From: Gemmatimonadaceae bacterium
GTDB lineage: Bacteria > Gemmatimonadota > Gemmatimonadetes > Gemmatimonadales > Gemmatimonadaceae
DNA length: 64,000 bases
Direction: 5' to 3'
NCBI GenBank assembly: GCA_035249985.1
Contig: DATFFP010000051.1
Coordinates: 4,781 to 68,780 of the forward strand
The notes beneath the pieces are model-generated. The model was given only the letters and a program-made list of their open reading frames with translations. It was not told the origin of the DNA and did not search any database. Each line of letters opens with the position of its first letter. Position 1 is the stretch's first letter. The translations under genes and the position numbers were made by a program. This document shows positions 1 through 64,000 of the stretch, one piece after another.

Positions 1-468
1 CACCTCGAGCGTCGTCTTGAGCTGCTCGAGCTGCTCGGCGGAGACGAGTGTCGGATTCGCTTTGCGGATCTCCTCGGACCGGGCGAGGTTGCTGCGCGCT
101 TGCTCCAGGTTCGCACGCGCCTGCGCTTCCTGCGCGCGTGCCGCGGCGACGCCGGCTTCGGCCCGCTGGACGCCCGCCTGGTATTGCACCGGCTCGATCT
201 CGAGCAGGAACTGCCCGCGCGAGACCATCTGGCCTTCCTTCACGGCGAGCCGCACGATGCGGCCGCTGATGTCGGCAGTGAGATCGACCTTCGTTCGTGG
301 CTCGACCTGGCCACTCGCCGTGACCGACGCGATGAGATCGCGTCGCGCCACTTCCTCCATGCGAACTTCAACGCCCTGGTTGCCCCGCTTCGCCGCGGTG
401 ACCGCGATCCACACACCCGCGACAAGCGCCAATCCCACGCCGATCCCCCACTTGGTCTTCCGGCTCAT
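1..468 (-). CDS. Efflux pump periplasmic adaptor (HlyD/MacA-type membrane fusion protein), N-terminal 156 codons; 3' end lies beyond the window start
   Basis: Absent from the ORF track because it runs off the window. Manual minus-strand translation from ATG 468-466 gives MSRKTKWGIGVGLALVAGVWIAVTAAKRGNQGVEVRMEEVARRDLIASVTASGQVEPRTKVDLTADISGRIVRLAVKEGQMVSRGQFLLEIEP..., i.e. a TM anchor, a lipoyl-like hairpin and a coiled coil. The frame is open to base 1. It ends 13 nt upstream of the TolC-like gene. Confidence 0.7.
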   Translation of the reverse strand, partial: MSRKTKWGIGVGLALVAGVWIAVTAAKRGNQGVEVRMEEVARRDLIASVTASGQVEPRTKVDLTADISGRIVRLAVKEGQMVSRGQFLLEIEPVQYQAGVQRAEAGVAAARAQEAQARANLEQARSNLARSEEIRKANPTLVSAEQLEQLKTTLEV

Positions 469-481
469 TTTTGGTCCTCGT

Positions 482-1972
482 TTAGCGAAGGGGGCGGCCG
501 ACCGCGTTTTCCAGCGCGGCCCACGCCTGATGGTAATCGTAGATGGCTGCGATTCGATCCTGCTCGGCGCGCTCGAAGCTCGAGCGTGATTCCGCCAGCT
601 CCACGAAGGTCGCGGCGCCGACGCGATACCGCTCTTCCGTGAGACGGAGCTCATCGCGGGCCTTGGCCGCGTTTTGCTCCTGCACTTCGCTCGCGCGCAC
701 GGCGGTCACGAGTGTGAAGTAGGCCGCACTGACGTCCGCCGTCAGGCGAAGCTCCTGCTGTCGCACCTGATAGCGTGCATCATCCCGCGTCGCCTGCGCA
801 ACCTGCACCCGCTGCTCGCGGGCGAACCCGTCGAACAAGGGGAGCGACACGCGTGCCTGCAAGCTGAACGGCTGCCGCGTGAAGTCGAATGGGAAGCGGT
901 CGTTCTCGCGACGGATCGCTGCTTCATCGGCGGGTCCGAACTGGAACTCGCTGTTGCAGAACGCCGTGATGGGCGCGAGTCCCGCGCCCTGGCGAATCGA
1001 ATCGGTGCTGAAGCACTGCGCGCGGTTTTGAAGCACCTGCGAGCGCTGCCCTTCGACGAGGAAGCGGTCGTTGGTGTACTGCTGCGTGTAGCCGCCCCAG
1101 CCGGTGCTCAGGCTGAGCGAGGGCAGGTACTGCGACTGCGCGCGCCGCACATCGAGCGAGGCCACGCGCTCCCGCGAACGATAGGCGCGAACGGTCGGGT
1201 TTTCTTCACGCGCGACGCGCATCACTTCATCCAATGAGATCGACGGCGCGGTGACCGCGAACTGCGAGGTCAGCCGCACATTCGGAGGTTGCGCCACGCC
1301 CATGCGCTCGAAGAGGCGGAGCTTGTCCACTTCCGCGGTATTGCGTGCGCGAAGCGCGGCGACTTGCTGCGTCCCGAGGGCGACTTCAGCTCGCGTGACG
1401 TCGAGCTGCGTTCCCGACCCGACGGCCGCGCGCGCGCGTGCAAGCTCCAGCTGCACCTGGGCGGTGGCCGTGAGCGTATCCTGGAGGATCGCCTGTGCCT
1501 CGGACTTGAGCGCCTCGAGGTAATCCTGCTTGATGAGGGCGCGGAGCGTATGGCTCGAGCCGACGATGTCGGCCTCGACCGCGTCGCGGCGGGCCGACTC
1601 CAGCTTGGGTGTGATGAAGGTCGAGGGGCTGATGTCGTACTGCAGCCCGAGCCAGTACGACGACTGGTACACGTCGGAGCTGGTGCTGAAGTTCAGCCCC
1701 TGAAACGGCTGTGAACCCTCCTTCCGGTACTCGCTGCTGAAGGAAAGGCTGGCGCTCGGCAGCAGGGCGCCGTAGGCCGCGCGAACGGACGCGCTGGCGG
1801 CGCGCCGATCGTTCACAAACTGCAGATGCAGCGGGTTGTTGCGCTGGGCGAGCGCGATCGCCTCGTCAAGCGTGAGCACGGTGCCCCGCACAGTATCCGC
1901 CACCTGCGCGATCGCGGAAACGGGCAAAAGGGCGCTGGCAAGCGCGAGCGCGACGAGCACGGTAAATCGCAT
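482..1972 (-). CDS. TolC-family outer membrane efflux protein
   Basis: ORF 482..2044 trimmed to MRFTVLVALALASALLPVSAIAQ (signal peptide). LTLDEAIALAQRNNP and two long coiled-coil repeat halves are typical of TolC/OprM family proteins. It lies downstream of the adaptor gene. Confidence 0.8.
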   Translation of the reverse strand: MRFTVLVALALASALLPVSAIAQVADTVRGTVLTLDEAIALAQRNNPLHLQFVNDRRAASASVRAAYGALLPSASLSFSSEYRKEGSQPFQGLNFSTSSDVYQSSYWLGLQYDISPSTFITPKLESARRDAVEADIVGSSHTLRALIKQDYLEALKSEAQAILQDTLTATAQVQLELARARAAVGSGTQLDVTRAEVALGTQQVAALRARNTAEVDKLRLFERMGVAQPPNVRLTSQFAVTAPSISLDEVMRVAREENPTVRAYRSRERVASLDVRRAQSQYLPSLSLSTGWGGYTQQYTNDRFLVEGQRSQVLQNRAQCFSTDSIRQGAGLAPITAFCNSEFQFGPADEAAIRRENDRFPFDFTRQPFSLQARVSLPLFDGFAREQRVQVAQATRDDARYQVRQQELRLTADVSAAYFTLVTAVRASEVQEQNAAKARDELRLTEERYRVGAATFVELAESRSSFERAEQDRIAAIYDYHQAWAALENAVGRPLR

Positions 1973-2059
1973 CGGGGGGAACCTCGAAAGGAAGGACGTG
2001 TGAGCGTACGGGGCCCCGGCGCAACCGGTTTCAGCGAGACACACGAGGCTGGGAACGCG

Positions 2060-2083
2060 AAAAAGCCCCGCGAACGCGGGGCT
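2060..2083 (-). terminator. Canonical intrinsic terminator (7-8 bp GC stem, GUUC loop, U5 tract) after CDS 2103..2780
   Basis: Plus strand reads aaaaaGCCCCGCgaacGCGGGGCt. On the minus strand this is the stem-loop GCCCCGC-GUUC-GCGGGGC followed by UUUUU, 20 nt after the stop codon at 2103. Confidence 0.7.
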
Positions 2084-2102
2084 CTTCGCCTCCAGCCATG
2101 GT

Positions 2103-2780
2103 TCAGCGAGGAGGGTCGTCCCGCGTCGCGGTGATCCCGCGGCTTTCGAGCGTGACCTTGAGGACGCGTCCCTGCGCGTCGACCCAGATCCGCCGCGTGC
2201 CGCCGTCAGGATCGGTCATCACATAACGAGTCGCGGCGATGCGACTCCCGCTGATGGTCACCGCATCGGCACCCTCGTTGTCTACGCGCATCGTGACCTG
2301 AACGTTGCGCCGTGGCACGACGACCGGTACGGCCCCGGTGCGTCCAGCGCGCGCCAGGAAGTAGTACTGGTGGAACACATCGTCGTCGAGAATCAGGGCT
2401 CCGTCGGCGACGACGTATTCACGCGCGGATTCCCCGCGAGGGGTGCGCAGCTGCGCGCTGAAGCGCCCGCGGCCGACGCGCCCCTGGAGGCGCTCCTGCA
2501 CGTCAGCGCCCGTGCTGACCTCCACCTGGTAGCGGAGCGGCGCACCAGAGGCGTCCGTCTGAAGGGCCGGAGACAGGCGGCGATCGGTGTAGACCACCGT
2601 GGCGTTGGCGACGAGCACGTCCCCGCCGGGGCTGGGCGTCCGCCGAATGGCGAACTCCTCGCGTCCGATGCGAGTCCCGTTGTGGGAAATCGTGAAGCTG
2701 CCCTCGTCGACGACCGTTACCTGCGCGGACGCCGAGAGCGCGAAGCCCAGAAGTGCGGTGCCCGCAATGAGTAGGCGCAT
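2103..2780 (-). CDS. Secreted hypothetical protein (225 aa)
   Basis: ORF 2103..3236 trimmed to M153, MRLLIAGTALLGFALSASAQ (signal peptide). The upstream 152 codons are Arg/Pro-rich, look like high-GC read-through and overlap the next gene. No family was recognised. Confidence 0.55.
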   Translation of the reverse strand: MRLLIAGTALLGFALSASAQVTVVDEGSFTISHNGTRIGREEFAIRRTPSPGGDVLVANATVVYTDRRLSPALQTDASGAPLRYQVEVSTGADVQERLQGRVGRGRFSAQLRTPRGESAREYVVADGALILDDDVFHQYYFLARAGRTGAVPVVVPRRNVQVTMRVDNEGADAVTISGSRIAATRYVMTDPDGGTRRIWVDAQGRVLKVTLESRGITATRDDPPR

Positions 2781-2812
2781 GATCTCGTGATACCCCACGG
2801 GGTGGTCTCGGT

Positions 2813-3559
2813 TCATGCTTCGGGGGCCGGCGCCAGGAAGATTCGCTCGCTGATTTTTTCGCGAAACCGCTCGTAGAGCGCTTTTCCCTTCGCCGGAGAG
2901 GCAAGCGACGGCCGCCCGATCGATCCGGGACTCCCTTTCGGGACGCGCAGCGAACCGCGCCGGTAACGTCGCATGGACTCGCGCGACATCATATAATCCT
3001 GTGCCAGATCGAGATGTACGAGCTCTGGTGCGAGAAACAACAAGAGGGACGTGTCGACCTCGTCGCCGTGCATGTGCTCGGTCTGGCCTTCGAGGAGGTC
3101 GGCGATCGGAATAGCATATATATCGACGACGCGCACTCGCGCGACGGACGTGATCACAGTCGCCAGCGCTTCCTGATGCGGATCGTGCTCGTGGGCGGTG
3201 AGGAGGATGAACTCGCGGAACCCCGTTGCCTCCCACGACGCGAGCAGGTCGTTGAGCATGCGGTGGAGAGTCTTCTTGCGAACGGAAGCATTGCCCGCGA
3301 ACGCACGTTCGGTCACCACGTTGACCCCATATTCCACCGTTGGCGCGCGCAGCACACCGTACTCTGCAGAGAGGTCATCGGCGAGACGCTCGGCGATGAT
3401 CGTGGCAGTCCCGATGGGCAGATGGGGGCCGTGCTGCTCGCACGTCCCGACTGGCACGATGAGGCGCGGATCCTCGGCGAGAATTGCCGCGACCTGAGCG
3501 GGAGTCATCTCTTTGAGCCGGCGCGGCGACGACGCGGCGGTGGGGAGGGGGACAGTCAT
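2813..3559 (-). CDS. Creatininase-family amidohydrolase
   Basis: ORF 2813..4126 trimmed to MTVPLP (an alternative start is MTPAQV at 3508). PVGTCEQHGPHLPIGTA and LLTAHEHDPH are metal-binding motifs typical of the creatinine amidohydrolase family. Confidence 0.8.
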   Translation of the reverse strand: MTVPLPTAASSPRRLKEMTPAQVAAILAEDPRLIVPVGTCEQHGPHLPIGTATIIAERLADDLSAEYGVLRAPTVEYGVNVVTERAFAGNASVRKKTLHRMLNDLLASWEATGFREFILLTAHEHDPHQEALATVITSVARVRVVDIYAIPIADLLEGQTEHMHGDEVDTSLLLFLAPELVHLDLAQDYMMSRESMRRYRRGSLRVPKGSPGSIGRPSLASPAKGKALYERFREKISERIFLAPAPEA

Positions 3560-6500
3560 TTCCTTCGGTGAGGAAGTCCAGCCAGCACGACCCGCGCGCC
3601 TGACGGGGCTTCCCGCGGCGCGCGTCTGGACGGTGGTGGTGGCCGCGGCGCTCGTGACCGCTGCGCTGTGGCTCCGCACGCCCGACGTACGGTACCTCGC
3701 GCCGGCGGCCCTCGCTACCGTGCTGGCGGCGATCCTCCTCAAACGCGTACCCCGGACGCTGCGCGCGTGGGGCGTGGCGACCGCACTGGCGCTCGCCGCG
3801 TTTTGTGCGATGGGCGCGATCGCGCAGCGCGAGCTCACTCGCATTGCGCGGGATTGGTCGACGTACCGCGCCGGGCGAATCACGCGTGGCGCGCAGCGCC
3901 TCGATGTCACGCTCGACAGCATCGAGGCGGCGCTGACGCAGCGCGCGCGCACGGCGCTCGAAGCCCCCAGCGACACGATGCGGGCGTTCGACCATCTCCG
4001 CCGTCTGGTGCGTGAGGATCGCGCACAGACCGTTGCCTTATACCACGGGGGGCAACCCCTGGCCTGGGCCGGGCGGCCCCGCGTGCGCACGGACTCGGTC
4101 GCAGGCGCGGGAGGCGTGATCTTCACGCCGTTCTACGTCACGCTCTACGCCGCGGCGGAGCGCGGCGACCGGCGCGCCGTGGCAGCGGCGCTCGTGCACG
4201 CTGAGCCTCCCGCGGACCGCCTGGCTCAGGCGGTCGACGAGCGGGTAGCCGAGCGCTCGGGGCTGCATGGATTCCAGTTCGCGTTGCCAACCGTCCGGGA
4301 GCTTGCCGAAAGCACCCCCTACGTTGGGCGCGGCGGCGACACCCTCTTTCGCCTTCGCCCGCTGGTGCCCGCCCAGGGCGAGGCGGCGCTCATCGCCCTC
4401 GATCGCACGCGCGAGCGCGGCGCGATCGTGCTGGCGGTCGCGCTGGTGCTCTTCCTCGCCGCGTCGTGGGCCCGTCTGCGATCGCTCACCTGGCGGCTGG
4501 CGACGCTGGCGGTCGCGCTCGCCTGCGTGGGGCTCGTGCCGTTGGGCACGTTTTCGAGCGACACTTCGCTGTTCGATCCCACCGTGTACTCGGCGACGCT
4601 TGGCGGCCCCTTCACCGCGAGCGTCGGGGCGCTGGCCCTTTCCAGCGCGACGCTGCTGCTCGCGCTGCTGACCGTGCTCCGCACGCGGACACGCACCGCC
4701 TGGAGACCCACGGCCGCCGTGATCGTGGTCGTCGTCATGTCGCTCGGGCCGTTTCTTCTCCGCGACCTGGCGCGTGGCGTCACGGTGCCGGCGTCCGGTA
4801 TAACCGTCGGACTCTGGCTCTCGTGGCAGGTCGCGATCTTCCTCGCCGCCGCGGCCCTGCTCCTCGGCGCGGCCGCTGCCGGCGGCGCGGTGCTGGGAGC
4901 CACCCGTGGACTCCATCCGGCAATCGCTCCCACCCTTGCCGCGCTCGCCGCGCTCATCGGCCCGGTGGTCTGGGACGCGCCGGGTCGCTGGCCGGGTTGG
5001 TATCCGATCCTCTGGATCGCGGCGATCGGAGCACTCGCCCTCACGCGCCGGCATGTCGCCTTCATCGTGACCGCGGCCACCGTCGCTGCGTTCGGCGCGG
5101 CGACGCTCACGTGGGGTGCAGGCGTGCGGGGGCGAGTCGCGCTCGCGAATGACGATGTCGGCGATCTTGCCGCGCCCGATCCATATCCCGTCGCGCTGCT
5201 GGAGCGCCTCGCCGATTCCATTGAGGCCGGGTCCCCCCCGCTCACCGAGGCCGAGCTGCTGCGGCGTTTCGTGCGCTCCGACCTGGCCGGAGCGGGCTAC
5301 CCGGCGTCGCTGTCGAGCTGGCTTCCCGACGGATTCCCCGGCGCCCTGCTCTCACTCACGCCGGCGGATATCGATCAGCGCGAAGTGGGCCCCGTCGTCA
5401 CCGACGCTCGGCGGCGCGGACAGCGAGTCGTGCGCCTCGTGCCCTCTATCCCCGGGACGAACACCATCCTCGCCGTGCCGCACGAGGGAGGCACGGTGAC
5501 AGCGGTGGTCGTGCAGCCACGTACGCGGCTCATTCCCGACGATCCCTTTTCAGCACTGCTGGGTCTCGAGCCGCGCGAGCGCGGCGAGCCGCCGTACTCG
5601 CTGGCCCTCACCGACGTCGATGCGCGCGCGCCGCTGCCGCCGGCAGGGGAGACGCACTGGTCTCGCGACGCCAACGAGCTCCACGGCGACCGTACCATCG
5701 CGACGCCTAACGGGCCCGCTCGTGCGCACATCGAGGTCGATCTGCGCTCGCTCGACGTATTGCTGCAGCGCGGGACGCTGGTCGTGCTGTTCGACCTGGT
5801 GCTGCTGCTCGGTCTCTGGATGGTCAGCGTCGTGCCGGGTGGCGCCTTCGGGCGATGGCTCCGCGCACGGCGGCGACGGTGGTCGCGCTCGTACCGCGCG
5901 CGCCTCACCGTCGCGTTGTTCCTCTTTTTCGTCATTCCCGCCGGCGTTTTCGCGCTGTGGAGCTATCGGCGACTCCAGGACGAGGTGCGCCAATCCCGCG
6001 AGCTCCTGGTGCGCGAGACGCTCCGCGCCGGCGCAGCCGCCGAGGATCTCGAGAAGCTCGACGAAATCGGCGATCGCCTGCAGACGCCCCTGTTTCTCTA
6101 TCGCGACGGTGCGCTGCGACGCGCCAGCGCGGCACTCCACGAGTCGCTCGCGGCGTTTGGCCGATTCCTCCCGCGCAACGTGCATGCGGCGCTGACGCTG
6201 GGAGGGGAAGTCAACGCGAGTCAAACCCTCTCGGTCGGGGGCGTGTCGACGCTCGTGGGATACCGATTGAGCGCCGGGCCGTCTGGTGAGCGCGATGTGA
6301 TCGCGGCTCCGGCGCGCGGCGGCGAAGCACTCCTGGAGCGACGACGACGAGATCTCGGCGTCCTCGTCCTGTTCGCGACCGTGCTCGGGGCGCTCGCGGC
6401 GCTCTGGCTGAGCGGAGTGGCGGCTCGGTCACTCGCGCAACCCATTGGATCGCTCCAAAGTGCCGCTCTGGCGATCGCTGGTGGTGATCGCGAGCCGCAG

Positions 6501-7586
6501 CTCACCGGGTTGCCGCCGGAGGAATTCGCCCCCGTGTTCACCGCCTTCCGGCGAATGGCCTCCGATCTCGGTGAAAGTCGCGCGGCGCTCGAGGAGACGC
6601 AGCGTCGCATCGCGGCGATTCTGCGCAACGTCGCCAGCGGCGTGATTGCCGTCGATCGGTCGATGACCGTCACCCTGGCGAACCCTGCGGCGGACGCGCT
6701 GCTCGGTGAGCGGATCCCGCCCGCGACACGTCTGGAGGACGTCGCGCCTGATGCGCTCGTGGAGCGAGTTCAGTCCTTCCTCAACCACGAGGTCGACGAG
6801 GAAGAGTTCGACGAAACGGTTGGCCAGCGGCAGCTGCATGTTCGGCTCACCCGCCTCACACGCGGTGTCGGCGGAGCGGTCATCACGATGGATGACGTCA
6901 CCGATCTCGCGCGGGCGCAGCGTGTGCTCGCGTGGGGCGAGATGGCGCGTCAGGTCGCGCACGAGATCAAGAATCCACTCACCCCGATTCGGCTGGGTGT
7001 ACAGCACCTTCGACGTGCCCGCGCCGACGCGCGCGCGGACTTCGACGCGATCCTCGATCGCAACGTCGCACGCATTCTCTCCGAGATCGACCGCCTCGAC
7101 GAGATCGCGCGGAGCTTCAGTCGATACGGAACGGCCCCCGCCGAGCGACTGCCCGCGAAGGCGACCGACGTGGCGGCGGTCGTGCGCGATGTCGTGGAGC
7201 TGGAGCGGCTGGGCCGGGACGAGATCGAATGGCGTGCGAGCGGCGTCGACTCGCCGGCGCTCGCGCTCGCCAGCGAGGACGAGCTGCGCGAGGTCCTCAT
7301 TAATCTGCTCGAGAATGCCCGGCTCGCGAATGCGCGACACGTCGAGATGCGGGTGAGCGTCGACGGCGACCACGTACAGGTCGATGTCGAGGATGATGGG
7401 CATGGTATCGCGCCCGAGGTGTTGCCCCGGATCTTCGAGCCGCACTTCTCGACGCGAACGAGCGGGAGCGGGCTTGGCCTCGCGATCAGCCGACAGCTGC
7501 TCGAGGGCTGGGGCGGAACGATCGGCATCGAGAGCGGTGCGCCGGGCGGCGCCGTCGTGCGAATCCGTCTGCGGCGCCCGGAGTGA
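3513..7586 (+). CDS. NtrY-like multi-TM sensor histidine kinase (HAMP-PAS-HisKA-HATPase) with a very long N-terminal membrane/extracytoplasmic region
   Basis: 1357-aa ORF. About 10 hydrophobic segments lie in the first ~750 aa, followed by HAMP (SLAQPIGSLQSAALAIAGGD), PAS (ILRNVASGVIAVDRSMTVTLANPAA), the H-box AHEIKNPLTPI and N/G boxes (NLLENA, DDGHGI, GSGLGLAIS). The start is uncertain because the longest ORF overlaps the divergent creatininase start. Confidence 0.85.
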   Translation: MSRRGDDAAVGRGTVISFGEEVQPARPARLTGLPAARVWTVVVAAALVTAALWLRTPDVRYLAPAALATVLAAILLKRVPRTLRAWGVATALALAAFCAMGAIAQRELTRIARDWSTYRAGRITRGAQRLDVTLDSIEAALTQRARTALEAPSDTMRAFDHLRRLVREDRAQTVALYHGGQPLAWAGRPRVRTDSVAGAGGVIFTPFYVTLYAAAERGDRRAVAAALVHAEPPADRLAQAVDERVAERSGLHGFQFALPTVRELAESTPYVGRGGDTLFRLRPLVPAQGEAALIALDRTRERGAIVLAVALVLFLAASWARLRSLTWRLATLAVALACVGLVPLGTFSSDTSLFDPTVYSATLGGPFTASVGALALSSATLLLALLTVLRTRTRTAWRPTAAVIVVVVMSLGPFLLRDLARGVTVPASGITVGLWLSWQVAIFLAAAALLLGAAAAGGAVLGATRGLHPAIAPTLAALAALIGPVVWDAPGRWPGWYPILWIAAIGALALTRRHVAFIVTAATVAAFGAATLTWGAGVRGRVALANDDVGDLAAPDPYPVALLERLADSIEAGSPPLTEAELLRRFVRSDLAGAGYPASLSSWLPDGFPGALLSLTPADIDQREVGPVVTDARRRGQRVVRLVPSIPGTNTILAVPHEGGTVTAVVVQPRTRLIPDDPFSALLGLEPRERGEPPYSLALTDVDARAPLPPAGETHWSRDANELHGDRTIATPNGPARAHIEVDLRSLDVLLQRGTLVVLFDLVLLLGLWMVSVVPGGAFGRWLRARRRRWSRSYRARLTVALFLFFVIPAGVFALWSYRRLQDEVRQSRELLVRETLRAGAAAEDLEKLDEIGDRLQTPLFLYRDGALRRASAALHESLAAFGRFLPRNVHAALTLGGEVNASQTLSVGGVSTLVGYRLSAGPSGERDVIAAPARGGEALLERRRRDLGVLVLFATVLGALAALWLSGVAARSLAQPIGSLQSAALAIAGGDREPQLTGLPPEEFAPVFTAFRRMASDLGESRAALEETQRRIAAILRNVASGVIAVDRSMTVTLANPAADALLGERIPPATRLEDVAPDALVERVQSFLNHEVDEEEFDETVGQRQLHVRLTRLTRGVGGAVITMDDVTDLARAQRVLAWGEMARQVAHEIKNPLTPIRLGVQHLRRARADARADFDAILDRNVARILSEIDRLDEIARSFSRYGTAPAERLPAKATDVAAVVRDVVELERLGRDEIEWRASGVDSPALALASEDELREVLINLLENARLANARHVEMRVSVDGDHVQVDVEDDGHGIAPEVLPRIFEPHFSTRTSGSGLGLAISRQLLEGWGGTIGIESGAPGGAVVRIRLRRPE

Positions 7587-7646
7587 AACGAGACGGGAGC
7601 CGCGCGCGTACGGTCAGCAGGATCAACGCTTTCAAGGAGTCCCCCC

Positions 7647-7925
7647 GTGATCGAGCTACTCGCAACCGTCGGCGCCGTGGTCGTATCCGCCTTCGCGTTC
7701 ATTCAGTCGCGCCTGTACGTGCGGCGCCGCCTTCAGTTCGTCGATGCCGTGCACTCGCCGGCCGCTCCGTTCATAGCCGGCGGCCTCGCGCTCGCCCTCG
7801 CGGCCCCGATCGTGTGGATCGTGCCCTTCGTGGGAACCGGCTCGGCGTTACTCTTTGGACTCGCCGTCGGGTTTGGGGTGGCGCGCGGCGCTGGAGACGT
7901 GAGAAAACGCCTGCCGCACGGATAA
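7647..7925 (+). CDS. Small membrane protein (92 aa), hypothetical
   Basis: GTG-start ORF with three hydrophobic segments (LLATVGAVVVSAFAFI, FIAGGLALALAAPIVWIVPFV, ALLFGLAVGFGVA). It is followed immediately by hairpin E1. Confidence 0.45.
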   Translation: MIELLATVGAVVVSAFAFIQSRLYVRRRLQFVDAVHSPAAPFIAGGLALALAAPIVWIVPFVGTGSALLFGLAVGFGVARGAGDVRKRLPHG

Positions 7926-7930
7926 TCACT

Positions 7931-8033
7931 CGAACGGCAGAGACGTCAGAGGTCAGAATACAGAATTCAGAGTTCAGACAAACTATCTGAACTCTGAATT
8001 CTGCAGTCTGACCTCTGACGTCTCTGCCGTTCG
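7931..8033. repeat. Hairpin element E1: 48-nt inverted arms made of WCAGARK heptads, 7-nt loop
   Basis: Left arm 7931-7978 is cgaacggcagagacgtcagaggtcagaatacagaattcagagttcaga. Right arm 7986-8033 is its reverse complement with 2 mismatches. It starts 5 nt after the TAA at 7925 and ends 35 nt before the pnuC ATG. It is AT-rich relative to the window. Confidence 0.9.
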
Positions 8034-8068
8034 GGCTCAAAGGGTCGGCGCTGACGTATCATTCCCTC

Positions 8069-8653
8069 ATGGATCCGATCGAAGTCACCGCGGCCCTGTT
8101 TGGAGTGGCGTCCGTCTATCTCAGCGCCCGCCAGAACGTCTGGAACTGGCCGCTGGGGATCATCAACGTCACCCTCTACATCTTCGTCTTCCACGAAGCG
8201 AAGCTCTATGCCGACATGGGGCTCCAGGCCGTGTACATCGTGCTCGCGGCCTACGGCTGGTGGCATTGGCTGCACGGCGGAACGAACCGCGGGGCCTTGC
8301 GCGTGTCGCGCGCGCCCCGACGAGAGATCATCCTGCTCACCATCGCGTTCGTCGCCGGCACGACCGCGCTCTCGACGCTCCTCGCGCGTACGACCGACGC
8401 GTCGCTTCCCCTCGCCGATTCGGCCCTCACCGCAGCCAGCCTCGTCGCGCAGTACATGATGACGCGCAAGTACGTGGAGTGCTGGCTGGTGTGGATCGCA
8501 GCCGACACCGCGTACGTCGCGATGTTCATCTACAAATCGCTCTGGCCGACCGCCGGACTGTATCTCCTGTTCACCGTTCTCGCTGTGGTCGGGTGGCGGC
8601 ACTGGCGGGCGTCGCTGCGCGAGCAGTCCCTTCCGCACGCCGCGTTCGCGTGA
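8069..8653 (+). CDS. pnuC: Nicotinamide riboside transporter PnuC
   Basis: 194 aa, about 7 TM segments. N-terminal EVTAALFGVASVYLSARQNVWNWPLGIIN and the WW-containing AAYGWWHW are typical PnuC signatures. Confidence 0.85.
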   Translation: MDPIEVTAALFGVASVYLSARQNVWNWPLGIINVTLYIFVFHEAKLYADMGLQAVYIVLAAYGWWHWLHGGTNRGALRVSRAPRREIILLTIAFVAGTTALSTLLARTTDASLPLADSALTAASLVAQYMMTRKYVECWLVWIAADTAYVAMFIYKSLWPTAGLYLLFTVLAVVGWRHWRASLREQSLPHAAFA

Positions 8654-9192
8654 GCGCCGAGCGCACGCGCCGGGTGACGGTCACGGGTTCAGAATCGACC
8701 GGAAAGACGTGGCTGGCTGAGCGACTGGCAACACGCTTCGAAACCGTCTGGTCGCGAGAGTTTTCCCGCGAGTACGCGCTCGACAAGGGCGCTCCGCTGG
8801 ACGCGTCCGACGTCGAACCCATAGCGCGGGGGCAGCTGCGCGGCGAAGACGAGATGCTCCGTCGAGCGCGCGGCCTGGCCATTCTCGATACCGATCTCGT
8901 CAGCACGGTGGTCTACGCGGAGCACTACTACGGACGGTGCCCACCCTGGATCGACGCCGCCGCACGAGGGCGGCTCGCCGAGCTCTATTTGCTGTGCGAC
9001 ATCGATGTGCCATGGGTCGGGGATCCGGCGCGCGATCGCCCGCACGCCCGGCACGAGCTCCACGCCGCGTTCACCAAACAGCTCGAGCGATACGGTGCGC
9101 AATGCGTGGCCGTGCGCGGGATTTGGGAGGAGCGAGAGGCCATAGCTGTCGCGGCGATCGAAGCTCGCCTCGCACTGCGGGCGCAGAAATAG
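8650..9192 (+). CDS. NadR-type ribosylnicotinamide kinase-like P-loop ATPase (kinase domain only)
   Basis: GTG at 8650 overlaps the pnuC stop (GTGA) and is in frame with ORF 8260..9192. P-loop VTVTGSESTGKTWL. Its ~180 aa length and pnuC linkage match the NadR C-terminal RNK domain. Confidence 0.7.
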   Translation: MSAERTRRVTVTGSESTGKTWLAERLATRFETVWSREFSREYALDKGAPLDASDVEPIARGQLRGEDEMLRRARGLAILDTDLVSTVVYAEHYYGRCPPWIDAAARGRLAELYLLCDIDVPWVGDPARDRPHARHELHAAFTKQLERYGAQCVAVRGIWEEREAIAVAAIEARLALRAQK

Positions 9193-9259
9193 AGCTCGCG
9201 GCTGGTCCGCGCACCTGGGGCACGCATTATCTTCCTGAAGTCGCGGTGGCGTCTCCGCC

Positions 9260-11503
9260 GTGTTGCACCCGCGCTTCCACCAACCGACGACTATCGTGTC
9301 GTACCTTCTCGCCCTGTTGCTCGCGCTGCTCACGGTGCGCGGCGAAGTTCGCGATGCCGTCACCGGAGAGCCGGTTGCTGGCGTGGTCGTAGCGTCCGCC
9401 TCCGCACAGGGCGGTACCGTGACCGATGACGCGGGCCGCTTCGCCCTGGAGCTGACTGGACCGGCGCGCGTTCGCTTTGCGCGCGTCGGATACCAGACGC
9501 TCGAGGTGGTCATCGCGCGCGACACCATTCTCGTGGTCAGCCTCGAACCCGCCGCGCCGTCGCTCGAGCGCGTGACCGTCACCGCGCTCCGCGGCGACGC
9601 GGATGCACCGATCCCACAGCGCACCATGGACCGGGAGGAAGTCGAACGGCGGTACGTGGGGCAGGATGTGCCGCTGCTGCTCACCGGTCAGCCATCGGTG
9701 ACGTCGTACGCGGAAGCCGGCGCCTTTTCGAACTACACCTACTTCCGTCTTCGCGGGATCGATCACACGCGAGTCAACATCACGCTCGACGGCGTACCGC
9801 TCAACGATCCCGAGGACCAGTTCGTCTACTTCTCGAACTTCCCGGATTTCGGGAACAGCCTCGAGTCGGTGCAGATCCAGCGTGGGGTCGGCACGAGCTC
9901 GTATGGGACGGCTGCGTACGCAGGGGCGATCAACTTTCAGTCCATGGCGCTCGCGAGCGCCGAGCGACGCGGCGAGGTGCAGGTCGGGCGCGGCTCATTC
10001 GGCACCACCCGTGGAAGCGCAGAGTGGATGTCGGGCCGTGTCAGCGACCGCTTCGCGGCGTACGCGCGCGCCTCGGCGCACCGCACGGAGGGGTACCGTC
10101 ATCACTCCGGGAACACCGGACAATCGTACTTCGCCAACGGAGCGTACTTCGGGGCCCGCGACATCCTGAAGATCACCGCGTTCGGCGGTCGATCCCGGAA
10201 CGAGCTCGCGTATCTCGCCGCACCGCTTCCCGATCTCGAGCGCGACCCACGTACCAACCCGCTCGGCGAGGACGAGCGCGATGACTTCCAGCAGCACTTC
10301 GCCAGTGCGTCGTGGACGCGCGCGCTCGGAGAGCAGGCCGCGATGCAGGCGACGGCCTACACGATCTGGGCGAGTGGCGACTACGACGTTCGCATCGCGC
10401 CCGACCTCTACAACTTCCAGCTCGCTTCACGAGTCACGGGCGCCCTCGCCACCTGGAGCGCGCGGCGCGGAGCGTTCGACCTCGACGTCGGCGCCCACGC
10501 GAACACGTACCACCGGGACCATGCCCTCGCCATCCGGCCCGACCTGGAGGCACTCGTCTATCACAACACCGGCCGAAAGCGCGAGCAGAGCGCGTTCGCG
10601 AAGGCCGTGCTCTCGCTCGGCGACCTCACGCTCTACGGTGATCTCCAGCTCCGTCACCCCGAATTCGAGTATGTGCCGTCCGAGGAGTCCGGCGTGGGAG
10701 GGCGGAGCATCGCGTGGACGTTCGTGAATCCAAAAGTCGGGCTCACCTGGGAGCTTTCGCGGCAGGCGACACTCTACGCGTCGTATGGGTCAAACGGCCG
10801 CGAGCCCACCCGCAATGACATGTTCGCTGGCTTCGACAACGTCGACACGACCAACATCGACTTCGTTGGCCCGCTGTCGCGCGTGCGTCCGGAGCGTGTG
10901 TATGACGGCGAAGCGGGCGTTCGCTGGCGGACCACGTCGCTCACGGCGAACGTCAACGTGTTCGACATGCGCTTCCGCAACGAGATTACGCCGGTGGGTG
11001 AGCTCAGCTACATCGGGCTTCCGCTCCGCAAGAACGTGCGCTCGTCGTACCGCCGCGGGATCGAGGCGGACGTGACCTGGCGGCTGATCCCGTCGCTCAC
11101 CGCGGCGGCGAACGCGACATTCAGCCGCAACCGCATCGCGGAGTACACCGACGACGCGTCGGGAGCGACGTACCGGGATGTGGAGCCCTTGCTCACGCCC
11201 GCGGTGCTGCTCAACCATGCACTCGACTGGCAGATGACGCCGGCCCTGTCGATGTCCGTGGGTGGTCGGTACGTGGGCCGGAGCTTTCTCGCCAACACCG
11301 GCGATCGCGCGTTCACGACGCCGGCGGCCTATCTGGCAGACGCGGGCCTTGCCTGGCGCCTCGGTCGTCACGAGCTCGCGCTCCACGTAATGAATGTTGG
11401 GAGTGCGCGATTCTACGCCGCCGGCTACACCGACGGCACGACGCCGTATTATTTCGTGACGGCGCCACGCGCCATCTTCGTCACGGCGACCGTCGGGTTC
11501 TAA
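9260..11503 (+). CDS. TonB-dependent outer membrane receptor with N-terminal carboxypeptidase-regulatory-like domain
   Basis: 747 aa. GEVRDAVTGEPVAGVVV...TDDAGRFAL (CarbopepD_reg-like), plug region (RVTVTALRG, FRLRGIDHTRVNITLDGVPLNDPED) and a long beta-barrel ending in the terminal F (FVTATVGF). Confidence 0.85.
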   Translation: MLHPRFHQPTTIVSYLLALLLALLTVRGEVRDAVTGEPVAGVVVASASAQGGTVTDDAGRFALELTGPARVRFARVGYQTLEVVIARDTILVVSLEPAAPSLERVTVTALRGDADAPIPQRTMDREEVERRYVGQDVPLLLTGQPSVTSYAEAGAFSNYTYFRLRGIDHTRVNITLDGVPLNDPEDQFVYFSNFPDFGNSLESVQIQRGVGTSSYGTAAYAGAINFQSMALASAERRGEVQVGRGSFGTTRGSAEWMSGRVSDRFAAYARASAHRTEGYRHHSGNTGQSYFANGAYFGARDILKITAFGGRSRNELAYLAAPLPDLERDPRTNPLGEDERDDFQQHFASASWTRALGEQAAMQATAYTIWASGDYDVRIAPDLYNFQLASRVTGALATWSARRGAFDLDVGAHANTYHRDHALAIRPDLEALVYHNTGRKREQSAFAKAVLSLGDLTLYGDLQLRHPEFEYVPSEESGVGGRSIAWTFVNPKVGLTWELSRQATLYASYGSNGREPTRNDMFAGFDNVDTTNIDFVGPLSRVRPERVYDGEAGVRWRTTSLTANVNVFDMRFRNEITPVGELSYIGLPLRKNVRSSYRRGIEADVTWRLIPSLTAAANATFSRNRIAEYTDDASGATYRDVEPLLTPAVLLNHALDWQMTPALSMSVGGRYVGRSFLANTGDRAFTTPAAYLADAGLAWRLGRHELALHVMNVGSARFYAAGYTDGTTPYYFVTAPRAIFVTATVGF

Positions 11504-11504
11504 C

Positions 11505-11960
11505 GTGGCGAGCCGTGCGCTCGAGTACGTTCTGGCGTTGCTCTTCACCGCCGACGCACGCGACGTCGTTCTGGTCCGCAAGACACGGCCTGCGTGGCAG
11601 GCGGGTCGCGTCAACGCGCTTGGCGGGAAGCTGCAGGACGGGGAAGCCATCCTCGAGGCCGCGCGACGCGAGGTGCGTGAGGAGGCCGGCGTCGATGTCG
11701 AGGAGTGGGAGCAGTTCCTCGTGTGGGACGATCCCGAGTATCGGCTGCGCGCCGTTCGTGCATTCGATGACGCCGCACATCGCGCGCGAACGGCCGAGGA
11801 TCAGGACGTCTTTCTGGCGCGGGTGGATGCGCTGCCGCCGAACGTGATCGACAACCTCCGGTGGATCATCCCCCTGGCGCTCGATCGCGACGTGGCCGTT
11901 CCCGTCGCGGTCACCAGTGCCAATCCCGCCGGATCCGGACTCACGGAACGACCGCGTTAG
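11505..11960 (+). CDS. NUDIX hydrolase
   Basis: 151 aa. Nudix box GGKLQDGEAILEAARREVREEAGV (GX5EX7REUXEEXGU). GTG start 1 nt after the receptor stop. Confidence 0.8.
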   Translation: MASRALEYVLALLFTADARDVVLVRKTRPAWQAGRVNALGGKLQDGEAILEAARREVREEAGVDVEEWEQFLVWDDPEYRLRAVRAFDDAAHRARTAEDQDVFLARVDALPPNVIDNLRWIIPLALDRDVAVPVAVTSANPAGSGLTERPR

Positions 11961-11972
11961 GTGCCCCTCGGT

Positions 11973-12491
11973 TCACGCTCGCGTTGGCGTGACCTCGTGT
12001 CCAAAGCGCCGCCCAAGCGCCCGCAGGAAGTCCTCCTGCGTGCGGTGGTGACCGAAGACGAACCGTGCCATGAAGCGAAAGAGCGGATTGGTCACGTACC
12101 CCCGCTCGGTGATCGTCACGAGTGTGCCGTCAGCCTCGGGAGCGAGCTCGTACGCCCACGTTCCACCAAAGGGCAGAGTTTCGTCGACGATACGCGTCAC
12201 GAGGCGATGCGGCCGCTCCTCCGCGGAGCGCTCGAAAGTAATGGCGCCGTCGGTGCCGTGCTCCCGCCATCGTAACGCGCCCTCCGTCGAGAGGACATCG
12301 ACGGACCGCACGCCGGTTCGCCAGCGCGGAAAATCGCGTACGTCCGTGACCGCGTGCCACACGCTGTCCGGCACCGCCTCGATGCGGGCCGTCGTGGCCG
12401 CGGTATGATCGCGGGGGAGTATCAGCCCGACGATCGCCACGACGGCGACAATCGCGACGATGACGCCTCCCGCCAGCCAGAGCCATTTCAT
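11973..12491 (-). CDS. SRPBCC-superfamily (polyketide cyclase/dehydrase-like) protein with N-terminal TM anchor
   Basis: ORF 11973..12560 trimmed to MKWLWLAGGVIVAIVAVVAIVGL. SVWHAVTDVRDFPRWR is typical of SRPBCC/START-like proteins. Confidence 0.6.
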   Translation of the reverse strand: MKWLWLAGGVIVAIVAVVAIVGLILPRDHTAATTARIEAVPDSVWHAVTDVRDFPRWRTGVRSVDVLSTEGALRWREHGTDGAITFERSAEERPHRLVTRIVDETLPFGGTWAYELAPEADGTLVTITERGYVTNPLFRFMARFVFGHHRTQEDFLRALGRRFGHEVTPTRA

Positions 12492-12622
12492 GAGCTCCTC
12501 CCACCGTGCGGTTCGAGCGGCAATCCTGGCGCCGCCAACGATGTCGCGCTCCTGCGCCACTCGGCAACTCCCTGCGTCGATTCGGTGATGCGCACCGCCG
12601 ACACGCGCGACACTGTTCGGGC

Positions 12623-14173
12623 GTGCTTGCCGCCGTCCGCTCCGCCGCGCTGGTCGGGATCGATGCGTATGCCGTCACCGTCGAGGTCGACGCGGCCCCC
12701 GGGCTACCACAATTCGCCATCGTTGGCCTTCCGGCAGGCGCCGTGAAGGAGAGCCGCGAGCGGGTAGGAGCGGCGCTCGCCAACGCGGGATTCAGCCTCC
12801 CGCCACGCCGCATTACGGTGAACCTTGCCCCGGCCGATACCCGCAAGGATGGCACGGGATTCGACCTTCCGATCGCGTTAGGCATCCTCGTCTCCACCGG
12901 ACAGTTGGCGGCGGCATGTCTCGACGGCGTCATGGCGGTTGGGGAGCTGGGGCTCGATGGAACGCTGCGCGCGGTACGGGGCGCCCTGCCCGTCGCCATG
13001 CTGGCGAAGGCCACCGGCCAAAAGGCGCTGATCGTGCCACCCGCGAACGTCGCCGAGGCGGGGCTCGTTGGCGGCGTGTCGCTGTCAGCCCCCGCAGCGC
13101 TGCATCCGCTCGTTGGTCAACTGCGGGAAGGCACGCTTCGCGAGGCCGCACCGCCGGCGCGACTCGCGATTCCGGAAGACGTCGACGACCTCAGCGACGT
13201 CGCGGGACAGGAAACCGCCAAGCGAGCGCTCGAGATCGCCGCGGCGGGTGGCCATAACGCGCTGCTGACCGGGCCTCCCGGTGCTGGGAAAACCATGCTT
13301 GCGCGCCGCCTGCCGGGCATCCTGCCAGCACTGAGCGAGCGGGAGGCGCTCGAGGTCACGGCGGTACACTCCGTTGCCGGGACGCTCGCCTCGGGATGCG
13401 CACTCGTCAGGCGCGGCCCCTTTCGCGCGCCACACCACACCATCTCGGATGCGGGGCTCATCGGCGGTGGGAATCCACCGCGGCCCGGCGAAGTGAGCCT
13501 CGCCCATCATGGTGTTCTCTTTCTCGACGAGGTCCTCGAGTTCCGCCGCCACGTTCTGGAGGCCTTGCGCCAACCGCTGGAGGATGGACGCGTGGTCATC
13601 GCGAGGGCCGCGAATTCCGTCACCTTTCCCGCGCGATTTCTGCTCGTCGGCGCAATGAATCCGTGTCCCTGCGGCTACGCCGGAGACGCGAATCGAACGT
13701 GCGTCTGCGCCGCGGGAGACATCACGCGGTATCGGGCGCGCCTCTCTGGGCCGCTCATCGACCGGATCGACATCCGTGTGGAGGTTCGGGCCGTGGCCGT
13801 CGGATCTCTCGCGGCTGCCCGGACCGCCGAGCGCTCGCGCGCCGTGCGTGAGCGCGTCAATGCCGCGCGCCTAGTCCAGCGTACACGCTACAAGTCGCTC
13901 TACCACGTCGAATGCAACGCACGCGCGCCAGGCCGGTGGCTCGATGCCCGAGGCGGCCTTGCCGATGACGGACACTGTCTTCTCGTCAAGGCGGCCGAAC
14001 GCGGGGCGCTCACGGCGCGTGGCTACCACCGCACGCTGCGCGTCGCGCGAACGATCGCCGATCTCGACGCCGATCCCCGCATTCGCGCCCCGCATATCGC
14101 CGAAGCGCTTCGATTTCGCCTCGGCACCGTCGCGGAGAGCGAGCCGCGCGCGCCGAGTCTCGTGCCGACATGA
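12623..14173 (+). CDS. comM: YifB/ComM-family Mg-chelatase-like ATPase
   Basis: ORF 12506..14173 trimmed to in-frame GTG 12623 ([16 protein letters not shown], the family-typical N-terminus). Walker [13 protein letters not shown], Walker [11 protein letters not shown]-terminal ChlI-like region. Confidence 0.85.
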
Positions 14174-14274
14174 CGACGTCCGAAAATGGCCAGCACTCGA
14201 CCCCTCGCGCCGATACGTTCCGTCCACGTCACACACTCAATCCGTGCTCTTGCGGCACGCCGGAGACCGCTGAC

Positions 14275-14775
14275 ATGATCGCAACGATGACCGACACCAT
14301 CCTGAGCACGCGCGTCACCAGCCCGATCGGGGTGCTTACGCTCACGAGCAACGGCAGCGCGCTGACGCAGCTGCTCCTCGCCCGCGACGATGATCTCGAT
14401 GCCGAGAGCGTTCCCGCGGAAGCCGACCCGGTGCTCGCCGCCGCACGAGAGCAGCTCGATGCGTACTTTGACATGCGTCTCACCAGGTTCGATCTACCGC
14501 TCGCGGCCACCGGCACCGATTTCCAGCGACGCGTGTGGGACTCGCTCCGAGCGATCCCCTTCGGCGAAACGATCAGCTACGCGGAGCTCGCGCGGCGCAT
14601 CGACAAACCGAAGGCCGTTCGCGCCGTGGGCGCCGCGAACGGTCGCAACCCGCTGATGATCGTCGTGCCGTGCCATCGCGTGATCGGCGCCGACGGATCG
14701 CTGACAGGATTCGGCGGCGGCATTGAGCGCAAACGCTGGCTGCTGGATCACGAAACGCGCGCTGGATTGGGATAG
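14275..14775 (+). CDS. ogt: Methylated-DNA--protein-cysteine methyltransferase
   Basis: ORF 14170..14775 trimmed to MIATMTD. Active-site motif [19 protein letters not shown], plus [20 protein letters not shown]. Confidence 0.85.
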
Positions 14776-14825
14776 AGGGCCCCGAGCGCCCTCCCCACGC
14801 CGCCGGGGCTCGGTTACGTTGAAGC

Positions 14826-15680
14826 ATGACCGAGCTCCGCGAGACTTCCGCGACGTCGTTGGCAGAAGAAAAGGAGCGCGCGCTCATCGCGTGGCTGCGC
14901 GATCGGGGCTCCGTTCTTCTCGGATTCAGCGGCGGCGTAGACTCCGCGTACCTGGCCTGCGTTGCCACCGAGGCGCTAGGACCGGATCGCGTCCTGGCAG
15001 TCATCGGCCGGTCGGCATCGTACCCTGAGGAGCAGTGGCGGACCGCGCGCGACGTCGCCGCGCGTTTCGGTCTCACGGTTGCGGAGATCGACACCGACGA
15101 GATGACGGATCCGCGCTACGTCGCCAATCCGTCCAACCGCTGCTACTTCTGCAAGACCGAGCTGTGGAGCAAGCTCGCGCCCCTGGCGCGCGACCGCGGT
15201 CTCGCGACCATCATCGACGGAACGAACGCCGACGACATCGGCGGTCATCGGCCCGGGATGCAGGCCGCGCGTGAGCAGGGTGTCCGATCCCCGCTGGTCG
15301 AGGTAGGAATGACGAAGCGCGACGTTCGCGAACGGTCGCGCGCTCGTGGCTTGCCGACCTGGTCGCAGCCGTCCGCGCCATGCCTTTCCTCGCGGCTTCA
15401 GTACGGCCTGTCGGTGACCGCCGAGCGCCTCCGGGAAGTCGAGCGCGCCGAGCGCGCGCTGCGTGATCTCGGCATCAGTGGCGACCTGCGAGTGCGGCAC
15501 CATGGCGATCTCGCGCGCGTCGAGCTCTCGCCCGAGATGCTGGCGCTCTGGCTCAGTCCGATCCCAATGCGCATGATCACCGCCGCGATTCGCGCCGCGG
15601 GCTTCGCCCGGGTCGCGATCGATTTGCGTGGCTTCCGGTCGGGCTCTCTCAACATTCTCAACGAGGTGACCGCCGCATGA
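14826..15680 (+). CDS. larE: PP-loop ATP-utilising enzyme, LarE-like sulfur transferase family
   Basis: 284 aa. PP-loop GFSGGVDSAY, NRCYFCK, and SAPCLSSRLQYG resembling the LarE sacrificial-Cys region. No larB/larC lie in the window, so the symbol is tentative. Confidence 0.7.
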   Translation: MTELRETSATSLAEEKERALIAWLRDRGSVLLGFSGGVDSAYLACVATEALGPDRVLAVIGRSASYPEEQWRTARDVAARFGLTVAEIDTDEMTDPRYVANPSNRCYFCKTELWSKLAPLARDRGLATIIDGTNADDIGGHRPGMQAAREQGVRSPLVEVGMTKRDVRERSRARGLPTWSQPSAPCLSSRLQYGLSVTAERLREVERAERALRDLGISGDLRVRHHGDLARVELSPEMLALWLSPIPMRMITAAIRAAGFARVAIDLRGFRSGSLNILNEVTAA

Positions 15681-15898
15681 ACGTGGAAAATCTCGAGCGT
15701 GCACTGGCGGAGATCGGCCTTCATGGAATCGTCGAGGTGCGCGGGTCGCTGGCGGTGTTGAGGATGGACGTGGAGGCTGGACTGGCCGATGACGAGCTCC
15801 GCTTTCTGGCGGTAGATGCCGCCGAGCGCAACGGATTTACGCACCTTGCGCTCGAGGTCGTCGATGACGCCGGCCGTGCGGCTCTTCATCGCGATTAA
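15677..15898 (+). CDS. Small acidic hypothetical protein (73 aa)
   Basis: Its ATG overlaps the larE-like stop (ATGA). Third-position GC looks coding by eye. The 3' end overlaps the thpR start by about 35 nt. No family was recognised. Confidence 0.35.
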   Translation: MNVENLERALAEIGLHGIVEVRGSLAVLRMDVEAGLADDELRFLAVDAAERNGFTHLALEVVDDAGRAALHRD

Positions 15899-16439
15899 TC
15901 TTCCTGAATCGGAACGGCAAGCGATCCACGAGTCCACGGCGCTTCTTCGCGCCGCGGCGAAGTCGGTCACGTGGGTGGCCCCCGACTGCATTCACCTCAC
16001 CATGAAGTTCCTCGGCGAGCAGCAGGCGGACGATGTGCCGAAGGTCCGTGACGCGCTCGCCGAGGTCGGACGGCGCTTTCAACCCTTGCGGCTCGACGTC
16101 GGCGGAGTCGGTGCGTTCCCGCATCTTCGCGCCCCGCGCATCTTCTGGATGGGCATCGGCGCCGATCCGAAGCTGGAGCTGCTGCATCACGATCTCGAAG
16201 TCGCGTGCGAGGCGCTCGGGCACGAGGTCGAGGCGCGTGCCTTTCGTCCCCACATCACGCTCGGCCGCCTGAAGCGCGACGTGAGTGTGGAAGACCTGGC
16301 GGCGATGGCGAGGCTTGCGACGAACGTGCGGTATCGGGGTACAATCGAAGCGCGCAGCATCGATGTCATGCAGAGCGAGCTGTCGTCGGGAGGTCCGCGA
16401 TACACTGTGCTCGCCCGAGTCCCGCTCGGCCACTCATGA
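15864..16439 (+). CDS. thpR: RNA 2',3'-cyclic phosphodiesterase (2H phosphoesterase, ThpR/LigT)
   Basis: ORF 15816..16439 trimmed to MTPAVRLFIAINLP. Two H-x-T motifs (HLTMKF and HITLGR) are characteristic of 2H phosphoesterases. Confidence 0.8.
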   Translation: MTPAVRLFIAINLPESERQAIHESTALLRAAAKSVTWVAPDCIHLTMKFLGEQQADDVPKVRDALAEVGRRFQPLRLDVGGVGAFPHLRAPRIFWMGIGADPKLELLHHDLEVACEALGHEVEARAFRPHITLGRLKRDVSVEDLAAMARLATNVRYRGTIEARSIDVMQSELSSGGPRYTVLARVPLGHS

Positions 16440-17084
16440 ATGGGGTGTATGCGACGACTCGTTTTTCTCGTCCTCGTGTTTCTCGCCGGCGGCGCCGTTT
16501 TCCTCTGGCTCTATGTGGAGCGCCCACGACGCGACGCGGAGAGCACGTCAGCCGCGCCGGTGTGGGAGAAGCTCACACCGGAGGGGGCCGAGCGCGCGCG
16601 GGCGTCGGTACAACTGCTGTCACGTCCGTCGGGCCCGGTGTTCACCAACATCCGGGGGGCCGATCTCGCGGCGTACATCTTCGACGAGCTCTCGAAGCAG
16701 CTCCCGCCGTCGGCACAGGAGTTGGAGGCTGCCGTCATCGATGACCGGCTGCATGTCCGTGCGCTGGTGAAGGTCAGTGACTTCGGGGGCGCAGGGTCGT
16801 TGGGGCCCCTGGCGGCGATGCTCGGCGATCGCGAGCCAGTCGAGTTCGGTGGAACGCTCGAGCTCGTCCGGCCGGGCCTCGCGCAGTATCGCGTGAAGGT
16901 GCTGCGACTGCGCGAGCTGTCCGTACCGTCGCGCATGATCCCGCGTCTGCTGCAACGCGTGGCGCGTGGATCGCGACCGCCGGGACTGGCCGAAGATGGG
17001 CTGCCGCTCGAGGTGCCCGCGTTCCTCGCCGATGTGCGCATCGGGCAGGAGCGCGTCACCCTCTACAAGTCGACGCAGCGATGA
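16440..17084 (+). CDS. Membrane-anchored hypothetical protein (214 aa)
   Basis: The ATG directly follows the thpR stop (TGAATG). N-terminal TM LVFLVLVFLAGGAVFLWLYV. The 3' end overlaps the next gene by 4 nt. Confidence 0.55.
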   Translation: MGCMRRLVFLVLVFLAGGAVFLWLYVERPRRDAESTSAAPVWEKLTPEGAERARASVQLLSRPSGPVFTNIRGADLAAYIFDELSKQLPPSAQELEAAVIDDRLHVRALVKVSDFGGAGSLGPLAAMLGDREPVEFGGTLELVRPGLAQYRVKVLRLRELSVPSRMIPRLLQRVARGSRPPGLAEDGLPLEVPAFLADVRIGQERVTLYKSTQR

Positions 17085-18448
17085 GCCGCCGCATCCTGGT
17101 CGTCGACGATGAGAAGGGAATTCGTCAGGCGCTCGGGCAGCTCCTCGAGTACGAAGGATACGAGGTGAAGACGGCAGGCAACGCCGTCGATGCCATTACC
17201 GAGTACGACCGATTCCGTCCGCAGCTGGTCTTCATGGATGTGAAGATGGCCGGCATCGACGGGCTGGAGGCGCTCAAGCGGTTGAAGCAGACTGACGCGA
17301 ATGCCGTCGTCGTCATGATCAGCGGTCATGGGACCATCCAGACGGCGGTCGAAGCGACGCAGCTGGGCGCGTACGACTTCCTGGAAAAGCCGCTCGATAC
17401 GGATCGCATTCTCGTCACGCTGCGGAACGCGCTCGAGCACCTGTCGCTGTCGGAGGAGAACACCCGACTCAAGCAGACCATCGAGTCGCGGTACGAGATC
17501 GTCGGCCGCTCGTACGCGATCAAGGCGCTGCTCGACAAGATCGAGAAAGTCGCGCCGTCTCCGGCGCGCGTGCTCGTCACGGGGGAGAACGGAACGGGGA
17601 AGGAGCTGGTCGCGCGTGCGGTGCACCGATTGTCAGCGCGCGCGGACGGGCCGTTCATCGAGGTGAACTGCGCCGCGATTCCAAGCGAGCTCATCGAAAG
17701 TGAGCTGTTCGGTCACATGAAGGGTTCGTTCACGGGGGCGGTGCAGGATCGCGCGGGGAAGTTCGAGCTCGCCAACCACGGCACACTGTTCCTCGATGAG
17801 ATCGGCGACATGAGCCTGGCGGCGCAGGCGAAGGTGCTGCGTGTGCTCGAGGATGGCGTCGTCACGCGTATCGGCGGAAGCAAGCCAGTCTCGGTCGACG
17901 TGCGAGTGCTCGCGGCAACGAACAAGGATCTGGAGCACGAGATCGGAGAGGCAAAGTTCCGCGAGGATCTGTACTATCGGCTGAACGTGGTGCCGGTGAG
18001 CGTTCCGCCGCTCCGCGATCGACGGGAAGACATTCCCCAGCTCGTGGCGCATTTCGCTGATCGGCTGACGCGGAACGAGGGCGTTCCCCCGCGTGGCTTC
18101 GCGGACGACGCGGTGCAGCGGCTCACCGAGTATGATTGGCCGGGCAACGTCCGCGAGCTCCGCAACACCGTCGAGCGACTGCTCATCCTGGCGTCCGGAC
18201 CGCGGATCGGCGCGGCGGATGTCGAGCGCCTCGTCGGGAAACGCGCCGCCGAGCAGACGAGCCTCGGGTCGCTCGTGGAGTGCCGCACGTTCGAGGAGTT
18301 CAAGGATGCCGCCGAGCGCGCGTTTCTGCTGGCAAAGCTGCGCGAAGCGAACTGGAACGTTTCCGAAACGGCGCGGCTGCTCGACATGCCGCGTTCGAAT
18401 CTCTACAAGAAGATCGAACGTTATGGATTGGCGAGGGAAGACGCGTGA
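17081..18448 (+). CDS. Sigma-54-dependent response regulator (NtrC/NtrX family)
   Basis: 455 aa. Receiver domain (ILVVDDEKGIR...VFMDVKMAGIDG), AAA+ domain (GENGTGKE, GSFTGA sigma-54 contact loop, FLDEIGDM, RELRN) and C-terminal HTH (NVSETARLLDMPRSNLYKKIERYGL). Confidence 0.9.
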   Translation: MSRRILVVDDEKGIRQALGQLLEYEGYEVKTAGNAVDAITEYDRFRPQLVFMDVKMAGIDGLEALKRLKQTDANAVVVMISGHGTIQTAVEATQLGAYDFLEKPLDTDRILVTLRNALEHLSLSEENTRLKQTIESRYEIVGRSYAIKALLDKIEKVAPSPARVLVTGENGTGKELVARAVHRLSARADGPFIEVNCAAIPSELIESELFGHMKGSFTGAVQDRAGKFELANHGTLFLDEIGDMSLAAQAKVLRVLEDGVVTRIGGSKPVSVDVRVLAATNKDLEHEIGEAKFREDLYYRLNVVPVSVPPLRDRREDIPQLVAHFADRLTRNEGVPPRGFADDAVQRLTEYDWPGNVRELRNTVERLLILASGPRIGAADVERLVGKRAAEQTSLGSLVECRTFEEFKDAAERAFLLAKLREANWNVSETARLLDMPRSNLYKKIERYGLAREDA

Positions 18449-18474
18449 TCGTTGCCCCGCGAACCGAGGAATGA

Positions 18475-18918
18475 ATGGCGGACAAGGACTGGGATCGCGA
18501 GCTCGCCAAGATCGACAAGCAGCTGGAGTCGGTGTCCGACGAGCAGCTCTTTCCCAAGAGCGCCGCGAAGACGACGCCTCAACGAGAGGCCATCGCCGAA
18601 AAGCAGTCGCGTACGTCGACGTTCGGTGTGCTGCTGCGCCTGTTGCTGAGTGTGGCACTCGGCATCGGGATGATCTTCTGGCCCTACCAGGCGCGATGCG
18701 GCCTCGGCTTGTTGGGGTACCTGCTCGCCGTGGTCGTGCTGATCGGCGCCGGCGGCTGGAGCGCGGTGTGGGCCTGGCGCCACCGCGCCGGCAAGGCCCA
18801 CGTGCTTTCCCTGCTCATCATGCTGTGGGGAGCGATCCTGGGCGCACAGGAGATCCTTCCACGCGTGGGGTACGCCATCCCGACGCTCGATCGGCCCAAC
18901 GTGTGGGAATGCGAATAA
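18475..18918 (+). CDS. Membrane protein, hypothetical (147 aa)
   Basis: Soluble N-terminus followed by 3-4 hydrophobic segments (FGVLLRLLLSVALGIGMIFW, LLGYLLAVVVLIGAGGW, VLSLLIMLWGAILGA). Confidence 0.55.
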   Translation: MADKDWDRELAKIDKQLESVSDEQLFPKSAAKTTPQREAIAEKQSRTSTFGVLLRLLLSVALGIGMIFWPYQARCGLGLLGYLLAVVVLIGAGGWSAVWAWRHRAGKAHVLSLLIMLWGAILGAQEILPRVGYAIPTLDRPNVWECE

Positions 18919-18921
18919 CTG

Positions 18922-19000
18922 GATTGCGGATGACGGATTGCGGATTGCGTATGCCGCACCCCGTACGCAATCCGCAATGCGTCGTCAGTCATCCGCAATC
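18922..19000. repeat. Hairpin element E2: arms of GGATTGC heptads, 12-nt loop, 7-nt bulge in the 3' arm
   Basis: 5' arm 18922-18951 is gattgcggatgacggattgcggattgcgta. 3' arm 18964-19000 is tacgcaatccgcaatgc[gtcgtca]gtcatccgcaatc. It starts 3 nt after the TAA at 18918 and ends 9 nt before the aldehyde dehydrogenase ATG at 19010. Confidence 0.85.
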
Positions 19001-19009
19001 GGTCCACTC

Positions 19010-20509
19010 ATGAAGCTTTTCAAGAACTTCATCGCTGGCGCCTGGGTCGAGCCGACGACCGGCGAGTACTTCAACAACGTCAATCCTGCCGACACGAGCG
19101 ACATCATCGGACGCTTTCCGTTGTCGTCGCGGGCGGACGTGGACAAGGCGGTCGCGTCGGCACAGCGCGGGTTCGAGCGGTGGCGTCGCACGCCGGCGCC
19201 TGCGCGCGGGGATGTACTTCGAAAGGCGGGAGATATTCTCGTCAGGCGGAAGGACGAGATCGCCGACCTCATGACCCGCGAGATGGGCAAGCCGCTCACC
19301 GAGACGCGCGGGGACGTGCAGGAAGGGATCGACACCGCGTACTACGCGGCGACCGAGGGCCGGCGCCTGTTCGGTCATACCGTTCCGAGCGAGCTCCGCG
19401 ACAAATGGGCGATGAGCTTCCGCCGGCCCATCGGCGTGGCCGGCATTATCACGCCGTTCAACTTTCCACTGGCCATCCCGACCTGGAAAATCTTCCCGGC
19501 GCTGCTGTGCGGCAATGCGATCGTCTTCAAGCCCGCCGAAGACGTGCCTCACACCGGGACGGTGTTCGTGGAGGTGCTTCTCGAGGCGGGACTGCCCTCC
19601 GACGTCATCCAGCTGGTCCATGGAACCGGCGAAGCCGTCGGTGCCGCGATCGTCGAGCATCCCGGTGTATCACTCGTGTCGTTTACCGGCTCGACGGAAA
19701 CCGGGCGCAGCGTGGGGGAAACCTGTGGACGGCTGCACAAGCGACTGTCGCTCGAGATGGGCGGCAAGAACGCGATGATCGTGCTGGACGATGCGGATCC
19801 AGACCTCGCGCTCGAGGGGGTGCTCTGGGGCGCGTTCGGCACCACCGGTCAGCGGTGCACGGCGACGAGCCGACTCATCCTCCAGTCGGGGATTCACGAC
19901 GATTTCCTGAGCCGCCTCGTGAAGCGCGCCCGAGCGCTCAAGCTCGGCGATGGTCGTCGTGAGGGAACCGACGTCGGCCCGCTCGTGAACGAAGCGAGCG
20001 TCAAGAAGGTCGAGCGCTACGTGGACATCGGCGTCGCCGATGGGGCCGACCTCTTGATGGGTGGCCGCCGTGCGGCGGCAAAGGGGCTCGAGAAGGGGTA
20101 CTTCTTCGAGCCGACCATCTTCGCGCGAGTGGAGCAGGGGATGCGCATCGAGCAGGAGGAGATCTTCGGCCCCGTGCTGTCGGTGCTGCGGGTGGAATCG
20201 CCTGACGAGGCCTTCCGCATCAACAACGGGGTGAAGTACGGGCTTTCCTCCTCCCTGTACACACGCGACGTGTCGGTGGCCTTCCGGGCCCTGAGCGAGC
20301 TCGACAACGGAATTACCTACATCAATGCTCCAACCATTGGAGCCGAAGCACATTTGCCCTTCGGTGGGGTAAAGCAGACAGGGAATGGCCACCGCGAGGG
20401 TGGGTGGGAGGTGTACGAGTTCTACTCCGAGACGAAGGTGGGATACGTCGATTTCTCCGGGACGCTGCAGCGGGCACAGATTGACAACTACCTGGGGACG
20501 CCGGACTGA
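19010..20509 (+). CDS. NAD(P)-dependent aldehyde dehydrogenase
   Basis: ORF 18938..20509 trimmed to MKLFKNFIAGAWVE. ALDH motifs: FKPAEDVP, LEMGGKNA (catalytic Glu region) and GTTGQRCTATSR (catalytic Cys). Confidence 0.9.
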   Translation: MKLFKNFIAGAWVEPTTGEYFNNVNPADTSDIIGRFPLSSRADVDKAVASAQRGFERWRRTPAPARGDVLRKAGDILVRRKDEIADLMTREMGKPLTETRGDVQEGIDTAYYAATEGRRLFGHTVPSELRDKWAMSFRRPIGVAGIITPFNFPLAIPTWKIFPALLCGNAIVFKPAEDVPHTGTVFVEVLLEAGLPSDVIQLVHGTGEAVGAAIVEHPGVSLVSFTGSTETGRSVGETCGRLHKRLSLEMGGKNAMIVLDDADPDLALEGVLWGAFGTTGQRCTATSRLILQSGIHDDFLSRLVKRARALKLGDGRREGTDVGPLVNEASVKKVERYVDIGVADGADLLMGGRRAAAKGLEKGYFFEPTIFARVEQGMRIEQEEIFGPVLSVLRVESPDEAFRINNGVKYGLSSSLYTRDVSVAFRALSELDNGITYINAPTIGAEAHLPFGGVKQTGNGHREGGWEVYEFYSETKVGYVDFSGTLQRAQIDNYLGTPD

Positions 20510-20607
20510 AAAGGCGCTGAGGGCGCTGGGGCGCTGCGGGCGCTGCGGGTCAAATGGCCCTCGCCCTTCAGCGCTTCCAGCGCCTTCAGCGCTTCCAGCG
20601 CCTTTTT
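20510..20607. repeat. Hairpin element E3: arms of four 9-nt GCGCTGNNG units, 14-nt loop, closing A/T run
   Basis: 5' arm 20510-20549 is aaaggcgctgagggcgctggggcgctgcgggcgctgcggg. 3' arm 20564-20607 is cccttcagcgcttccagcgccttcagcgcttccagcgccttttt. The GCGCTG cores pair perfectly and the spacers pair mainly as G:U in plus-strand RNA. It starts at the base after the TGA at 20509. Confidence 0.85.
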
Positions 20608-20617
20608 GCTCTTCCCA

Positions 20618-20646
20618 TTGAAATGCTCCGACCCCGTTGGTTTATT
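20618..20646 (+). promoter_or_regulatory. Possible sigma-70-type promoter (TTGAAA-N17-TTTATT) for the lepB unit
   Basis: TTGAAA at 20618-20623 and TTTATT at 20641-20646, in an AT-richer gap just after hairpin E3 and 40 nt before ORF 20686. This is a pattern match only; promoter rules for this lineage are unknown to me. Confidence 0.25.
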
Positions 20647-20685
20647 CCAGCCTATGTCTACCGTGCGTCGCGGTGACATCTTCGC

Positions 20686-20991
20686 GTGAGGCTAACGGCG
20701 GAGGTCGTCGAACGGGTTGTCGGCGCGGTGGAGGGTCGCGGTGATGCTGGCGCGACCGAAGGAAATGCGGGGCTCCTCCTGCTCTCGAGGGACCGCATGC
20801 CCGATCTCGCGTCGCGCCTGCGACGTGACCTCCAGGCGGAAGGGGTAGTCATCTCCGAGATGGGCAAGGCCTCGTCGGGACGGCATACCGTCGTGACGCT
20901 TCGGCTCCCTCCCGGAGCGAAGTCCGCGCTCGAGCACGTGGATGCGCGGCTGCACGTGTGGATATCATTTTGTCTAGCCGAGGCCGGCTGA
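20686..20991 (+). CDS. Hypothetical protein (101 aa), translationally coupled to lepB
   Basis: GTG-start ORF whose TGA overlaps the lepB ATG by 1 nt (TGATG at 20989-20993). GC-rich third positions. No family was recognised. Confidence 0.35.
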   Translation: MRLTAEVVERVVGAVEGRGDAGATEGNAGLLLLSRDRMPDLASRLRRDLQAEGVVISEMGKASSGRHTVVTLRLPPGAKSALEHVDARLHVWISFCLAEAG

Positions 20992-21770
20992 TGACGGAAC
21001 GCCCCCAGACGACCCCCAATCGCGTCGAGATCACCGAGGAGCAGCGCAGGCAAATCCTGCGTGAGCTCAATCGGCCGCGCTCGCGCCTGCGGATGTTCGT
21101 CGACTGGGCGAAGTCCCTCGTCGTCGCCATCGTCCTCTTCCTCCTCATCCGCACGTTCCTCGTCGAGGCATTCAAGATCCCGACGGGAAGCATGGAGCGG
21201 ACACTCCTCGTCGGCGATTTCCTGCTCGTGAACAAGGCCGTCTACGGGGCCGAGATTCCGTTCACCAGCGCGCACCTTCCGCCGATCGCCCGCCCGCAGC
21301 GCGGCGACATCATCGTCTTCGAATGGCCGAAGGATCCGTCGAAGAATTTCGTGAAGCGTCTCATCGGCCTTCCCGGCGATACGCTCGAGATGCGCGACGG
21401 CATCGTGCGGCTCAACGGCCGCGCCCTCGACGAGCAGTACGTCGATCACACGGCGCCGGGTGAAGACCCTTCGGGTGAAGACTTCGAATGGCAGCGAAAT
21501 CACCTCGTAAAACAGGCTGCTGCGAGCGGCGGACCGTACCATCCCTCGCGTAACAACTGGGGTCCGCTGATCGTCCCTGAGAAGAGCTATTTCGTGCTTG
21601 GCGACAACCGGGACAACTCGTACGACAGCCGCTATTGGGGCTTCGTTCCGGACAGCCTGGTGAAGGGTCAGCCCTTCGTCGTGTACTACAGTTATGCGCG
21701 TGACCCCTCACATCGAGTTCCGTGGCTCACCAACATCCGGTGGCGGCGCCTTGGAGAACGCGTTCACTGA
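20991..21770 (+). CDS. lepB: Signal peptidase I
   Basis: ORF 20958..21770 trimmed to MTERPQ. TM SLVVAIVLFLLIRTFLV, catalytic Ser box IPTGSMERTL, GDIIVFEWP, KRLIGLPGD, and box E GDNRDNSYDSRYWGFV. Confidence 0.85.
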   Translation: MTERPQTTPNRVEITEEQRRQILRELNRPRSRLRMFVDWAKSLVVAIVLFLLIRTFLVEAFKIPTGSMERTLLVGDFLLVNKAVYGAEIPFTSAHLPPIARPQRGDIIVFEWPKDPSKNFVKRLIGLPGDTLEMRDGIVRLNGRALDEQYVDHTAPGEDPSGEDFEWQRNHLVKQAAASGGPYHPSRNNWGPLIVPEKSYFVLGDNRDNSYDSRYWGFVPDSLVKGQPFVVYYSYARDPSHRVPWLTNIRWRRLGERVH

Positions 21771-21843
21771 GGGGCCGGAGTCGTCGTCCGCAATACCGCG
21801 CGTCCCCCGCGCGGCGAGGTCGCATCGAGGAGCCGGTGCCCGT

Positions 21844-22701
21844 ATGGGAGTGACCACACACAGGAAGTCGTCGTACGAGGAAGGGTCGCTCGACCAATAC
21901 CTCCGCGACATCAGCATCTATCCGCTGATCTCTCGCGACGAAGAGGTGCGGCTCGCGCAGCGCATCCGCGTGAACGATCAGGAAGCGCTCGACAAGCTCG
22001 TGCGCTCCAATCTTCGCTTCGTCGTCTCCGTCGCGAAGAAGTATCAGAACCAGGGCGTCTCGCTCTCGGATCTCATCAACGAAGGGAACCTCGGACTCAT
22101 CCGGGCCGCCCACAAGTTCGACGAGACCAAGGGCATCAAGTTCATCTCGTACGCCGTGTGGTGGATTCGCCAGGCCATTCTACAGGCGCTGGCGGAGCAG
22201 TCGCGCATCGTGCGCGTTCCGCTCAACCGCGCCGGTACCTTACACCGCATCGGCAAGCGCGCGAACGCGCTGCTTCAAGAGCTCGGCCGCGAGCCGACGC
22301 ACGAAGAGATCGCCGACGGGATGGACATCACCGAGGAAGAGGTCGCGAAAACGATCTCGATCTCGCAGACACATCTCTCTCTCGACGCGCCGCTCACGCC
22401 GGGCGAAGACAACAAGCTGCTCGATTATCTCCCCGATAATCTGAATCCCACGCCCGACGAACAGACGTTCGAGAAGGCGCTGACGGAATCGATCGAGGAG
22501 GCACTCGCGTCGCTCAAGGAGCGTGAGGCGAAGATCCTGCGCCTCTACTTCGGCCTGGACGGCGAGGAGCCGATGACGCTCGAGCAGATTGGCTCGCTCC
22601 TCGGCATCACACGCGAGCGCGTGCGGCAGATCAAGGAGAAGGCGCTGTCCCGTCTGCGCCATGTGTCGCGCGCCCGCGCGCTGGAGTCTTATCTCGGCTA
22701 A
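21844..22701 (+). CDS. rpoD: Primary-like RNA polymerase sigma-70 factor, short (285 aa) form
   Basis: ORF 21694..22701 trimmed to MGVTTHRK. Region 1.2 (LDQYLRDISIYPLISRDEE), region 2 (NLRFVVSVAKKYQNQGVSLSDLINEGNLGLIRAAHKFD, FISYAVWWIRQAI), region 3, and region 4 (EREAKILRLYFGLDG..MTLEQIGSLLGITRERVRQIKEKAL). Confidence 0.85.
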   Translation: MGVTTHRKSSYEEGSLDQYLRDISIYPLISRDEEVRLAQRIRVNDQEALDKLVRSNLRFVVSVAKKYQNQGVSLSDLINEGNLGLIRAAHKFDETKGIKFISYAVWWIRQAILQALAEQSRIVRVPLNRAGTLHRIGKRANALLQELGREPTHEEIADGMDITEEEVAKTISISQTHLSLDAPLTPGEDNKLLDYLPDNLNPTPDEQTFEKALTESIEEALASLKEREAKILRLYFGLDGEEPMTLEQIGSLLGITRERVRQIKEKALSRLRHVSRARALESYLG

Positions 22702-22723
22702 GGGCACGCATTGTCAGCGTTGT

Positions 22724-22756
22724 GAACGGGGCGGCCTTCGGGCTCGCCCCGTTCTT
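22724..22756 (+). terminator. GC-rich stem-loop with UUCG tetraloop after rpoD (possible terminator, weak U tract)
   Basis: GAACGGGGCGGCC-ttcg-GGC(t)CGCCCCGTTC followed by TTGC. About 13 bp of stem with one bulge, 23 nt after the TAA at 22701. It lies in the part of ORF 22722..24722 that I excluded from the peptidase CDS. Confidence 0.45.
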
Positions 22757-22811
22757 GCTCCAGAGAGTGCCGAACGCACTTTTTCCAAGCGAACGCACAC
22801 CTCCCAACCCG

Positions 22812-24722
22812 ATGCGCGCGATCCCTCTCCTGTTGCTCTTCGTCACCGTCGCATGCTCACGCGCAGTGACCGCGCCGACGGTCATCAGCGGGCCGATAGT
22901 CGGCATTCCGGTCGACAGCACCTTCGCACGCGCGATTACCCGCGGCACGCGGACCGATACCGGGGCTCCAGGTCCTCGCTACTGGCAGCAATGGGCCTCC
23001 TACCGCATCTCGGCCCGCCTCGACCCGCGCACCGCACAGCTCGCGGGTGAGGAGACGGTCCGCTACCACAATCGTTCGCCCGACACGCTCCGCCGAGTCG
23101 CTGTCCACCTCCTGCAGAACCTCTTCGCGTCGAACTCCCCGAAAAACGAGAACGTCCCCCTCACCGGTGGCTTGCGCCTCGAGCGCGTGACAGTCGACGG
23201 CCGTGAGCTGGCGCGTGGTGGAGACGGAGGCTACGACGTGCAGGCGACCATTGGATGGATTCCGCTCTCGCGTCCGCTCGCGCCAGGTGATTCGGTCGAG
23301 CTCGGGTTCACGTGGGGCTTTCGCGTCCCGCCCGCCAGCGCGCCGCGCATGGGTCAGGACGGTGAAGTGTTCTTCATCGCGCAGTGGTATCCCATGGTGG
23401 CCGTCTACGATGACGTCAACGGATGGCAGACCGACCCGTACCTCGGCAACGGCGAGTTCTACTACGGCTTCGCGGACTACGACGTGACGCTCACGCTGCC
23501 GACGGGGTGGCTCGTCACCGCGACCGGCGAGCTTCAGAATCCTCGGGACGTCCTCACCGACTCGGCGCTCTTGCGTCTGGAGCGGACGCGCACAGACACG
23601 GGCATCGTGCACATCGTCTGGCGGCGTGACGCAGAGCGCACGCGAACCGATGCGGACGGCCTCCTCGAGTGGAAATACATGGCGCGTGGCGTGCGTGACT
23701 TCGCCTTTGGGACGTCGAATCGGTGGTTGTGGGACGCGACACGTGCCGTCGTTGGTGACGCCAACGGCGACGGACGCGCGGACACTGCCGCCATTCACAC
23801 GATGTTTCGCGCCACCGCGGCAGCGTGGGAGCTTTCGGCTCGCTTCGCCAAGCACTCCGTCGAATTCCTCTCCCGCGACATCTGGCCCTATCCATATCCG
23901 CACATGACGGCCGTCGAGACGACGGTGTATGGAATGGAGTACCCGATGCTGACGGCGATCGCTGCCGTGCAGGACCCGCAGGAGCTGTATACGGTGATCG
24001 CGCACGAGATCGCGCACATGTGGTTCCCGATGCAGATCAGCGCGGATGAGAAACGCTACCCGTGGTACGATGAAGGACTGGCGAGCTACTTCGAAACGCG
24101 CGCCGCGCGCGATCAGTTCGGGCCTGCCGCGGGCGACCCCGCGGTGACCGGGTTCGTGAACTATCTGCGTGCCGCGGGCGGTGACGTCGAAGCGCCGCTG
24201 ATGACGCACAGCGACCGGTATCCCTCGCAAGCCGCATACGTCATCGCGAGCTATGAGAAACCGGTCTCGATTTTCCGCTCGTTGCGCGGCGTGATCGGCG
24301 ACAGCGCGTTCGTGCGCGCATTCAGAGACCACGGCCGGTGGTGGCGGAACAAGCATCCGACGCCGTACGACCTCTGGAACTCGTTCGAGAATGCCAGCGA
24401 CCGCCAGCTCGACTGGTTCTGGCGCACGTGGTTTTACGAGACCTGGACCATGGACCTCGCGATCGCCGGCGGTCGCGTCGTGGGTGACTCGGTCGAGATC
24501 GACATCGAGCGCAGGCAGGCGGCGCCCATGCCAGCGATTCTACTCGTCAGGCGCGAGGGTGGCCGCGAGGATCGAGTGACCGTTCCAGCGAGCGTGTGGC
24601 TCTCCGGCGCGACGCGTCACACGACGCGGGTCGCGGCCTCGCCTCGCGTGCTGAGCGTCGAGCTCGATCCGGACAAGCTCTTCCCCGACCTGATGCGCTC
24701 GAACGATCGCTGGACCCCTTGA
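22812..24722 (+). CDS. M1-family zinc metallopeptidase (lipoprotein/secreted)
   Basis: ORF 22722..24722 trimmed to MRAIPLLLLFVTVACS (lipobox-like). Gluzincin motif HEIAHMWF-X18-E (HEXXH then E 19 residues after the second His, in ...YDEGLASY). Confidence 0.8.
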   Translation: MRAIPLLLLFVTVACSRAVTAPTVISGPIVGIPVDSTFARAITRGTRTDTGAPGPRYWQQWASYRISARLDPRTAQLAGEETVRYHNRSPDTLRRVAVHLLQNLFASNSPKNENVPLTGGLRLERVTVDGRELARGGDGGYDVQATIGWIPLSRPLAPGDSVELGFTWGFRVPPASAPRMGQDGEVFFIAQWYPMVAVYDDVNGWQTDPYLGNGEFYYGFADYDVTLTLPTGWLVTATGELQNPRDVLTDSALLRLERTRTDTGIVHIVWRRDAERTRTDADGLLEWKYMARGVRDFAFGTSNRWLWDATRAVVGDANGDGRADTAAIHTMFRATAAAWELSARFAKHSVEFLSRDIWPYPYPHMTAVETTVYGMEYPMLTAIAAVQDPQELYTVIAHEIAHMWFPMQISADEKRYPWYDEGLASYFETRAARDQFGPAAGDPAVTGFVNYLRAAGGDVEAPLMTHSDRYPSQAAYVIASYEKPVSIFRSLRGVIGDSAFVRAFRDHGRWWRNKHPTPYDLWNSFENASDRQLDWFWRTWFYETWTMDLAIAGGRVVGDSVEIDIERRQAAPMPAILLVRREGGREDRVTVPASVWLSGATRHTTRVAASPRVLSVELDPDKLFPDLMRSNDRWTP

Positions 24723-24777
24723 CCCACGCAGAGCCGCGAAAAAGCTTCTGTCGGCCACCCATCTGACAGGAGTTGCA

Positions 24778-26691
24778 ATGAAAGTCCTCATCGCCGCGGC
24801 AACGGTCATCCCGCTGGCGCTCTCCGCGCAAACGGTTGCACGCGTGGAGGTGTCGCCCGCCGAGACGACGATGGTCGTGGGATCCTCGATCAAGCTCAGA
24901 GCCGTGGCGCGCGACGACAAGGGCGCGGCCATCGCACAAGCGCCCCGCTGGGCGGCTGCCCCGTTCGACATCGCGCAAATCGATAGCACCGGCACGCTCA
25001 CCGCCATCCACCCGGGCGAGATTCACGTCTTCGCCATTGTCGCGGGTCGGCCCGGTCGGGCGACGGTGCGTGTCGCGCAACGCCCACCCTCCCGCCTCCT
25101 GATCGAGAGCGCAGAAGGGAATTCCACGGTCGTGGGCGCAACGCTGCAGCTCCAGGTCGGCGGAATGACGACTGCGAACGACGCGGTAGCCGTTCCCTCG
25201 GCCCGTTGGCGCTCGCGCACGCCGGCGATCGCCGAGGTGAGCCCGAATGGCCTGGTCACCGCCAGAGCGCCGGGACGTGCAACGATCGTCGCCGAGTCGG
25301 GGGCGCTCAGCGCGACCACCGAGATCGTCGTACGCGCGAATCCGGTGCGGGCGGTGAGTGTGGAGCCAGTCACGCGTCCGGCGCGAACCGGCGATGTGGT
25401 GAGGCTGACCGCGACGCTGCGCGACTCGCGTGGCGGTACGGTCACTGGCGTTCCTGTGCGGTGGAGCGTGAGCGGAGCGGGTGCGCAGGTGGATGCCGAT
25501 GGATACTTCGTCGCCGAGGACCCGGGAGTGTACACGGTGACCGCGAGCGTCGGAGGCGTCGGGAGCGCGACGTCGGTGCAGGTCGTGCCGAGGAACGACC
25601 CGCGACGCCTCACGTCAGTCGCGCACGCCGCATTGCCAGACGGAACGATGGGCGCCGAAGTATGGCCGTTCGGAGACGTAGCGTACGTCTCGACGATCAG
25701 CTCTCGCGTCTATGTCTTCGACATCGCCGATCCAACGGCGCCGAAGCTCACCGACTCGATCGTGGTCGACGCGCATCTCGTCAACGACGTCAGTCTCACT
25801 GAGGACGGAAAGCTGGGCGTCCTCACTCGCGAAGGTGCGTCGAACCGCCGCAATGGGCTCGTGTTCTTCGATGCCACCGATCCGCGGCATCCGAAGGTCG
25901 TTTCGGAGTTCACGGAGACGTTGACTGGGGGAGTCCACAGCGCGTTCATCTGGAAGCGCTACGTGTTCGCGACCGACGACGCGACGGGCTCACTGCGCAT
26001 CATCGACTTCAGCGACCCGAAGCAGCCGAAGCAGATTACACGATGGGAGACACCCGACCGTGGATCGCGAATGCTGCATGACGTGTACGTTCGGGATGGC
26101 CTCGCATATCTCGCGTATTGGCGCGACGGGTTGATCGTTCTGGACGTCGGCAATGGTGTGGCCGGGGGCACCATCACGGCGCCCAAGGAGGTATCGCGCT
26201 TCGTCTACGATCACAGTGTGCTGTATCCGCCCGACTTCGTGGCGGGGACGCACGCCGTCTACCCCGCGGGCAAATACATCTTCATTGCGGACGAATCGCT
26301 GTACGGCGCGTTCGACATGTCCAGTCGCGAGCGGATTCCTACGCGCGGGATCGTGCACGTGCTCGATGCGAGCGACATCCGGAACCTGCGCAAGGTGGCG
26401 CAGTACGACCCGATCGAATTCGGAGCGCACAACCTGTGGGTGGAGGACGACTTGCTGTACATCGGCGCCTATGATGGCGGTGTACGCGTGCTGGATGTGA
26501 GCGGCGACTTGCGGGGCGAGCTGCGGGAGCAGGGCCGGGTGATTGGCTCGGTGTATACCGGCGCGCTCGATGGCTATCGGCCCAACCAGGCAATGGCGTG
26601 GAGCGCGATTCCGCACCGTGGCCACATTATGGTCTCCGACATCAATACGGGCTTTTGGGTGGCGAAGGTCTTGCAGCCGCAGGTACCCTGA
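24778..26691 (+). CDS. Secreted protein with Big_2 Ig-like repeats and a C-terminal LVIVD-repeat beta-propeller
   Basis: Signal peptide MKVLIAAATVIPLALSAQ. Four repeats of the type V.V.P....VVG...QL.A....G (Big_2-like). C-terminal half carries LVIVD-like strands (DGLIVLDVGN, GVRVLDVSG, SRVYVFDIAD). Confidence 0.75.
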   Translation: MKVLIAAATVIPLALSAQTVARVEVSPAETTMVVGSSIKLRAVARDDKGAAIAQAPRWAAAPFDIAQIDSTGTLTAIHPGEIHVFAIVAGRPGRATVRVAQRPPSRLLIESAEGNSTVVGATLQLQVGGMTTANDAVAVPSARWRSRTPAIAEVSPNGLVTARAPGRATIVAESGALSATTEIVVRANPVRAVSVEPVTRPARTGDVVRLTATLRDSRGGTVTGVPVRWSVSGAGAQVDADGYFVAEDPGVYTVTASVGGVGSATSVQVVPRNDPRRLTSVAHAALPDGTMGAEVWPFGDVAYVSTISSRVYVFDIADPTAPKLTDSIVVDAHLVNDVSLTEDGKLGVLTREGASNRRNGLVFFDATDPRHPKVVSEFTETLTGGVHSAFIWKRYVFATDDATGSLRIIDFSDPKQPKQITRWETPDRGSRMLHDVYVRDGLAYLAYWRDGLIVLDVGNGVAGGTITAPKEVSRFVYDHSVLYPPDFVAGTHAVYPAGKYIFIADESLYGAFDMSSRERIPTRGIVHVLDASDIRNLRKVAQYDPIEFGAHNLWVEDDLLYIGAYDGGVRVLDVSGDLRGELREQGRVIGSVYTGALDGYRPNQAMAWSAIPHRGHIMVSDINTGFWVAKVLQPQVP

Positions 26692-26697
26692 AGGCAA

Positions 26698-26788
26698 TTG
26701 CGAACTGCGAGCTGCGAACCTTCTGCTCACCATCGCGAGTTCGCAGCTCGCAGCTCGCAGTTCGCAGTTCGCAGTTCGCAGCTGGCAG
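26698..26788. repeat. Hairpin element E4: CTGCGAR heptads, 3 units in the 5' arm versus 7 units in the 3' arm
   Basis: 5' arm 26698-26719 is ttgcgaactgcgagctgcgaac. The 3' array 26740-26788 is ttcgcag ctcgcag ctcgcag ttcgcag ttcgcag ttcgcag ctggcag. The innermost register pairs 20 of 22 positions around a 19-nt loop. It starts 6 nt after the TGA at 26691. Confidence 0.85.
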
Positions 26789-26813
26789 CTGAGCCTCCCT
26801 CCGATCGCCACTC

Positions 26814-27314
26814 ATGGCCCAAACCAGCTCATTCGACATCACGACCGGCGTCGATCTCCAGGAAGTCGATAACGCGATCAATCAGGCGCAGAAGGAGATC
26901 GCGCAGCGCTACGACTTCAAGGGCTCCAAAGCGAGCATCGAATTTCAGCGTGCGCCGGGCAAGCTCGTCCTCGTCGCCGATGATGACTACAAGATGCGCG
27001 CGCTCATGGATGTGCTGCAGGGAAAGCTCATCAAGCGCGGCGTGCCGGTGAAGAACCTCGATATCGGAGAGGTGAAGCCCGCCGGCAACGACACCGTGCG
27101 CCGCGAGATCACGCTGAAGATGTCGCTCGATGGCGACACGTCGAAAAAGGTCGTGGCGGCCATCAAGGAGGCGAAGATGAAGAAGGTCACTGCCGCCATT
27201 CAGGGGGAGCAGGTGCGTGTGAGCTCCGCGTCGAAGGACGAGCTCCAGGCGGTGATGAACCTGCTACGTGGCCAGGACTTTGGCGTCGAGCTGAAGTTCG
27301 GCAATTATCGTTAG
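26814..27314 (+). CDS. yajQ: YajQ-family nucleotide-binding protein (UPF0234)
   Basis: 166 aa. MAQTSSFDITTGVDLQEVDNAINQAQKEIAQRYDFKGS... and the C-terminal KFGNYR are highly characteristic of YajQ. Confidence 0.85.
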   Translation: MAQTSSFDITTGVDLQEVDNAINQAQKEIAQRYDFKGSKASIEFQRAPGKLVLVADDDYKMRALMDVLQGKLIKRGVPVKNLDIGEVKPAGNDTVRREITLKMSLDGDTSKKVVAAIKEAKMKKVTAAIQGEQVRVSSASKDELQAVMNLLRGQDFGVELKFGNYR

Positions 27315-27427
27315 GGGTCTCCTCAGGGTCCTCAGGGTCCTCAGGGTCCTCAGGGTCCGAGGTGCTCGGGGTTTTCGCACCCTGAGGACCCTGAGGACCC
27401 TGAGGACCCTGAGGACCCTGAGGACCC
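27315..27427. repeat. Hairpin element E5: 9-nt CCTCAGGGT units, 4 (+1 partial) in the 5' arm versus 5 in the 3' arm
   Basis: 5' arm 27315-27358 is gggtctcctcagggtcctcagggtcctcagggtcctcagggtcc. The loop is 27359-27378. 3' arm 27379-27427 is (accctgagg)x5 + accc. It starts at the base after the yajQ TAG at 27314 and ends 36 nt before rimO. Confidence 0.9.
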
Positions 27428-27463
27428 TTCGCCGCTCTCTCTCCCCCCACTAGCTTCTCCTGA

Positions 27464-28855
27464 GTGAGAATCGGCTTCATCACTCTGGGCTGCGACAAGA
27501 ACACCGTCGACAGCGAGCGCTACCTCGCGCGCCTCGTCGGCCGTGGCGCCGAGCCCGTCAGCGACCTCGCGACCGCCGAGGTGATCGTCGTCAATACGTG
27601 CGGTTTCATCGATGCCGCGAAGAAGGAGTCCATCGACGCCCTCATCGAGGCCGGCCGCCTCAAGGAGGACGGCTCCTGCCAGGCCGTGGTCGCCGTCGGC
27701 TGCATGGTCGAGCGCCACAAGCAGGAGCTTCTCGAACACCTTCCCGAAGTCGATCTCTTCCTCGGCTCCTCCGAGATGGATCAGCTCGTCCCCGAGCTCG
27801 AGCGCCGCGGCGTAATCGGGGACCCGACCGTCGAGCATCCCGGCGTGCGCGTCTACACGGGCGATCTGCCGCACGTGCGCTACCTCAAGGTGAGCGAGGG
27901 GTGTGATCACGGCTGCGCGTTTTGCGCGATACCGCTCATGCGCGGCCGTCATCGCTCGTTTTCCCTCGACGAGCTGATGCACGAAGCTCGCGAGCTGGAG
28001 CGACAGGGTGCGGTCGAAGTGAATCTCGTCGCGCAGGACCTGGCGCATTACGGGCGAGATCTGCGCGGGAATCCTCCTGGGGTGGGGGTTCGGCTCCCCG
28101 AGCTGCTCGAGACGCTCCTGCGTGAGACGTCGATTCCATGGTTCCGGCTCCTGTATCTCTACTCGGCCGGACTCACGCCGCGTCTGCTCGAGGTCATCTC
28201 GCGCGAATCCCGAATCGCTCCGTATCTCGACATGCCCATCCAGCACGCGTCCGACGCGGTGCTCGAGCGCATGCGACGGCCGGAGCGCGAGCGCACCATT
28301 CGCGAAAAAGTCCGGCGTGTGCGCGACGCTGTCCCTGACGTCGCCATTCGCACGACGTGCATCGTCGGGTTTCCAGGGGAGACGGACGCGGACTTTCAGC
28401 GGCTGCTCGATTTCCTCGAGGAGACGCAATTCGAGCGCGTTGGCGCGTTCACGTACAGTGCGCAGGAGGGCACGCGGGCACATGCGATGGCGGACGATGT
28501 GCCGGACGACGTAAAGCGTGAGCGGCTGGAGCGCCTGCTCGACTTACAGCGTGCAGTGACCGCCGAACGTTACGAGCGTTTTATCGGGCGGCGCGTGCGT
28601 GGCATCGTCGACCGGCGCGCCGATCGGCTGGAGGCACGTGCCATCTGGCAGGCCGACGACATCGACGGCCTCACCGTCCTCGCGGGCGATGCGGCTCCCG
28701 GCTCGATCGTGGACATGACGATCACGGCGGTGCACGACGACTTCGACTTCCTCGCGACTCAAGAGGCCGTCATCGCCAGTCCGCCGGTGCCGGTTCGCTC
28801 GCGATCGTCGTTGCCGGTGGTGTCGCTCACGAGCATCGGGAGCTTTGGTCGGTGA
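27464..28855 (+). CDS. rimO: Ribosomal protein S12 methylthiotransferase
   Basis: 463 aa, GTG start. N-terminal MTTase domain (IGFITLGCDKN), radical-SAM cluster motif EGCDHGCAFCAIP, C-terminal TRAM domain. Confidence 0.85.
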   Translation: MRIGFITLGCDKNTVDSERYLARLVGRGAEPVSDLATAEVIVVNTCGFIDAAKKESIDALIEAGRLKEDGSCQAVVAVGCMVERHKQELLEHLPEVDLFLGSSEMDQLVPELERRGVIGDPTVEHPGVRVYTGDLPHVRYLKVSEGCDHGCAFCAIPLMRGRHRSFSLDELMHEARELERQGAVEVNLVAQDLAHYGRDLRGNPPGVGVRLPELLETLLRETSIPWFRLLYLYSAGLTPRLLEVISRESRIAPYLDMPIQHASDAVLERMRRPERERTIREKVRRVRDAVPDVAIRTTCIVGFPGETDADFQRLLDFLEETQFERVGAFTYSAQEGTRAHAMADDVPDDVKRERLERLLDLQRAVTAERYERFIGRRVRGIVDRRADRLEARAIWQADDIDGLTVLAGDAAPGSIVDMTITAVHDDFDFLATQEAVIASPPVPVRSRSSLPVVSLTSIGSFGR

Positions 28856-30135
28856 CGGTGCGCAGCGCCGCGATCATGGCGCGGGCGCGCGATCTGTTTC
28901 CGGGTGGGGTGAGCTCGCCGGTCCGCGCCTTCCGCGGCGTGGGCGGCGAGCCCTTCGTCGTGCACCGCGGGGAAGGGCCGCGCCTGTTCGACGCGGACGG
29001 CCGACAATACATCGACTACGTGCTCTCGTGGGGGGCCTTGGCGCTCGGCCACGCATCACCTCCGGTGCTCGATGCGATTGCGGACGCGATGCAGCGTGGA
29101 ACGAGCTTCGGCGCCCCAACGGAGCTCGAGGTGGAGCTTGGGGAGCTCGTCAGGCAGCGTATGCCGCACGTCGAGATGATGCGGTTCGTCTCGAGCGGCA
29201 CCGAGGCGACGATGAGCGCCATTCGTCTCGCCCGCGCCGCCACTGGCCGCGAGTACATTCTGAAGTTCGACGGATGCTATCATGGCCATGGCGACGCGTT
29301 TCTCGTGCGCGCGGGATCGGGGGTCGCGACCCTCGGGCTGCCCGATTCTCCCGGCGTTCCCGATTCGCTCGCCGCGCTGACGCTGTCCGCACCCTTCAAC
29401 GACCTGAATGCCGTTCACGAGGTCGCGTCGGTGCAGGGCAGCCGCCTCGCCGCCATCATCGTCGAGCCGATCATCGGCAACGCGGGCTTCGTCGCACCGG
29501 ATCCAGCCTTCCTTCGCGGACTGCGAAGCGTGGCGGATGACGCTGGCGCTCTCTTGATCTTCGATGAGGTGATGACCGGCTTTCGCATCGCGCCCGGCGG
29601 AGCTCACGAGCGGTTTGACGTTCGCGCCGATCTTACGACGCTCGGCAAGGTGATCGGAGGCGGGTTGCCAGCGGCTGCGTACGGCGGACGACGCGACCTC
29701 ATGGAGATGGTCGCGCCTTCCGGGCCGGTGTATCAGGCCGGCACACTGTCCGGCAATCCGCTGGCGATGGCCGCGGGCCTCGCCACTCTTCGCATGTTGA
29801 CGCCGTCGCTGCATCAGAAGGTCGAGGCGAGGACGACTCGCCTCGTTTCGGGACTGCGAGAGATCGCCGCCCGGCTTCGCGTTCCCTTTACCGCGGACAG
29901 TGCGGGATCGATGTTCGGCTTCTTTTTCCGGGCAGAGCCCGTGCGCTCATTCGCCGATGCGCGCGCGAGCGATGTGCAGCTGTTCCGACGCTTTTTCCAC
30001 GCCGCGCTCGAGCTCGGCGTTTACTTCGCGCCGTCTCCCTTCGAGGCCGGCTTCGTCTCCGCGGCGCATGGAGACGCCGAGATCGACGCGACCCTCGACC
30101 GTGTCGAGCGCGCTCTGGATACCGCGCGTGCCTAA
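28852..30135 (+). CDS. hemL: Glutamate-1-semialdehyde 2,1-aminomutase
   Basis: 427 aa. GTGA overlap with the rimO stop. FPGGVSSPVRAF, FDEVMTGFR, and the PLP-Lys region TTLGKVIGGGLP. Confidence 0.9.
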   Translation: MTVRSAAIMARARDLFPGGVSSPVRAFRGVGGEPFVVHRGEGPRLFDADGRQYIDYVLSWGALALGHASPPVLDAIADAMQRGTSFGAPTELEVELGELVRQRMPHVEMMRFVSSGTEATMSAIRLARAATGREYILKFDGCYHGHGDAFLVRAGSGVATLGLPDSPGVPDSLAALTLSAPFNDLNAVHEVASVQGSRLAAIIVEPIIGNAGFVAPDPAFLRGLRSVADDAGALLIFDEVMTGFRIAPGGAHERFDVRADLTTLGKVIGGGLPAAAYGGRRDLMEMVAPSGPVYQAGTLSGNPLAMAAGLATLRMLTPSLHQKVEARTTRLVSGLREIAARLRVPFTADSAGSMFGFFFRAEPVRSFADARASDVQLFRRFFHAALELGVYFAPSPFEAGFVSAAHGDAEIDATLDRVERALDTARA

Positions 30136-31483
30136 CGTGCTGAGGTACGTCGTCGCGTCGGGCGTGTACGTCGCGCTCGCGGGATGCGGGCCTTCGCTGC
30201 AGCCGAGCCCCACCGACGCACCCGTCGTGTGGCGCCGCGATACGCTCGTGCCGCCCGTGGACTCGACGGATCTTCGGGATACGGTGTGGCGGATCCCCGC
30301 GCCTGTCGATTCGCTCCCGATGGCGTCAGGCCGCCTCGTTCGTGTCGCGCTGTCGAGCGGCGTTCCAGCCGTCGAGATCGGAGCCACCGGTGACTGGCGC
30401 CTGCTGGACGAGGGCGGCGGAGTGCTCCTGCGTGTCTCGTCGAACGACGCGTGGCGGCTGGAAGCTCGCGGGCGCTCGGTGCACGCCATCCGTGGTGGGA
30501 TCGTGACGCCGGAACGCGCTGGCCCCCTCGTCGCGCGGGCGGAGCAGGTGCACGACTTCATGATCGTCAATGGCAAACGCTATCGTGGCGAGGTGGTGCT
30601 GACCGCGCGCGACGGTGGTCTGCTCGTGGCGAACCGGCTACACGTCGAGGATTATCTGCGGGGAGTCGTGCCGCTGGAGATCGGTCGTCGCGTGGCCGGC
30701 GAGGAGGCCGCCGTTGCCGCTCAAGCGGTCGCGGCCCGGAGCTACGCCTATGTCCGGATGGCCGGCGGCCAGGCGCGGCCATACGATCTCGTCGCGACGG
30801 TGCAGGATCAGGTATACGGTGGGGCGGATGCCGAGACTCCCATTGCCGATGCGGCCGTGTGGGCGACACGCGGTCTCGTGATCACTTACGGGGGACGCGC
30901 AGTGAACGCACCCTACCACTCGACGTGCGGTGGGTCGACCGCCGAAGTCACCGAGGTGTGGTACCGGAGCCGCGACGAGCCCTATCTTCGTCGGGTCAGC
31001 GATCGCATCGGCGGCTCCGATCGATACTACTGCGACCCGTCTCCACGCTTCCGGTGGACGAAGACCCTCGACCGAACCGTGCTCACGAGCGCGCTCGAGC
31101 GCTACCTGTCCCAATACGTGAGCGTGCCGGGCGGGCGCGTCGGCGTACCGAGCGGTCTCGAGGTGGATGGGAAAACGCCCTCCGGTCGGGTGGCGGCGGT
31201 CGCCGTCCGCACCGATCGCGGTCGTTTTCTCGTTCGCGGGAACGACGTGCGCTTCGTCATGCGCGTTCCCAATGGCGAGATCCTCAACAGCACGTATTTT
31301 TCCGTTCGCACCGAGCGGGACGGGGCGGGACGATTGGCGCGCGCCACCTTCGAGGGCGGGGGATATGGACACGGAATCGGCATGTGTCAGTGGGGGGCGA
31401 TTGGTCGCGCGCGCGCGGGTATCGATTTCCGCAGCATCTTGAGTACGTACTATCCGGGAACCGCGCTCGCCTCGGTGGAGTGA
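30128..31483 (+). CDS. SpoIID/LytB-domain protein (probable lipoprotein)
   Basis: ORF 29900..31483 trimmed to in-frame GTG 30128 (an alternative is GTG 30137). Lipobox VALAGC. SpoIID-type motifs NAPYHSTCGGSTA and GGGYGHGIGMCQWGA. Confidence 0.75.
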   Translation: MPNVLRYVVASGVYVALAGCGPSLQPSPTDAPVVWRRDTLVPPVDSTDLRDTVWRIPAPVDSLPMASGRLVRVALSSGVPAVEIGATGDWRLLDEGGGVLLRVSSNDAWRLEARGRSVHAIRGGIVTPERAGPLVARAEQVHDFMIVNGKRYRGEVVLTARDGGLLVANRLHVEDYLRGVVPLEIGRRVAGEEAAVAAQAVAARSYAYVRMAGGQARPYDLVATVQDQVYGGADAETPIADAAVWATRGLVITYGGRAVNAPYHSTCGGSTAEVTEVWYRSRDEPYLRRVSDRIGGSDRYYCDPSPRFRWTKTLDRTVLTSALERYLSQYVSVPGGRVGVPSGLEVDGKTPSGRVAAVAVRTDRGRFLVRGNDVRFVMRVPNGEILNSTYFSVRTERDGAGRLARATFEGGGYGHGIGMCQWGAIGRARAGIDFRSILSTYYPGTALASVE

Positions 31484-31484
31484 C

Positions 31485-32144
31485 ATGCGTCGGGCGCTCA
31501 TCCCACTTCTGATGCTCATTGCGCTGACGCCATCCGGTAGTCAGGCGCAGTCCCTGTTCGAACGCCTCAACCTCGATCGCCTGCGTCTCACGGCGCTCGG
31601 CGTCACCGCCGGGCCCGTTCGAGCGTCGCGCGCCGAGGATGCGCAGTCGTTCGGTGTGTTTGCCGACTACGGATATATCGCGCGCTCATGGCGCGTCGTG
31701 TTCTCCGCCAATTACTGGGGATCGCGCTTCCGTGATGAGTTCGTCGACACCTTCGAGCAGCGGCTACGCGAGCAGGTGATCGATCCGTCCGGCGATGACA
31801 CACTCGACCTTGGCCGCATCAATGTCTCCGACATCGCGTTGGAGGTCGATCTGCGATACACGCCGCGCCCGAACGCATTCCTGCGACCGTACGCCGGCGG
31901 CGGCCTCGGGGCGCACATGATCAATGCCGAGTCGCCCTTCATCAACGACACGTTCGTCGAGAGTGCGCTCGACAACATTTCGGGCGGCTTCGCCGTATTC
32001 GGCGGTGTCGATACGGCGCCGGCTGGTCGCATCAGCTTTGGGCTGCAAGCGCGCTTGAATCTGTTGAGCAATCTGCGCTACTGGTCGGGACGTGCGCTCG
32101 TCACTTACTTCTTCGGCAACCAACCCCCATTGTCCTCACCGTGA
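31485..32144 (+). CDS. Outer-membrane beta-barrel protein (OmpW/porin-like), hypothetical
   Basis: Signal peptide MRRALIPLLMLIALTPSGSQAQ. Alternating hydrophobic beta-strand pattern, with aromatic residues near the C-terminus (VTYFF). Confidence 0.55.
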   Translation: MRRALIPLLMLIALTPSGSQAQSLFERLNLDRLRLTALGVTAGPVRASRAEDAQSFGVFADYGYIARSWRVVFSANYWGSRFRDEFVDTFEQRLREQVIDPSGDDTLDLGRINVSDIALEVDLRYTPRPNAFLRPYAGGGLGAHMINAESPFINDTFVESALDNISGGFAVFGGVDTAPAGRISFGLQARLNLLSNLRYWSGRALVTYFFGNQPPLSSP

Positions 32145-33145
32145 AGCCGGCTATTCGCATCGGCGTCGTGGGCGTCGGAGCCATCGCGCAGATCGCACAT
32201 ATCCCCGTGCTGTCGAAGATGCGCGGCGCGCAGCTCGTGGCGTTGTGCGACAACGACCGTCCCAAGGCGCGCTCGCTTGCCGACCGATTCGGGGTGCCGG
32301 ATGTTTTCACCGATATCGAGGACCTGCTCGAGTTCGATGAGCTCGACGCCGTCATCATCTCGACGCCGAACCATCTGCACGAGCCGCACGTATTGAGCGC
32401 GCTGCAGGCGGGGGTGCACGTGCTCTGTGAGCGACCGCTCGCGCTCACGTCGCGCGGCGTGGAGCGGCTGCTGAGTGCGGCGCAGCGCGCGGAGCGAAAA
32501 GTCGCCGCGGCCCTGAATCACCGTTTTCGCAGCGATGTGCAGGCGCTCGATCGCTTTCTTCGCGGGGGAGAGCTGGGTCGCCTCACCGGCGTGCGAGCTG
32601 GGCACTATCAGGTGAAGAAGAGTCTCGAAGGGTGGCGGCACCGGCGCGCCGAGGCGGGCGGAGGCGCATTCTTCGAGTATGGGTTGCCGTTGCTCGATCT
32701 GGCGCTGTGGCTCGCCGATTTTCCCGAGCCGGTACGCGTGTCGGCCCAGATGGAGCGTGCGCGCGGCGCGAGCGCGGTCGAGGATACCATGTTCGTCCAC
32801 CTCGAGTGCGCGCAGGGCATGTCGCTCGCGTTCGATGTCACCTGGTCGTACGTCGGCGACGAGGACCGATGGTGGTTCGAGGTGCTCGCCTCACGCGGCA
32901 ATGCGCGCCTGGCGCCACTGCGGGTCGTGAAGGAGATCAATGGCAAGCCGATGGACGTGTCGCCCGGCGGCGCCGCGGCCCGCGAGAGCGCCTTCATCCA
33001 GTCCTACCGAGCCGAGCTCGCGCACTTCGTCGCGGTGCTGCGCGAAGAGGCGGAGTATGAGATTCCGACTGAACAGGTGATGGTCCACCGGATCGCTGAA
33101 GCGATCTACAAGTCGGCGGACGAGGGGAAAGAGATTCGATTGTGA
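32141..33145 (+). CDS. Gfo/Idh/MocA-family NAD(P)-dependent oxidoreductase
   Basis: 334 aa. Rossmann N-terminus IRIGVVGVGAIAQIAHIP, and EKP-like motif region VLCERPLA. GTGA overlap with the previous stop. Confidence 0.8.
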   Translation: MKPAIRIGVVGVGAIAQIAHIPVLSKMRGAQLVALCDNDRPKARSLADRFGVPDVFTDIEDLLEFDELDAVIISTPNHLHEPHVLSALQAGVHVLCERPLALTSRGVERLLSAAQRAERKVAAALNHRFRSDVQALDRFLRGGELGRLTGVRAGHYQVKKSLEGWRHRRAEAGGGAFFEYGLPLLDLALWLADFPEPVRVSAQMERARGASAVEDTMFVHLECAQGMSLAFDVTWSYVGDEDRWWFEVLASRGNARLAPLRVVKEINGKPMDVSPGGAAARESAFIQSYRAELAHFVAVLREEAEYEIPTEQVMVHRIAEAIYKSADEGKEIRL

Positions 33146-34704
33146 GGCGCCCCGGCTGGCTCCCGGTGCGCGAAGAGGCGCTGCCGGCGTTCGCGTCGGC
33201 GGCGCTTTTCCTGATCGCGTTCCCGCCATTTCGCCTCCTGCTACCAGCGTTCCTGACGTTGATCCCGGTGGCGATCGTCGTCGCGCGAAAGGTGGACGTG
33301 GGAGAGCCCGTACGATCGTCGTTCCGCTTCGGCTTCTGGTACGGTGCCCTCGCATACGGGCTCACGCTGTACTGGATCGCCATCGCGCTTTCGATCTACA
33401 CCAAGCTGTCGTTCCTCGGGTACATCGGTGCCGTGCTGGTCATGGCGCCCGTCGTGGGCGTCACGATCGCCGCGCTGCATGCGGCCCGCCGTGCAACGCG
33501 ATGGCCCTTCGCGATCCTCCTGCCGATCATCTGGACGGCGTCGGAAGTCGTCATCAACTACATGAGCGACCTCGCCTTTCCCTGGCTGCCGCTCGGGCTC
33601 GCGACCTCCCGGCTGCCCACGCTGGCGCAGATCGCCGATCTCTCGGGCGTGCGCGGAGTGAGCTTCTGGATCGCGGCGACGGCCGGGTTGCTGACCGACG
33701 CGTGGCTCGTGCGCGCCGAGCTTCGTCGTGCACTCGTCAGGGTCGGCATCGTCGTGGTGCTGGCGGCGGCGGTCGTTGGGTACGGACGATGGCGCCTTGG
33801 GTCCATCGTGATGCAGCCGGTTGCGCCGATCGCGATCGTCCAACCGAACATCCCCCAGGAGGAGAAGTGGCAGGATGCCAACCGCGATCGCATCGTGTCG
33901 ATCCTGGCAGGCCTGACGCGTGAGGGGATGCGAGTTGGCCGACCGCAGCTCGTCGTCTGGCCCGAGGTCGCACTCCCGGGATATCTCGTGCAGAATCCCC
34001 AGTGGGCCGACACCCTCCGCGCTCTCTCCGCTCCCACGCGCATCCCGATCCTCTTTGGCGTTCTCGACGTCGAGTTCCTGGCGACCACGGCACCCGGTGG
34101 CACGCAGGAGTATGAAGTGTTCAACGCCGCGATGACGACCGACTCCACCGGCGCCATCGCGCGACAGCCGCCGTATCGCAAGGAATTTCTCGTTCCCGTC
34201 GTCGAGCGCGTGCCATTCCTCGATCCCGATTGGTTCAAGGGGCTCAGGTATTTTGGCGGGTTCGGCCGCGGAAAGGATCAGGCGCCATTTCGTTATGCCT
34301 TTGGTGAGGCGGGCGTCCTGATCTGCTACGAGTCGATCTTCCCGCAGCTCTCGCGCGAATACCGCCGCGGCGGCGTGAAAATCCTCGTCAACATCACCAA
34401 CGATGCCTGGTTCGGGCGGAGCATTGCGCCACACCAGCACGAGGCGCACCTCGTGTTCCGCGCCATTGAGAACCGCCTCGGCATCGTCCGCGCCGCGAAC
34501 ACCGGGATCTCGGCGTACATCGACCCGCTCGGCCGCGTTCATGAGGAGACCGAGCTGGAGACGAGCGCCAGTCGCACGTATCAGGTGCAAACGGCGTCGG
34601 TCACGACGCTCTTCGTGCGGATCGGCGACTGGATCGGCGCGGCGTCGCTGATCGCGACGGTGGCGCTGGTGGCGGCGGCCTGGGTGCGGCGGCGGCGCGA
34701 ATGA
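33142..34704 (+). CDS. lnt: Apolipoprotein N-acyltransferase
   Basis: 520 aa. Multi-TM N-terminal half, then a C-terminal CN-hydrolase domain with VVWPE (Glu), the Lys region and VLICYESIF (Cys). Confidence 0.85.
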   Translation: MRRPGWLPVREEALPAFASAALFLIAFPPFRLLLPAFLTLIPVAIVVARKVDVGEPVRSSFRFGFWYGALAYGLTLYWIAIALSIYTKLSFLGYIGAVLVMAPVVGVTIAALHAARRATRWPFAILLPIIWTASEVVINYMSDLAFPWLPLGLATSRLPTLAQIADLSGVRGVSFWIAATAGLLTDAWLVRAELRRALVRVGIVVVLAAAVVGYGRWRLGSIVMQPVAPIAIVQPNIPQEEKWQDANRDRIVSILAGLTREGMRVGRPQLVVWPEVALPGYLVQNPQWADTLRALSAPTRIPILFGVLDVEFLATTAPGGTQEYEVFNAAMTTDSTGAIARQPPYRKEFLVPVVERVPFLDPDWFKGLRYFGGFGRGKDQAPFRYAFGEAGVLICYESIFPQLSREYRRGGVKILVNITNDAWFGRSIAPHQHEAHLVFRAIENRLGIVRAANTGISAYIDPLGRVHEETELETSASRTYQVQTASVTTLFVRIGDWIGAASLIATVALVAAAWVRRRRE

Positions 34705-36590
34705 GTGGATACTCCGTCGGCATCGATGTCGGCGGAACGTTTACCGACCTCATCGCCATTGCCGCCGATGGGCGCGTCGAGGGGAGAAAGGTGCTGTCGA
34801 CGCCCGCGGACCAGAGTCAGGGTGTGCGCGACGCGCTGCGTGCGTTAGGCGCGCCCTCCGGCGAGGTCGAGTATATCGCGCACGGCACGACCGTGGCGAC
34901 GAATACCCTTCTCGAGCGAACAGGCGCCCGCGTCGTCCTGTGTGCGTCCGAAGGTGCCACCGACCTGCTCGAGCTGCGTCGCCAGGAGCGCGCCGCGCTC
35001 TACGATCTGACGAAGCACCACCCCGATCCGCTCGTCCCGCATGATCGGATTGTCGCCGTGCCGGAGCGCGTCGAGCCGCAGGGAATCGTGAGGCCGCTCG
35101 ATGCCACGTCGGTCCGGCGCGTGGCACAGCAGGCTGTCGAGCGCACGCCGGAGGTCGTGGCCGTGGCGCTGCTGCACTCGTTTCACGACGGGCGTCACGA
35201 GCGGGCGTTAGGTGCCGCGCTGCGATCGCTGATCGCCGGCGTCGACGTCGTGCTCTCGTCGGAGGTGCTTCCGGAAATTCGTGAATACGAGCGCACCGCG
35301 ACGACCGTCGCCGAGGCGTACCTCCGTCCATCGGTCGGAACGTACCTGCGACGCGTGGCGGACGATCTGGTGCAGGCAGGATACCCCGCGCCCGCCGTGA
35401 TGACCTCTGCCGGCGGAATGCGCACCGCCGCCGATGCGGCACACACCGCGGCATCGCTCGCGCTCTCGGGGCCAGCCGGTGGGATTCTCGGCGCTGCGGC
35501 CGTGGCTCGGCAGGCGGGGATCGTGGATGCGCTCACCATCGATATCGGAGGGACGAGCGCGGATGCCGGGTTGGTCCTCGAGGGAGAGCCACTCTCCGAG
35601 CCCGGAGGCGCGATCGCCGGCGTGCCGATCGCGCTGCCCCGTGTCCTCGTGGAGACGGTGTCCGCGGGCGGCGGCAGCATCGCGTGGGTGGACCCCGGAG
35701 GCGCGCTTCGTGTGGGACCGCGCTCCGCCGGGGCGAATCCTGGTCCCGCTGCCTTTGGGCGCGGCGCTACCGACGCGACGGTGACGGACGCGCACATTGT
35801 GCTCGGCCACATCGACGCGTCCCGGATGAGCGGAGGGGTAACGCTCGATCCTTCAGCGGCGCACCGGGCGGTCGACGCGCTTGCTCAACGCCTGTCGGCC
35901 CCCGCCGAGCGAGTGGCGCGAGCGATCGTCGCCGCCGTCGATGCGGCCATGGCCCGTGCGCTGCGCCGAGTAAGCGTGGAGCGTGGCGTCGATCCAAGGC
36001 GATGTGTCCTGGTGGCCTTTGGCGGGGGTGGGCCACTTCACGCCTGTGCGCTGGCGACACTGCTCGGCATGACCCGCATTCTCGTGCCGCCGCACGCCGG
36101 GGTGCTGAGCGCGTTAGGCCTGGCCATGGCGCCGGAGCGGCGCGATGCGATGCGAAGCGTCATGCGACACGCCGAGCAGCTGGACCGCGCGAATGTGACC
36201 GCCATGTGCGAGGAGCTCGCGGCGCGGACCGGAGAAGGAGCGGAACGTCGCTGGTGGGCCCATGTGCGTTACGTGGGGCAAGGGCACGAGCTCGATGTTC
36301 CCGTGACTCCCGAGGACGATGGCGCGACGATCGCCACACGGTTTGCCACGCTGCATACGGCTCGCGCGGGCTTCACGCTCGAGCGACCAGTCGAGGTCGT
36401 GAGTCTCCGCCATGCCACCTTCGGCGTCGCTCGTGAGGCACGAGTGGGGAGCGCAAGCACGGATGGCCCGGCGGCGCCGGTGCGAGGGCCTGCCGTGGTT
36501 CCGCTGCCCGACGCGGCGATGCGAGTCGAGGCGGGATGGCACGCAAGGCCGCTGCCAACTGGCGGGTACATGATGGAGCGCTCCACGTGA
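34701..36590 (+). CDS. hyuA: Hydantoinase/oxoprolinase family protein, A subunit-like
   Basis: 629 aa. N-terminal VGIDVGGTFTDLIA (ASKHA fold), then TIDIGGTSADAG. ATGA overlap with the lnt stop. Confidence 0.85.
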   Translation: MSGYSVGIDVGGTFTDLIAIAADGRVEGRKVLSTPADQSQGVRDALRALGAPSGEVEYIAHGTTVATNTLLERTGARVVLCASEGATDLLELRRQERAALYDLTKHHPDPLVPHDRIVAVPERVEPQGIVRPLDATSVRRVAQQAVERTPEVVAVALLHSFHDGRHERALGAALRSLIAGVDVVLSSEVLPEIREYERTATTVAEAYLRPSVGTYLRRVADDLVQAGYPAPAVMTSAGGMRTAADAAHTAASLALSGPAGGILGAAAVARQAGIVDALTIDIGGTSADAGLVLEGEPLSEPGGAIAGVPIALPRVLVETVSAGGGSIAWVDPGGALRVGPRSAGANPGPAAFGRGATDATVTDAHIVLGHIDASRMSGGVTLDPSAAHRAVDALAQRLSAPAERVARAIVAAVDAAMARALRRVSVERGVDPRRCVLVAFGGGGPLHACALATLLGMTRILVPPHAGVLSALGLAMAPERRDAMRSVMRHAEQLDRANVTAMCEELAARTGEGAERRWWAHVRYVGQGHELDVPVTPEDDGATIATRFATLHTARAGFTLERPVEVVSLRHATFGVAREARVGSASTDGPAAPVRGPAVVPLPDAAMRVEAGWHARPLPTGGYMMERST

Positions 36591-38128
36591 CCGCCGAGAC
36601 GTTCGACCTCCTCGATCTTCAGGTCATGGCGCACGCGTTCGCCGCCATCGCCGAAGAGATGGGGACCGTGCTCGTGCGCGGCGCCCTGTCGCCCAACATT
36701 CGTGAGCGCCGTGACTCGTCGTGCGCTCTGTTCGACGCCCGCGGCGCGATGGTGGCCCAGGCGGCGCACATTCCCGTCCACCTCGGTGCCATGCCGGAAG
36801 CGGTGCGAGCGGTGATCGCGCGCCGTCCGCAGCCTGGCGACGTGTTTCTCCTCAATGACCCGTTCACCGGCGGATCGCATCTCCCCGACCTCACGCTCGT
36901 GGAAGCCGTGGCCCACGAAGGGCGCGTAGCGGCATTCACGGCTGTTCGCGCGCATCATGCCGATGTTGGCGGCATGAGCCCGGGAAGCATGCCGCAGGGC
37001 GCCACCGAGCTGGTCCAGGAAGGCCTCGTGCTTCCCCCGGTGCGCCTCGCCACGCAGCACGGGATCGCGGATGATGTCATGTCGATTCTGCTCGCCAACG
37101 TGCGGACACCTGACGAGCGCCGCGGTGACATGCGGGCACAGTTGGGCGCCTGCGCGGCCGGCCGAGCGAGCTGGCGGGCCCTCGTCGCGCGTGAGGGAAT
37201 CGCCCGAGTGCAGCAGGCGGGACAGGCATTGATGGACTACGCCGAGCGAAGTGCGCGCGAGGCGCTGCGCGCCTTGGGCAACCGAGTCGGCCGCGCGGAG
37301 GACGCGCTCGAGGGCGATGGTGTGACTGAGGACGATGTGCGCGTGGTCGCGACGGTTCGCCAGCAGGACGGACGTCTCGTGTGTGACTTCACGGGGTCAT
37401 CCGCCCAGGTGCGCGGCAACGTCAATGCCCCGCTTGCTGTCGCGCGGGCGGCGGCGGTGTTCGTGCTGCGGACGATGCTCGACGACGAGGTTCCGATGAA
37501 CGATGGCATCGGGAGAGCGGTCGACGTGATCGCCCCGCGCGGAACGGTCATGAATGCGACGTGGCCCTCGGCCGTGGCTGCGGGCAATGTCGAGCTCTCG
37601 CAGCGCATGACCGATACGCTGTTCGCGGCGCTTGCCGACGCTGGCATCGATGTACCGGCGCAAGGGCAGGGGACGATGAACAACGTCACGTTTGGAGGCG
37701 CTGGTTGGACCTTCTACGAAACGCTGGGCGGAGGGCAGGGAGGCTCTTCCCGCGGCCCCGGTCCGAGCGCGGTGCACGTCGGGATGAGCAACACGCGCAA
37801 CACTCCGATCGAATCCCTGGAGTGGTCGCTGCCGTTGCGCATCGATGAGTACGCGATCCGGCGCAAGACGGGCGGCGAGGGCGCTGCCCGCGGCGGTGAT
37901 GGCGTCGTTCGGCGCTACCGGGTGCTCGAGCGCTGTACGGTGACCCTGCTGACGGAGCGCCGCCGCCGTTCCCCGCGTGGAGCCGCGGGCGGTGCGGCCG
38001 GGGCACCCGGCCGGAATTCACTGAATGGGAAGTGGCTCCCGGCCAAGTGCAGGGTCGAGATGGGGCCGGGGGATGTGTTGAGTATTGAGACGCCTGGCGG
38101 AGGGGGGTACGGCGAACGGCAAAGATGA
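36587..38128 (+). CDS. hyuB: Hydantoinase B/oxoprolinase family protein
   Basis: ORF 36536..38128 trimmed to GTG 36587 (GTGA overlap with the hyuA stop). [17 protein letters not shown] and the C-terminal ETPGGGGYG are typical of Hydantoinase_B. The stop codon lies inside hairpin E6. Confidence 0.85.
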
Positions 38129-38212
38129 CAGAATTCAGAATACAGAATAGAGAATTCAGAGATGACTGCTGAATTCTGAATTCTGTATTCTGAATTCTGT
38201 CATCTTTGCCGT
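38116..38212. repeat. Hairpin element E6: CAGAATW heptad arms (about 44 bp, 33 perfect), 9-nt loop, between convergent hyuB and the HD-GYP gene
   Basis: 5' arm starts at 38116 with acggcaaagatgacagaattcagaatacagaat... 3' arm ends at 38212 with ...attctgtattctgaattctgtcatctttgccgt. Positions 38116-38148 pair perfectly with 38180-38212. The hyuB TGA (38126-38128) is inside the 5' arm. Confidence 0.9.
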
Positions 38213-38228
38213 CAGTAATCCCGAGATC

Positions 38229-40103
38229 CTAATCGGTCAACGACGGCACCCCGTCCCGAGGAGTCCCCAGCGTGTACGCCCCAAAACTCCTCGGATCTGT
38301 CAAGGCGTAGACCCTGGACTCGATGAACGTCGACAGCAGGTCCTTGTCGAGCATCCCCTCCTTCGCCTCCATTCGGAGGATGTCGAGTGCCCGCTCGGAG
38401 GGGACGGCGGGCTTGTAGGGCCGGTCGGTCGCGGTCAGCGCATCGTAGATGTCCGCGATGGTCATGATCCGCGTCTGGACCGGGATCTCATCGCCGCGCA
38501 CCCCGCGCGGGTAGCCCTCGCCGTTGAGCTTCTCGTGGTGCGCGTACGCAATGCGTGGAATGTCGCGCAGCTCGCGCGTCCACGGGATCTGCTGGAGAAA
38601 CCGGAACGTGTGCGTCACATGCGACTCGATCTCGCGGCGCTCCTGCTCGTCGAGGTTGCCACGCGTGATCGTCAGGAATCGCACTTCTTCCTCGGTGAGC
38701 AGTGGTCGCTCCGCGCCGTCGATGTCACGGAACGTGCGCCTCGACAGGCACGCGAGCTCGGCGCCGGCCTCCTCGCTGAGGATCGTCGGCTCGTTCGCGG
38801 CGATGACGGCCGACAGCAGACGGTCCAGCTCCGCCTCGTGCTCGCGAAGCCGCCCGTCGAGCTCGGCGACCAGCGCGTCGTATCCTTCGCGCCCGTTGCG
38901 AAGCAACCATTCGGCGCGCCGACGCTCGTACTCGAGTGCCGCGGTCCGCTTCAGAAAGGCGAACCGCCCGCGGATCGCCTCGATGTCGCTCGAGTAGAGC
39001 TTCTTCTCTTTCACCAGCACCTGCTCGCTCACGCCGACCTTGCCGAAGTCGTGCAGCAGGCTCGCGTAGCGAAGCTCGCGGAGCTGCGTGCGGGAGAAGC
39101 GCGTCCCGCGATACTGGCCGGTCCCGCCGCGATCCACCGCGCGCGCGAGGCTCACCGTCATCGTCGCCACCCGCTCGGAGTGACCGAACGTGGCCGGATC
39201 GCGCGCTTCGATCGCCGACACCGCCGCGGTGACGAAGCCCTCGAAGAGCCGTTCGATGTTCTCGTAGAGCATCGAGTTCTCGATCGACACCGCCGCCTGC
39301 GCCGCGAGGGCGGATACGAGCTCCACGGCCCGCTCGTCGTACGGAAGCACCTCGCGATCGACCGCCTCGGGGGTCGTTAGGCGCGTGCCCATCATCCGCT
39401 TCCGGTTGATCAGCTGCAGCACCCCGACGACCTCGTCGCGATGCGTCGTCATCGGAATCACGAGCATCGACTTCGTGCGATAACCGAACTTCTCGTCGAA
39501 GCTGCGATTCAGACGATAGCTCACGTCCTCCGGCAGCAGATACACGTCGGGGATGACGAGTGGCTCGTGCGTCGCCGCGGTGTATCCGGCGAGGCTCGAA
39601 TTGTCGATCGGCACGGTGAATTCGGAGAGCGGGACGCTGGTCAGCGTCTCGTTCTGGGAAAGCTTGAACCGCAGCGCCTCCGGGTGCCCCGCCTCATCGC
39701 GCTCGACGAGGTACAGCGATCCCGCGTCGCTCGTCGTGATGCGCCGAGCCTGCGAAAGGATCAGTGTGAGCAGTGACAACAGGTCACGCTCGGTGGTGAG
39801 GGCCACGCCGACCCGCGTGAGCTCGGCGAGCTCACGGTGGCGGTCGCGCTCCTGAGCGCGCACCGCTCGATAGGCAACGAGCGAGGCGGCGTGGCGGAAC
39901 GCCCCGCGAAGCTGGACCGCGACGAGCCCGGCCGCCGCGTTGCCCGGCAGGAATCCCGAGAGGAGCTCGGTGGGGAATTCGGGGGGCGGCTCGGCATCGC
40001 CGGGGTCCCCCACACCCACCAGTGCCGCGCGCTCGACGAGGTCGCGCATCGGCCGCAGGTCGCCGTTGAGCGTGTGCAGGAGCGCGCGATCGACGAGGAT
40101 CAC
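38229..40103 (-). CDS. GAF-domain HD-GYP-type cyclic-di-GMP phosphodiesterase
   Basis: 624 aa. A GAF-like region (RITTSDAGSLYLVERDE...VLQLINR) followed by an HD-GYP domain (GHSERVA, LLHDFGKVGV, HHEKLNGEGYPRG). The mapped start is GTG and the frame stays open a further 183 nt upstream. Confidence 0.85.
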   Translation of the reverse strand: MILVDRALLHTLNGDLRPMRDLVERAALVGVGDPGDAEPPPEFPTELLSGFLPGNAAAGLVAVQLRGAFRHAASLVAYRAVRAQERDRHRELAELTRVGVALTTERDLLSLLTLILSQARRITTSDAGSLYLVERDEAGHPEALRFKLSQNETLTSVPLSEFTVPIDNSSLAGYTAATHEPLVIPDVYLLPEDVSYRLNRSFDEKFGYRTKSMLVIPMTTHRDEVVGVLQLINRKRMMGTRLTTPEAVDREVLPYDERAVELVSALAAQAAVSIENSMLYENIERLFEGFVTAAVSAIEARDPATFGHSERVATMTVSLARAVDRGGTGQYRGTRFSRTQLRELRYASLLHDFGKVGVSEQVLVKEKKLYSSDIEAIRGRFAFLKRTAALEYERRRAEWLLRNGREGYDALVAELDGRLREHEAELDRLLSAVIAANEPTILSEEAGAELACLSRRTFRDIDGAERPLLTEEEVRFLTITRGNLDEQERREIESHVTHTFRFLQQIPWTRELRDIPRIAYAHHEKLNGEGYPRGVRGDEIPVQTRIMTIADIYDALTATDRPYKPAVPSERALDILRMEAKEGMLDKDLLSTFIESRVYALTDPRSFGAYTLGTPRDGVPSLTD

Positions 40104-40278
40104 GGTGGGGCGGGATGCGTCGAGCGCCGCGGCAGCCGGAAAGGAGGGAACGCGCCGAATCTCGAGGTCGTCCCCGGAGCGTCCCGAGGGCAGATGCGGA
40201 ATCGCTCGGCCGAGCGCCGCGATGAGCAGAGGCTTCAGATCGCGATCCGCGGTTCGGGTCTCGTCATGGCGTCGGCCC

Positions 40279-41148
40279 TCAGAGTGTCAGCGTCATTCCC
40301 TCCGAGGCCGCGATCACGTCAGTCGTGCCGCCTCGCTCGCGCACCAGCGCCTTGCACTCGTCCACGCGTTGATCGACCTCATCGTCCGAGCGCTCGGGCT
40401 TGTGGTGAAACAGCACCAATCGCTCGACGTTCGCATCAAGAGCCAACGCCACCACATCGTGATACGTCGAGTGGCCCCAGCCGCGATGATGGTCGTACTC
40501 CTCGCGTGTGTACATCGCATCGTGCACGAGCACGCCGGCGTCGCGCACGAAGCGCACGAGGTCGTCACGCCAATGCCCTGGGGAGTCGTACTTCTCCGTT
40601 GCTCCCAGCTCGTTATCCGAGATGTAGACGAGTGCAGGCCCACGCCCGTTTCCGTCGGCGAAGCGATATCCCATGGCCCCACCGGGGTGGCGAACCTCGG
40701 TCGCGCTCACCGTGTAGCCGCGGCCCTCCAGGCTGTCGCCCAATACCGAACGAAAGTCGATGCTGGCCGCGATCTCCTCGAAGGACACGGGGAAGACTAC
40801 CGGTGACATCTGGTCGCGCACGATCCGCTCGACCCTGGCTTCGGTGGTCTGCGCGCCCCAGATGGTGAAGTGGTTGCCACGCTGGAAGATAGGGGCGAAG
40901 AAGGGGAGGCCCTGGATGTGGTCCCAATGGCCATGGGACAGAAAGATGTCGCCCTGGATCGGCGCACCATTCGCCCGGTCGATCAGCGAGCGGCCGAGCT
41001 CCCGGATGCCCGTGCCCGCGTCGAGAATGATCAGCCACCCCTCGCTCGTTCGCACCTCCACACACGGCGTGTTGCCCCCATAGCGCACGGTCTGTGAGCC
41101 CGGGCTAGGGATGGACCCGCGCGTACCCCAGAAGTGAAGGCGGAGCAT
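40279..41148 (-). CDS. MBL-fold metallo-hydrolase
   Basis: 289 aa. FWGTRGS, ILDAGTG and the metal motif LSHGHWDHIQG, then HD...H later. Resembles the PhnP/RNase-Z-like phosphodiesterase branch. Confidence 0.8.
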   Translation of the reverse strand: MLRLHFWGTRGSIPSPGSQTVRYGGNTPCVEVRTSEGWLIILDAGTGIRELGRSLIDRANGAPIQGDIFLSHGHWDHIQGLPFFAPIFQRGNHFTIWGAQTTEARVERIVRDQMSPVVFPVSFEEIAASIDFRSVLGDSLEGRGYTVSATEVRHPGGAMGYRFADGNGRGPALVYISDNELGATEKYDSPGHWRDDLVRFVRDAGVLVHDAMYTREEYDHHRGWGHSTYHDVVALALDANVERLVLFHHKPERSDDEVDQRVDECKALVRERGGTTDVIAASEGMTLTL

Positions 41149-41215
41149 GGTGGTGGAGGAAAGATCGCGGTCGTCGCGAGCGCCGGGCGGTGACAGTCGT
41201 CACCGCGCCTGGTAA

Positions 41216-41344
41216 GTGGGGTCAGGAGTCAGGAGTCAGGGGCCAGGGGGGTCAGCGATTCGGTGCCGGAGTCGCGCGTGCCGGTTCCCTCGAACCTTCA
41301 CCCTGACACCCCCTGATCCCTGACTCCTGACTCCTGACCCCTAC
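41216..41344. repeat. Hairpin element E7: GGGGTCAGG/TCAGGAG heptad arms (about 41 bp, 4 mismatches) around a 45-nt loop
   Basis: Arm 41216-41255 is gtggggtcaggagtcaggagtcaggggccaggggggtcag. Arm 41301-41344 is ccctgacaccccctgatccctgactcctgactcctgacccctac. It ends 1 nt from the crp stop (41346-41348) and lies upstream of the MBL gene start at 41148. Confidence 0.9.
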
Positions 41345-41345
41345 T

Positions 41346-42020
41346 TCAGACTCTCACGTGCGCCATCTGCTCCAACTGGCCGCGATCCGCGATGGTGATC
41401 TGACGACGCTCGACGCTAATGAGGCCGCGATCCTGGAATTCGCGCATCGCGCGCGACACCGTTTCGCGGCTGGCGCCGATCATCTGCGCGATCGTCTGGT
41501 GTGTGAGCGGTTTCGTGATCGTGGGGTTGGCGCCCTCGTCGGCGGCGTCGAGCAGGAGCCGCGCGATGCGGCCGTGCACGTCGAGCAGCACGAGGCTTCC
41601 AATCTGTTCATCGGCTCGGCGCAGGCGTCGCGACAGCTCGACCAGCATCGCCCACGCGACAGCTGGAGACTCTGCCACACGGCGGCGGAAGTCGTCGCGT
41701 CGCAGAATGAGGAGCTTCGCATCATCCATCGCGATCACGTGCGCGGAGCGCGGCTGACCGTCGATGAGCGAGAGCTCGCCGAAGTGCTCGCCGACGCCTA
41801 GCACGCTGAGAATCACCTCACGACCGTCCTCGCCGACGAGCACGACTTTGACGCGTCCGTCGCGGACGATGAACAGCGAATCACCGGGATCGTCCTCGAA
41901 CACGATGACGCTGCCCTTCGGGTAGTCGCGCTCCCGAGTGACTTCCGTGAATCGCTCGAGCTCGTCGCGGCCAATGCCGGAGAGAAGCGGGACGGTTGCG
42001 AGAAACTCTACGATTTCCAT
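41346..42020 (-). CDS. Crp/Fnr-family cyclic-nucleotide-binding transcriptional regulator
   Basis: 224 aa. cNMP-binding domain ([18 protein letters not shown]) and C-terminal HTH ([23 protein letters not shown]). Confidence 0.85.
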
Positions 42021-42105
42021 GCGAGCACGCCGTTCCGAGGGTGAGAGTGCCGCGGCAACTTACGCCGCGCCACGACATCTGTCAAACGCACAAGCCATTG
42101 TCGCC

Positions 42106-42135
42106 TTGTCTTTTACGGGCCGTCCAGGATATATT
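42106..42135 (+). promoter_or_regulatory. Possible promoter for rpmE-prfA-prmC (TTGTCT-N18-TATATT) in the crp/rpmE divergent gap
   Basis: TTGTCT at 42106-42111 and TATATT at 42130-42135, 34 nt upstream of the rpmE GTG. GAGAGG Shine-Dalgarno-like sequence at 42158-42163. This is a pattern match only. Confidence 0.3.
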
Positions 42136-42168
42136 GCACTGCTACCATCTTTGTCACGAGAGGCACAA

Positions 42169-42372
42169 GTGAAGACCGAAATCCACCCCACGTACGCGAC
42201 CGCCACGGTCAAGTGCGCCTGCGGCAATACGTTCGTCACGCGATCGACCCAGGACGAGATCCACACCGACATCTGCTCGAACTGCCACCCGTTCTATACC
42301 GGGAAGCAGAAGCTGGTCGATACGGCTGGCCGCGTGGAGCGCTTCCGCCAGAAGTACGGTAAGGAACGCTGA
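42169..42372 (+). CDS. rpmE: 50S ribosomal protein L31
   Basis: GTG 42169 is in frame with ORF 41938..42372. [64 protein letters not shown], a Zn-ribbon (C-x-C ... C-x2-C) L31 type A. Confidence 0.9.
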
Positions 42373-42398
42373 GCATTCGCGATCGTCTCGCCGACGCG

Positions 42399-43433
42399 AT
42401 GACGCGGGCGGCGGAGATCGAGCGCGAGTTGTCCGATCCCGCTACTGCGCGAGATTCGCGCCGGCTCGCGGAGCTGGGACGAGAGCATAGCCGGCTCGCA
42501 CCGGTCAAGGAGATGGCGTCCCGTCTCGAGCGGTCCGAGAACGAGCTCGCGCAGGTGCGCGAGCTCGTTGGCGTTGATGATCCCGAGATGGCCGCGGAAG
42601 CACGCGCCGAAGAGGAGCGACTGCGGGCCGAGATCCTCCGCATCGAGACCGCGCTCACGCCGCTCCTCATCCCGCGTGATCCACTCGACGAGCGCGACGC
42701 CATCGTCGAGATCCGCGCTGGCACGGGCGGCGACGAGGCCGCGCTCTTCGCCTTCGACCTGCACCGCATGTACACGCGGTTCATCGAGCGGCAGGGGTGG
42801 AAGTGGGAGACGATCTCGATGTCCGAAGGTACCTTGGGTGGTCTCAAGGAGGTCATCTTCAAGGTGCACGGGAACGACGCGTTCGGCGCGATGCGATGGG
42901 AATCCGGGGTGCATCGGGTGCAGCGCGTGCCGGCGACCGAGAACCAGGGACGCATCCACACATCGGCCGCGACGGTCGCGGTGCTGCCCGAGGCCGAAGA
43001 GGTCGACGTCAAGATCGAGGACAAGGACCTCCGCATCGACGTGTTTCGCGCCTCGGGCCCGGGCGGCCAGGGTGTCAACACCACCGACTCGGCGGTGCGG
43101 ATTACGCACCTCCCGTCCGGGATCGTCGTGAGCCAGCAGGATCAGCGCTCCCAGATCCAGAACCGGGCGCGCGCCATGGAGGTATTGCGAGCGCGCCTTC
43201 TGGACCTCAAGGTCGCGGAGCAGGAAGCCGAGCGCTCTCGCATGCGCAAAACGCAGGTCGGCACCGGCGATCGCTCCGCCAAGATTCGGACGTACAACTT
43301 TCCTCAGAATCGCGTGACCGACCATCGGATCCACCTGACGATGCACGAGCTGTCGCGAATCCTCGAGGGCGAGATCGGCCCGCTGATCGAGGCGCTTCGT
43401 CAGGCGGACATCGAGGAGCGGCTCAATGGCTGA
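42399..43433 (+). CDS. prfA: Peptide chain release factor 1
   Basis: PAT-type tripeptide region ([14 protein letters not shown]), GGQ motif [31 protein letters not shown]. The true start may lie upstream at a non-ATG codon (see findings). Confidence 0.9.
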
Positions 43434-44316
43434 CGTGCTGGCGTTCCCCACGTTAGGCACCGTCGCACCGGCACGCGTGGGAGACATCGTTGCGGCGCTG
43501 TCCGCGCATCTGGCAGGGGCCCGGGTTCCCGACGCCCAGCGCGAGGCTCGCGACATCGTCGCGGCGATCGTCGACATGCCGCGGTTCTGGCCATCGATGC
43601 ACCGTGACGCGACGCTGGACGTCGAGCGCTGCCGGCGCGCGTGGGACGCGGCGCGGAAGCGCGCACGCGGGGCGCCGTTCGCGTATGCGGTGGGGCGCGC
43701 CGCCTTCCGGCACCTCACGCTCGACGTGGACGAGCGGGTGCTCATTCCGCGTCAGGAGACGGAGATGCTGGTCGAGTGCATCCTCGATCGAGCCTCGCGC
43801 GGCGTCGCCATCGATGTGGGCACCGGCTCCGGTGCGATCGCGCTCGCGCTCGCGACCGAAGGGGCATACAGCCGCGTAATTGCCACCGACGTATCGAGCG
43901 AGGCGCTGGAGTGCGCGCGGGCCAATGTGGGGCGGCTTTCGTCGTCCCTCCGTGCGCCGGTCGAGCTGCGACTCGGCTCGTTACTCGCCCCGGTTCGGGG
44001 TGAGCGTGCGACCGTGCTCGCGTCGAATCCGCCATACATCACGTACGACGAGGCATGTACGCTGCCCGTGAGCGTTCGAGATTGGGAGCCGCCCCTGGCG
44101 CTCTTCGCGGCACGGAACGGGATGGCCGCGATCGAGACGATCATTCGTGAAGGCGCGGCCATCCTCGAGCCTGATGGACTTCTCGCTCTGGAGGTCGACG
44201 CGCGGCGCGCATCGCTCGCGGCCGAGCTGGCGATGAGCGATGGTCGTTACGGCGATGTGAGCGTCGAGCGGGATTTGGCGGGACGAGACAGAATCCTACT
44301 GGCGATTCGGCGATGA
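43426..44316 (+). CDS. prmC: Release factor glutamine N5-methyltransferase
   Basis: 296 aa, overlaps the prfA end by 8 nt. SAM motif [12 protein letters not shown] and catalytic NPPY (LASNPPYI). Confidence 0.85.
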
Positions 44317-44325
44317 TATCAAAGA

Positions 44326-44430
44326 GAAACGGCAAAGATGACAGAATTCAGAATACAGATTTCAGAATTCAGCAACGACGTCTCTGAATTCTGAAATCTG
44401 TATTCTGAATTCTGTCATCTTTGCCGTTTC
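44326..44430. repeat. Hairpin element E8: perfect 47-bp CAGAATW heptad stem, 11-nt loop
   Basis: 5' arm 44326-44372 is gaaacggcaaagatgacagaattcagaatacagatttcagaattcag. 3' arm 44384-44430 is its exact reverse complement. It shares a 31-nt identical block (acggcaaagatgacagaattcagaatacaga) with E6. It starts 9 nt after the prmC TGA. Confidence 0.92.
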
Positions 44431-44453
44431 TTACCACTTTGAGGTCCCCCTGA

Positions 44454-44807
44454 ATGCTTGAAGACAAAGCCAAAGAGCTCGGCCGCCTGATCGGGCAGAG
44501 CGCCGAATACAAGGCCGTGAAGCGCGCCAACGAGGAGCTCTCCGGCGATCGCGAAGCGGTCGCGCTCCTGCGGGAGCTCGAGAAGCTCCGGGAGGACGCG
44601 CAAAGCATGATCGCACGCGGCGAACAGCCCACCGAGGAGATGGAGCAGAAGCTCGACGAGCTCCTGGGCAAGGTGCAGAGCCACCGGGTCTATCAGGCGG
44701 TCGCCGTCGCGCAGGAAAACTTCGACAAGCTCATGATGCGCGCGAACGAGTGGATTCTCGATGGGATCAAGAAGGGCGCGCAAAGTCCGATCATCACGCT
44801 GGGATGA
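44454..44807 (+). CDS. YlbF/YmcA/YheA-family (UPF0342) protein
   Basis: 117 aa, helical. SAEYKAVKRANEEL...ALLRELEKLREDAQ resembles the conserved N-terminal pattern of this family. Confidence 0.6.
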   Translation: MLEDKAKELGRLIGQSAEYKAVKRANEELSGDREAVALLRELEKLREDAQSMIARGEQPTEEMEQKLDELLGKVQSHRVYQAVAVAQENFDKLMMRANEWILDGIKKGAQSPIITLG

Positions 44808-45487
44808 CCGTGACGCGCGGCCGGCTCATCGTGCTCGAGGGGCAGGAGAGCTCGGGGAAGTCGACGCAGGCCCCGCGTCTGCTCCAGTGGCTCGCTGACC
44901 ACGGTATCGATGCGACGCTTCTCCGTGAGCCAGGCGGCACCGATGCCGGCGAGAAGATTCGGGAAATGGTGCTGCACGTTCCGTATCAGCTCACCCCGGC
45001 CACGGAAGCCCTTCTGTTCATGGCGTCCCGTGCGGAGCTCGTCGATCGGGTGATCAAGCCGAACCTGCGTGAAGGCCGGTCGGTGATTCTGGATCGTTTT
45101 TTTCTTTCGACGTACGCGTATCAGGTCGCGGGTCGTGGGTTGGACCCCGAGCTGGTGGCCAGCGCGAATGCCCTGGCCACGCAGGGACTGGTTCCTGACC
45201 TTACGGTCGTGCTGACGTTGTCCGCTGCGGCACGACGAGCGCGCCTCGATCGTCGCGGCGGACACGACAAGATCGAGCGCGCGGGCGACCAGTTTCACGC
45301 CCGTGTCGACGCGGCTTTCGAGCGATTCCTCGACCCCGCGTGGCAGGCCGGCCATCCCGAAGCCGGACCGATCATCGGGATCGACGGGGCTGGCACCGAA
45401 GATGAGGTGCTGAACCGTATCACAGCCGCGCTTACACGGGCGTGGCCCGAAACTTTCGCGGTCTCATCAGGGTTTCACCACCAGTGA
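44804..45487 (+). CDS. tmk: Thymidylate kinase
   Basis: ORF 44750..45487 trimmed to MTVTRGRLIVLEG (ATGA overlap with the previous stop). P-loop EGQESSGKSTQ, REPGGT, and DRFFLSTYAYQ (DR(Y/F) motif). Confidence 0.85.
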   Translation: MTVTRGRLIVLEGQESSGKSTQAPRLLQWLADHGIDATLLREPGGTDAGEKIREMVLHVPYQLTPATEALLFMASRAELVDRVIKPNLREGRSVILDRFFLSTYAYQVAGRGLDPELVASANALATQGLVPDLTVVLTLSAAARRARLDRRGGHDKIERAGDQFHARVDAAFERFLDPAWQAGHPEAGPIIGIDGAGTEDEVLNRITAALTRAWPETFAVSSGFHHQ

Positions 45488-45491
45488 TGCA

Positions 45492-47153
45492 ATGACCCCT
45501 TCAGAGGTGCGCATGCGGTATCGTGCGTTCGTCGCGCTCGCCACGATGGCGGCTGCGCTCGTCACCGGCGGATGGTTTCTTCAGCGCGGGCTCGATGGGA
45601 CGACGAGCGCCGTGAATGGCGCGCGCCTCTTCGATCAGGTCGTGTCGCATGTGGCCGACCGATATGTCGATTCGCTCTCGCAGGACAGCATCTACCGCGA
45701 AGCGCTGCAGGGAATGCTGCGGGAGCTGCACGACCCCTACACGGTCTTCCTGTCCGGGGATCGCCTCGCCCGTCTCAACGAGAACACGAGTGGCCGATAC
45801 GCCGGCCTCGGCGTTCAAATCGACGTGCGCGACGGGTGGATCACCGTCGTCTCACCGCTCCCCGACTCGCCTGCCGAGCGCGCTGGGATTCAGACGGGCG
45901 ACCGGATCGTCGAAATGGAAGGGCGATCGACGCAGGGATGGTCGGTCGACGAAGCCCAGCGCGAGCTTCGCGGTCCCAAGGGATCGCGCGTCAACATCAT
46001 GGTGGAGCGATCGGGCCTGGAGTCACTGCTGCCATTCCGCCTGACGAGGGCAGATATCCAGGTGCATGCCGTGCGCCGCACTGATCTGCTGCCCGGCAAC
46101 GTGGGGTATCTCGACATCGACGTGTTCAGCGAGCAGACCGCGAGGGAGCTGGAGAAGGAGATCCAGAACATGCGGAAGCGCGGGCTCCGCGCGCTCATTC
46201 TGGACTTGCGCCGGAATCCGGGAGGCCTGCTCGAGCAGGGTGTCGCCGTCTCCGACCTGTTTCTGAACCGCGGCCAGGAGATCGTCTCGATGCGCGGTCG
46301 TGCGTACGGGGCCACACGCGACTTCGCCGATGAAGGGCAGCAGCCCTGGCCCGATCTTCCGATGGTGGTGCTCGTCGATGAAGGGAGTGCGAGTGCCTCG
46401 GAGATCGTCGCCGGTGCGCTTCAGGATCACGATCGCGCCGCGATTCTCGGGGAGACGACGTTCGGCAAGGGGAGTGCGCAGTCGGTCTTCGCACTGCCCG
46501 ACGGGGGCGCCCTCAAGCTGACCACCGCGCGCTGGTTCACGCCCGTTGGGCGCAGCATCCAGAAGCCACGTCCCTCGGACGATGAGGAGGATGGCGTGGA
46601 GGCGCCGGAGGACGACGCGGCCCCGACGATCGCGGGCGAGATTCCGCTCGCCGACCGCACGGCCTATCGGACCGATGCCGGCCGCGTCATCTACGGGGGC
46701 GGTGGCATTACGCCCGACCTCTTCGTCTCGGATGATCCGGCGGAGCACGAGCTCGCGCTTCAGCGCGCGCTTGGTGATCAGGTTGGCCGGTTCCGCGATG
46801 CGCTGACGGCATATGCGCTGTCGGTCAAGACGTCGCGCGCGGTGGCATCGCCGGATTTTCGTGTCACGCCGGCGATGCTCGATGCATTCCGGCAGCTGCT
46901 CGAGAGCCGCGGCATCACGATCGCGCGCGACGACTGGGACGCAGCCAGCCCCTTCGTCACCCGCCTCCTCACCTACGAGGTCGCGCGCTACGTGTTCGGC
47001 GTGCAGGCCGAGCTCCGGCGGCGGCTCGAGGAGGATCGGGCCGTGCTCACCGCTCGCGAGTTGCTCGCGGGTGATGTAACGCAGCGCACCGTCCTCGATC
47101 GCGCAGCGGCCAAGCGAGCGGCAAAGCAGGAGGATCTGCCCGGCGCCTCATGA
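45492..47153 (+). CDS. ctpA: S41-family carboxy-terminal processing peptidase with PDZ domain
   Basis: 553 aa. TM/signal FVALATMAAALV, PDZ (GLGVQIDVRDGWITVVSPLPDSPAERAGIQTGDRIVEMEG), catalytic Ser box DEGSASASEIVAGALQD and Lys (TFGKGSAQ). Confidence 0.85.
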   Translation: MTPSEVRMRYRAFVALATMAAALVTGGWFLQRGLDGTTSAVNGARLFDQVVSHVADRYVDSLSQDSIYREALQGMLRELHDPYTVFLSGDRLARLNENTSGRYAGLGVQIDVRDGWITVVSPLPDSPAERAGIQTGDRIVEMEGRSTQGWSVDEAQRELRGPKGSRVNIMVERSGLESLLPFRLTRADIQVHAVRRTDLLPGNVGYLDIDVFSEQTARELEKEIQNMRKRGLRALILDLRRNPGGLLEQGVAVSDLFLNRGQEIVSMRGRAYGATRDFADEGQQPWPDLPMVVLVDEGSASASEIVAGALQDHDRAAILGETTFGKGSAQSVFALPDGGALKLTTARWFTPVGRSIQKPRPSDDEEDGVEAPEDDAAPTIAGEIPLADRTAYRTDAGRVIYGGGGITPDLFVSDDPAEHELALQRALGDQVGRFRDALTAYALSVKTSRAVASPDFRVTPAMLDAFRQLLESRGITIARDDWDAASPFVTRLLTYEVARYVFGVQAELRRRLEEDRAVLTARELLAGDVTQRTVLDRAAAKRAAKQEDLPGAS

Positions 47154-48028
47154 CCCGCGACCGGGTGTTCATCCTCGGCGCCGGGCGGGCAGGGCGGAGC
47201 CTCGCACGTGCCCTTCGCGCCGGCGGGGTACAGGTCACCGGGCTTCATGGCAGGCACGCTGACGTCGCTGAGGGCATCACCGCCGGCGCACCGCCCGGGT
47301 CGTTAGGCTCCGCGACGTGCGTGCTCGTGACCGTCCGGGATGCGCAGCTCGAGGGCGCCCTCGAGACGCTGACAACCGCCGCCATCGCGCCGGCTGCCAT
47401 CGTTCTGCATGCCAGCGGCAGCGTCGACCCCACGGGCCTTGGTGCGCTTCGACGCAGCGGACACCCGTGCGGCACCTTCCACCCGCTCGTCGCGCTCTCC
47501 GACCCGGAGCACGCACCGCAGACGCTCCGCGGCGCGTGGATCGGCATCGACGGCGATCCGGAAGCACGAACGCTGTCCGAGCGCCTGGCGGCCGCGGTGG
47601 CGGCGAATGTGCTCTACATCCCTCCGGGTGAGAAGGCGCGTTACCACGCCGCCGCCGTCTTCGCGTCGAACTTTCCGACCGTGCTCATGTGTCTCGCCGA
47701 GGAGCTGCTACGCGACGCGGGGATCGCTTCGGACGTCGCACGGCGAGCCCTGCATCCGCTCTTCGCCTCGGCGGTCGAGAATCTGCGGAGCGGGGCTGGC
47801 GCGAGCGCGCTCACGGGGCCGATCGTCCGCGGCGATGCCGATACGATCGCGCGGCACCTGGATGCGCTGCGCACGCATCCCGACACGCTCGATGCCTATC
47901 GAGCACTCTCGCGTGCGGCCTTGCGGTGGGTTCGGGAGGGTGGAACGTCCGACCATGGCCGGCTGGACGAGATCGAACGGCTGCTTCGTATTACTGATCG
48001 ATTACCTTCGTCCCCGACGGTGGCGTAA
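47150..48028 (+). CDS. Rossmann-fold oxidoreductase-like protein (DUF2520-type)
   Basis: 292 aa. N-terminal VFILGAGRAGRSLARAL dinucleotide-binding motif. C-terminal region with TGPIVRGD resembles DUF2520 proteins. ATGA overlap with the ctp stop. Confidence 0.55.
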   Translation: MTRDRVFILGAGRAGRSLARALRAGGVQVTGLHGRHADVAEGITAGAPPGSLGSATCVLVTVRDAQLEGALETLTTAAIAPAAIVLHASGSVDPTGLGALRRSGHPCGTFHPLVALSDPEHAPQTLRGAWIGIDGDPEARTLSERLAAAVAANVLYIPPGEKARYHAAAVFASNFPTVLMCLAEELLRDAGIASDVARRALHPLFASAVENLRSGAGASALTGPIVRGDADTIARHLDALRTHPDTLDAYRALSRAALRWVREGGTSDHGRLDEIERLLRITDRLPSSPTVA

Positions 48029-48641
48029 AACGGAAGGCCGACGCGGGGATGGTGGGATTGAGCGTCAGCCTGGTGATCGTCACCCGCCTGACGACCTCGC
48101 TCGGCTCGGTGAGCTCGAACTGACGGATCAGTGCATCCGCGCTGTCGACCCACACCACCGCCTTCGTGAAAGCCGCGTCGACTCCTGGCTTCGGCACCAG
48201 AGACAGAACGCGCGCCGCTCTTCCATTCACCTTCTCTCGTCCGAGGTCGGTCACGTTGAATCGTGACGACGGCGCATCGAGGAACTGTGCGGTGAGGTCC
48301 GGCGACCCGGCGACGCCACTGGCGATGCGCTGGCGAATCACCTGGCCGGGTATGCTGCTCGGGAGATAGAACCACACCCACGAGCCGTCGGCGACGATGC
48401 GGTCTCCCGCAGGATCGGTGAAGCGCACCGACACGTGGTTCGGGCGCCGCTGCACCATCTCGCCCGCCGAGCTCACCGTTTGCCCAAGCAGCGGATTCGT
48501 GATCGTCTGCGTGAACGACGCGCGGACCGTCTTGACGTTCTTGTACGCCCGCACCGCGCGATCGAGCACCGCCGTGGGTGATTGCGCGGCAACCGGTGCG
48601 GCAACGGTGACGAGGGCAATGGCAAGAACGCGTGCTCGCAT
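47991..48641 (-). CDS. LolA-like outer-membrane lipoprotein carrier protein
   Basis: 216 aa. Signal peptide MRARVLAIALVTVAAPVAAQ. AYKNVKTVRASFTQT...DGSWVWFYLP resembles the LolA fold signature. The 3' end overlaps the convergent CDS 47150..48028 by 38 nt. Confidence 0.65.
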   Translation of the reverse strand: MRARVLAIALVTVAAPVAAQSPTAVLDRAVRAYKNVKTVRASFTQTITNPLLGQTVSSAGEMVQRRPNHVSVRFTDPAGDRIVADGSWVWFYLPSSIPGQVIRQRIASGVAGSPDLTAQFLDAPSSRFNVTDLGREKVNGRAARVLSLVPKPGVDAAFTKAVVWVDSADALIRQFELTEPSEVVRRVTITRLTLNPTIPASAFRFTPPSGTKVIDQ

Positions 48642-48666
48642 GACGGTACTCGGTGAGGGGTGACCA

Positions 48667-48709
48667 GAGGAACGAGGAATGAGAGAGCGGATCGACTTCC
48701 TCGTTCCTC
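48667..48709. repeat. Hairpin element E11 (mini): perfect 13-bp stem made of two GAGGAAY heptads, 17-nt loop
   Basis: gaggaacgaggaa (48667-48679) pairs with ttcctcgttcctc (48697-48709). It lies in the 84-nt gap between the DAHP synthase stop (48726) and the lolA-like start (48641). Confidence 0.75.
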
Positions 48710-48725
48710 ATTTCTCGCTCTAGTT

Positions 48726-49778
48726 CTACGCCACCCCTGCCGTCGAGGTTCCCGGAACTGGCGTTATGGTGCGCCCAATGGCGGTCGCGATCGTGCGGAG
48801 CTCGCCGACCAGCTCCGCGAACTGCTCCGGGAAGAGCGACTGCGCCCCATCCGAGAGCGCGCGCTCCGGGTTGGGATGTACCTCGACGAGGATGCCATCG
48901 GCGCCAGCGGCGACCGCGGCACGCGCCATCGGGATCACCTTGTCGCGCAGCCCCGTGCCATGGCTCGGGTCGGCGAGAATCGGCAGGTGCGACAGCTTGT
49001 GCACGATGGGAATCGCCGTGAGGTCGAGCATGTTACGCGCCGCCGTATCGAAGCTCCGCACTCCGCGCTCGCACAGGATGACCTGCGCATTGCCTTCGCT
49101 CAGCACATACTCGGCGCTCAACAGGAGATCGGTGATCGTCGCCGCCAGGCCACGCTTGAGCAGGACCGGCCTGCCTAACCGTCCCACCGTGCGCAGCAGC
49201 GAATAGTTCTGCATGTTGCGCGCGCCGATCTGAATGCAGTCCGCGTACTCGGCGACGAGCTCGGCCCCTTCATCATCCATCGCTTCGGTGACGATGGCGA
49301 GGCCCGTTTCTCGTTTCGCGAGGGCGAGCATCTCGAGTCCGCGCTTGCCAAGGCCCTGAAACGAGTACGGTGAGCTGCGCGGCTTGAACGCGCCGCCGCG
49401 GAGACACGATGCTCCCGCGGCGCGGACGGCCCGCGCTGCCGCGATGATCTGCTCTTCCGACTCCACCGAGCAAGGCCCGGCGATGAGTGTGATGTCATCA
49501 CCGCCGACGTGCACCCCGGGCGCGATCGTGACGACCGTGTTGTCGGGATGCCACTCGCGCGACGCCTGCTTGTACGGCTTCGTGACGTGAATGACCTGCG
49601 CCACCCCAGGCAGCGTCTCGAATCGCGCGCCCTCGACGCGCCCGTCGTTACCGACGAGACCAACGGCCGTGCGCTGTGAGCCAGGCATCGGGCGAGCCTG
49701 GTAGCCGAGCTCCTCGATCAGCCTGACGACGCCAGCGACCTGCTCCGACGTGGCTCCGTGCTCCATCACAACGAGCAT
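48726..49778 (-). CDS. 3-deoxy-7-phosphoheptulonate (DAHP) synthase, type I-beta with N-terminal ferredoxin-like regulatory domain
   Basis: ORF 48726..49805 trimmed to MLVVMEHG (TAATG overlap with the upstream stop). N-terminal ACT/FL-like domain, then GPCSVES, LRGGAFKPRSSPYSFQG, PVLLKRG and ADPSHG motifs. Confidence 0.85.
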   Translation of the reverse strand: MLVVMEHGATSEQVAGVVRLIEELGYQARPMPGSQRTAVGLVGNDGRVEGARFETLPGVAQVIHVTKPYKQASREWHPDNTVVTIAPGVHVGGDDITLIAGPCSVESEEQIIAAARAVRAAGASCLRGGAFKPRSSPYSFQGLGKRGLEMLALAKRETGLAIVTEAMDDEGAELVAEYADCIQIGARNMQNYSLLRTVGRLGRPVLLKRGLAATITDLLLSAEYVLSEGNAQVILCERGVRSFDTAARNMLDLTAIPIVHKLSHLPILADPSHGTGLRDKVIPMARAAVAAGADGILVEVHPNPERALSDGAQSLFPEQFAELVGELRTIATAIGRTITPVPGTSTAGVA

Positions 49779-50545
49779 TACCGCTCCTCGATCTCCATGG
49801 ACCACCCGTCTTCCGCGAGCACGAGCGCCCCATCGAATCGCTCGTGAACGATGCCGCGAATGTCTACCTGCTCCACGGGCGGGTAGAAGTGCGTCAGTAC
49901 CAGCGTCCGGGGTCGTGCGACCGCCGCGAGGTCACCACATCGGCTCGGCGTGAGGTGGATGGCCATCTCCCGATCGTCCGGCAGCGAGCACTCTGCAAGG
50001 AGAAGATCGCATCCCGACGCCCACCGTCCAAGTCCCTCGTCGAATCCCGTGTCGCCGGTGTACACCACTCGTCGTCCCCCATGCACGACGTCGTACGCCA
50101 CGCTCTCCTCGGTGTGCGGGACCTTGAACGCACTCAAGCGCACGTCGCCGCCGAGCGCAACGACGGCGCCGGGTGCTGTCTCGTTGATCCGAACCGGATA
50201 CCCGGGCTCGCGCACCCACGCCCCGAACGCGTCCGCAAACCGCGTCAGGAGCGCGTCGATACCGGGCGGCCCAATGATGTCGACAGGAGCAGTGCGTGGC
50301 TGGGCCGCGCCATGCCGCCAGGCGAAGATCAGGAACGCGAGATCGCTCAGGTGGTCGGCGTGAAAGTGCGTGATCGCGACATGCGTGATCGCCATCCAGT
50401 CGACGCCCGCGCGCGCCAGCCGATGGACGACGCCACTGCCGCAGTCGAGCAGCACCGAGACCTGACCGGTTGTCACCAGATGACCCGCACACACGCGCGA
50501 CGGTGATGGCGTCACGGTCCCCGTACCGACCGTCGTGAGGCGCAT
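49778..50545 (-). CDS. MBL-fold metallo-hydrolase (RNase Z/ElaC-like)
   Basis: 255 aa. LLDCGSG, metal motif ITHFHADHLSDL, later YTGDTG and LTHF. Confidence 0.75.
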   Translation of the reverse strand: MRLTTVGTGTVTPSPSRVCAGHLVTTGQVSVLLDCGSGVVHRLARAGVDWMAITHVAITHFHADHLSDLAFLIFAWRHGAAQPRTAPVDIIGPPGIDALLTRFADAFGAWVREPGYPVRINETAPGAVVALGGDVRLSAFKVPHTEESVAYDVVHGGRRVVYTGDTGFDEGLGRWASGCDLLLAECSLPDDREMAIHLTPSRCGDLAAVARPRTLVLTHFYPPVEQVDIRGIVHERFDGALVLAEDGWSMEIEER

Positions 50546-50973
50546 TAGCGACCGAGAAAGAGCATCCGACGGACCATGTCCGCACCGTCGGCGCGCATGC
50601 GCAGGAGATAGACGCCCGGGGGAACGAAGCCGCCGTCAGCGGCGGTGCCATCCCATATGAAGCGGCCGTCGCAGCCGAAGCCGTTGGGGATGTCGCCGGT
50701 ACCCCGACCGTAACGCCCCGCGGGGAGCTGCCCAGGAGCTTGCGCCGAGGGGACGAGCGTGCGTACGACGTTGCCGCGGATGTCGAGCACCTGGAGGTGC
50801 ACGGTCGTCTCCCGCGCGAGATCGAACCACAGGCACGTGGACAGGATGCCGTCGGAGGGAAACGGATTCGGAAAATTCTGATAGAGCAGGGTCGCGCGCG
50901 GCGGCTCACTCGTCTGCGCCTGCGCGATTCCGGCACACAGGAGGAGCGCGCAGGCGGCCACCGCGCGGATCAT
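50545..50973 (-). CDS. Small secreted protein consisting essentially of an FlgD-Ig/T9SS-C-terminal-like domain
   Basis: 142 aa. Signal peptide MIRAVAACALLLCAGIAQAQ, then LLYQNFPNPF, the hallmark start of FlgD-Ig/T9SS type-A sorting-like domains, and ...GVYLLRMRADG. ATGA overlap with the smc stop. Confidence 0.55.
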   Translation of the reverse strand: MIRAVAACALLLCAGIAQAQTSEPPRATLLYQNFPNPFPSDGILSTCLWFDLARETTVHLQVLDIRGNVVRTLVPSAQAPGQLPAGRYGRGTGDIPNGFGCDGRFIWDGTAADGGFVPPGVYLLRMRADGADMVRRMLFLGR

Positions 50974-53900
50974 GCCCCTGCGCCGACGGCCGCCTCGTCC
51001 GCTTCCAGTCGTCCCTCGATGGCCTCGTCGACCGACGCCCCGCCGCGCAGCCGCACGCTCACCAGCGATGACACGCCCGGCTCCTGCATCGTAACGCCAT
51101 ACACGGCGTCCGCGGCTTCGGTCGTGGTGCGCGGATTGTGGGTGATGACGATGAACTGTGTGCTCTGCTTGAACTGGTTCAGCATGCGAACGAAACGCCC
51201 AATGTTCTGGTCATCGAGCGGCGCATCGACCTCGTCCAGCAGGCAGAAGGGGCTTGGCTTCGTGAGAAAGATGCCGAACAGCAGCGACAACGCGACCAGC
51301 GCGCGCTCGCCGCTCGACAGCAAGTGAATCCGTTGCGTGCGCTTGCCACGCGGCGAGGCGTGAATCTCGATGTCGCAGTCGAGTGGTGTCTCGGGATGCT
51401 CGAGGCGCAGATCGCATTCACCACCGCCGAACAACGTCATGAAGATCTGGCGAAAGTTCTCTCGCACCTGCGTGAACGTGGCGAGGAACAGCTCGCGCGC
51501 CGTGGAGTCGATCTCGCGAATCGCCTGTTGGAGCGAGCTCCGCGCGGCGGCGAGATCGGCGCGCTGCGTGCTGAGGAAGTCGAGTCGCTTCACTTCCTCC
51601 TCGTGCTCCTCGATCGCCAGCGGGTTCACCGGTCCCATCGCCTCGAGCTGCTCGCGAATCGCCTCGAGCTCGGCTCGCAGCCCTTGATCTTCTCCTTCCA
51701 CCGCCGTGTGCGAGGCGAGCATCTCGTCGAGCGGACGCCGCCACTCCGCCTCCAGACGCTCGCGAATGGCCGTGCGCCGACCCGACAGCTCCGTCAAGCG
51801 AAGCTCCGCGTGATGCAGCTCGTCGCCGAGCGATGTCGCGAGGCGGCGCGCGTCGTCGACCGCTCGCTCCGCCTCGTCCAGCGCCGCGTCAGCCTGGCGA
51901 ACCCCGTCCTCCGAGCGGGCGAGGCGCGCACGACCATCGGCGAATGTGGCCCGGCGCGTCTCGAGATCCGACTGCCACTCCGCCATGCGACCAGCGAGCA
52001 CGCTATCGGTCGACGTGATGTCGGTCAGCTCGGCCAGGAGTTGCCGGAGACGGGCGGTGGCGACATCCGCCTCATCGGCCAGGTGCCGCTCGCGGTCGCG
52101 CGCGACCTGAAGCCGGGCCTGCGCCTGAGCGACTTCCACCTGGCCGCGCGTGCGCGCTTCCCGCACCTCATCCTGCTCCGCTTCCAGCGCAACCAGACGC
52201 GTGCGCCACTCGGACAACGAGCCGGATGCGACATCGAGCGCGTTCGTCAGCTCTTCGAGGCGCTGATCGAGCTCTGCGGCCCGGGCCGAAAGGTCGCTTC
52301 GGCGAGACGTTAGGCGCTCGACGAGCGTATCGAGCGCCTCCAGCTCGCGGGTGGCTCGTCTGACGTCGCGCTCGGCCTCGGCGCGTCGCTCGTCGGTGCG
52401 ACGGACCTGCTGATGCGCACCCTGACTCAGGTCACCCGCTTCCGTCGTCCCGCGCTCCGCGACGTCGAGCGCAGCGCGTGCAGCGTCCGCTTCCGCGTTG
52501 GCCGCCTGACGAGCGGCGTCGCTGGCACCCAGCTCGGCACGGAGCTCGAACAGTTCCGCCCGGCGGCGCAGCGGTCCTGGGCCAGCCGTGCGGCCCGGCA
52601 GCCACACGGCGCCTCGGCTGTCGAGAAACGCCGCGCCTTCATCGATGGGGCGCACCTGTCCCAGAAGTGAGCGCACCCATGGGCGCGCGACTTCCTGAGC
52701 CTCCAGCATTCCGGCGAGGGCGTCGCTGATCTCCCAGTCGGGATCGGCGGCATCGAGGGGCAGGAGGAGCAACGGGCCGGGATTCGTCGTCGCATGCCAC
52801 GCGCGGACGCTATCCGCCGCCTCGGCATCGCGCACCAACACCGCATGCACGCTCGGCCCAAGGAAGCGCTCCACAAGGATGGCGCCCGTGGCCTCGGCGG
52901 TGATGAAATCGGACAACGGTCCGAGAATGGCGCCATCCCCAAAGCGGGCGCGCTCCTGGAGCAGCTTGGCGGCGGCTGGCGCGAGCCCAACGCGCTCGCG
53001 CTCGAGCGTCTCCAGCGCGTTGACGCGACCGAGCAGGCTCGTGTGTGCCTCCTCTGCTCTGAACAGCTCGTCGCGCGCAGCGCTCTCCCGCGCCCTCGCG
53101 TCAGTGGCCGCCGTTCTCGCGACGACGAGCGCGTCCTCGGCCATCAGCGCCGCTGTCTTCGCCTCCTCCAGATCCCGCTCGGCAAGGTCCAGACGCGCTG
53201 TCGCGAGCGACAGCGCCTCGGCCAGCGTCTCGCGCTCTTCACGGAGACCGTCGATTCGCTGCCCGAGCTCCTCGATCTCGCGCGTCGCGCCCTCCCGATC
53301 GAGCTCCAGTCGCCGCCGCTCGTCACGAAGCTCGCGCATGGCGCGCTCGGAGTCCTCTGTCGAGCGCCGCGCGTCGGCGACCTGTGTGCGGGCGGCGTCC
53401 TCCGCTTCCATGCGCTGCGCGAGCGACTCCTGCGCCGCGGCCAGCTCGGCCTCCAGCCTCGCGCGTTCCGTCGCAGCGCCTTCACGATCGGCGGCGAGGC
53501 GCGAGCCGCGCTCCTCGCCCGCCCGTCGCTCTTCTTCGGCGCGCTCGCGTCGCGCCATCGCATTGCGCTGACGCTCCTCGGCCACCGCGATCTCACTCTC
53601 GAGGCGCAGCACATCTTCCTGTTGGGCGCTGACGAGACGGGCCAGCTCTGCACGCTGTCCCTCCGCCGCCGCGCGCGCGTGATGCGCTTCTTCCCGGGCG
53701 CGTTCCGCGACGCGCATGCGTTCGTCCGAGCGCGGCACGTCCGCGCGGAGCGCGACCACGCGCTCCTCGAGCTGAACGAGCTCCTCGCTCCACGCTTCCA
53801 TGTCACGCGACACGAGCGTCAGCTCGAGCGCGAAGCGGCGCGCCGTGAGCTCCGTGTGTCGCTCGGCACGCTTGCGCTGCCGTGCGAGCGAGCGAACCTG

Positions 53901-54500
53901 ACTCTGCACCTCGTTGATGAGGTCATCGAGTCTCGAGAGATCGAGCGTCGTCTCCTCGAGGCGGCGCTCCGTGCTGCGCTTGCGGTCGCGGTAGAGACCC
54001 ACGCCGGCGGCCTCCTCGAAGAGCTCACGCCGGTCGTCGGGGCGGTCGGAGAGCAGCGCGTCGATCATCCTCGCTTCGATGACGACACCCGAATCGGCGC
54101 CGAGTCCCGTGCCACGCACGAGATCCTGAATGTCGCGGAGACGACAGGGCGCGCGATTGAGCAGGTAGTCGCTCTCGCCGCTTCTCGACAGGCGGCGAGT
54201 GATCACGACTTCCTTGAACGGCACTGGCAGTGCGCCGTCGTCATTCTCGAAGTGAAGCGACACCTCGGCAATGTTCACCGGCCGGCGCGCCGATGAGCCC
54301 TGGAAGATGACCTCTTCCATCTTCGCTCCGCGCAGCAGCCGCGCGCGCTGCTCGCCGAGGACCCAGCGAACCGCGTCGGAAACGTTCGACTTGCCGCAGC
54401 CATTCGGGCCGACGATCGCCGTGACGCCCGACTCGAAATCGAGATCGACGTGGTCGGCGAACGACTTGAATCCGTGGAGCTCGAGCTTGCGCAGTCGCAC
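50970..54500 (-). CDS. smc: Chromosome partition protein Smc
   Basis: 1176 aa. N-terminal Walker A (MRLRKLELHGFKSFAD...IVGPNGCGKSN), long coiled coils with a central hinge, C-terminal signature LSSGERALVALSLLFGIF and Walker B FCLLDEVDAPLD. Confidence 0.95.
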   Translation of the reverse strand: MRLRKLELHGFKSFADHVDLDFESGVTAIVGPNGCGKSNVSDAVRWVLGEQRARLLRGAKMEEVIFQGSSARRPVNIAEVSLHFENDDGALPVPFKEVVITRRLSRSGESDYLLNRAPCRLRDIQDLVRGTGLGADSGVVIEARMIDALLSDRPDDRRELFEEAAGVGLYRDRKRSTERRLEETTLDLSRLDDLINEVQSQVRSLARQRKRAERHTELTARRFALELTLVSRDMEAWSEELVQLEERVVALRADVPRSDERMRVAERAREEAHHARAAAEGQRAELARLVSAQQEDVLRLESEIAVAEERQRNAMARRERAEEERRAGEERGSRLAADREGAATERARLEAELAAAQESLAQRMEAEDAARTQVADARRSTEDSERAMRELRDERRRLELDREGATREIEELGQRIDGLREERETLAEALSLATARLDLAERDLEEAKTAALMAEDALVVARTAATDARARESAARDELFRAEEAHTSLLGRVNALETLERERVGLAPAAAKLLQERARFGDGAILGPLSDFITAEATGAILVERFLGPSVHAVLVRDAEAADSVRAWHATTNPGPLLLLPLDAADPDWEISDALAGMLEAQEVARPWVRSLLGQVRPIDEGAAFLDSRGAVWLPGRTAGPGPLRRRAELFELRAELGASDAARQAANAEADAARAALDVAERGTTEAGDLSQGAHQQVRRTDERRAEAERDVRRATRELEALDTLVERLTSRRSDLSARAAELDQRLEELTNALDVASGSLSEWRTRLVALEAEQDEVREARTRGQVEVAQAQARLQVARDRERHLADEADVATARLRQLLAELTDITSTDSVLAGRMAEWQSDLETRRATFADGRARLARSEDGVRQADAALDEAERAVDDARRLATSLGDELHHAELRLTELSGRRTAIRERLEAEWRRPLDEMLASHTAVEGEDQGLRAELEAIREQLEAMGPVNPLAIEEHEEEVKRLDFLSTQRADLAAARSSLQQAIREIDSTARELFLATFTQVRENFRQIFMTLFGGGECDLRLEHPETPLDCDIEIHASPRGKRTQRIHLLSSGERALVALSLLFGIFLTKPSPFCLLDEVDAPLDDQNIGRFVRMLNQFKQSTQFIVITHNPRTTTEAADAVYGVTMQEPGVSSLVSVRLRGGASVDEAIEGRLEADEAAVGAGA

Positions 54501-55778
54501 CTAGATTCCTCTCCCTATGCGGTAGGCTACGGTCGCCTCGATTCCTGCACGCTTGAACATGTCGAGAAGCACCATCCCCTGCGAGGGGGTCTCGAATGCG
54601 CCAGCGTATACGCCAGCGTGACCCGCGTCACGTTCGAGCACATACGCCGGAAGTCCCTGTGCTCGCAGCTCCACCGCGCGAGCCATTGCGACGCTCGCGC
54701 TGAGGCTGTCGGCGATGCGCACCGCGTAGGGCGTCCGTCGCACCGACCCGAAGCCCATCTCCAGGACGCCCGAGGCGCGGAGCGCTGAAAGCGCCGAGTC
54801 CGCCTGCCGCTGCTCCTGCCATGCGCCAACGAGCACGCGATACCACCGAGCGCTGTCCGCGCCGAGGTGCAGTGGTGAGAACGTGGCTGCTGGAACCGAG
54901 CCAAGCGGATTGCTGAGCTGGCGACCCGCGGCGGCGAGGCTGTTCAGCATGACGACGTCGACGGAGTACACCGCCGCCTCGCTGGAATCGCTCTCGGCGG
55001 CGGCGATTGCTCCGGCACGTTGCGCCTCGGTCGAGGAGCCCGCCGCGATCGATCCGTCATCGGGATCGTCGATCCGATCCCACGCGAAGAGGGCGCCCCC
55101 GGCGACGAGGACGACGAGCCCAGCCGCCAGCATCGCCGCCCGCCTGGCCGGCGCCTGACGAGTGACACGCGAGAGCATTCCTGGTTGCGGCGTCGACGGC
55201 AGCGGCACCGCGGTCGCGTCGGCGCTGATCCGGCGAGCGCGCGGCACCGTCGCGATGATGTGACGCGCTTCCGGATACTCCACCTCGCCCACCACGACGA
55301 TCCCATCCGTATCCTCGACGAAGCCAGCGAGCCCTTCGGCGTTTGGGGGAAGAACGATGCACAGCAGCGCACCCTCGGCGCGGAATGCCATCGTGAGGCG
55401 GCGCCACCGCTCGCGCCGCAGGAGCGTTCCGTAGTCGAACGGCCCGACGCCGCTCGGCAACACGAAGAGCGTTCCGTCAGGATTGGCGGGATGCGCGATC
55501 TTCCGCAACGACACGCCGTGCAGGAAATGATCGATGACGCCGTGCGACCTCCCGTCCCGGGGCAGGAGCCGCTGCAGGGGAGCAAGCTCACCCACCGCAT
55601 CGACGATGGCGACGCGCCGGGTGCGAACGTGTGCTTTCGCGAGTGCCAGTGCGACGTTCGCGGCATCGTCATCCAGCTCGCCCACGACGACGATGCAGGT
55701 CCGGTCCTGAAGCAGCGGCGCAACGTCGCGCGCCGCCTCCTCCCATCGCTTCACGGATACCGAGACGTCAGCCGCCAT
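54501..55778 (-). CDS. Degenerate BY-kinase/MinD-like P-loop domain + TM segment + two C-terminal SPOR domains
   Basis: 425 aa. The N-terminal ~190 aa follows the BY-kinase/ParA strand pattern (CIVVVGE.., VAIVDA, LFVLPSG, LLCIVLPP, DGIVVVGE) but has ELDDDA where GxGKS/T would be. TM AAMLAAGLVVLVAGGALFAW. Two ~70-aa SPOR-like repeats (YSVDVVML...WYRVLVGAW and PYAVRIADS...AGVYAGAF). Confidence 0.6.
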   Translation of the reverse strand: MAADVSVSVKRWEEAARDVAPLLQDRTCIVVVGELDDDAANVALALAKAHVRTRRVAIVDAVGELAPLQRLLPRDGRSHGVIDHFLHGVSLRKIAHPANPDGTLFVLPSGVGPFDYGTLLRRERWRRLTMAFRAEGALLCIVLPPNAEGLAGFVEDTDGIVVVGEVEYPEARHIIATVPRARRISADATAVPLPSTPQPGMLSRVTRQAPARRAAMLAAGLVVLVAGGALFAWDRIDDPDDGSIAAGSSTEAQRAGAIAAAESDSSEAAVYSVDVVMLNSLAAAGRQLSNPLGSVPAATFSPLHLGADSARWYRVLVGAWQEQRQADSALSALRASGVLEMGFGSVRRTPYAVRIADSLSASVAMARAVELRAQGLPAYVLERDAGHAGVYAGAFETPSQGMVLLDMFKRAGIEATVAYRIGRGI

Positions 55779-57287
55779 CTACGGTCGCCCCTCGTAAATC
55801 CAGTAGGAGCGCCCGGTGCTGCGCGCCACCTGTTCGGCCCGTTCACGTGTGGGATATGGACCGAGAACGACCCGCCAGATGTCTAGCCCACCCTGCGTCG
55901 TCCGCACGACGTGCGCGCGCTGCCCCTCGGCCTGTATCTCATTCGCGGCCGCGATGGCGGCCGCCTCCGCGCGCAGCGCGGCGAACTGCACGGTGAAGCC
56001 AGGGCTCGTCACCGGAGGGGTGGGAGGCGGCGTCGTGTCGCGCGGCGGGGTCGCGACGCTCTCCGGTAGGGGTGTCAACGAGTCTGGCGACGGAGTGACC
56101 GCGAACGGATCCAGAGTGTCGCCAGAATCGGGAGGTGTCGTGTCCATCCCCTCGAATTGCACCGGCTCATCGAGCGACGCACTCCGCGGGCGGAATCCAT
56201 TCCACTCGATGAAATACCAGAGGTCGCGTCCGCCACCGGCGACGCGGCGAATCGCCTCGAGCGAGTCGCTGTCGACGAGCACGACGTCGTTTCCGCGCAG
56301 GAGCGCCAGGGCGCCGTCGGGTGTGACGAGCGGAAGGTCTTCGCGCCAGCCAGTGGCGACGCGCCCAACGAGCGTATCGGTGGCGATGGCGACGATCCAC
56401 GCCGAGTCCTTCGCCGCCGCGCGGGCGATCACGAAGCGACCCGTCGGATCCATGCGAAGCTCGCGGGAGGTATCGGGAAGGGTGATGCGCGCCGCGATCT
56501 CCTCCGCATAACGATCGACCACGGTCAGCTCCGCGGAGCCCGCGGTGAGGAGATAAATCCGGTCACCGCTGGGCGTCGTTACCGCGGAGCGAATGCGCTG
56601 CGGCACCCGAACGCTCGGTACGGCCGCGAGATCGCGCGCCCGCACGCCAATGAGGCCGGTGTCCACGGTGAAATACAGGCGGTCGCCCAGCGGCGTCCCA
56701 ATCGCCTGTTGCGCGCGGGGCAGGCGCGCGGTGTCGACGAGCGATTCCTGCGGCGGATGCATGCGCCATACGGTCGTTCCGGTTCGCGCGTCGGCGACGA
56801 CGAGGAGTCCGCCATCGGACTGCGGGAAGAGCTCACGCGGCGATACCGGTGGCTTGAAGCGCCACTCTCCGGCGGGCGTCAGGCGGCGGATCGTTCCATC
56901 GACCGCCACGCCGTAGATCGCGTTTCCGTCCTGCGAGGCGGCGTACGACAACCGGGCCTTCGTCTCCCGGGCGACGTCGCCAGTTCGCAGATCGACGCGG
57001 AGGGGAACGCCCCTGGTGTCAAGCGCGGCCACGCTTCCCGCGTCGGAATCGAATCCCAGCACGCGCTGCACGGAGGGAACCGCCGCCCGCGACGTCCACA
57101 CGAGGGAGTCGACCTGCGGATACGCGAAGGCGCGCAGTGGTCCGCCCGCCCGCGCGAAGCGGAGCAGGAGGCGGTCAGCGCCGCCGGCGGACATGACGGT
57201 GGGTGAGTCGCTGGCGGAAGGATCATCGCCGCGCTCGGAGCCGGAGCAGGCCGCGAGCACGAGTGCCAGCGCGAGGAGAGTGCGCAC
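55779..57287 (-). CDS. Lipoprotein with beta-propeller-like region and C-terminal SPOR domain
   Basis: 502 aa. Lipobox LALVLAACSG. Repeated strand-rich middle region, a Pro/Thr linker, and a C-terminal SPOR-like domain (GFTVQFAALRAEAAA...IWRVVLGPYPTRERAEQV). Confidence 0.6.
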   Translation of the reverse strand: MRTLLALALVLAACSGSERGDDPSASDSPTVMSAGGADRLLLRFARAGGPLRAFAYPQVDSLVWTSRAAVPSVQRVLGFDSDAGSVAALDTRGVPLRVDLRTGDVARETKARLSYAASQDGNAIYGVAVDGTIRRLTPAGEWRFKPPVSPRELFPQSDGGLLVVADARTGTTVWRMHPPQESLVDTARLPRAQQAIGTPLGDRLYFTVDTGLIGVRARDLAAVPSVRVPQRIRSAVTTPSGDRIYLLTAGSAELTVVDRYAEEIAARITLPDTSRELRMDPTGRFVIARAAAKDSAWIVAIATDTLVGRVATGWREDLPLVTPDGALALLRGNDVVLVDSDSLEAIRRVAGGGRDLWYFIEWNGFRPRSASLDEPVQFEGMDTTPPDSGDTLDPFAVTPSPDSLTPLPESVATPPRDTTPPPTPPVTSPGFTVQFAALRAEAAAIAAANEIQAEGQRAHVVRTTQGGLDIWRVVLGPYPTRERAEQVARSTGRSYWIYEGRP

Positions 57288-57328
57288 GGGGGGAAAATAG
57301 CGATGGAACCGGGGGCAACAAAGGGATC

Positions 57329-57466
57329 AGGAGCTAGGGGTCAGGGGTCAGGGGTGGAAAAAGGGGCCGCCGCGCTTCGCGCGTGCGGCCCCTCATCGGA
57401 TGAGCGCGGCAGCGGAGCTGCCGCACCTTTCCACCCCTGACCCCTGAGCCCTGACCCCTAGCTCCT
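57329..57466. repeat. Hairpin element E9: GGGGTCA heptad arms (2 versus 3 units) enclosing a ~65-nt insert with two GC hairpins
   Basis: Arm 57329-57360 is aggagctaggggtcaggggtcaggggtggaaa. Arm 57427-57466 is ctttccacccctgacccctgagccctgacccctagctcct, with one extra heptad. The TAG stop (57465-57467) of the 1086-aa OMP gene overlaps the arm. Confidence 0.9.
57358..57393 (-). terminator. Canonical intrinsic terminator nested inside E9 (14-bp GC stem, U5 tract on minus strand)
   Basis: On the plus strand, 57362-57370 (aggggccgc) pairs with 57385-57393 (gcggcccct), and the inner cgcgc/gcgcg stem has a ttc loop. On the minus strand the stem is followed by UUUUU (complement of a57358-a57362). It lies about 72 nt after the OMP gene stop. 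Confidence 0.6.
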
Positions 57467-60400
57467 AAAAGCTCGGGCCCAACGAGAACCTCCAATACTT
57501 GTCCCGCCTCGGATCGTCCAGAGGAATCGCGTAATCCCACCGCAGCAACGCGAAGTTGAAGAGGTTCACCCGAACGCCGAATCCGTAGCTTCGCAGCGCG
57601 TGCCGCTGGAATGCCGGATCGAACCCCGCCGGCCTCGACCAGTGCAGGTTCTGCCCCTCGAACCACGTGAGGCCGACGTCGTAGAACACCAGCCCCTCGA
57701 TAGGCGGCAGCGAAATGGGGAGGAGACCGATGTCGACGCGCCGCAGCAGCGGGAACCGCACCTCGACGTTGGCGACGGCGATGCGACTGCCCACGAGCGG
57801 TGAGCAGCGGTAGTACCGCGGATCGTCGCTCGACGGATCGTTGAAGGCGCATTGCCTGATCTCGTTGAGCGCGAACTCCTCCCGGTCGTAGCCCCGAAGC
57901 AGCTCGGGATATCCGATGTACTTGCGGAGCGTATCGGCGTCGCGGCCGTCGGACACGCTGGCGAGCAGACGTGTCGAAAGCGTGAGGAAGTTGAACAGGA
58001 TTGGATCGTACCGTCGATAATCGAGGAGGTAATCCATCCACTTGTACGTCCCGATGATCGGCTCGACTTGCAACCGATAGCGCCGACCCATGATCGGGCC
58101 CGTGTAGCCCCACAGCACGTTGTCGGATACGAAGGCCGCGTAGGGCTGGACGTAGTTGATGCTCGGCTGGTGGACTTCGTCGAGTATCTGGAACGGCGTC
58201 GCCGCACCGGTGAACTCGTTGATCAGACGCCCAATGAACAGCGACGAGCGGTCGACGTTCGACAGCCGCGCTCCGAACTCGGTGCGCGTGAATCGGTCGA
58301 ACGGATAGATGCCGATGCCGAAGACCTGCCGCTCGATGATCCGCGTGATCGGGTAGATCTCTTCCCAGACGCCGTCGCCAATGGGCTGGAGCGCGCCGAC
58401 TTCGGGGAAGTAGTACGGCGACTGATAGGCACCCACCGCGTACTGCATCCGACGCGACAGGTTGGTGTACGCGCTGTACACGCGCGCCTCGCTCAACCGC
58501 CCATTCACTTCGCCAGAGAAGGCGAGGCGGTGGTTGCCGAGCATGTCGCTCAGGACGATCTGCGTTCCGCCGAAGAACCCGCGGCCGAAGTTGTACTGCT
58601 CGTACCCGATCGTCGGACGGGCGACATAGTCGGGGCTGAAACGAACCTTGTAGTCGTACGTCTTGAACCCTCCCGCGTCCGGCAGCGCCATGGCCGCGCT
58701 ATCGAGCAGCGCCGCGACGCTGATCGGCCCGCCACGCGAGGCCAGCTCGGCGGCCGGCGGTGGGTTCTGTGAGGGACGGATGCCCGCCGGACTCCGGTAG
58801 TACGAGTAGTGCGAGTTCGTGCCATTGCTGTCGACCGCCGCGGTCAGCGTCGCGCCGGTATCGGAGGGGAGGACGGCACTCGACACCAGCACCGTGTCAC
58901 TCGTGGGCGCGCCCGCCACCAGAGGCGTGCGGGGCTCCGGAGCCCGATAGGGCGACCGTTTCAGTGACCGCGGATTGTCGATCGACCAGATGGTGTAGTC
59001 GCCGTTCTCGTAGTAGGTGATCGCCAGCTTGTCGGCTTGACGCGCCCATGAGATCACCGGGCTGTAGTTCGTGGCGGCGGTGATGCCACCGACCACGTTC
59101 GTCAGCTGGAAATGCTCGCTGGTCTCGACCTCGTAAAGGAAAAGATTCTGGATGCCGGTTCGCGTCGAGACGTAGGCGATCGACCGGCTGTCGGGCGACC
59201 ACATCGGGTTGATGTTGTGCGCGTCCTGTCCGGGAAGCACGTCGATGCGTCCCGTCTCGAGATCATATGTGCTGATCTTCCAGGCGCTGTACCGAAGGAC
59301 GTTGAAGTCGGTCTCTGCCCCGCGATCGCTGGCGAACGCGATACGCTTGCCATCGGGCGACCACTGCGGCTGCAGGTCACCGTGGCGGTCGTTGGTCAGC
59401 TGCGTGAGCTGCGAACCGTCCGACTGGACGAGGTAGAGATCGCTGATCCCGCCGAGGTGGCCGGAAAAGACGAGGCGGCTGCCGTCTGGCGACCACGACG
59501 GGCCGGTGACGCCCTCGAGGTGCGTGTCGATGCGACGAATGACCTTCTGCTTCCGGACGTCGAGCAGATACAGGACGTCCTTCCCCTTGCGCTGCGCGGT
59601 GAACGCGAGCGTGCGGCCGTCCGGCGAGAAAGAGCTCTGCGAGTACAGCAGGCGCAGCTCCTCGAACTCCGGATTCGTCGTGCTCTTGACGAGCCGCTTG
59701 AGGCGCTTGCCCGTTCGCGCATCGGCCATCCAGAGGTCGATGAAGATCTGGCCGCGGAGAAAGCTCCCGTTGGACAGGAAGACGATTTGCTCGCCGTTAG
59801 GCGACAGGGCGGGGGCGAGAAAGATCGCGCCGCCGCTCCGGCGCTCGGAGAGCAGGGGTTGCGCGTATTTCCGGGCACGTTCCAGGTCGGCGATCTGCGG
59901 CAGGTGCTTGACCTGCATCGCCTCCTTCCACTCATCGCCGAGGTCCTCGAGCGACTTCCCGAGCTCGCGGCGGAACGCGCGTTCGACACCCACGTTGGGT
60001 GCCGCCTGGAGGATCGCTCCGATGACCTCGTCTCCCCACCGATCGCCGACGTACTCCCAGAGCGCCTGCCCGATGTCGTACGGGTTATGCTGATCCGGCC
60101 GCATCGTCAGCTGCTCGATCGTCGGTAGCCGGCCGTTGAGCGCTGCGTCTCGCATCACCGTGTTCGCGAACGGGTCGCCGGGTCCGAGCGACAGATACTC
60201 CGCCATGCCTTCGGCGAACCAGTACGGCATTGCCTGCTGCTGAAGCGTCTGCAGACCCGCGCCTGCCTTGCCGCGAGAGTAGATGTCGTACTGGAATTCG
60301 TGCACCATCTCGTGTGTCAGCACCTGCTCGAACGATCCGTAATCGCCCGTAAAGGGCATCAGGATCCGGTGGCGCAGGGCCTCGGTAACGCCGCCCGTGA

Positions 60401-60722
60401 ACTCACCGAGATCGCCGGTGACGTTGTTTTGCCCGAAGTCGGATCGCGAGGCGAACAGGACGATCGGCTTCTTCTCGCGAAACTCGTGACCGAGGATTCG
60501 CGAGAGGCGCCCGTATGCGCGCTCGGCCATTCGGCCAGCGTCGCGGGCCGCCGTCTCCTCACCCTGGTAGTAGTGCACGAGGAAGTGGTCGGTCTCGATG
60601 ACCTTCCAGTCGAACGAGTCGTACTGGACCTGGTTCTGCCCGAAGTAGAACTGGGCTTCCGCGCGCGGGGCGATCGCCAGTACGGCGGCGAGCGCACCCA
60701 GCAGCAATCTCCGTTCGATCAC
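57465..60722 (-). CDS. Large outer-membrane fusion protein: HExxH peptidase-like domain + PD40/TolB-type beta-propeller + C-terminal Omp85/surface-antigen-like barrel
   Basis: ORF 57465..60770 trimmed to GTG 60722 (GTGA overlap with the rsfS stop). Signal peptide LLLGALAAVLAIAPRAEAQ. LTHEMVHEF...FAEGMAEY. Five PD40-like repeats (SPNGEQIVF, SPDGRTLAF, SPDGSRLVF, SPDGKRIAF, SPDSRSIAY). Beta-rich C-terminus ending RFSLGPSF (terminal Phe). Confidence 0.75.
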   Translation of the reverse strand: MIERRLLLGALAAVLAIAPRAEAQFYFGQNQVQYDSFDWKVIETDHFLVHYYQGEETAARDAGRMAERAYGRLSRILGHEFREKKPIVLFASRSDFGQNNVTGDLGEFTGGVTEALRHRILMPFTGDYGSFEQVLTHEMVHEFQYDIYSRGKAGAGLQTLQQQAMPYWFAEGMAEYLSLGPGDPFANTVMRDAALNGRLPTIEQLTMRPDQHNPYDIGQALWEYVGDRWGDEVIGAILQAAPNVGVERAFRRELGKSLEDLGDEWKEAMQVKHLPQIADLERARKYAQPLLSERRSGGAIFLAPALSPNGEQIVFLSNGSFLRGQIFIDLWMADARTGKRLKRLVKSTTNPEFEELRLLYSQSSFSPDGRTLAFTAQRKGKDVLYLLDVRKQKVIRRIDTHLEGVTGPSWSPDGSRLVFSGHLGGISDLYLVQSDGSQLTQLTNDRHGDLQPQWSPDGKRIAFASDRGAETDFNVLRYSAWKISTYDLETGRIDVLPGQDAHNINPMWSPDSRSIAYVSTRTGIQNLFLYEVETSEHFQLTNVVGGITAATNYSPVISWARQADKLAITYYENGDYTIWSIDNPRSLKRSPYRAPEPRTPLVAGAPTSDTVLVSSAVLPSDTGATLTAAVDSNGTNSHYSYYRSPAGIRPSQNPPPAAELASRGGPISVAALLDSAAMALPDAGGFKTYDYKVRFSPDYVARPTIGYEQYNFGRGFFGGTQIVLSDMLGNHRLAFSGEVNGRLSEARVYSAYTNLSRRMQYAVGAYQSPYYFPEVGALQPIGDGVWEEIYPITRIIERQVFGIGIYPFDRFTRTEFGARLSNVDRSSLFIGRLINEFTGAATPFQILDEVHQPSINYVQPYAAFVSDNVLWGYTGPIMGRRYRLQVEPIIGTYKWMDYLLDYRRYDPILFNFLTLSTRLLASVSDGRDADTLRKYIGYPELLRGYDREEFALNEIRQCAFNDPSSDDPRYYRCSPLVGSRIAVANVEVRFPLLRRVDIGLLPISLPPIEGLVFYDVGLTWFEGQNLHWSRPAGFDPAFQRHALRSYGFGVRVNLFNFALLRWDYAIPLDDPRRDKYWRFSLGPSF

Positions 60723-61099
60723 GGTTGTCCTCCCTCGCGGTCCATCGGGACGCGCTCGGCGTCGCTCCACAGACGTTCGAGCTGGTAAAACTCACGGAGT
60801 GTCGGATGGAAGACGTGCACGATCACGTCGACGTAATCGAGCAGCACCCACCGTCCCGACTGGAGACCCTCGATATGGTGCGGTGCGACACCTTCACGTT
60901 TTTTGAGCCCCTCCATGATGTGTTCGGCCGTGGACCGAACATGGGTATCGGAGGTGCCGCTGGCGATGACGAAGAAGTCGGTGGCGTCGGAAACGCCGGA
61001 GAGATCGAGGAGGACGACGTCGGTAGCCTTGAGGTCCAGCGCGAGCGCGGCGGCTCGTTGAGCGGTGGCGAGCGAAGAGATGGTCGTCGACTGGGCCAT
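60719..61099 (-). CDS. rsfS: Ribosome silencing factor RsfS (iojap family)
   Basis: 126 aa. DLKATDVVLLDLSGVSDATDFFVIASGTSDTHVRSTAEHI...WVLLDYVDVIVHVFHP...Y.LE.LW is a typical RsfS sequence. Confidence 0.85.
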   Translation of the reverse strand: MAQSTTISSLATAQRAAALALDLKATDVVLLDLSGVSDATDFFVIASGTSDTHVRSTAEHIMEGLKKREGVAPHHIEGLQSGRWVLLDYVDVIVHVFHPTLREFYQLERLWSDAERVPMDREGGQP

Positions 61100-61200
61100 T
61101 CGGAGACCGTTCAGGAATCTGATGAACGCACTGCGTCGGCCGTTCTACCGGCCGAGGCAGGAGGTTGTTCCGTTAGGGCGCATTGGGTGTGCCAAAACCC

Positions 61201-61295
61201 AAGGCGCTGAAGGCGCTGAAGGCGCTGGGAGCGCTGAAGGAGATGTGAGGCCGATCACCTCCAGCGCCTCCAGCGCCTTCAGCGCCTTCACCGCC
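61201..61295. repeat. Hairpin element E10: arms of four 9-nt GCGCTGRRG units, 15-nt loop, same unit family as E3
   Basis: Arm 61201-61242 is aaggcgctgaaggcgctgaaggcgctgggagcgctgaaggag. Arm 61258-61295 is cctccagcgcctccagcgccttcagcgccttcaccgcc. It ends at the base before the rplI stop codon (61296-61298). On the minus strand it is followed by GGGTTTTGG. Confidence 0.9.
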
Positions 61296-61739
61296 TCACT
61301 GTTTGATCACCCACACCTTGATCTCCGGCTTCACCTCGGCGTGCAGGCGCACCGGGATCTTGTAGACGCCGAGCGTCTTGATCGGCTCGTGTAGGTCGAT
61401 CTGCCGCTTCTCGATGTCGAAGCCCTGGGCCTCCAGCTGCTGGGCGATGTCGGCCGTGGTCACCGAGCCGAAGAGCTTCTCCTCCTCCCCCACGCGGGCC
61501 GAGAAGGTGAGCTGGACGCTCTCGAGGCGCTCGGCGAGCGACTGGGCCGCCTTGATGCGCTCGGCCTCCGCCGCCTCCAGACGCGCCTTTTCCATGGCGA
61601 TGCGCTTTCGGTTCCCGGGTGTCGCCTCGTAGGCGAGCCCCCGCGGGAGCAAATAGTTGCGGGCGTAACCGGGCGACACCTTCACGATGTCGCCGGGCTT
61701 GCCGAGGTTCTCGATCGATTGGCGAAGAATGATTTCCAT
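61296..61739 (-). CDS. rplI: 50S ribosomal protein L9
   Basis: ORF 61296..61814 trimmed to MEIILRQSIENLGKPGDIVKVSPGYARNYLLPRGLA, the canonical L9 N-terminus. Confidence 0.9.
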   Translation of the reverse strand: MEIILRQSIENLGKPGDIVKVSPGYARNYLLPRGLAYEATPGNRKRIAMEKARLEAAEAERIKAAQSLAERLESVQLTFSARVGEEEKLFGSVTTADIAQQLEAQGFDIEKRQIDLHEPIKTLGVYKIPVRLHAEVKPEIKVWVIKQ

Positions 61740-61770
61740 TGAAGAGCTCCGATGGTGCGATGGCACGAGG

Positions 61771-62817
61771 TCAGGATGCGGCGCGCAGGCGGCGCCGCCA
61801 GTCTCCCCACGCATCGCTCACACCCAGCACGGCGAACAGCGCGAGCATCACGGCCAGCGCCAGCAGGGCAGCGTAGGGACGAGGATTGAGAATCGCGATT
61901 ACCGCGGCGATCGCCACGAGCGCGGCGCTCCGTCGAACGAAGCTGTCGATGACGCCAAGACCGCGCAACGCGTACAACATACCGAAAAACAATACCAGGT
62001 TCTGTCCCAGCCTCGCGAGTGAGGCGAACGCGGGCAGGAGCACGAGCGTGAGCCCGACGATCAACCCCCACGCGAGGTGGTCGTGAAAGCGAAACTCCCG
62101 GAGCGCGGCGAGCGGCGGGCCGATGCGCGCGCGCGAGAGTCGGTGGTACAACGTCCACGCGAGCGCGCACACGACCAGTGACTCGAGCGCGAGCAGCGCC
62201 GGAAACAGCGGGGCCGCGCCCTCGGACAGCCGATGGAGCTCGAACGCGGTCTGATCGACGGTCTCGGTGGTCATGACCTCCTTCATCGACGGCACGCGCT
62301 CGGCGACGCTGCGCAGCGACAGCGTCAACGCGTCCACCGACTGCCGATTGCGGACGTCGTACTGCTCATCGAGGACTCGCTCCACACGTCTGAACGACGT
62401 CCCGCCGGCCACTCCATGCGCGAGTCCGACGAGCAGCGCCAAGCCGATCGCCGACAGCACCCGCGAAAAGAACGGACCGGGCCTGCCGAGAATGCACGTC
62501 ACGCCGAAGGCGCCGGCGAGCAGCAAACCCCACGCACGGGCGAGGTCGTAGTACGAGCCGCCCGACGCCGGTGCGGGCTGGGCCAGCACCCACGCGGCAA
62601 ACGCGAGCCACACGAGCGCGAGTGACAACCGCCCCCCCGCCCACCAGCCGAGAAGAAAGCACACGGCAATGGTGGGAACGAGCAGGATGAGCGTGTGCTC
62701 GACCGGGAGCACCGCGCGCACGGCGGGGAAGAGCGGAACCAACAAGAACGCCGCGAGAGCGAAGGCGAGTCGCGCCCACCCTCGCTCGCGCGGCGCCGGC
62801 GCGAGGCCGTCGGCCAT
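61771..62817 (-). CDS. Multi-pass membrane protein (DUF2232/YybS-like) between rpsR and rplI
   Basis: ORF 61771..62913 trimmed to MADGLAPAP (2 nt after the rpsR stop). About 8 hydrophobic segments. The position between S18 and L9 matches that of DUF2232 genes in other bacteria. Confidence 0.6.
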   Translation of the reverse strand: MADGLAPAPRERGWARLAFALAAFLLVPLFPAVRAVLPVEHTLILLVPTIAVCFLLGWWAGGRLSLALVWLAFAAWVLAQPAPASGGSYYDLARAWGLLLAGAFGVTCILGRPGPFFSRVLSAIGLALLVGLAHGVAGGTSFRRVERVLDEQYDVRNRQSVDALTLSLRSVAERVPSMKEVMTTETVDQTAFELHRLSEGAAPLFPALLALESLVVCALAWTLYHRLSRARIGPPLAALREFRFHDHLAWGLIVGLTLVLLPAFASLARLGQNLVLFFGMLYALRGLGVIDSFVRRSAALVAIAAVIAILNPRPYAALLALAVMLALFAVLGVSDAWGDWRRRLRAAS

Positions 62818-62819
62818 GC

Positions 62820-63047
62820 TCAGGTCTGGTGGTGGCCCTTGATGTACGGAATCAGAGCGAGATAGCGTGCCCGTTTGATTGCCGTCGACAGCTGCCGCTG
62901 GTGCCGCGCACACATTCCGCTCAACCGGCTTGGCAGGATCTTGCCGTGATCGGTGATGAAGCGGCCCAGGGTGCGATCATCCTTGTAATCCACGTAGCGA
63001 ATGCGCGATTCGCAGAACGGGCAAGCCTTCTGGGGTCGGCGCATCAT
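62820..63047 (-). CDS. rpsR: 30S ribosomal protein S18
   Basis: 75 aa. [15 protein letters not shown]...[46 protein letters not shown] overlap with the rpsF stop. Confidence 0.9.
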
Positions 63048-63406
63048 TCTTCGTCCTCCTCGTCATCATCGCGGCGGCGAATGCCGATCTCGCTGCCCGG
63101 CTCGATCGCCGGCGCTCCGACTTCGTGCTCGTGGAGCGTGATCAGATAGCGGACGATGCCGTCATCGAGCTTGAGCGCGCGCTCGTATTCCGGGAGCTTC
63201 GCGGGCTCCGCCTCGAAGCGCGCGATGGCGTAGTAGCCATTTTCCTTCTGCCCGATGGGATACGCGAGCTGCCGGCGTCCCCAGTGGTCGATGGCAATAT
63301 CGCCGCTCGCCGAGAGGAGACCGTGAAAACGTGAGATCTTGTCGTTGATTGCGGTGTCTTCGAGCGTGGAGTCGAAGATGTAGACCGCTTCGTACTGGCG
63401 GGTCAC
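63044..63406 (-). CDS. rpsF: 30S ribosomal protein S6
   Basis: 120 aa, GTG start with GGGAGG 9 nt upstream. [11 protein letters not shown]...[11 protein letters not shown]...GYY, acidic C-terminal tail. Confidence 0.9.
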
Positions 63407-63520
63407 AGTGGCAAGCCTCCCTTTGGTCGTGGTACCGCCCCCCGCTGGTTGCCGGAGCAGGAGGAGGGTGTCAGTTGTGAGTTCGGAAAGGTAGCGGGTT
63501 CGTAAGGCGCTGGCTACTGG

Positions 63521-64000
63521 CTAGACGTTGAATCGAAAGAGCATGACGTCGCCATCGCGGACGACGTACTCCTTTCCCTCGGAGCGCACGACGCCACGCT
63601 CCTTGGCGCCCTTCCAGCCTCCCGTGGAGACGAAGTCGTCGTAGCCCGCCGTCTCGGCGCGGATGAACCCGCGCTCGAAGTCGGTGTGAATGACACCCGC
63701 GGCGCGCGGCGCCGTGTCCCCCCGATGAATCGTCCAGGCGCGCACTTCCTGCTCGCCGGCCGTGAAATACGTTTGCAGCCCGAGCAGGTGGTATCCGGCA
63801 TGAATGACGCGGTCCAGCCCCGCTTCCTCGAGCCCTAACGATGCGAGGAAGTCGGCACGGTCCTCCGGCGGGAGCTGGCGAAGCTCGGCTTCGATCTTGG
63901 CGGAGAAGGGCACGACCTCGGCATGCTCACCGCTCCGGGCCACCGCCTCCCGCAGGGCGCGGAGGTGTGGTCCCTCGTTCCCGGCGAGCTCGGCATCGCC
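63521..64000 (-). CDS. ychF: Ribosome-binding ATPase YchF, C-terminal 159 codons (5' end beyond the window end)
   Basis: The frame is open to base 64000. The C-terminal TGS-like domain AWTIHRGDTAPRAAGVIHTDFERGFIRAE...EGKEYVVRDGDVMLFRFNV is highly characteristic of YchF/Ola1. Confidence 0.85.
   Translation of the reverse strand, partial: GDAELAGNEGPHLRALREAVARSGEHAEVVPFSAKIEAELRQLPPEDRADFLASLGLEEAGLDRVIHAGYHLLGLQTYFTAGEQEVRAWTIHRGDTAPRAAGVIHTDFERGFIRAETAGYDDFVSTGGWKGAKERGVVRSEGKEYVVRDGDVMLFRFNV

Follow-up and report, generated by a model that had tools for sequence, protein, structure and literature searches.

Small palindromic elements with tandem-repeat arms behind stop codons in a Gemmatimonadaceae soil bacterium

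The window analyzed here, a 64,000-nucleotide stretch of a Gemmatimonadaceae contig, contains eleven loci, each built from units of 7 or 9 nt arranged as inverted arrays (Table 1). Gene positions derive from ENA gene calls on near-identical contigs together with Pfam-checked open reading frames; the taxonomic context is provided by the yajQ neighbors, all of which are Gemmatimonadaceae/Gemmatimonadales metagenome-assembled genomes (MAGs). The eleven hairpins with inverted tandem arms, first described in an earlier note on this DNA, were recovered by repeat finders, by folding and by a dedicated detector. At ten of the loci, Tandem Repeats Finder called an array of period 7 or 9 in each arm, and at the 18922 locus the 5' array alone; arm copy numbers are unequal as had been claimed (3.0 vs 7.1, 4.3 vs 5.6 and 2.9 vs 3.9). 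In an inverted-repeat search of the window, the element arms came out longest (25–53 nt, 76–100% complementary). Folded as RNA in gene orientation, all loci except 48667–48709 reach −51 to −118 kcal/mol, and ten of the eleven fold far better than their dinucleotide shuffles (z = −4.7 to −21.4). The detector, which demands a Tandem Repeats Finder array of period 5–12 with at least 2.5 copies and a reverse complement of that array aligning within 170 nt, returned 11/11 loci and no others, and every strong array in the window is paired. Across the window and 80 related loci, 76 arrays score at least 14, versus 2 in a control in which arrays were reversed without complementing.

Table 1. Palindromic elements of the window, with their gene context and relatives on other contigs (L numbers)
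Positions	Element	Fold (kcal/mol)	z	Gap to upstream stop (nt)	Upstream gene	Next gene start	Structure	Relatives and variants
7931..8033	TCAGAAT family, diverged sub-family; termini CGAACGGCAGAGACGTC...GACGTCTCTGCCGTTCG	−90.1	−15.5	5	92-aa gene 7647-7925 (+)	NMN transporter, 35 nt on	arms 48 nt, loop 7 nt	
18922..19000	GGATTGC unit	−51.3	−6.9	3	147-aa gene 18475-18918 (+)	aldehyde dehydrogenase (19010), 9 nt on	3' arm degenerate	orthologous site: GGAATGC in L007, AACGAGG in L008
20510..20607	GGCGCTGRG 9-nt (partly 8-nt) unit	−70.3	−5.9	0	aldehyde dehydrogenase (stop 20509)		between AAA...TTTTT; tail scored terminator-like	5' arm +10 nt in near-identical L002
26698..26788	CTGCGAR unit	−55	−4.7	6	637-aa Big/LVIVD gene	yajQ, 25 nt on	3 units in 5' arm, 7 in 3' arm	3' arm −7 nt in L001, −21 nt in L002; unit also in L018, L146, L166
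27315..27427	CCTCAGGGT 9-nt unit	−108.8	−10.3	0	yajQ (stop 27314)		4.3 and 5.6 copies; loop with small hairpin, then TTTT	orthologous site: unit CGTCAGGGT in both arms in L008, no element in L007
38116..38212	TCAGAAT family, short form	−71.6	−16.1	overlap	convergent pair hydantoinase B (+) / GAF-HD (−), gap filled		terminus (AAAGATGAC) supplies TGA stop 38126-38128	
41216..41344	GGGGTCA/GGAGTCA unit	−99.6	−10.9	1	Crp-family gene (−; stop 41346)	(−) gene, 67 nt on	structured 58-nt loop	
44326..44430	TCAGAAT family, short form	−82.9	−21.4	9	prmC (stop 44316)	ylbF-like gene, 23 nt on	53-nt arms	Logan contig L006 begins within the element
48667..48709	GAGGAAY unit, smallest and weakest	−25.9	−2.95	17	DAHP synthase (−; stop 48727)	lolA (−), 25 nt on		relative at L176:4313-4377; 1-nt indel vs L004
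57329..57466	GGGGTCA unit, composite	−118.3	−14.0	overlap	1101-aa PD40/Omp85 gene (−), TAG stop		loop: two hairpins around TCATCNGATGAG, one a GC stem then UUUUU (− strand, 57358-57393)	core with GGGGTCA or GGGCCAA arms at L168:3684, L168:6354, L181:2619; orthologous gap in L159: TCAGAAT-family long element
61201..61295	AAGGCGCTG 9-nt unit	−85.3	−11.4	0	rplI (L9; −; stop 61296)		TTTT run 6 nt past element on − strand (...GCGCC TTGGG TTTTGG)	orthologous site in L181: GAGGTGCTC units, flanks unchanged

The elements adjoin stop codons, and both the gene bodies and the three divergent gaps of the window (3237–3512, 12492–12622 and 42021–42168) contain none of the eleven. This placement, claimed before for the window, also holds across 81 Gemmatimonadales loci, among whose 48 elements 35 are co-directional, 8 convergent and none divergent, compared to 70 divergent gaps among 414 background gaps. 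The median distance between element and stop is 8 nt in this set, and 7.5 and 4 nt in two further counts. The elements persist almost solely in the first few nucleotides past the stops of co-directional or convergent genes. The further proposal that they mark almost every transcription-unit boundary did not hold; other gaps of the window possess ordinary hairpins or nothing, and at five of the ten co-directional elements the next start codon is only 9–35 nt away, which is too short for a promoter.

Such positions would suit intrinsic terminators that evolved in place, with slippage lengthening their stems, compensatory selection preserving the pairing and no locus being a copy of another. Agreeing with this reading are the confinement of the elements to sites just past stops and outside divergent gaps, the T runs (at elements 20510 and 61201, and in the loops of 57329 and 27315) or inner GC hairpin with T tract that several possess, the directly observed slippage described below, and a conserved terminator-like inner hairpin common to L017 and L024, around which the heptamers differ. 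We nevertheless consider it unlikely. A 19-nt TCAGAAT-family terminus matches 98 contigs from soil metagenomes (61–68% GC in 88 cases), which yield 72 full elements at 55 further distinct loci with unrelated flanks. At least 55 loci have in common 14-nt unique termini (R-ACGGCAAAGATGAC...GTCATCTTTGCCGT-Y), the unit order T-A-T-T and an inner hairpin, which makes an independent origin impossible; as the contigs were chosen via one perfect terminus, the conservation of the termini is overestimated and mirrored changes there are hidden. Most outer stems also lack a U tract, with T at position +1 and a C-rich flank beyond, and half of the co-directional window elements stand 9–35 nt before the next start.

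The TCAGAAT elements form a size series, from a 36-nt minimal palindrome through one-arm arrays and the common 4+4-unit forms to nested composites of up to 359 nt, and a target-site duplication is absent at 52 of the 55 loci. The same contigs hold 53 more elements of other families, including ~19 GCTCGAGGT, 8 ACGCGGATT, 7 GGAATGC and 5 GGGCCAA elements. In total, 35 unit families were counted in 163 elements; the units are 7, 8 or 9 nt long, and each family has its own unit at many loci. The inverted-array architecture, with other units, is present in many related Gemmatimonadaceae/Gemmatimonadales MAGs. The metagenome contigs were placed in Gemmatimonadaceae by GC content, by the element families they have in common and by three alignable contigs (79–89% identity to the window), not by marker genes. 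The earlier description of one architecture but not one sequence thus stands within the window, while beyond it each unit type is a multi-copy dispersed family, so that the loci are copies of palindromic founders and were not shaped independently. All eleven loci belong to a large, lineage-specific superfamily of palindromic repeats dispersed in Gemmatimonadaceae, and the soil bacterium probably carries hundreds of these small elements. Counting against this model, unique termini outside the array are missing from most families apart from TCAGAAT, leaving no obvious feature for a mobilizing enzyme to recognize.

Repeats break assemblies, and palindromes could in principle be artefacts of short-read metagenome assembly; seven contig ends coincide with half elements, and L006 and L009 both start partway through an element. 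The same elements recur in independent assemblies of different samples, which refutes this reading, and they are found in 1-Mb long-read MAG contigs (L007) as well, leaving its probability negligible.

The arms change at the scale of strains. Compared to four contigs of 99.5–99.9% identity, all four indels of the window fall inside elements; three (−7, −21 and +10 nt) are each confined to the repeat array of one arm, confirming the slippage that the earlier note had proposed, and the fourth is a single nucleotide. At another locus, L183 has two units more than L106. Elements acquire and shed entire units over the time it takes strains to diverge. In related species, orthologous gaps contain other families or none.

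The earlier note had further taken the retained complementarity of the two arms, across loci with different units, as covariation-type evidence for selection on the folded structure. This evidence is weak. Loci of different families do not represent homologous positions. In TCAGAAT elements, the arms of one copy differ from each other at 3.9 positions per 42 nt, compared to 4.0–4.2 against the arms of other copies, and only 23 of 237 deviations from the consensus have a counterpart in the opposite arm. Mirrored unit variants are in slight excess (0.68 vs 0.61, p = 0.0015), and mirrored changes are seen only between sub-families; in the terminus of the 7931 element, from a diverged sub-family, all five differences from the family consensus are matched in the opposite arm. 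Within-copy compensation is nearly absent, a further point against terminators maintained in place. Apart from unit gain and loss, copies decay arm by arm, and arm complementarity appears to be mostly inherited from palindromic founders rather than restored at each locus.

Arm-by-arm decay is also the behavior of neutral repeats and, together with presence/absence and family replacement at orthologous gaps and the occurrence of nested insertions, it lends some weight to the view that the elements are selfish or neutral DNA, whose RNA or DNA structure has no role and whose position merely marks where a long palindrome is harmless. We regard this as possible, if rather doubtful. Two observations oppose it. 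Long forms, which carry a GC-hairpin/T-tract core, occupy convergent gaps in 15 cases and co-directional gaps in 8, against 1 and 16 for short forms (Fisher p = 2e-4), the context classes being partly uncertain on short metagenome contigs, where genes come from a crude caller (2–3 'divergent', 1–3 'inside gene'). This split implies a transcriptional effect of the core that is seen by selection, though harm avoidance alone could give the same split; it suggests a terminator role for the long form and a 3'-hairpin role for the short form. Secondly, the purine-rich arm comes first (5') in 31 of 35 unrelated families (p = 3.5e-6), which needs a directional constraint. As reported, an ordinary terminator exists at 57358–57393; its place, however, is within the loop of the 57329–57466 element.

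Alternatively, the elements could act as double-stranded DNA, as multimeric sites for a nucleoid or regulatory protein, as cruciforms or as G-quadruplexes. Inverted tandem short units do resemble multi-site protein-binding ends, and the precedents have been read in this manner (protein sites in Geobacter metallireducens, G-quadruplexes in Xanthomonas). We find this very improbable; a single sequence-specific protein is hard to reconcile with the 35 or more unrelated units, of three lengths, in one lineage, promoter gaps are avoided, and a quadruplex cannot be general since most units lack G runs (TCAGAAT, CTGCGAA, GGATTGC).

Taken together, we favor as the probable explanation a superfamily of small dispersed palindromes, REP/REPIN- or MITE-like in behavior, for which we infer modes of growth and copying and roles in RNA. 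Arms would lengthen through slipped-strand mispairing, and entire palindromes would then be copied to new sites by some mechanism, with complementarity passed down from the palindromic founder. A transposase or other mobilizing gene was not found, and the case for mobility is drawn only from the copy number and the unrelated flanks. Transcribed together with the gene upstream, the elements would fold into predicted 30–60-bp hairpins. Forms with a GC hairpin and A/T tracts, or with a T run after the element, are putative (bidirectional) terminators. Array-only forms would not be efficient terminators; inside operons they may block 3' exonucleases or offer sites for RNase III, or may merely be tolerated. 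The analogy for a barrier is the REP hairpins of E. coli, which shield upstream mRNA from 3' exonucleases. The purine-first polarity may stop C-rich RNA from meeting Rho before pairing.

The elements are not a new class; partial precedents exist, and the behavior is of the REP type. Bacterial MITEs (Correia/NEMIS, Nezha, Chunjie) are likewise small, non-coding and dispersed, and their inverted ends allow them to fold into hairpins; they share transcripts with neighboring genes, and Correia elements are cleaved by RNase III. Here, in contrast, the entire element and not the termini alone is palindromic, target-site duplications are lacking, and an insertion sequence that shares the ends and could be the parent was not seen. 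Intrinsic (Rho-independent) terminators share the hairpin just past the stop and, in some elements, the U tract or the inner GC hairpin with A/T tracts; they differ in stem length (5–14 bp vs 25–60 bp here), in the U tract missing from most outer stems here, in the many elements 9–35 nt ahead of the next start, and in the multi-copy families. Cyanobacterial STRR sequences (cited in PMC4692102) are intergenic tandem heptamers with several sequence types per genome, a likeness that, with the varying copy number, extends to the TAACTGA repeats of Beggiatoaceae. The latter are mostly direct, with 169 direct sets versus one indirect set in the 'Maribeggiatoa' genome (PMC4679880). Both are largely direct arrays, often upstream of starts, and not palindromes behind stops.

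The suggestion of a REP/BIME-like element pointed to the right neighborhood. REP/BIME and REPIN sequences, mobilized by RAYT transposases (Bertels & Rainey 2011, PMC3116915; Di Nocera et al. 2013, PMC3733652), are high-copy extragenic palindromes without target-site duplication that often touch or supply stops, form doublets that are ~100-nt hairpins, and occur as several families per genome. The Gemmatimonadaceae elements differ in having no GTAG or CGTC tag and in arms that are tandem arrays of variable unit number, and the suggested search for a RAYT gene found none in the 1.69 Mb examined.

Whether the family was already known had been left as a question; close relatives in kind have been described. 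In Xanthomonas, GGGAATC heptamers form ~185 arrays per genome, with 70–75 convergent pairs that are potential stem-loops; they are strongly biased to positions within 50 bp of, or overlapping, a stop with the G-rich strand first, and are rare in divergent gaps and mostly transcribed; X. campestris and X. axonopodis have different unit numbers (Rehm et al. 2015, PLoS One, PMC4692102). The likeness lies in paired arrays at stops, few or no divergent gaps and unit-number variation, and the Gemmatimonadaceae locus L020 uses the identical heptamer in the rotation CGGGAAT. The Xanthomonas arrays, however, have a single unit type, were read as a G-quadruplex motif and are unpaired in a quarter of cases (PMC4692102), whereas Gemmatimonadaceae possess at least 35 unit types (7, 8 or 9 nt), most without G runs, with unique termini, inner cores and nested composites documented here. 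The 'putative global regulator binding sites' of classes 1–3 in Geobacter metallireducens are pairs of opposite-strand sites, each of 3–5 tandem 7–9-nt repeats, at 8–24 loci per class (Aklujkar et al. 2009, BMC Microbiol, PMC2700814). They differ in being given in supplementary alignments only and read as IHF/HU sites, with no analysis of stop-codon position, slippage or turnover (PMC2700814). The class 3 units ATTCTGA and CTCCTGA are the reverse complements of the TCAGAAT and GGAGTCA units of the window.

The eleven hairpin loci that the earlier note described from sequence alone were found as described when the sequence was re-read, and the observation is real and statistically secure. At ten loci, Tandem Repeats Finder detected arrays of period 7 or 9 in each arm; at 18922 it detected one in the 5' arm alone (elements are named by their start coordinate). 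The longest inverted repeats of the 67 % GC window are the element arms, 25-53 nt long and 76-100 % complementary. RNA folding of the loci in the direction of the upstream gene gave -51 to -118 kcal/mol at ten of them, with z of -4.7 to -21 against dinucleotide shuffles; 48667 is a small element with a marginal fold (z -2.95 against the same type of control). A detector that looks for a short-period array and its reverse complement aligning within 170 nt returned all eleven loci in the window and no others. Across the window and 80 related loci, 76 arrays scored >=14, versus 2 in a control with the array reversed, not reverse-complemented. Rfam gave no match at gathering score in the window; its E-value mode matched nothing but models of eukaryotic (plant and animal) miRNA precursors, all below threshold, the best at 51 bits against a gathering score of 65. 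These hits are a generic long-hairpin effect that could mislead automatic annotation. The window holds no tRNA or tmRNA genes.

Gene positions were taken from ENA metagenome contigs 99.5-99.9 % identical to the window, with Pfam scans for the remainder. Co-directional gaps hold 10 of the 11 elements, every one of them (10/10) closer to the stop than to the next start, and five lie 9-35 nt from that next start; 38116 occupies a convergent gap, the sole such case in the window, and no element was found in its three divergent gaps. The same distribution extends to the 48 elements of the window and 80 yajQ loci of related genomes, with 35 in co-directional, 8 in convergent and 0 in divergent gaps, against a background of 304, 40 and 70 gaps of >=60 nt, respectively. 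The median distance to the stop codon is 8 nt for these 48 elements and, in metagenome contigs, 7.5 nt for the TCAGAAT family (families are named by unit sequence) and 4 nt for other families. Because ordinary hairpins occupy other gaps of the window (a GC stem with T5 at 2045-2102, another at ~22725-22760), the elements are not its sole 3' structures. At 38116-38128, the element terminus doubles as the final three codons and TGA stop of the hydantoinase B gene. Elements adjoin yajQ in 10 of 37 cases, a suggestive enrichment confounded by how the loci were gathered.

The 80 loci, obtained by a YajQ protein scan, all come from Gemmatimonadaceae or Gemmatimonadales MAGs (closest at 96 % protein identity), and many carry the identical architecture built from different units. 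Periods among the 48 elements are 7 (n=31), 9 (n=9), 8 (n=7) and 5 (n=1, GC-rich, called within a gene and doubtful). Overall, 35 unit families were counted among 163 elements. The 64-kb window holds 11 elements, and 341 kb of related contigs hold 53 belonging to other families, a density of roughly one per 6-7 kb. An assembly artefact was considered and rejected: the elements recur in independent assemblies and, since the assembly behind yajQ locus L007 is a long-read one that includes a 1-Mb contig, they are not short-read artefacts. Contig ends often fall within elements (L006:1-27, on a Logan contig; L009:1-70; seven half elements among metagenome contigs L087-L184), making the elements assembly break points in metagenomes. 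One metagenome contig, L095 (Ga0126384_10020546, 51 % GC), belongs to an unrelated organism and was retrieved because the 19-mer matched by chance; on it lie three elements with this architecture, at 429-528, 2820-2904 and 3919-4132 with AT-rich units (CGCAGATTA, TTTCGTGTAA, ATTTAGA/GGTCTTT), so the architecture also exists outside Gemmatimonadaceae.

Elements, related families and gap contents. Stop distances are in nt; U tract refers to the position directly after the stem; miRNA spans are the sub-threshold Rfam matches (E-value mode); indels are relative to near-identical contigs.
Feature	Location	Stop distance	U tract	miRNA span	Indel or content
Window element	7931	5	none	7949-8015	
Window element	18922	3	none	18921-18993	
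Window element	20510	0	after GC-rich stem	20514-20592	5' arm +10 nt
Window element	26698	6	none		3' arm -7 and -21 nt
Window element	27315	0	after inner hairpin	27315-27428	
Window element	38116	overlap	none		
Window element	41216	1	none	41217-41342	
Window element	44326	9	none		
Window element	48667	17	none		1 nt
Window element	57329	overlap	after inner hairpin	57326-57469	
Window element	61201	0	TTTT run starts 6 nt past element	61203-61295	
ACGCGGATT-type arm family	L007:9778-9931				
ACGCGGATT-type arm family	L097:288-431				
ACGCGGATT-type arm family	L118:359-502				
ACGCGGATT-type arm family	L145:1436-1587				
ACGCGGATT-type arm family	L150:3670-3823				
ACGCGGATT-type arm family	L038:9738-9940				
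Nested TCAGAAT/ACGCGGATT composite	L097:226-570				
Nested TCAGAAT/ACGCGGATT composite	L175:2741-3099				
Nested TCAGAAT/ACGCGGATT composite	L168:2265-2473				
Nested TCAGAAT/ACGCGGATT composite	L156:11-150				
Gap downstream of yajQ	window				CCTCAGGGT
Gap downstream of yajQ	L008				CGTCAGGGT in both arms
Gap downstream of yajQ	L007				none
Gap downstream of yajQ	L017, L024				conserved inner hairpin between GCTAGAC or GACGTTC
Gap downstream of PD40/Omp85 gene	window				GGGGTCA composite
Gap downstream of PD40/Omp85 gene	L159				TCAGAAT long form
Gap downstream of rplI	window				AAGGCGCTG
Gap downstream of rplI	L181				GAGGTGCTC, same flanks
ychF-rpsF gap	window				empty
ychF-rpsF gap	L181				145-nt GGGCCAA composite

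Within the window, the similarity of 38116 and 44326 extends past the unit itself, and 7931 is related to them but diverged. The 19-nt terminus ACGGCAAAGATGACAGAAT, searched for as an exact match in metagenome contigs, was present in 98 of them. The 88 contigs with 61-68 % GC hold 72 full elements (70 of them from outside the window), representing 55 distinct loci whose flanks are unrelated; ten low-GC contigs (36-51 % GC, one half-site each) were taken as chance 19-mer matches, two after checking by eye, and left out. The TCAGAAT family is thus a short imperfect palindrome in many extragenic copies, 55 distinct loci plus three in the window. Its termini are conserved as R-ACGGCAAAGATGAC...GTCATCTTTGCCGT-Y; the sole flank preference, R at -1 and Y at +1, seems to belong to the element itself, and the 55 loci showed no target motif upstream. 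Sizes run from a 36-nt minimal palindrome through 50- and 64-nt forms with units confined to one arm, a short class of ~97-99 nt and a long class of ~129-132 nt with the inner palindrome GAAACGACCACGGGGAGCC-N6-GGCTCCCCGTGGTCGTTTC, to composites of 209-359 nt that nest an element of another family (ACGCGGATT units).

Two routes to such copies were weighed. That arms were added round free-standing terminators was rejected for TCAGAAT: in 31 occurrences the inner hairpin CGGGGAGCC...GGCTCCCCG has a TCAGAAT arm on either side, and the nine remaining hits comprise six with a TCAGAAT arm on one side (composites) and three unrelated one-mismatch matches. Insertion into the loop of a pre-existing hairpin was rejected as a general rule, flanking complementarity of >=3 nt being present in only 8 of 55 copies. 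A single clear case was seen on a metagenome contig (L122:2110-2240), where a TCAGAAT copy sits exactly central in an unrelated 2 x 15-nt palindrome (CGGGGGTCGTAAGAG / element / CTCTTACGACCCCCG), complementarity extends 18 nt past the element, and the copy appears to have inserted at the tip of a hairpin that was already present.

The TCAGAAT-bearing contigs also carry 53 elements of other families, several multi-copy with conserved loops, and among their units CTGCGAA, GAGGCGCTR, GAGGAAC and GGGGTCA match the window, the last with the two-hairpin core of 57329. This asymmetric core showed no consistent orientation relative to the upstream gene in four copies. One family, whose 9-nt arms are of the ACGCGGATT type, combines a conserved ~70-nt core (CTCTCCTCTACAGGAGCAA...GTGTTTTTTTCC...GAGGAGAG) with outer palindromic flanks (GGCATCCAGGTTCAAAGGGGGGGA...); several Gemmatimonadaceae species share it, and it may represent a small RNA or else a mobile element of larger size. 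In the nested composites, TCAGAAT arms enclose an element of this family and a GC hairpin, the palindrome layers being concentric.

The retained complementarity of arms whose units change from locus to locus had been read as covariation evidence for selection on structure. The evidence proved weak, because differences between families are not at homologous positions and mirrored changes within TCAGAAT are few. The two arms of a TCAGAAT copy differ at 3.9 of 42 positions, and arms of different copies at 4.0-4.2; deviations from the consensus are mirrored in both arms in 23 instances versus 214 unmirrored, a count from which mirrored changes at the terminus are hidden since the search needed one perfect terminus. 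Double changes affect 3 of 45 pairs in an alignment of 24 long-form copies. The order of the variable seventh bases agrees slightly better within a copy (0.68) than between copies (0.61; permutation p = 0.0015), and fully mirrored changes separate TCAGAAT sub-families (7931; a 64-nt copy in metagenome contig L106). The scarcity of mirrored changes within the family argues that arm complementarity is mostly inherited from palindromic founders, and selection on pairing, if any, would have acted on those founders. The eleven loci stand, but in place of eleven structurally selected hairpins we now see them as part of a superfamily of palindromic repeats that are dispersed, prone to slippage and settle behind stop codons.

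Comparison of the window with four near-identical contigs over ~67 kb identified ~108 substitutions, of which zero fall inside elements, and indels, all of which do. At one metagenome locus, two contigs differ by two additional units in one arm. Element content also differs between orthologous gaps of related genomes (table).

Most families share a polarity: of 35, 31 have a purine-rich 5' arm (binomial p = 3.5e-6), and G exceeds C in that arm in 27 families versus 5; as the elements are palindromic, this purine-first polarity is valid on both strands. Rho prefers C-rich unpaired RNA. A purine-first hairpin would never leave C-rich RNA exposed before its partner is available, and avoidance of Rho may be the reason for the polarity.

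We compared the elements with described repeat classes. Like REP sequences and REPINs, the TCAGAAT family, including its 36-nt minimal palindrome, is a multi-copy extragenic palindrome, and 52 of 55 loci have no target-site duplication. One end of a REP bears a conserved tetranucleotide, GTAG or CGTC (Di Nocera 2013, PMC3733652), whereas TCAGAAT termini read R-ACGGCAAAG and other families begin straight with the array; 41216, the sole element ending in GTAG (- strand), does so by chance. GTAG-tagged REPs also often provide stop codons (PMC3733652). No HUH/Y1 motif and no tblastn hit to RAYT/IS200 was found in 1.69 Mb of contigs, none a complete genome, with approximate query sequences. The elements have terminal inverted repeats as MITEs do, being palindromic throughout, but lack a fixed-length target-site duplication; no terminus pair surrounds a transposase-sized ORF in the contigs, which are short, and the longest composites (209-359 nt) contain other repeats and no genes. 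With neither the REP tag nor the MITE duplication, and no RAYT seen in 1.69 Mb, the elements are not assigned to either class, although they behave like both.

Closer relatives exist. In Xanthomonas, arrays of the heptamer GGGAATC form 70-75 convergent pairs per genome that lie near or over stop codons, seldom between divergent genes, and vary in unit number; they were interpreted as G-quadruplex motifs (Rehm et al. 2015, PMC4692102). The Gemmatimonadaceae elements share the two convergent heptamer arrays, the location within ~50 bp of the stop, the rarity between divergent genes and the purine/G-rich-first polarity; they lack the >=4 G tracts of a G-quadruplex, which was rejected as a general explanation since most units have no run of three G (e.g. 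TCAGAAT, CTGCGAA, GGATTGC, GAGGAAC, GCTCGAGGT). Geobacter metallireducens possesses paired tandem-repeat sites, including ATTCTGA/CTCCTGA arrays, for which IHF/HU binding was proposed (Aklujkar et al. 2009, PMC2700814); they too are opposite-strand pairs of 3-5 tandem 7-9-nt units at multiple intergenic loci, and the class 3 heptamers are units of the window. We found no description of such elements in Gemmatimonadota in the literature, with limited coverage of subscription journals. The kind is already known; the new features are the lineage, the large number of 7-9-nt unit families, the rule on polarity, the sorting of long and short forms, and the turnover of families at orthologous gaps. 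The elements also connect the observations from Xanthomonas, Geobacter and cyanobacteria, each with its own ad hoc reading (G-quadruplex, IHF sites, STRR).

The distribution of TCAGAAT forms hints at function. The long form, whose GC hairpin is bordered by A and T tracts and whose inner hairpin is directly followed by a U tract, occupies convergent gaps in 15 of 23 cases, whereas 16 of 19 short forms are in co-directional gaps, often <=30 nt from the next start (Fisher p = 2e-4). A T run is absent after most outer stems. Together with the 9-35-nt gaps, this sorting is consistent with a core able to terminate transcription, which convergent ends tolerate or benefit from, and with hairpins of arrays alone through which transcription continues. 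Stems of 30-60 bp would serve as RNase III substrates and 3'-exonuclease barriers, by analogy with what is shown for REP and Correia elements in other bacteria.

Taken together, a speculative and rather unlikely model can be drawn, in which a sequence-independent process builds and spreads tandem-unit palindromes by slippage, palindrome copying and insertion in or beside hairpins, recognising the architecture, perhaps via a putative enzyme, in Gemmatimonadaceae and perhaps Xanthomonas and Geobacter. In these genomes, mRNA 3' ends would be determined mainly by the elements, with the terminator form at convergent ends and the read-through form in operons, and Rho would impose the purine-first order. 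Should the main picture, of dispersed palindromic repeats behind stop codons, be right, a little-studied soil phylum has its own REP equivalent, and the elements would shape transcript ends and operon partitioning. Testable beyond earlier reports are the single architecture and polarity across many unrelated units, the sorting of forms with and without a terminator-like core between convergent and co-directional gaps, and the re-occupation of orthologous gaps by different families; unit numbers are strain markers.

Three annotation details of the window were noted in passing. As called, the genes for hydantoinase A and B share 55 nt (36536-36590). By eye from the sequence, the S6-DUF2232 "gap" at 62914-63043 resembles the start of ribosomal protein S18 (- strand), and the ORF at 60719-61099 (- strand) resembles the ribosome silencing factor RsfS.
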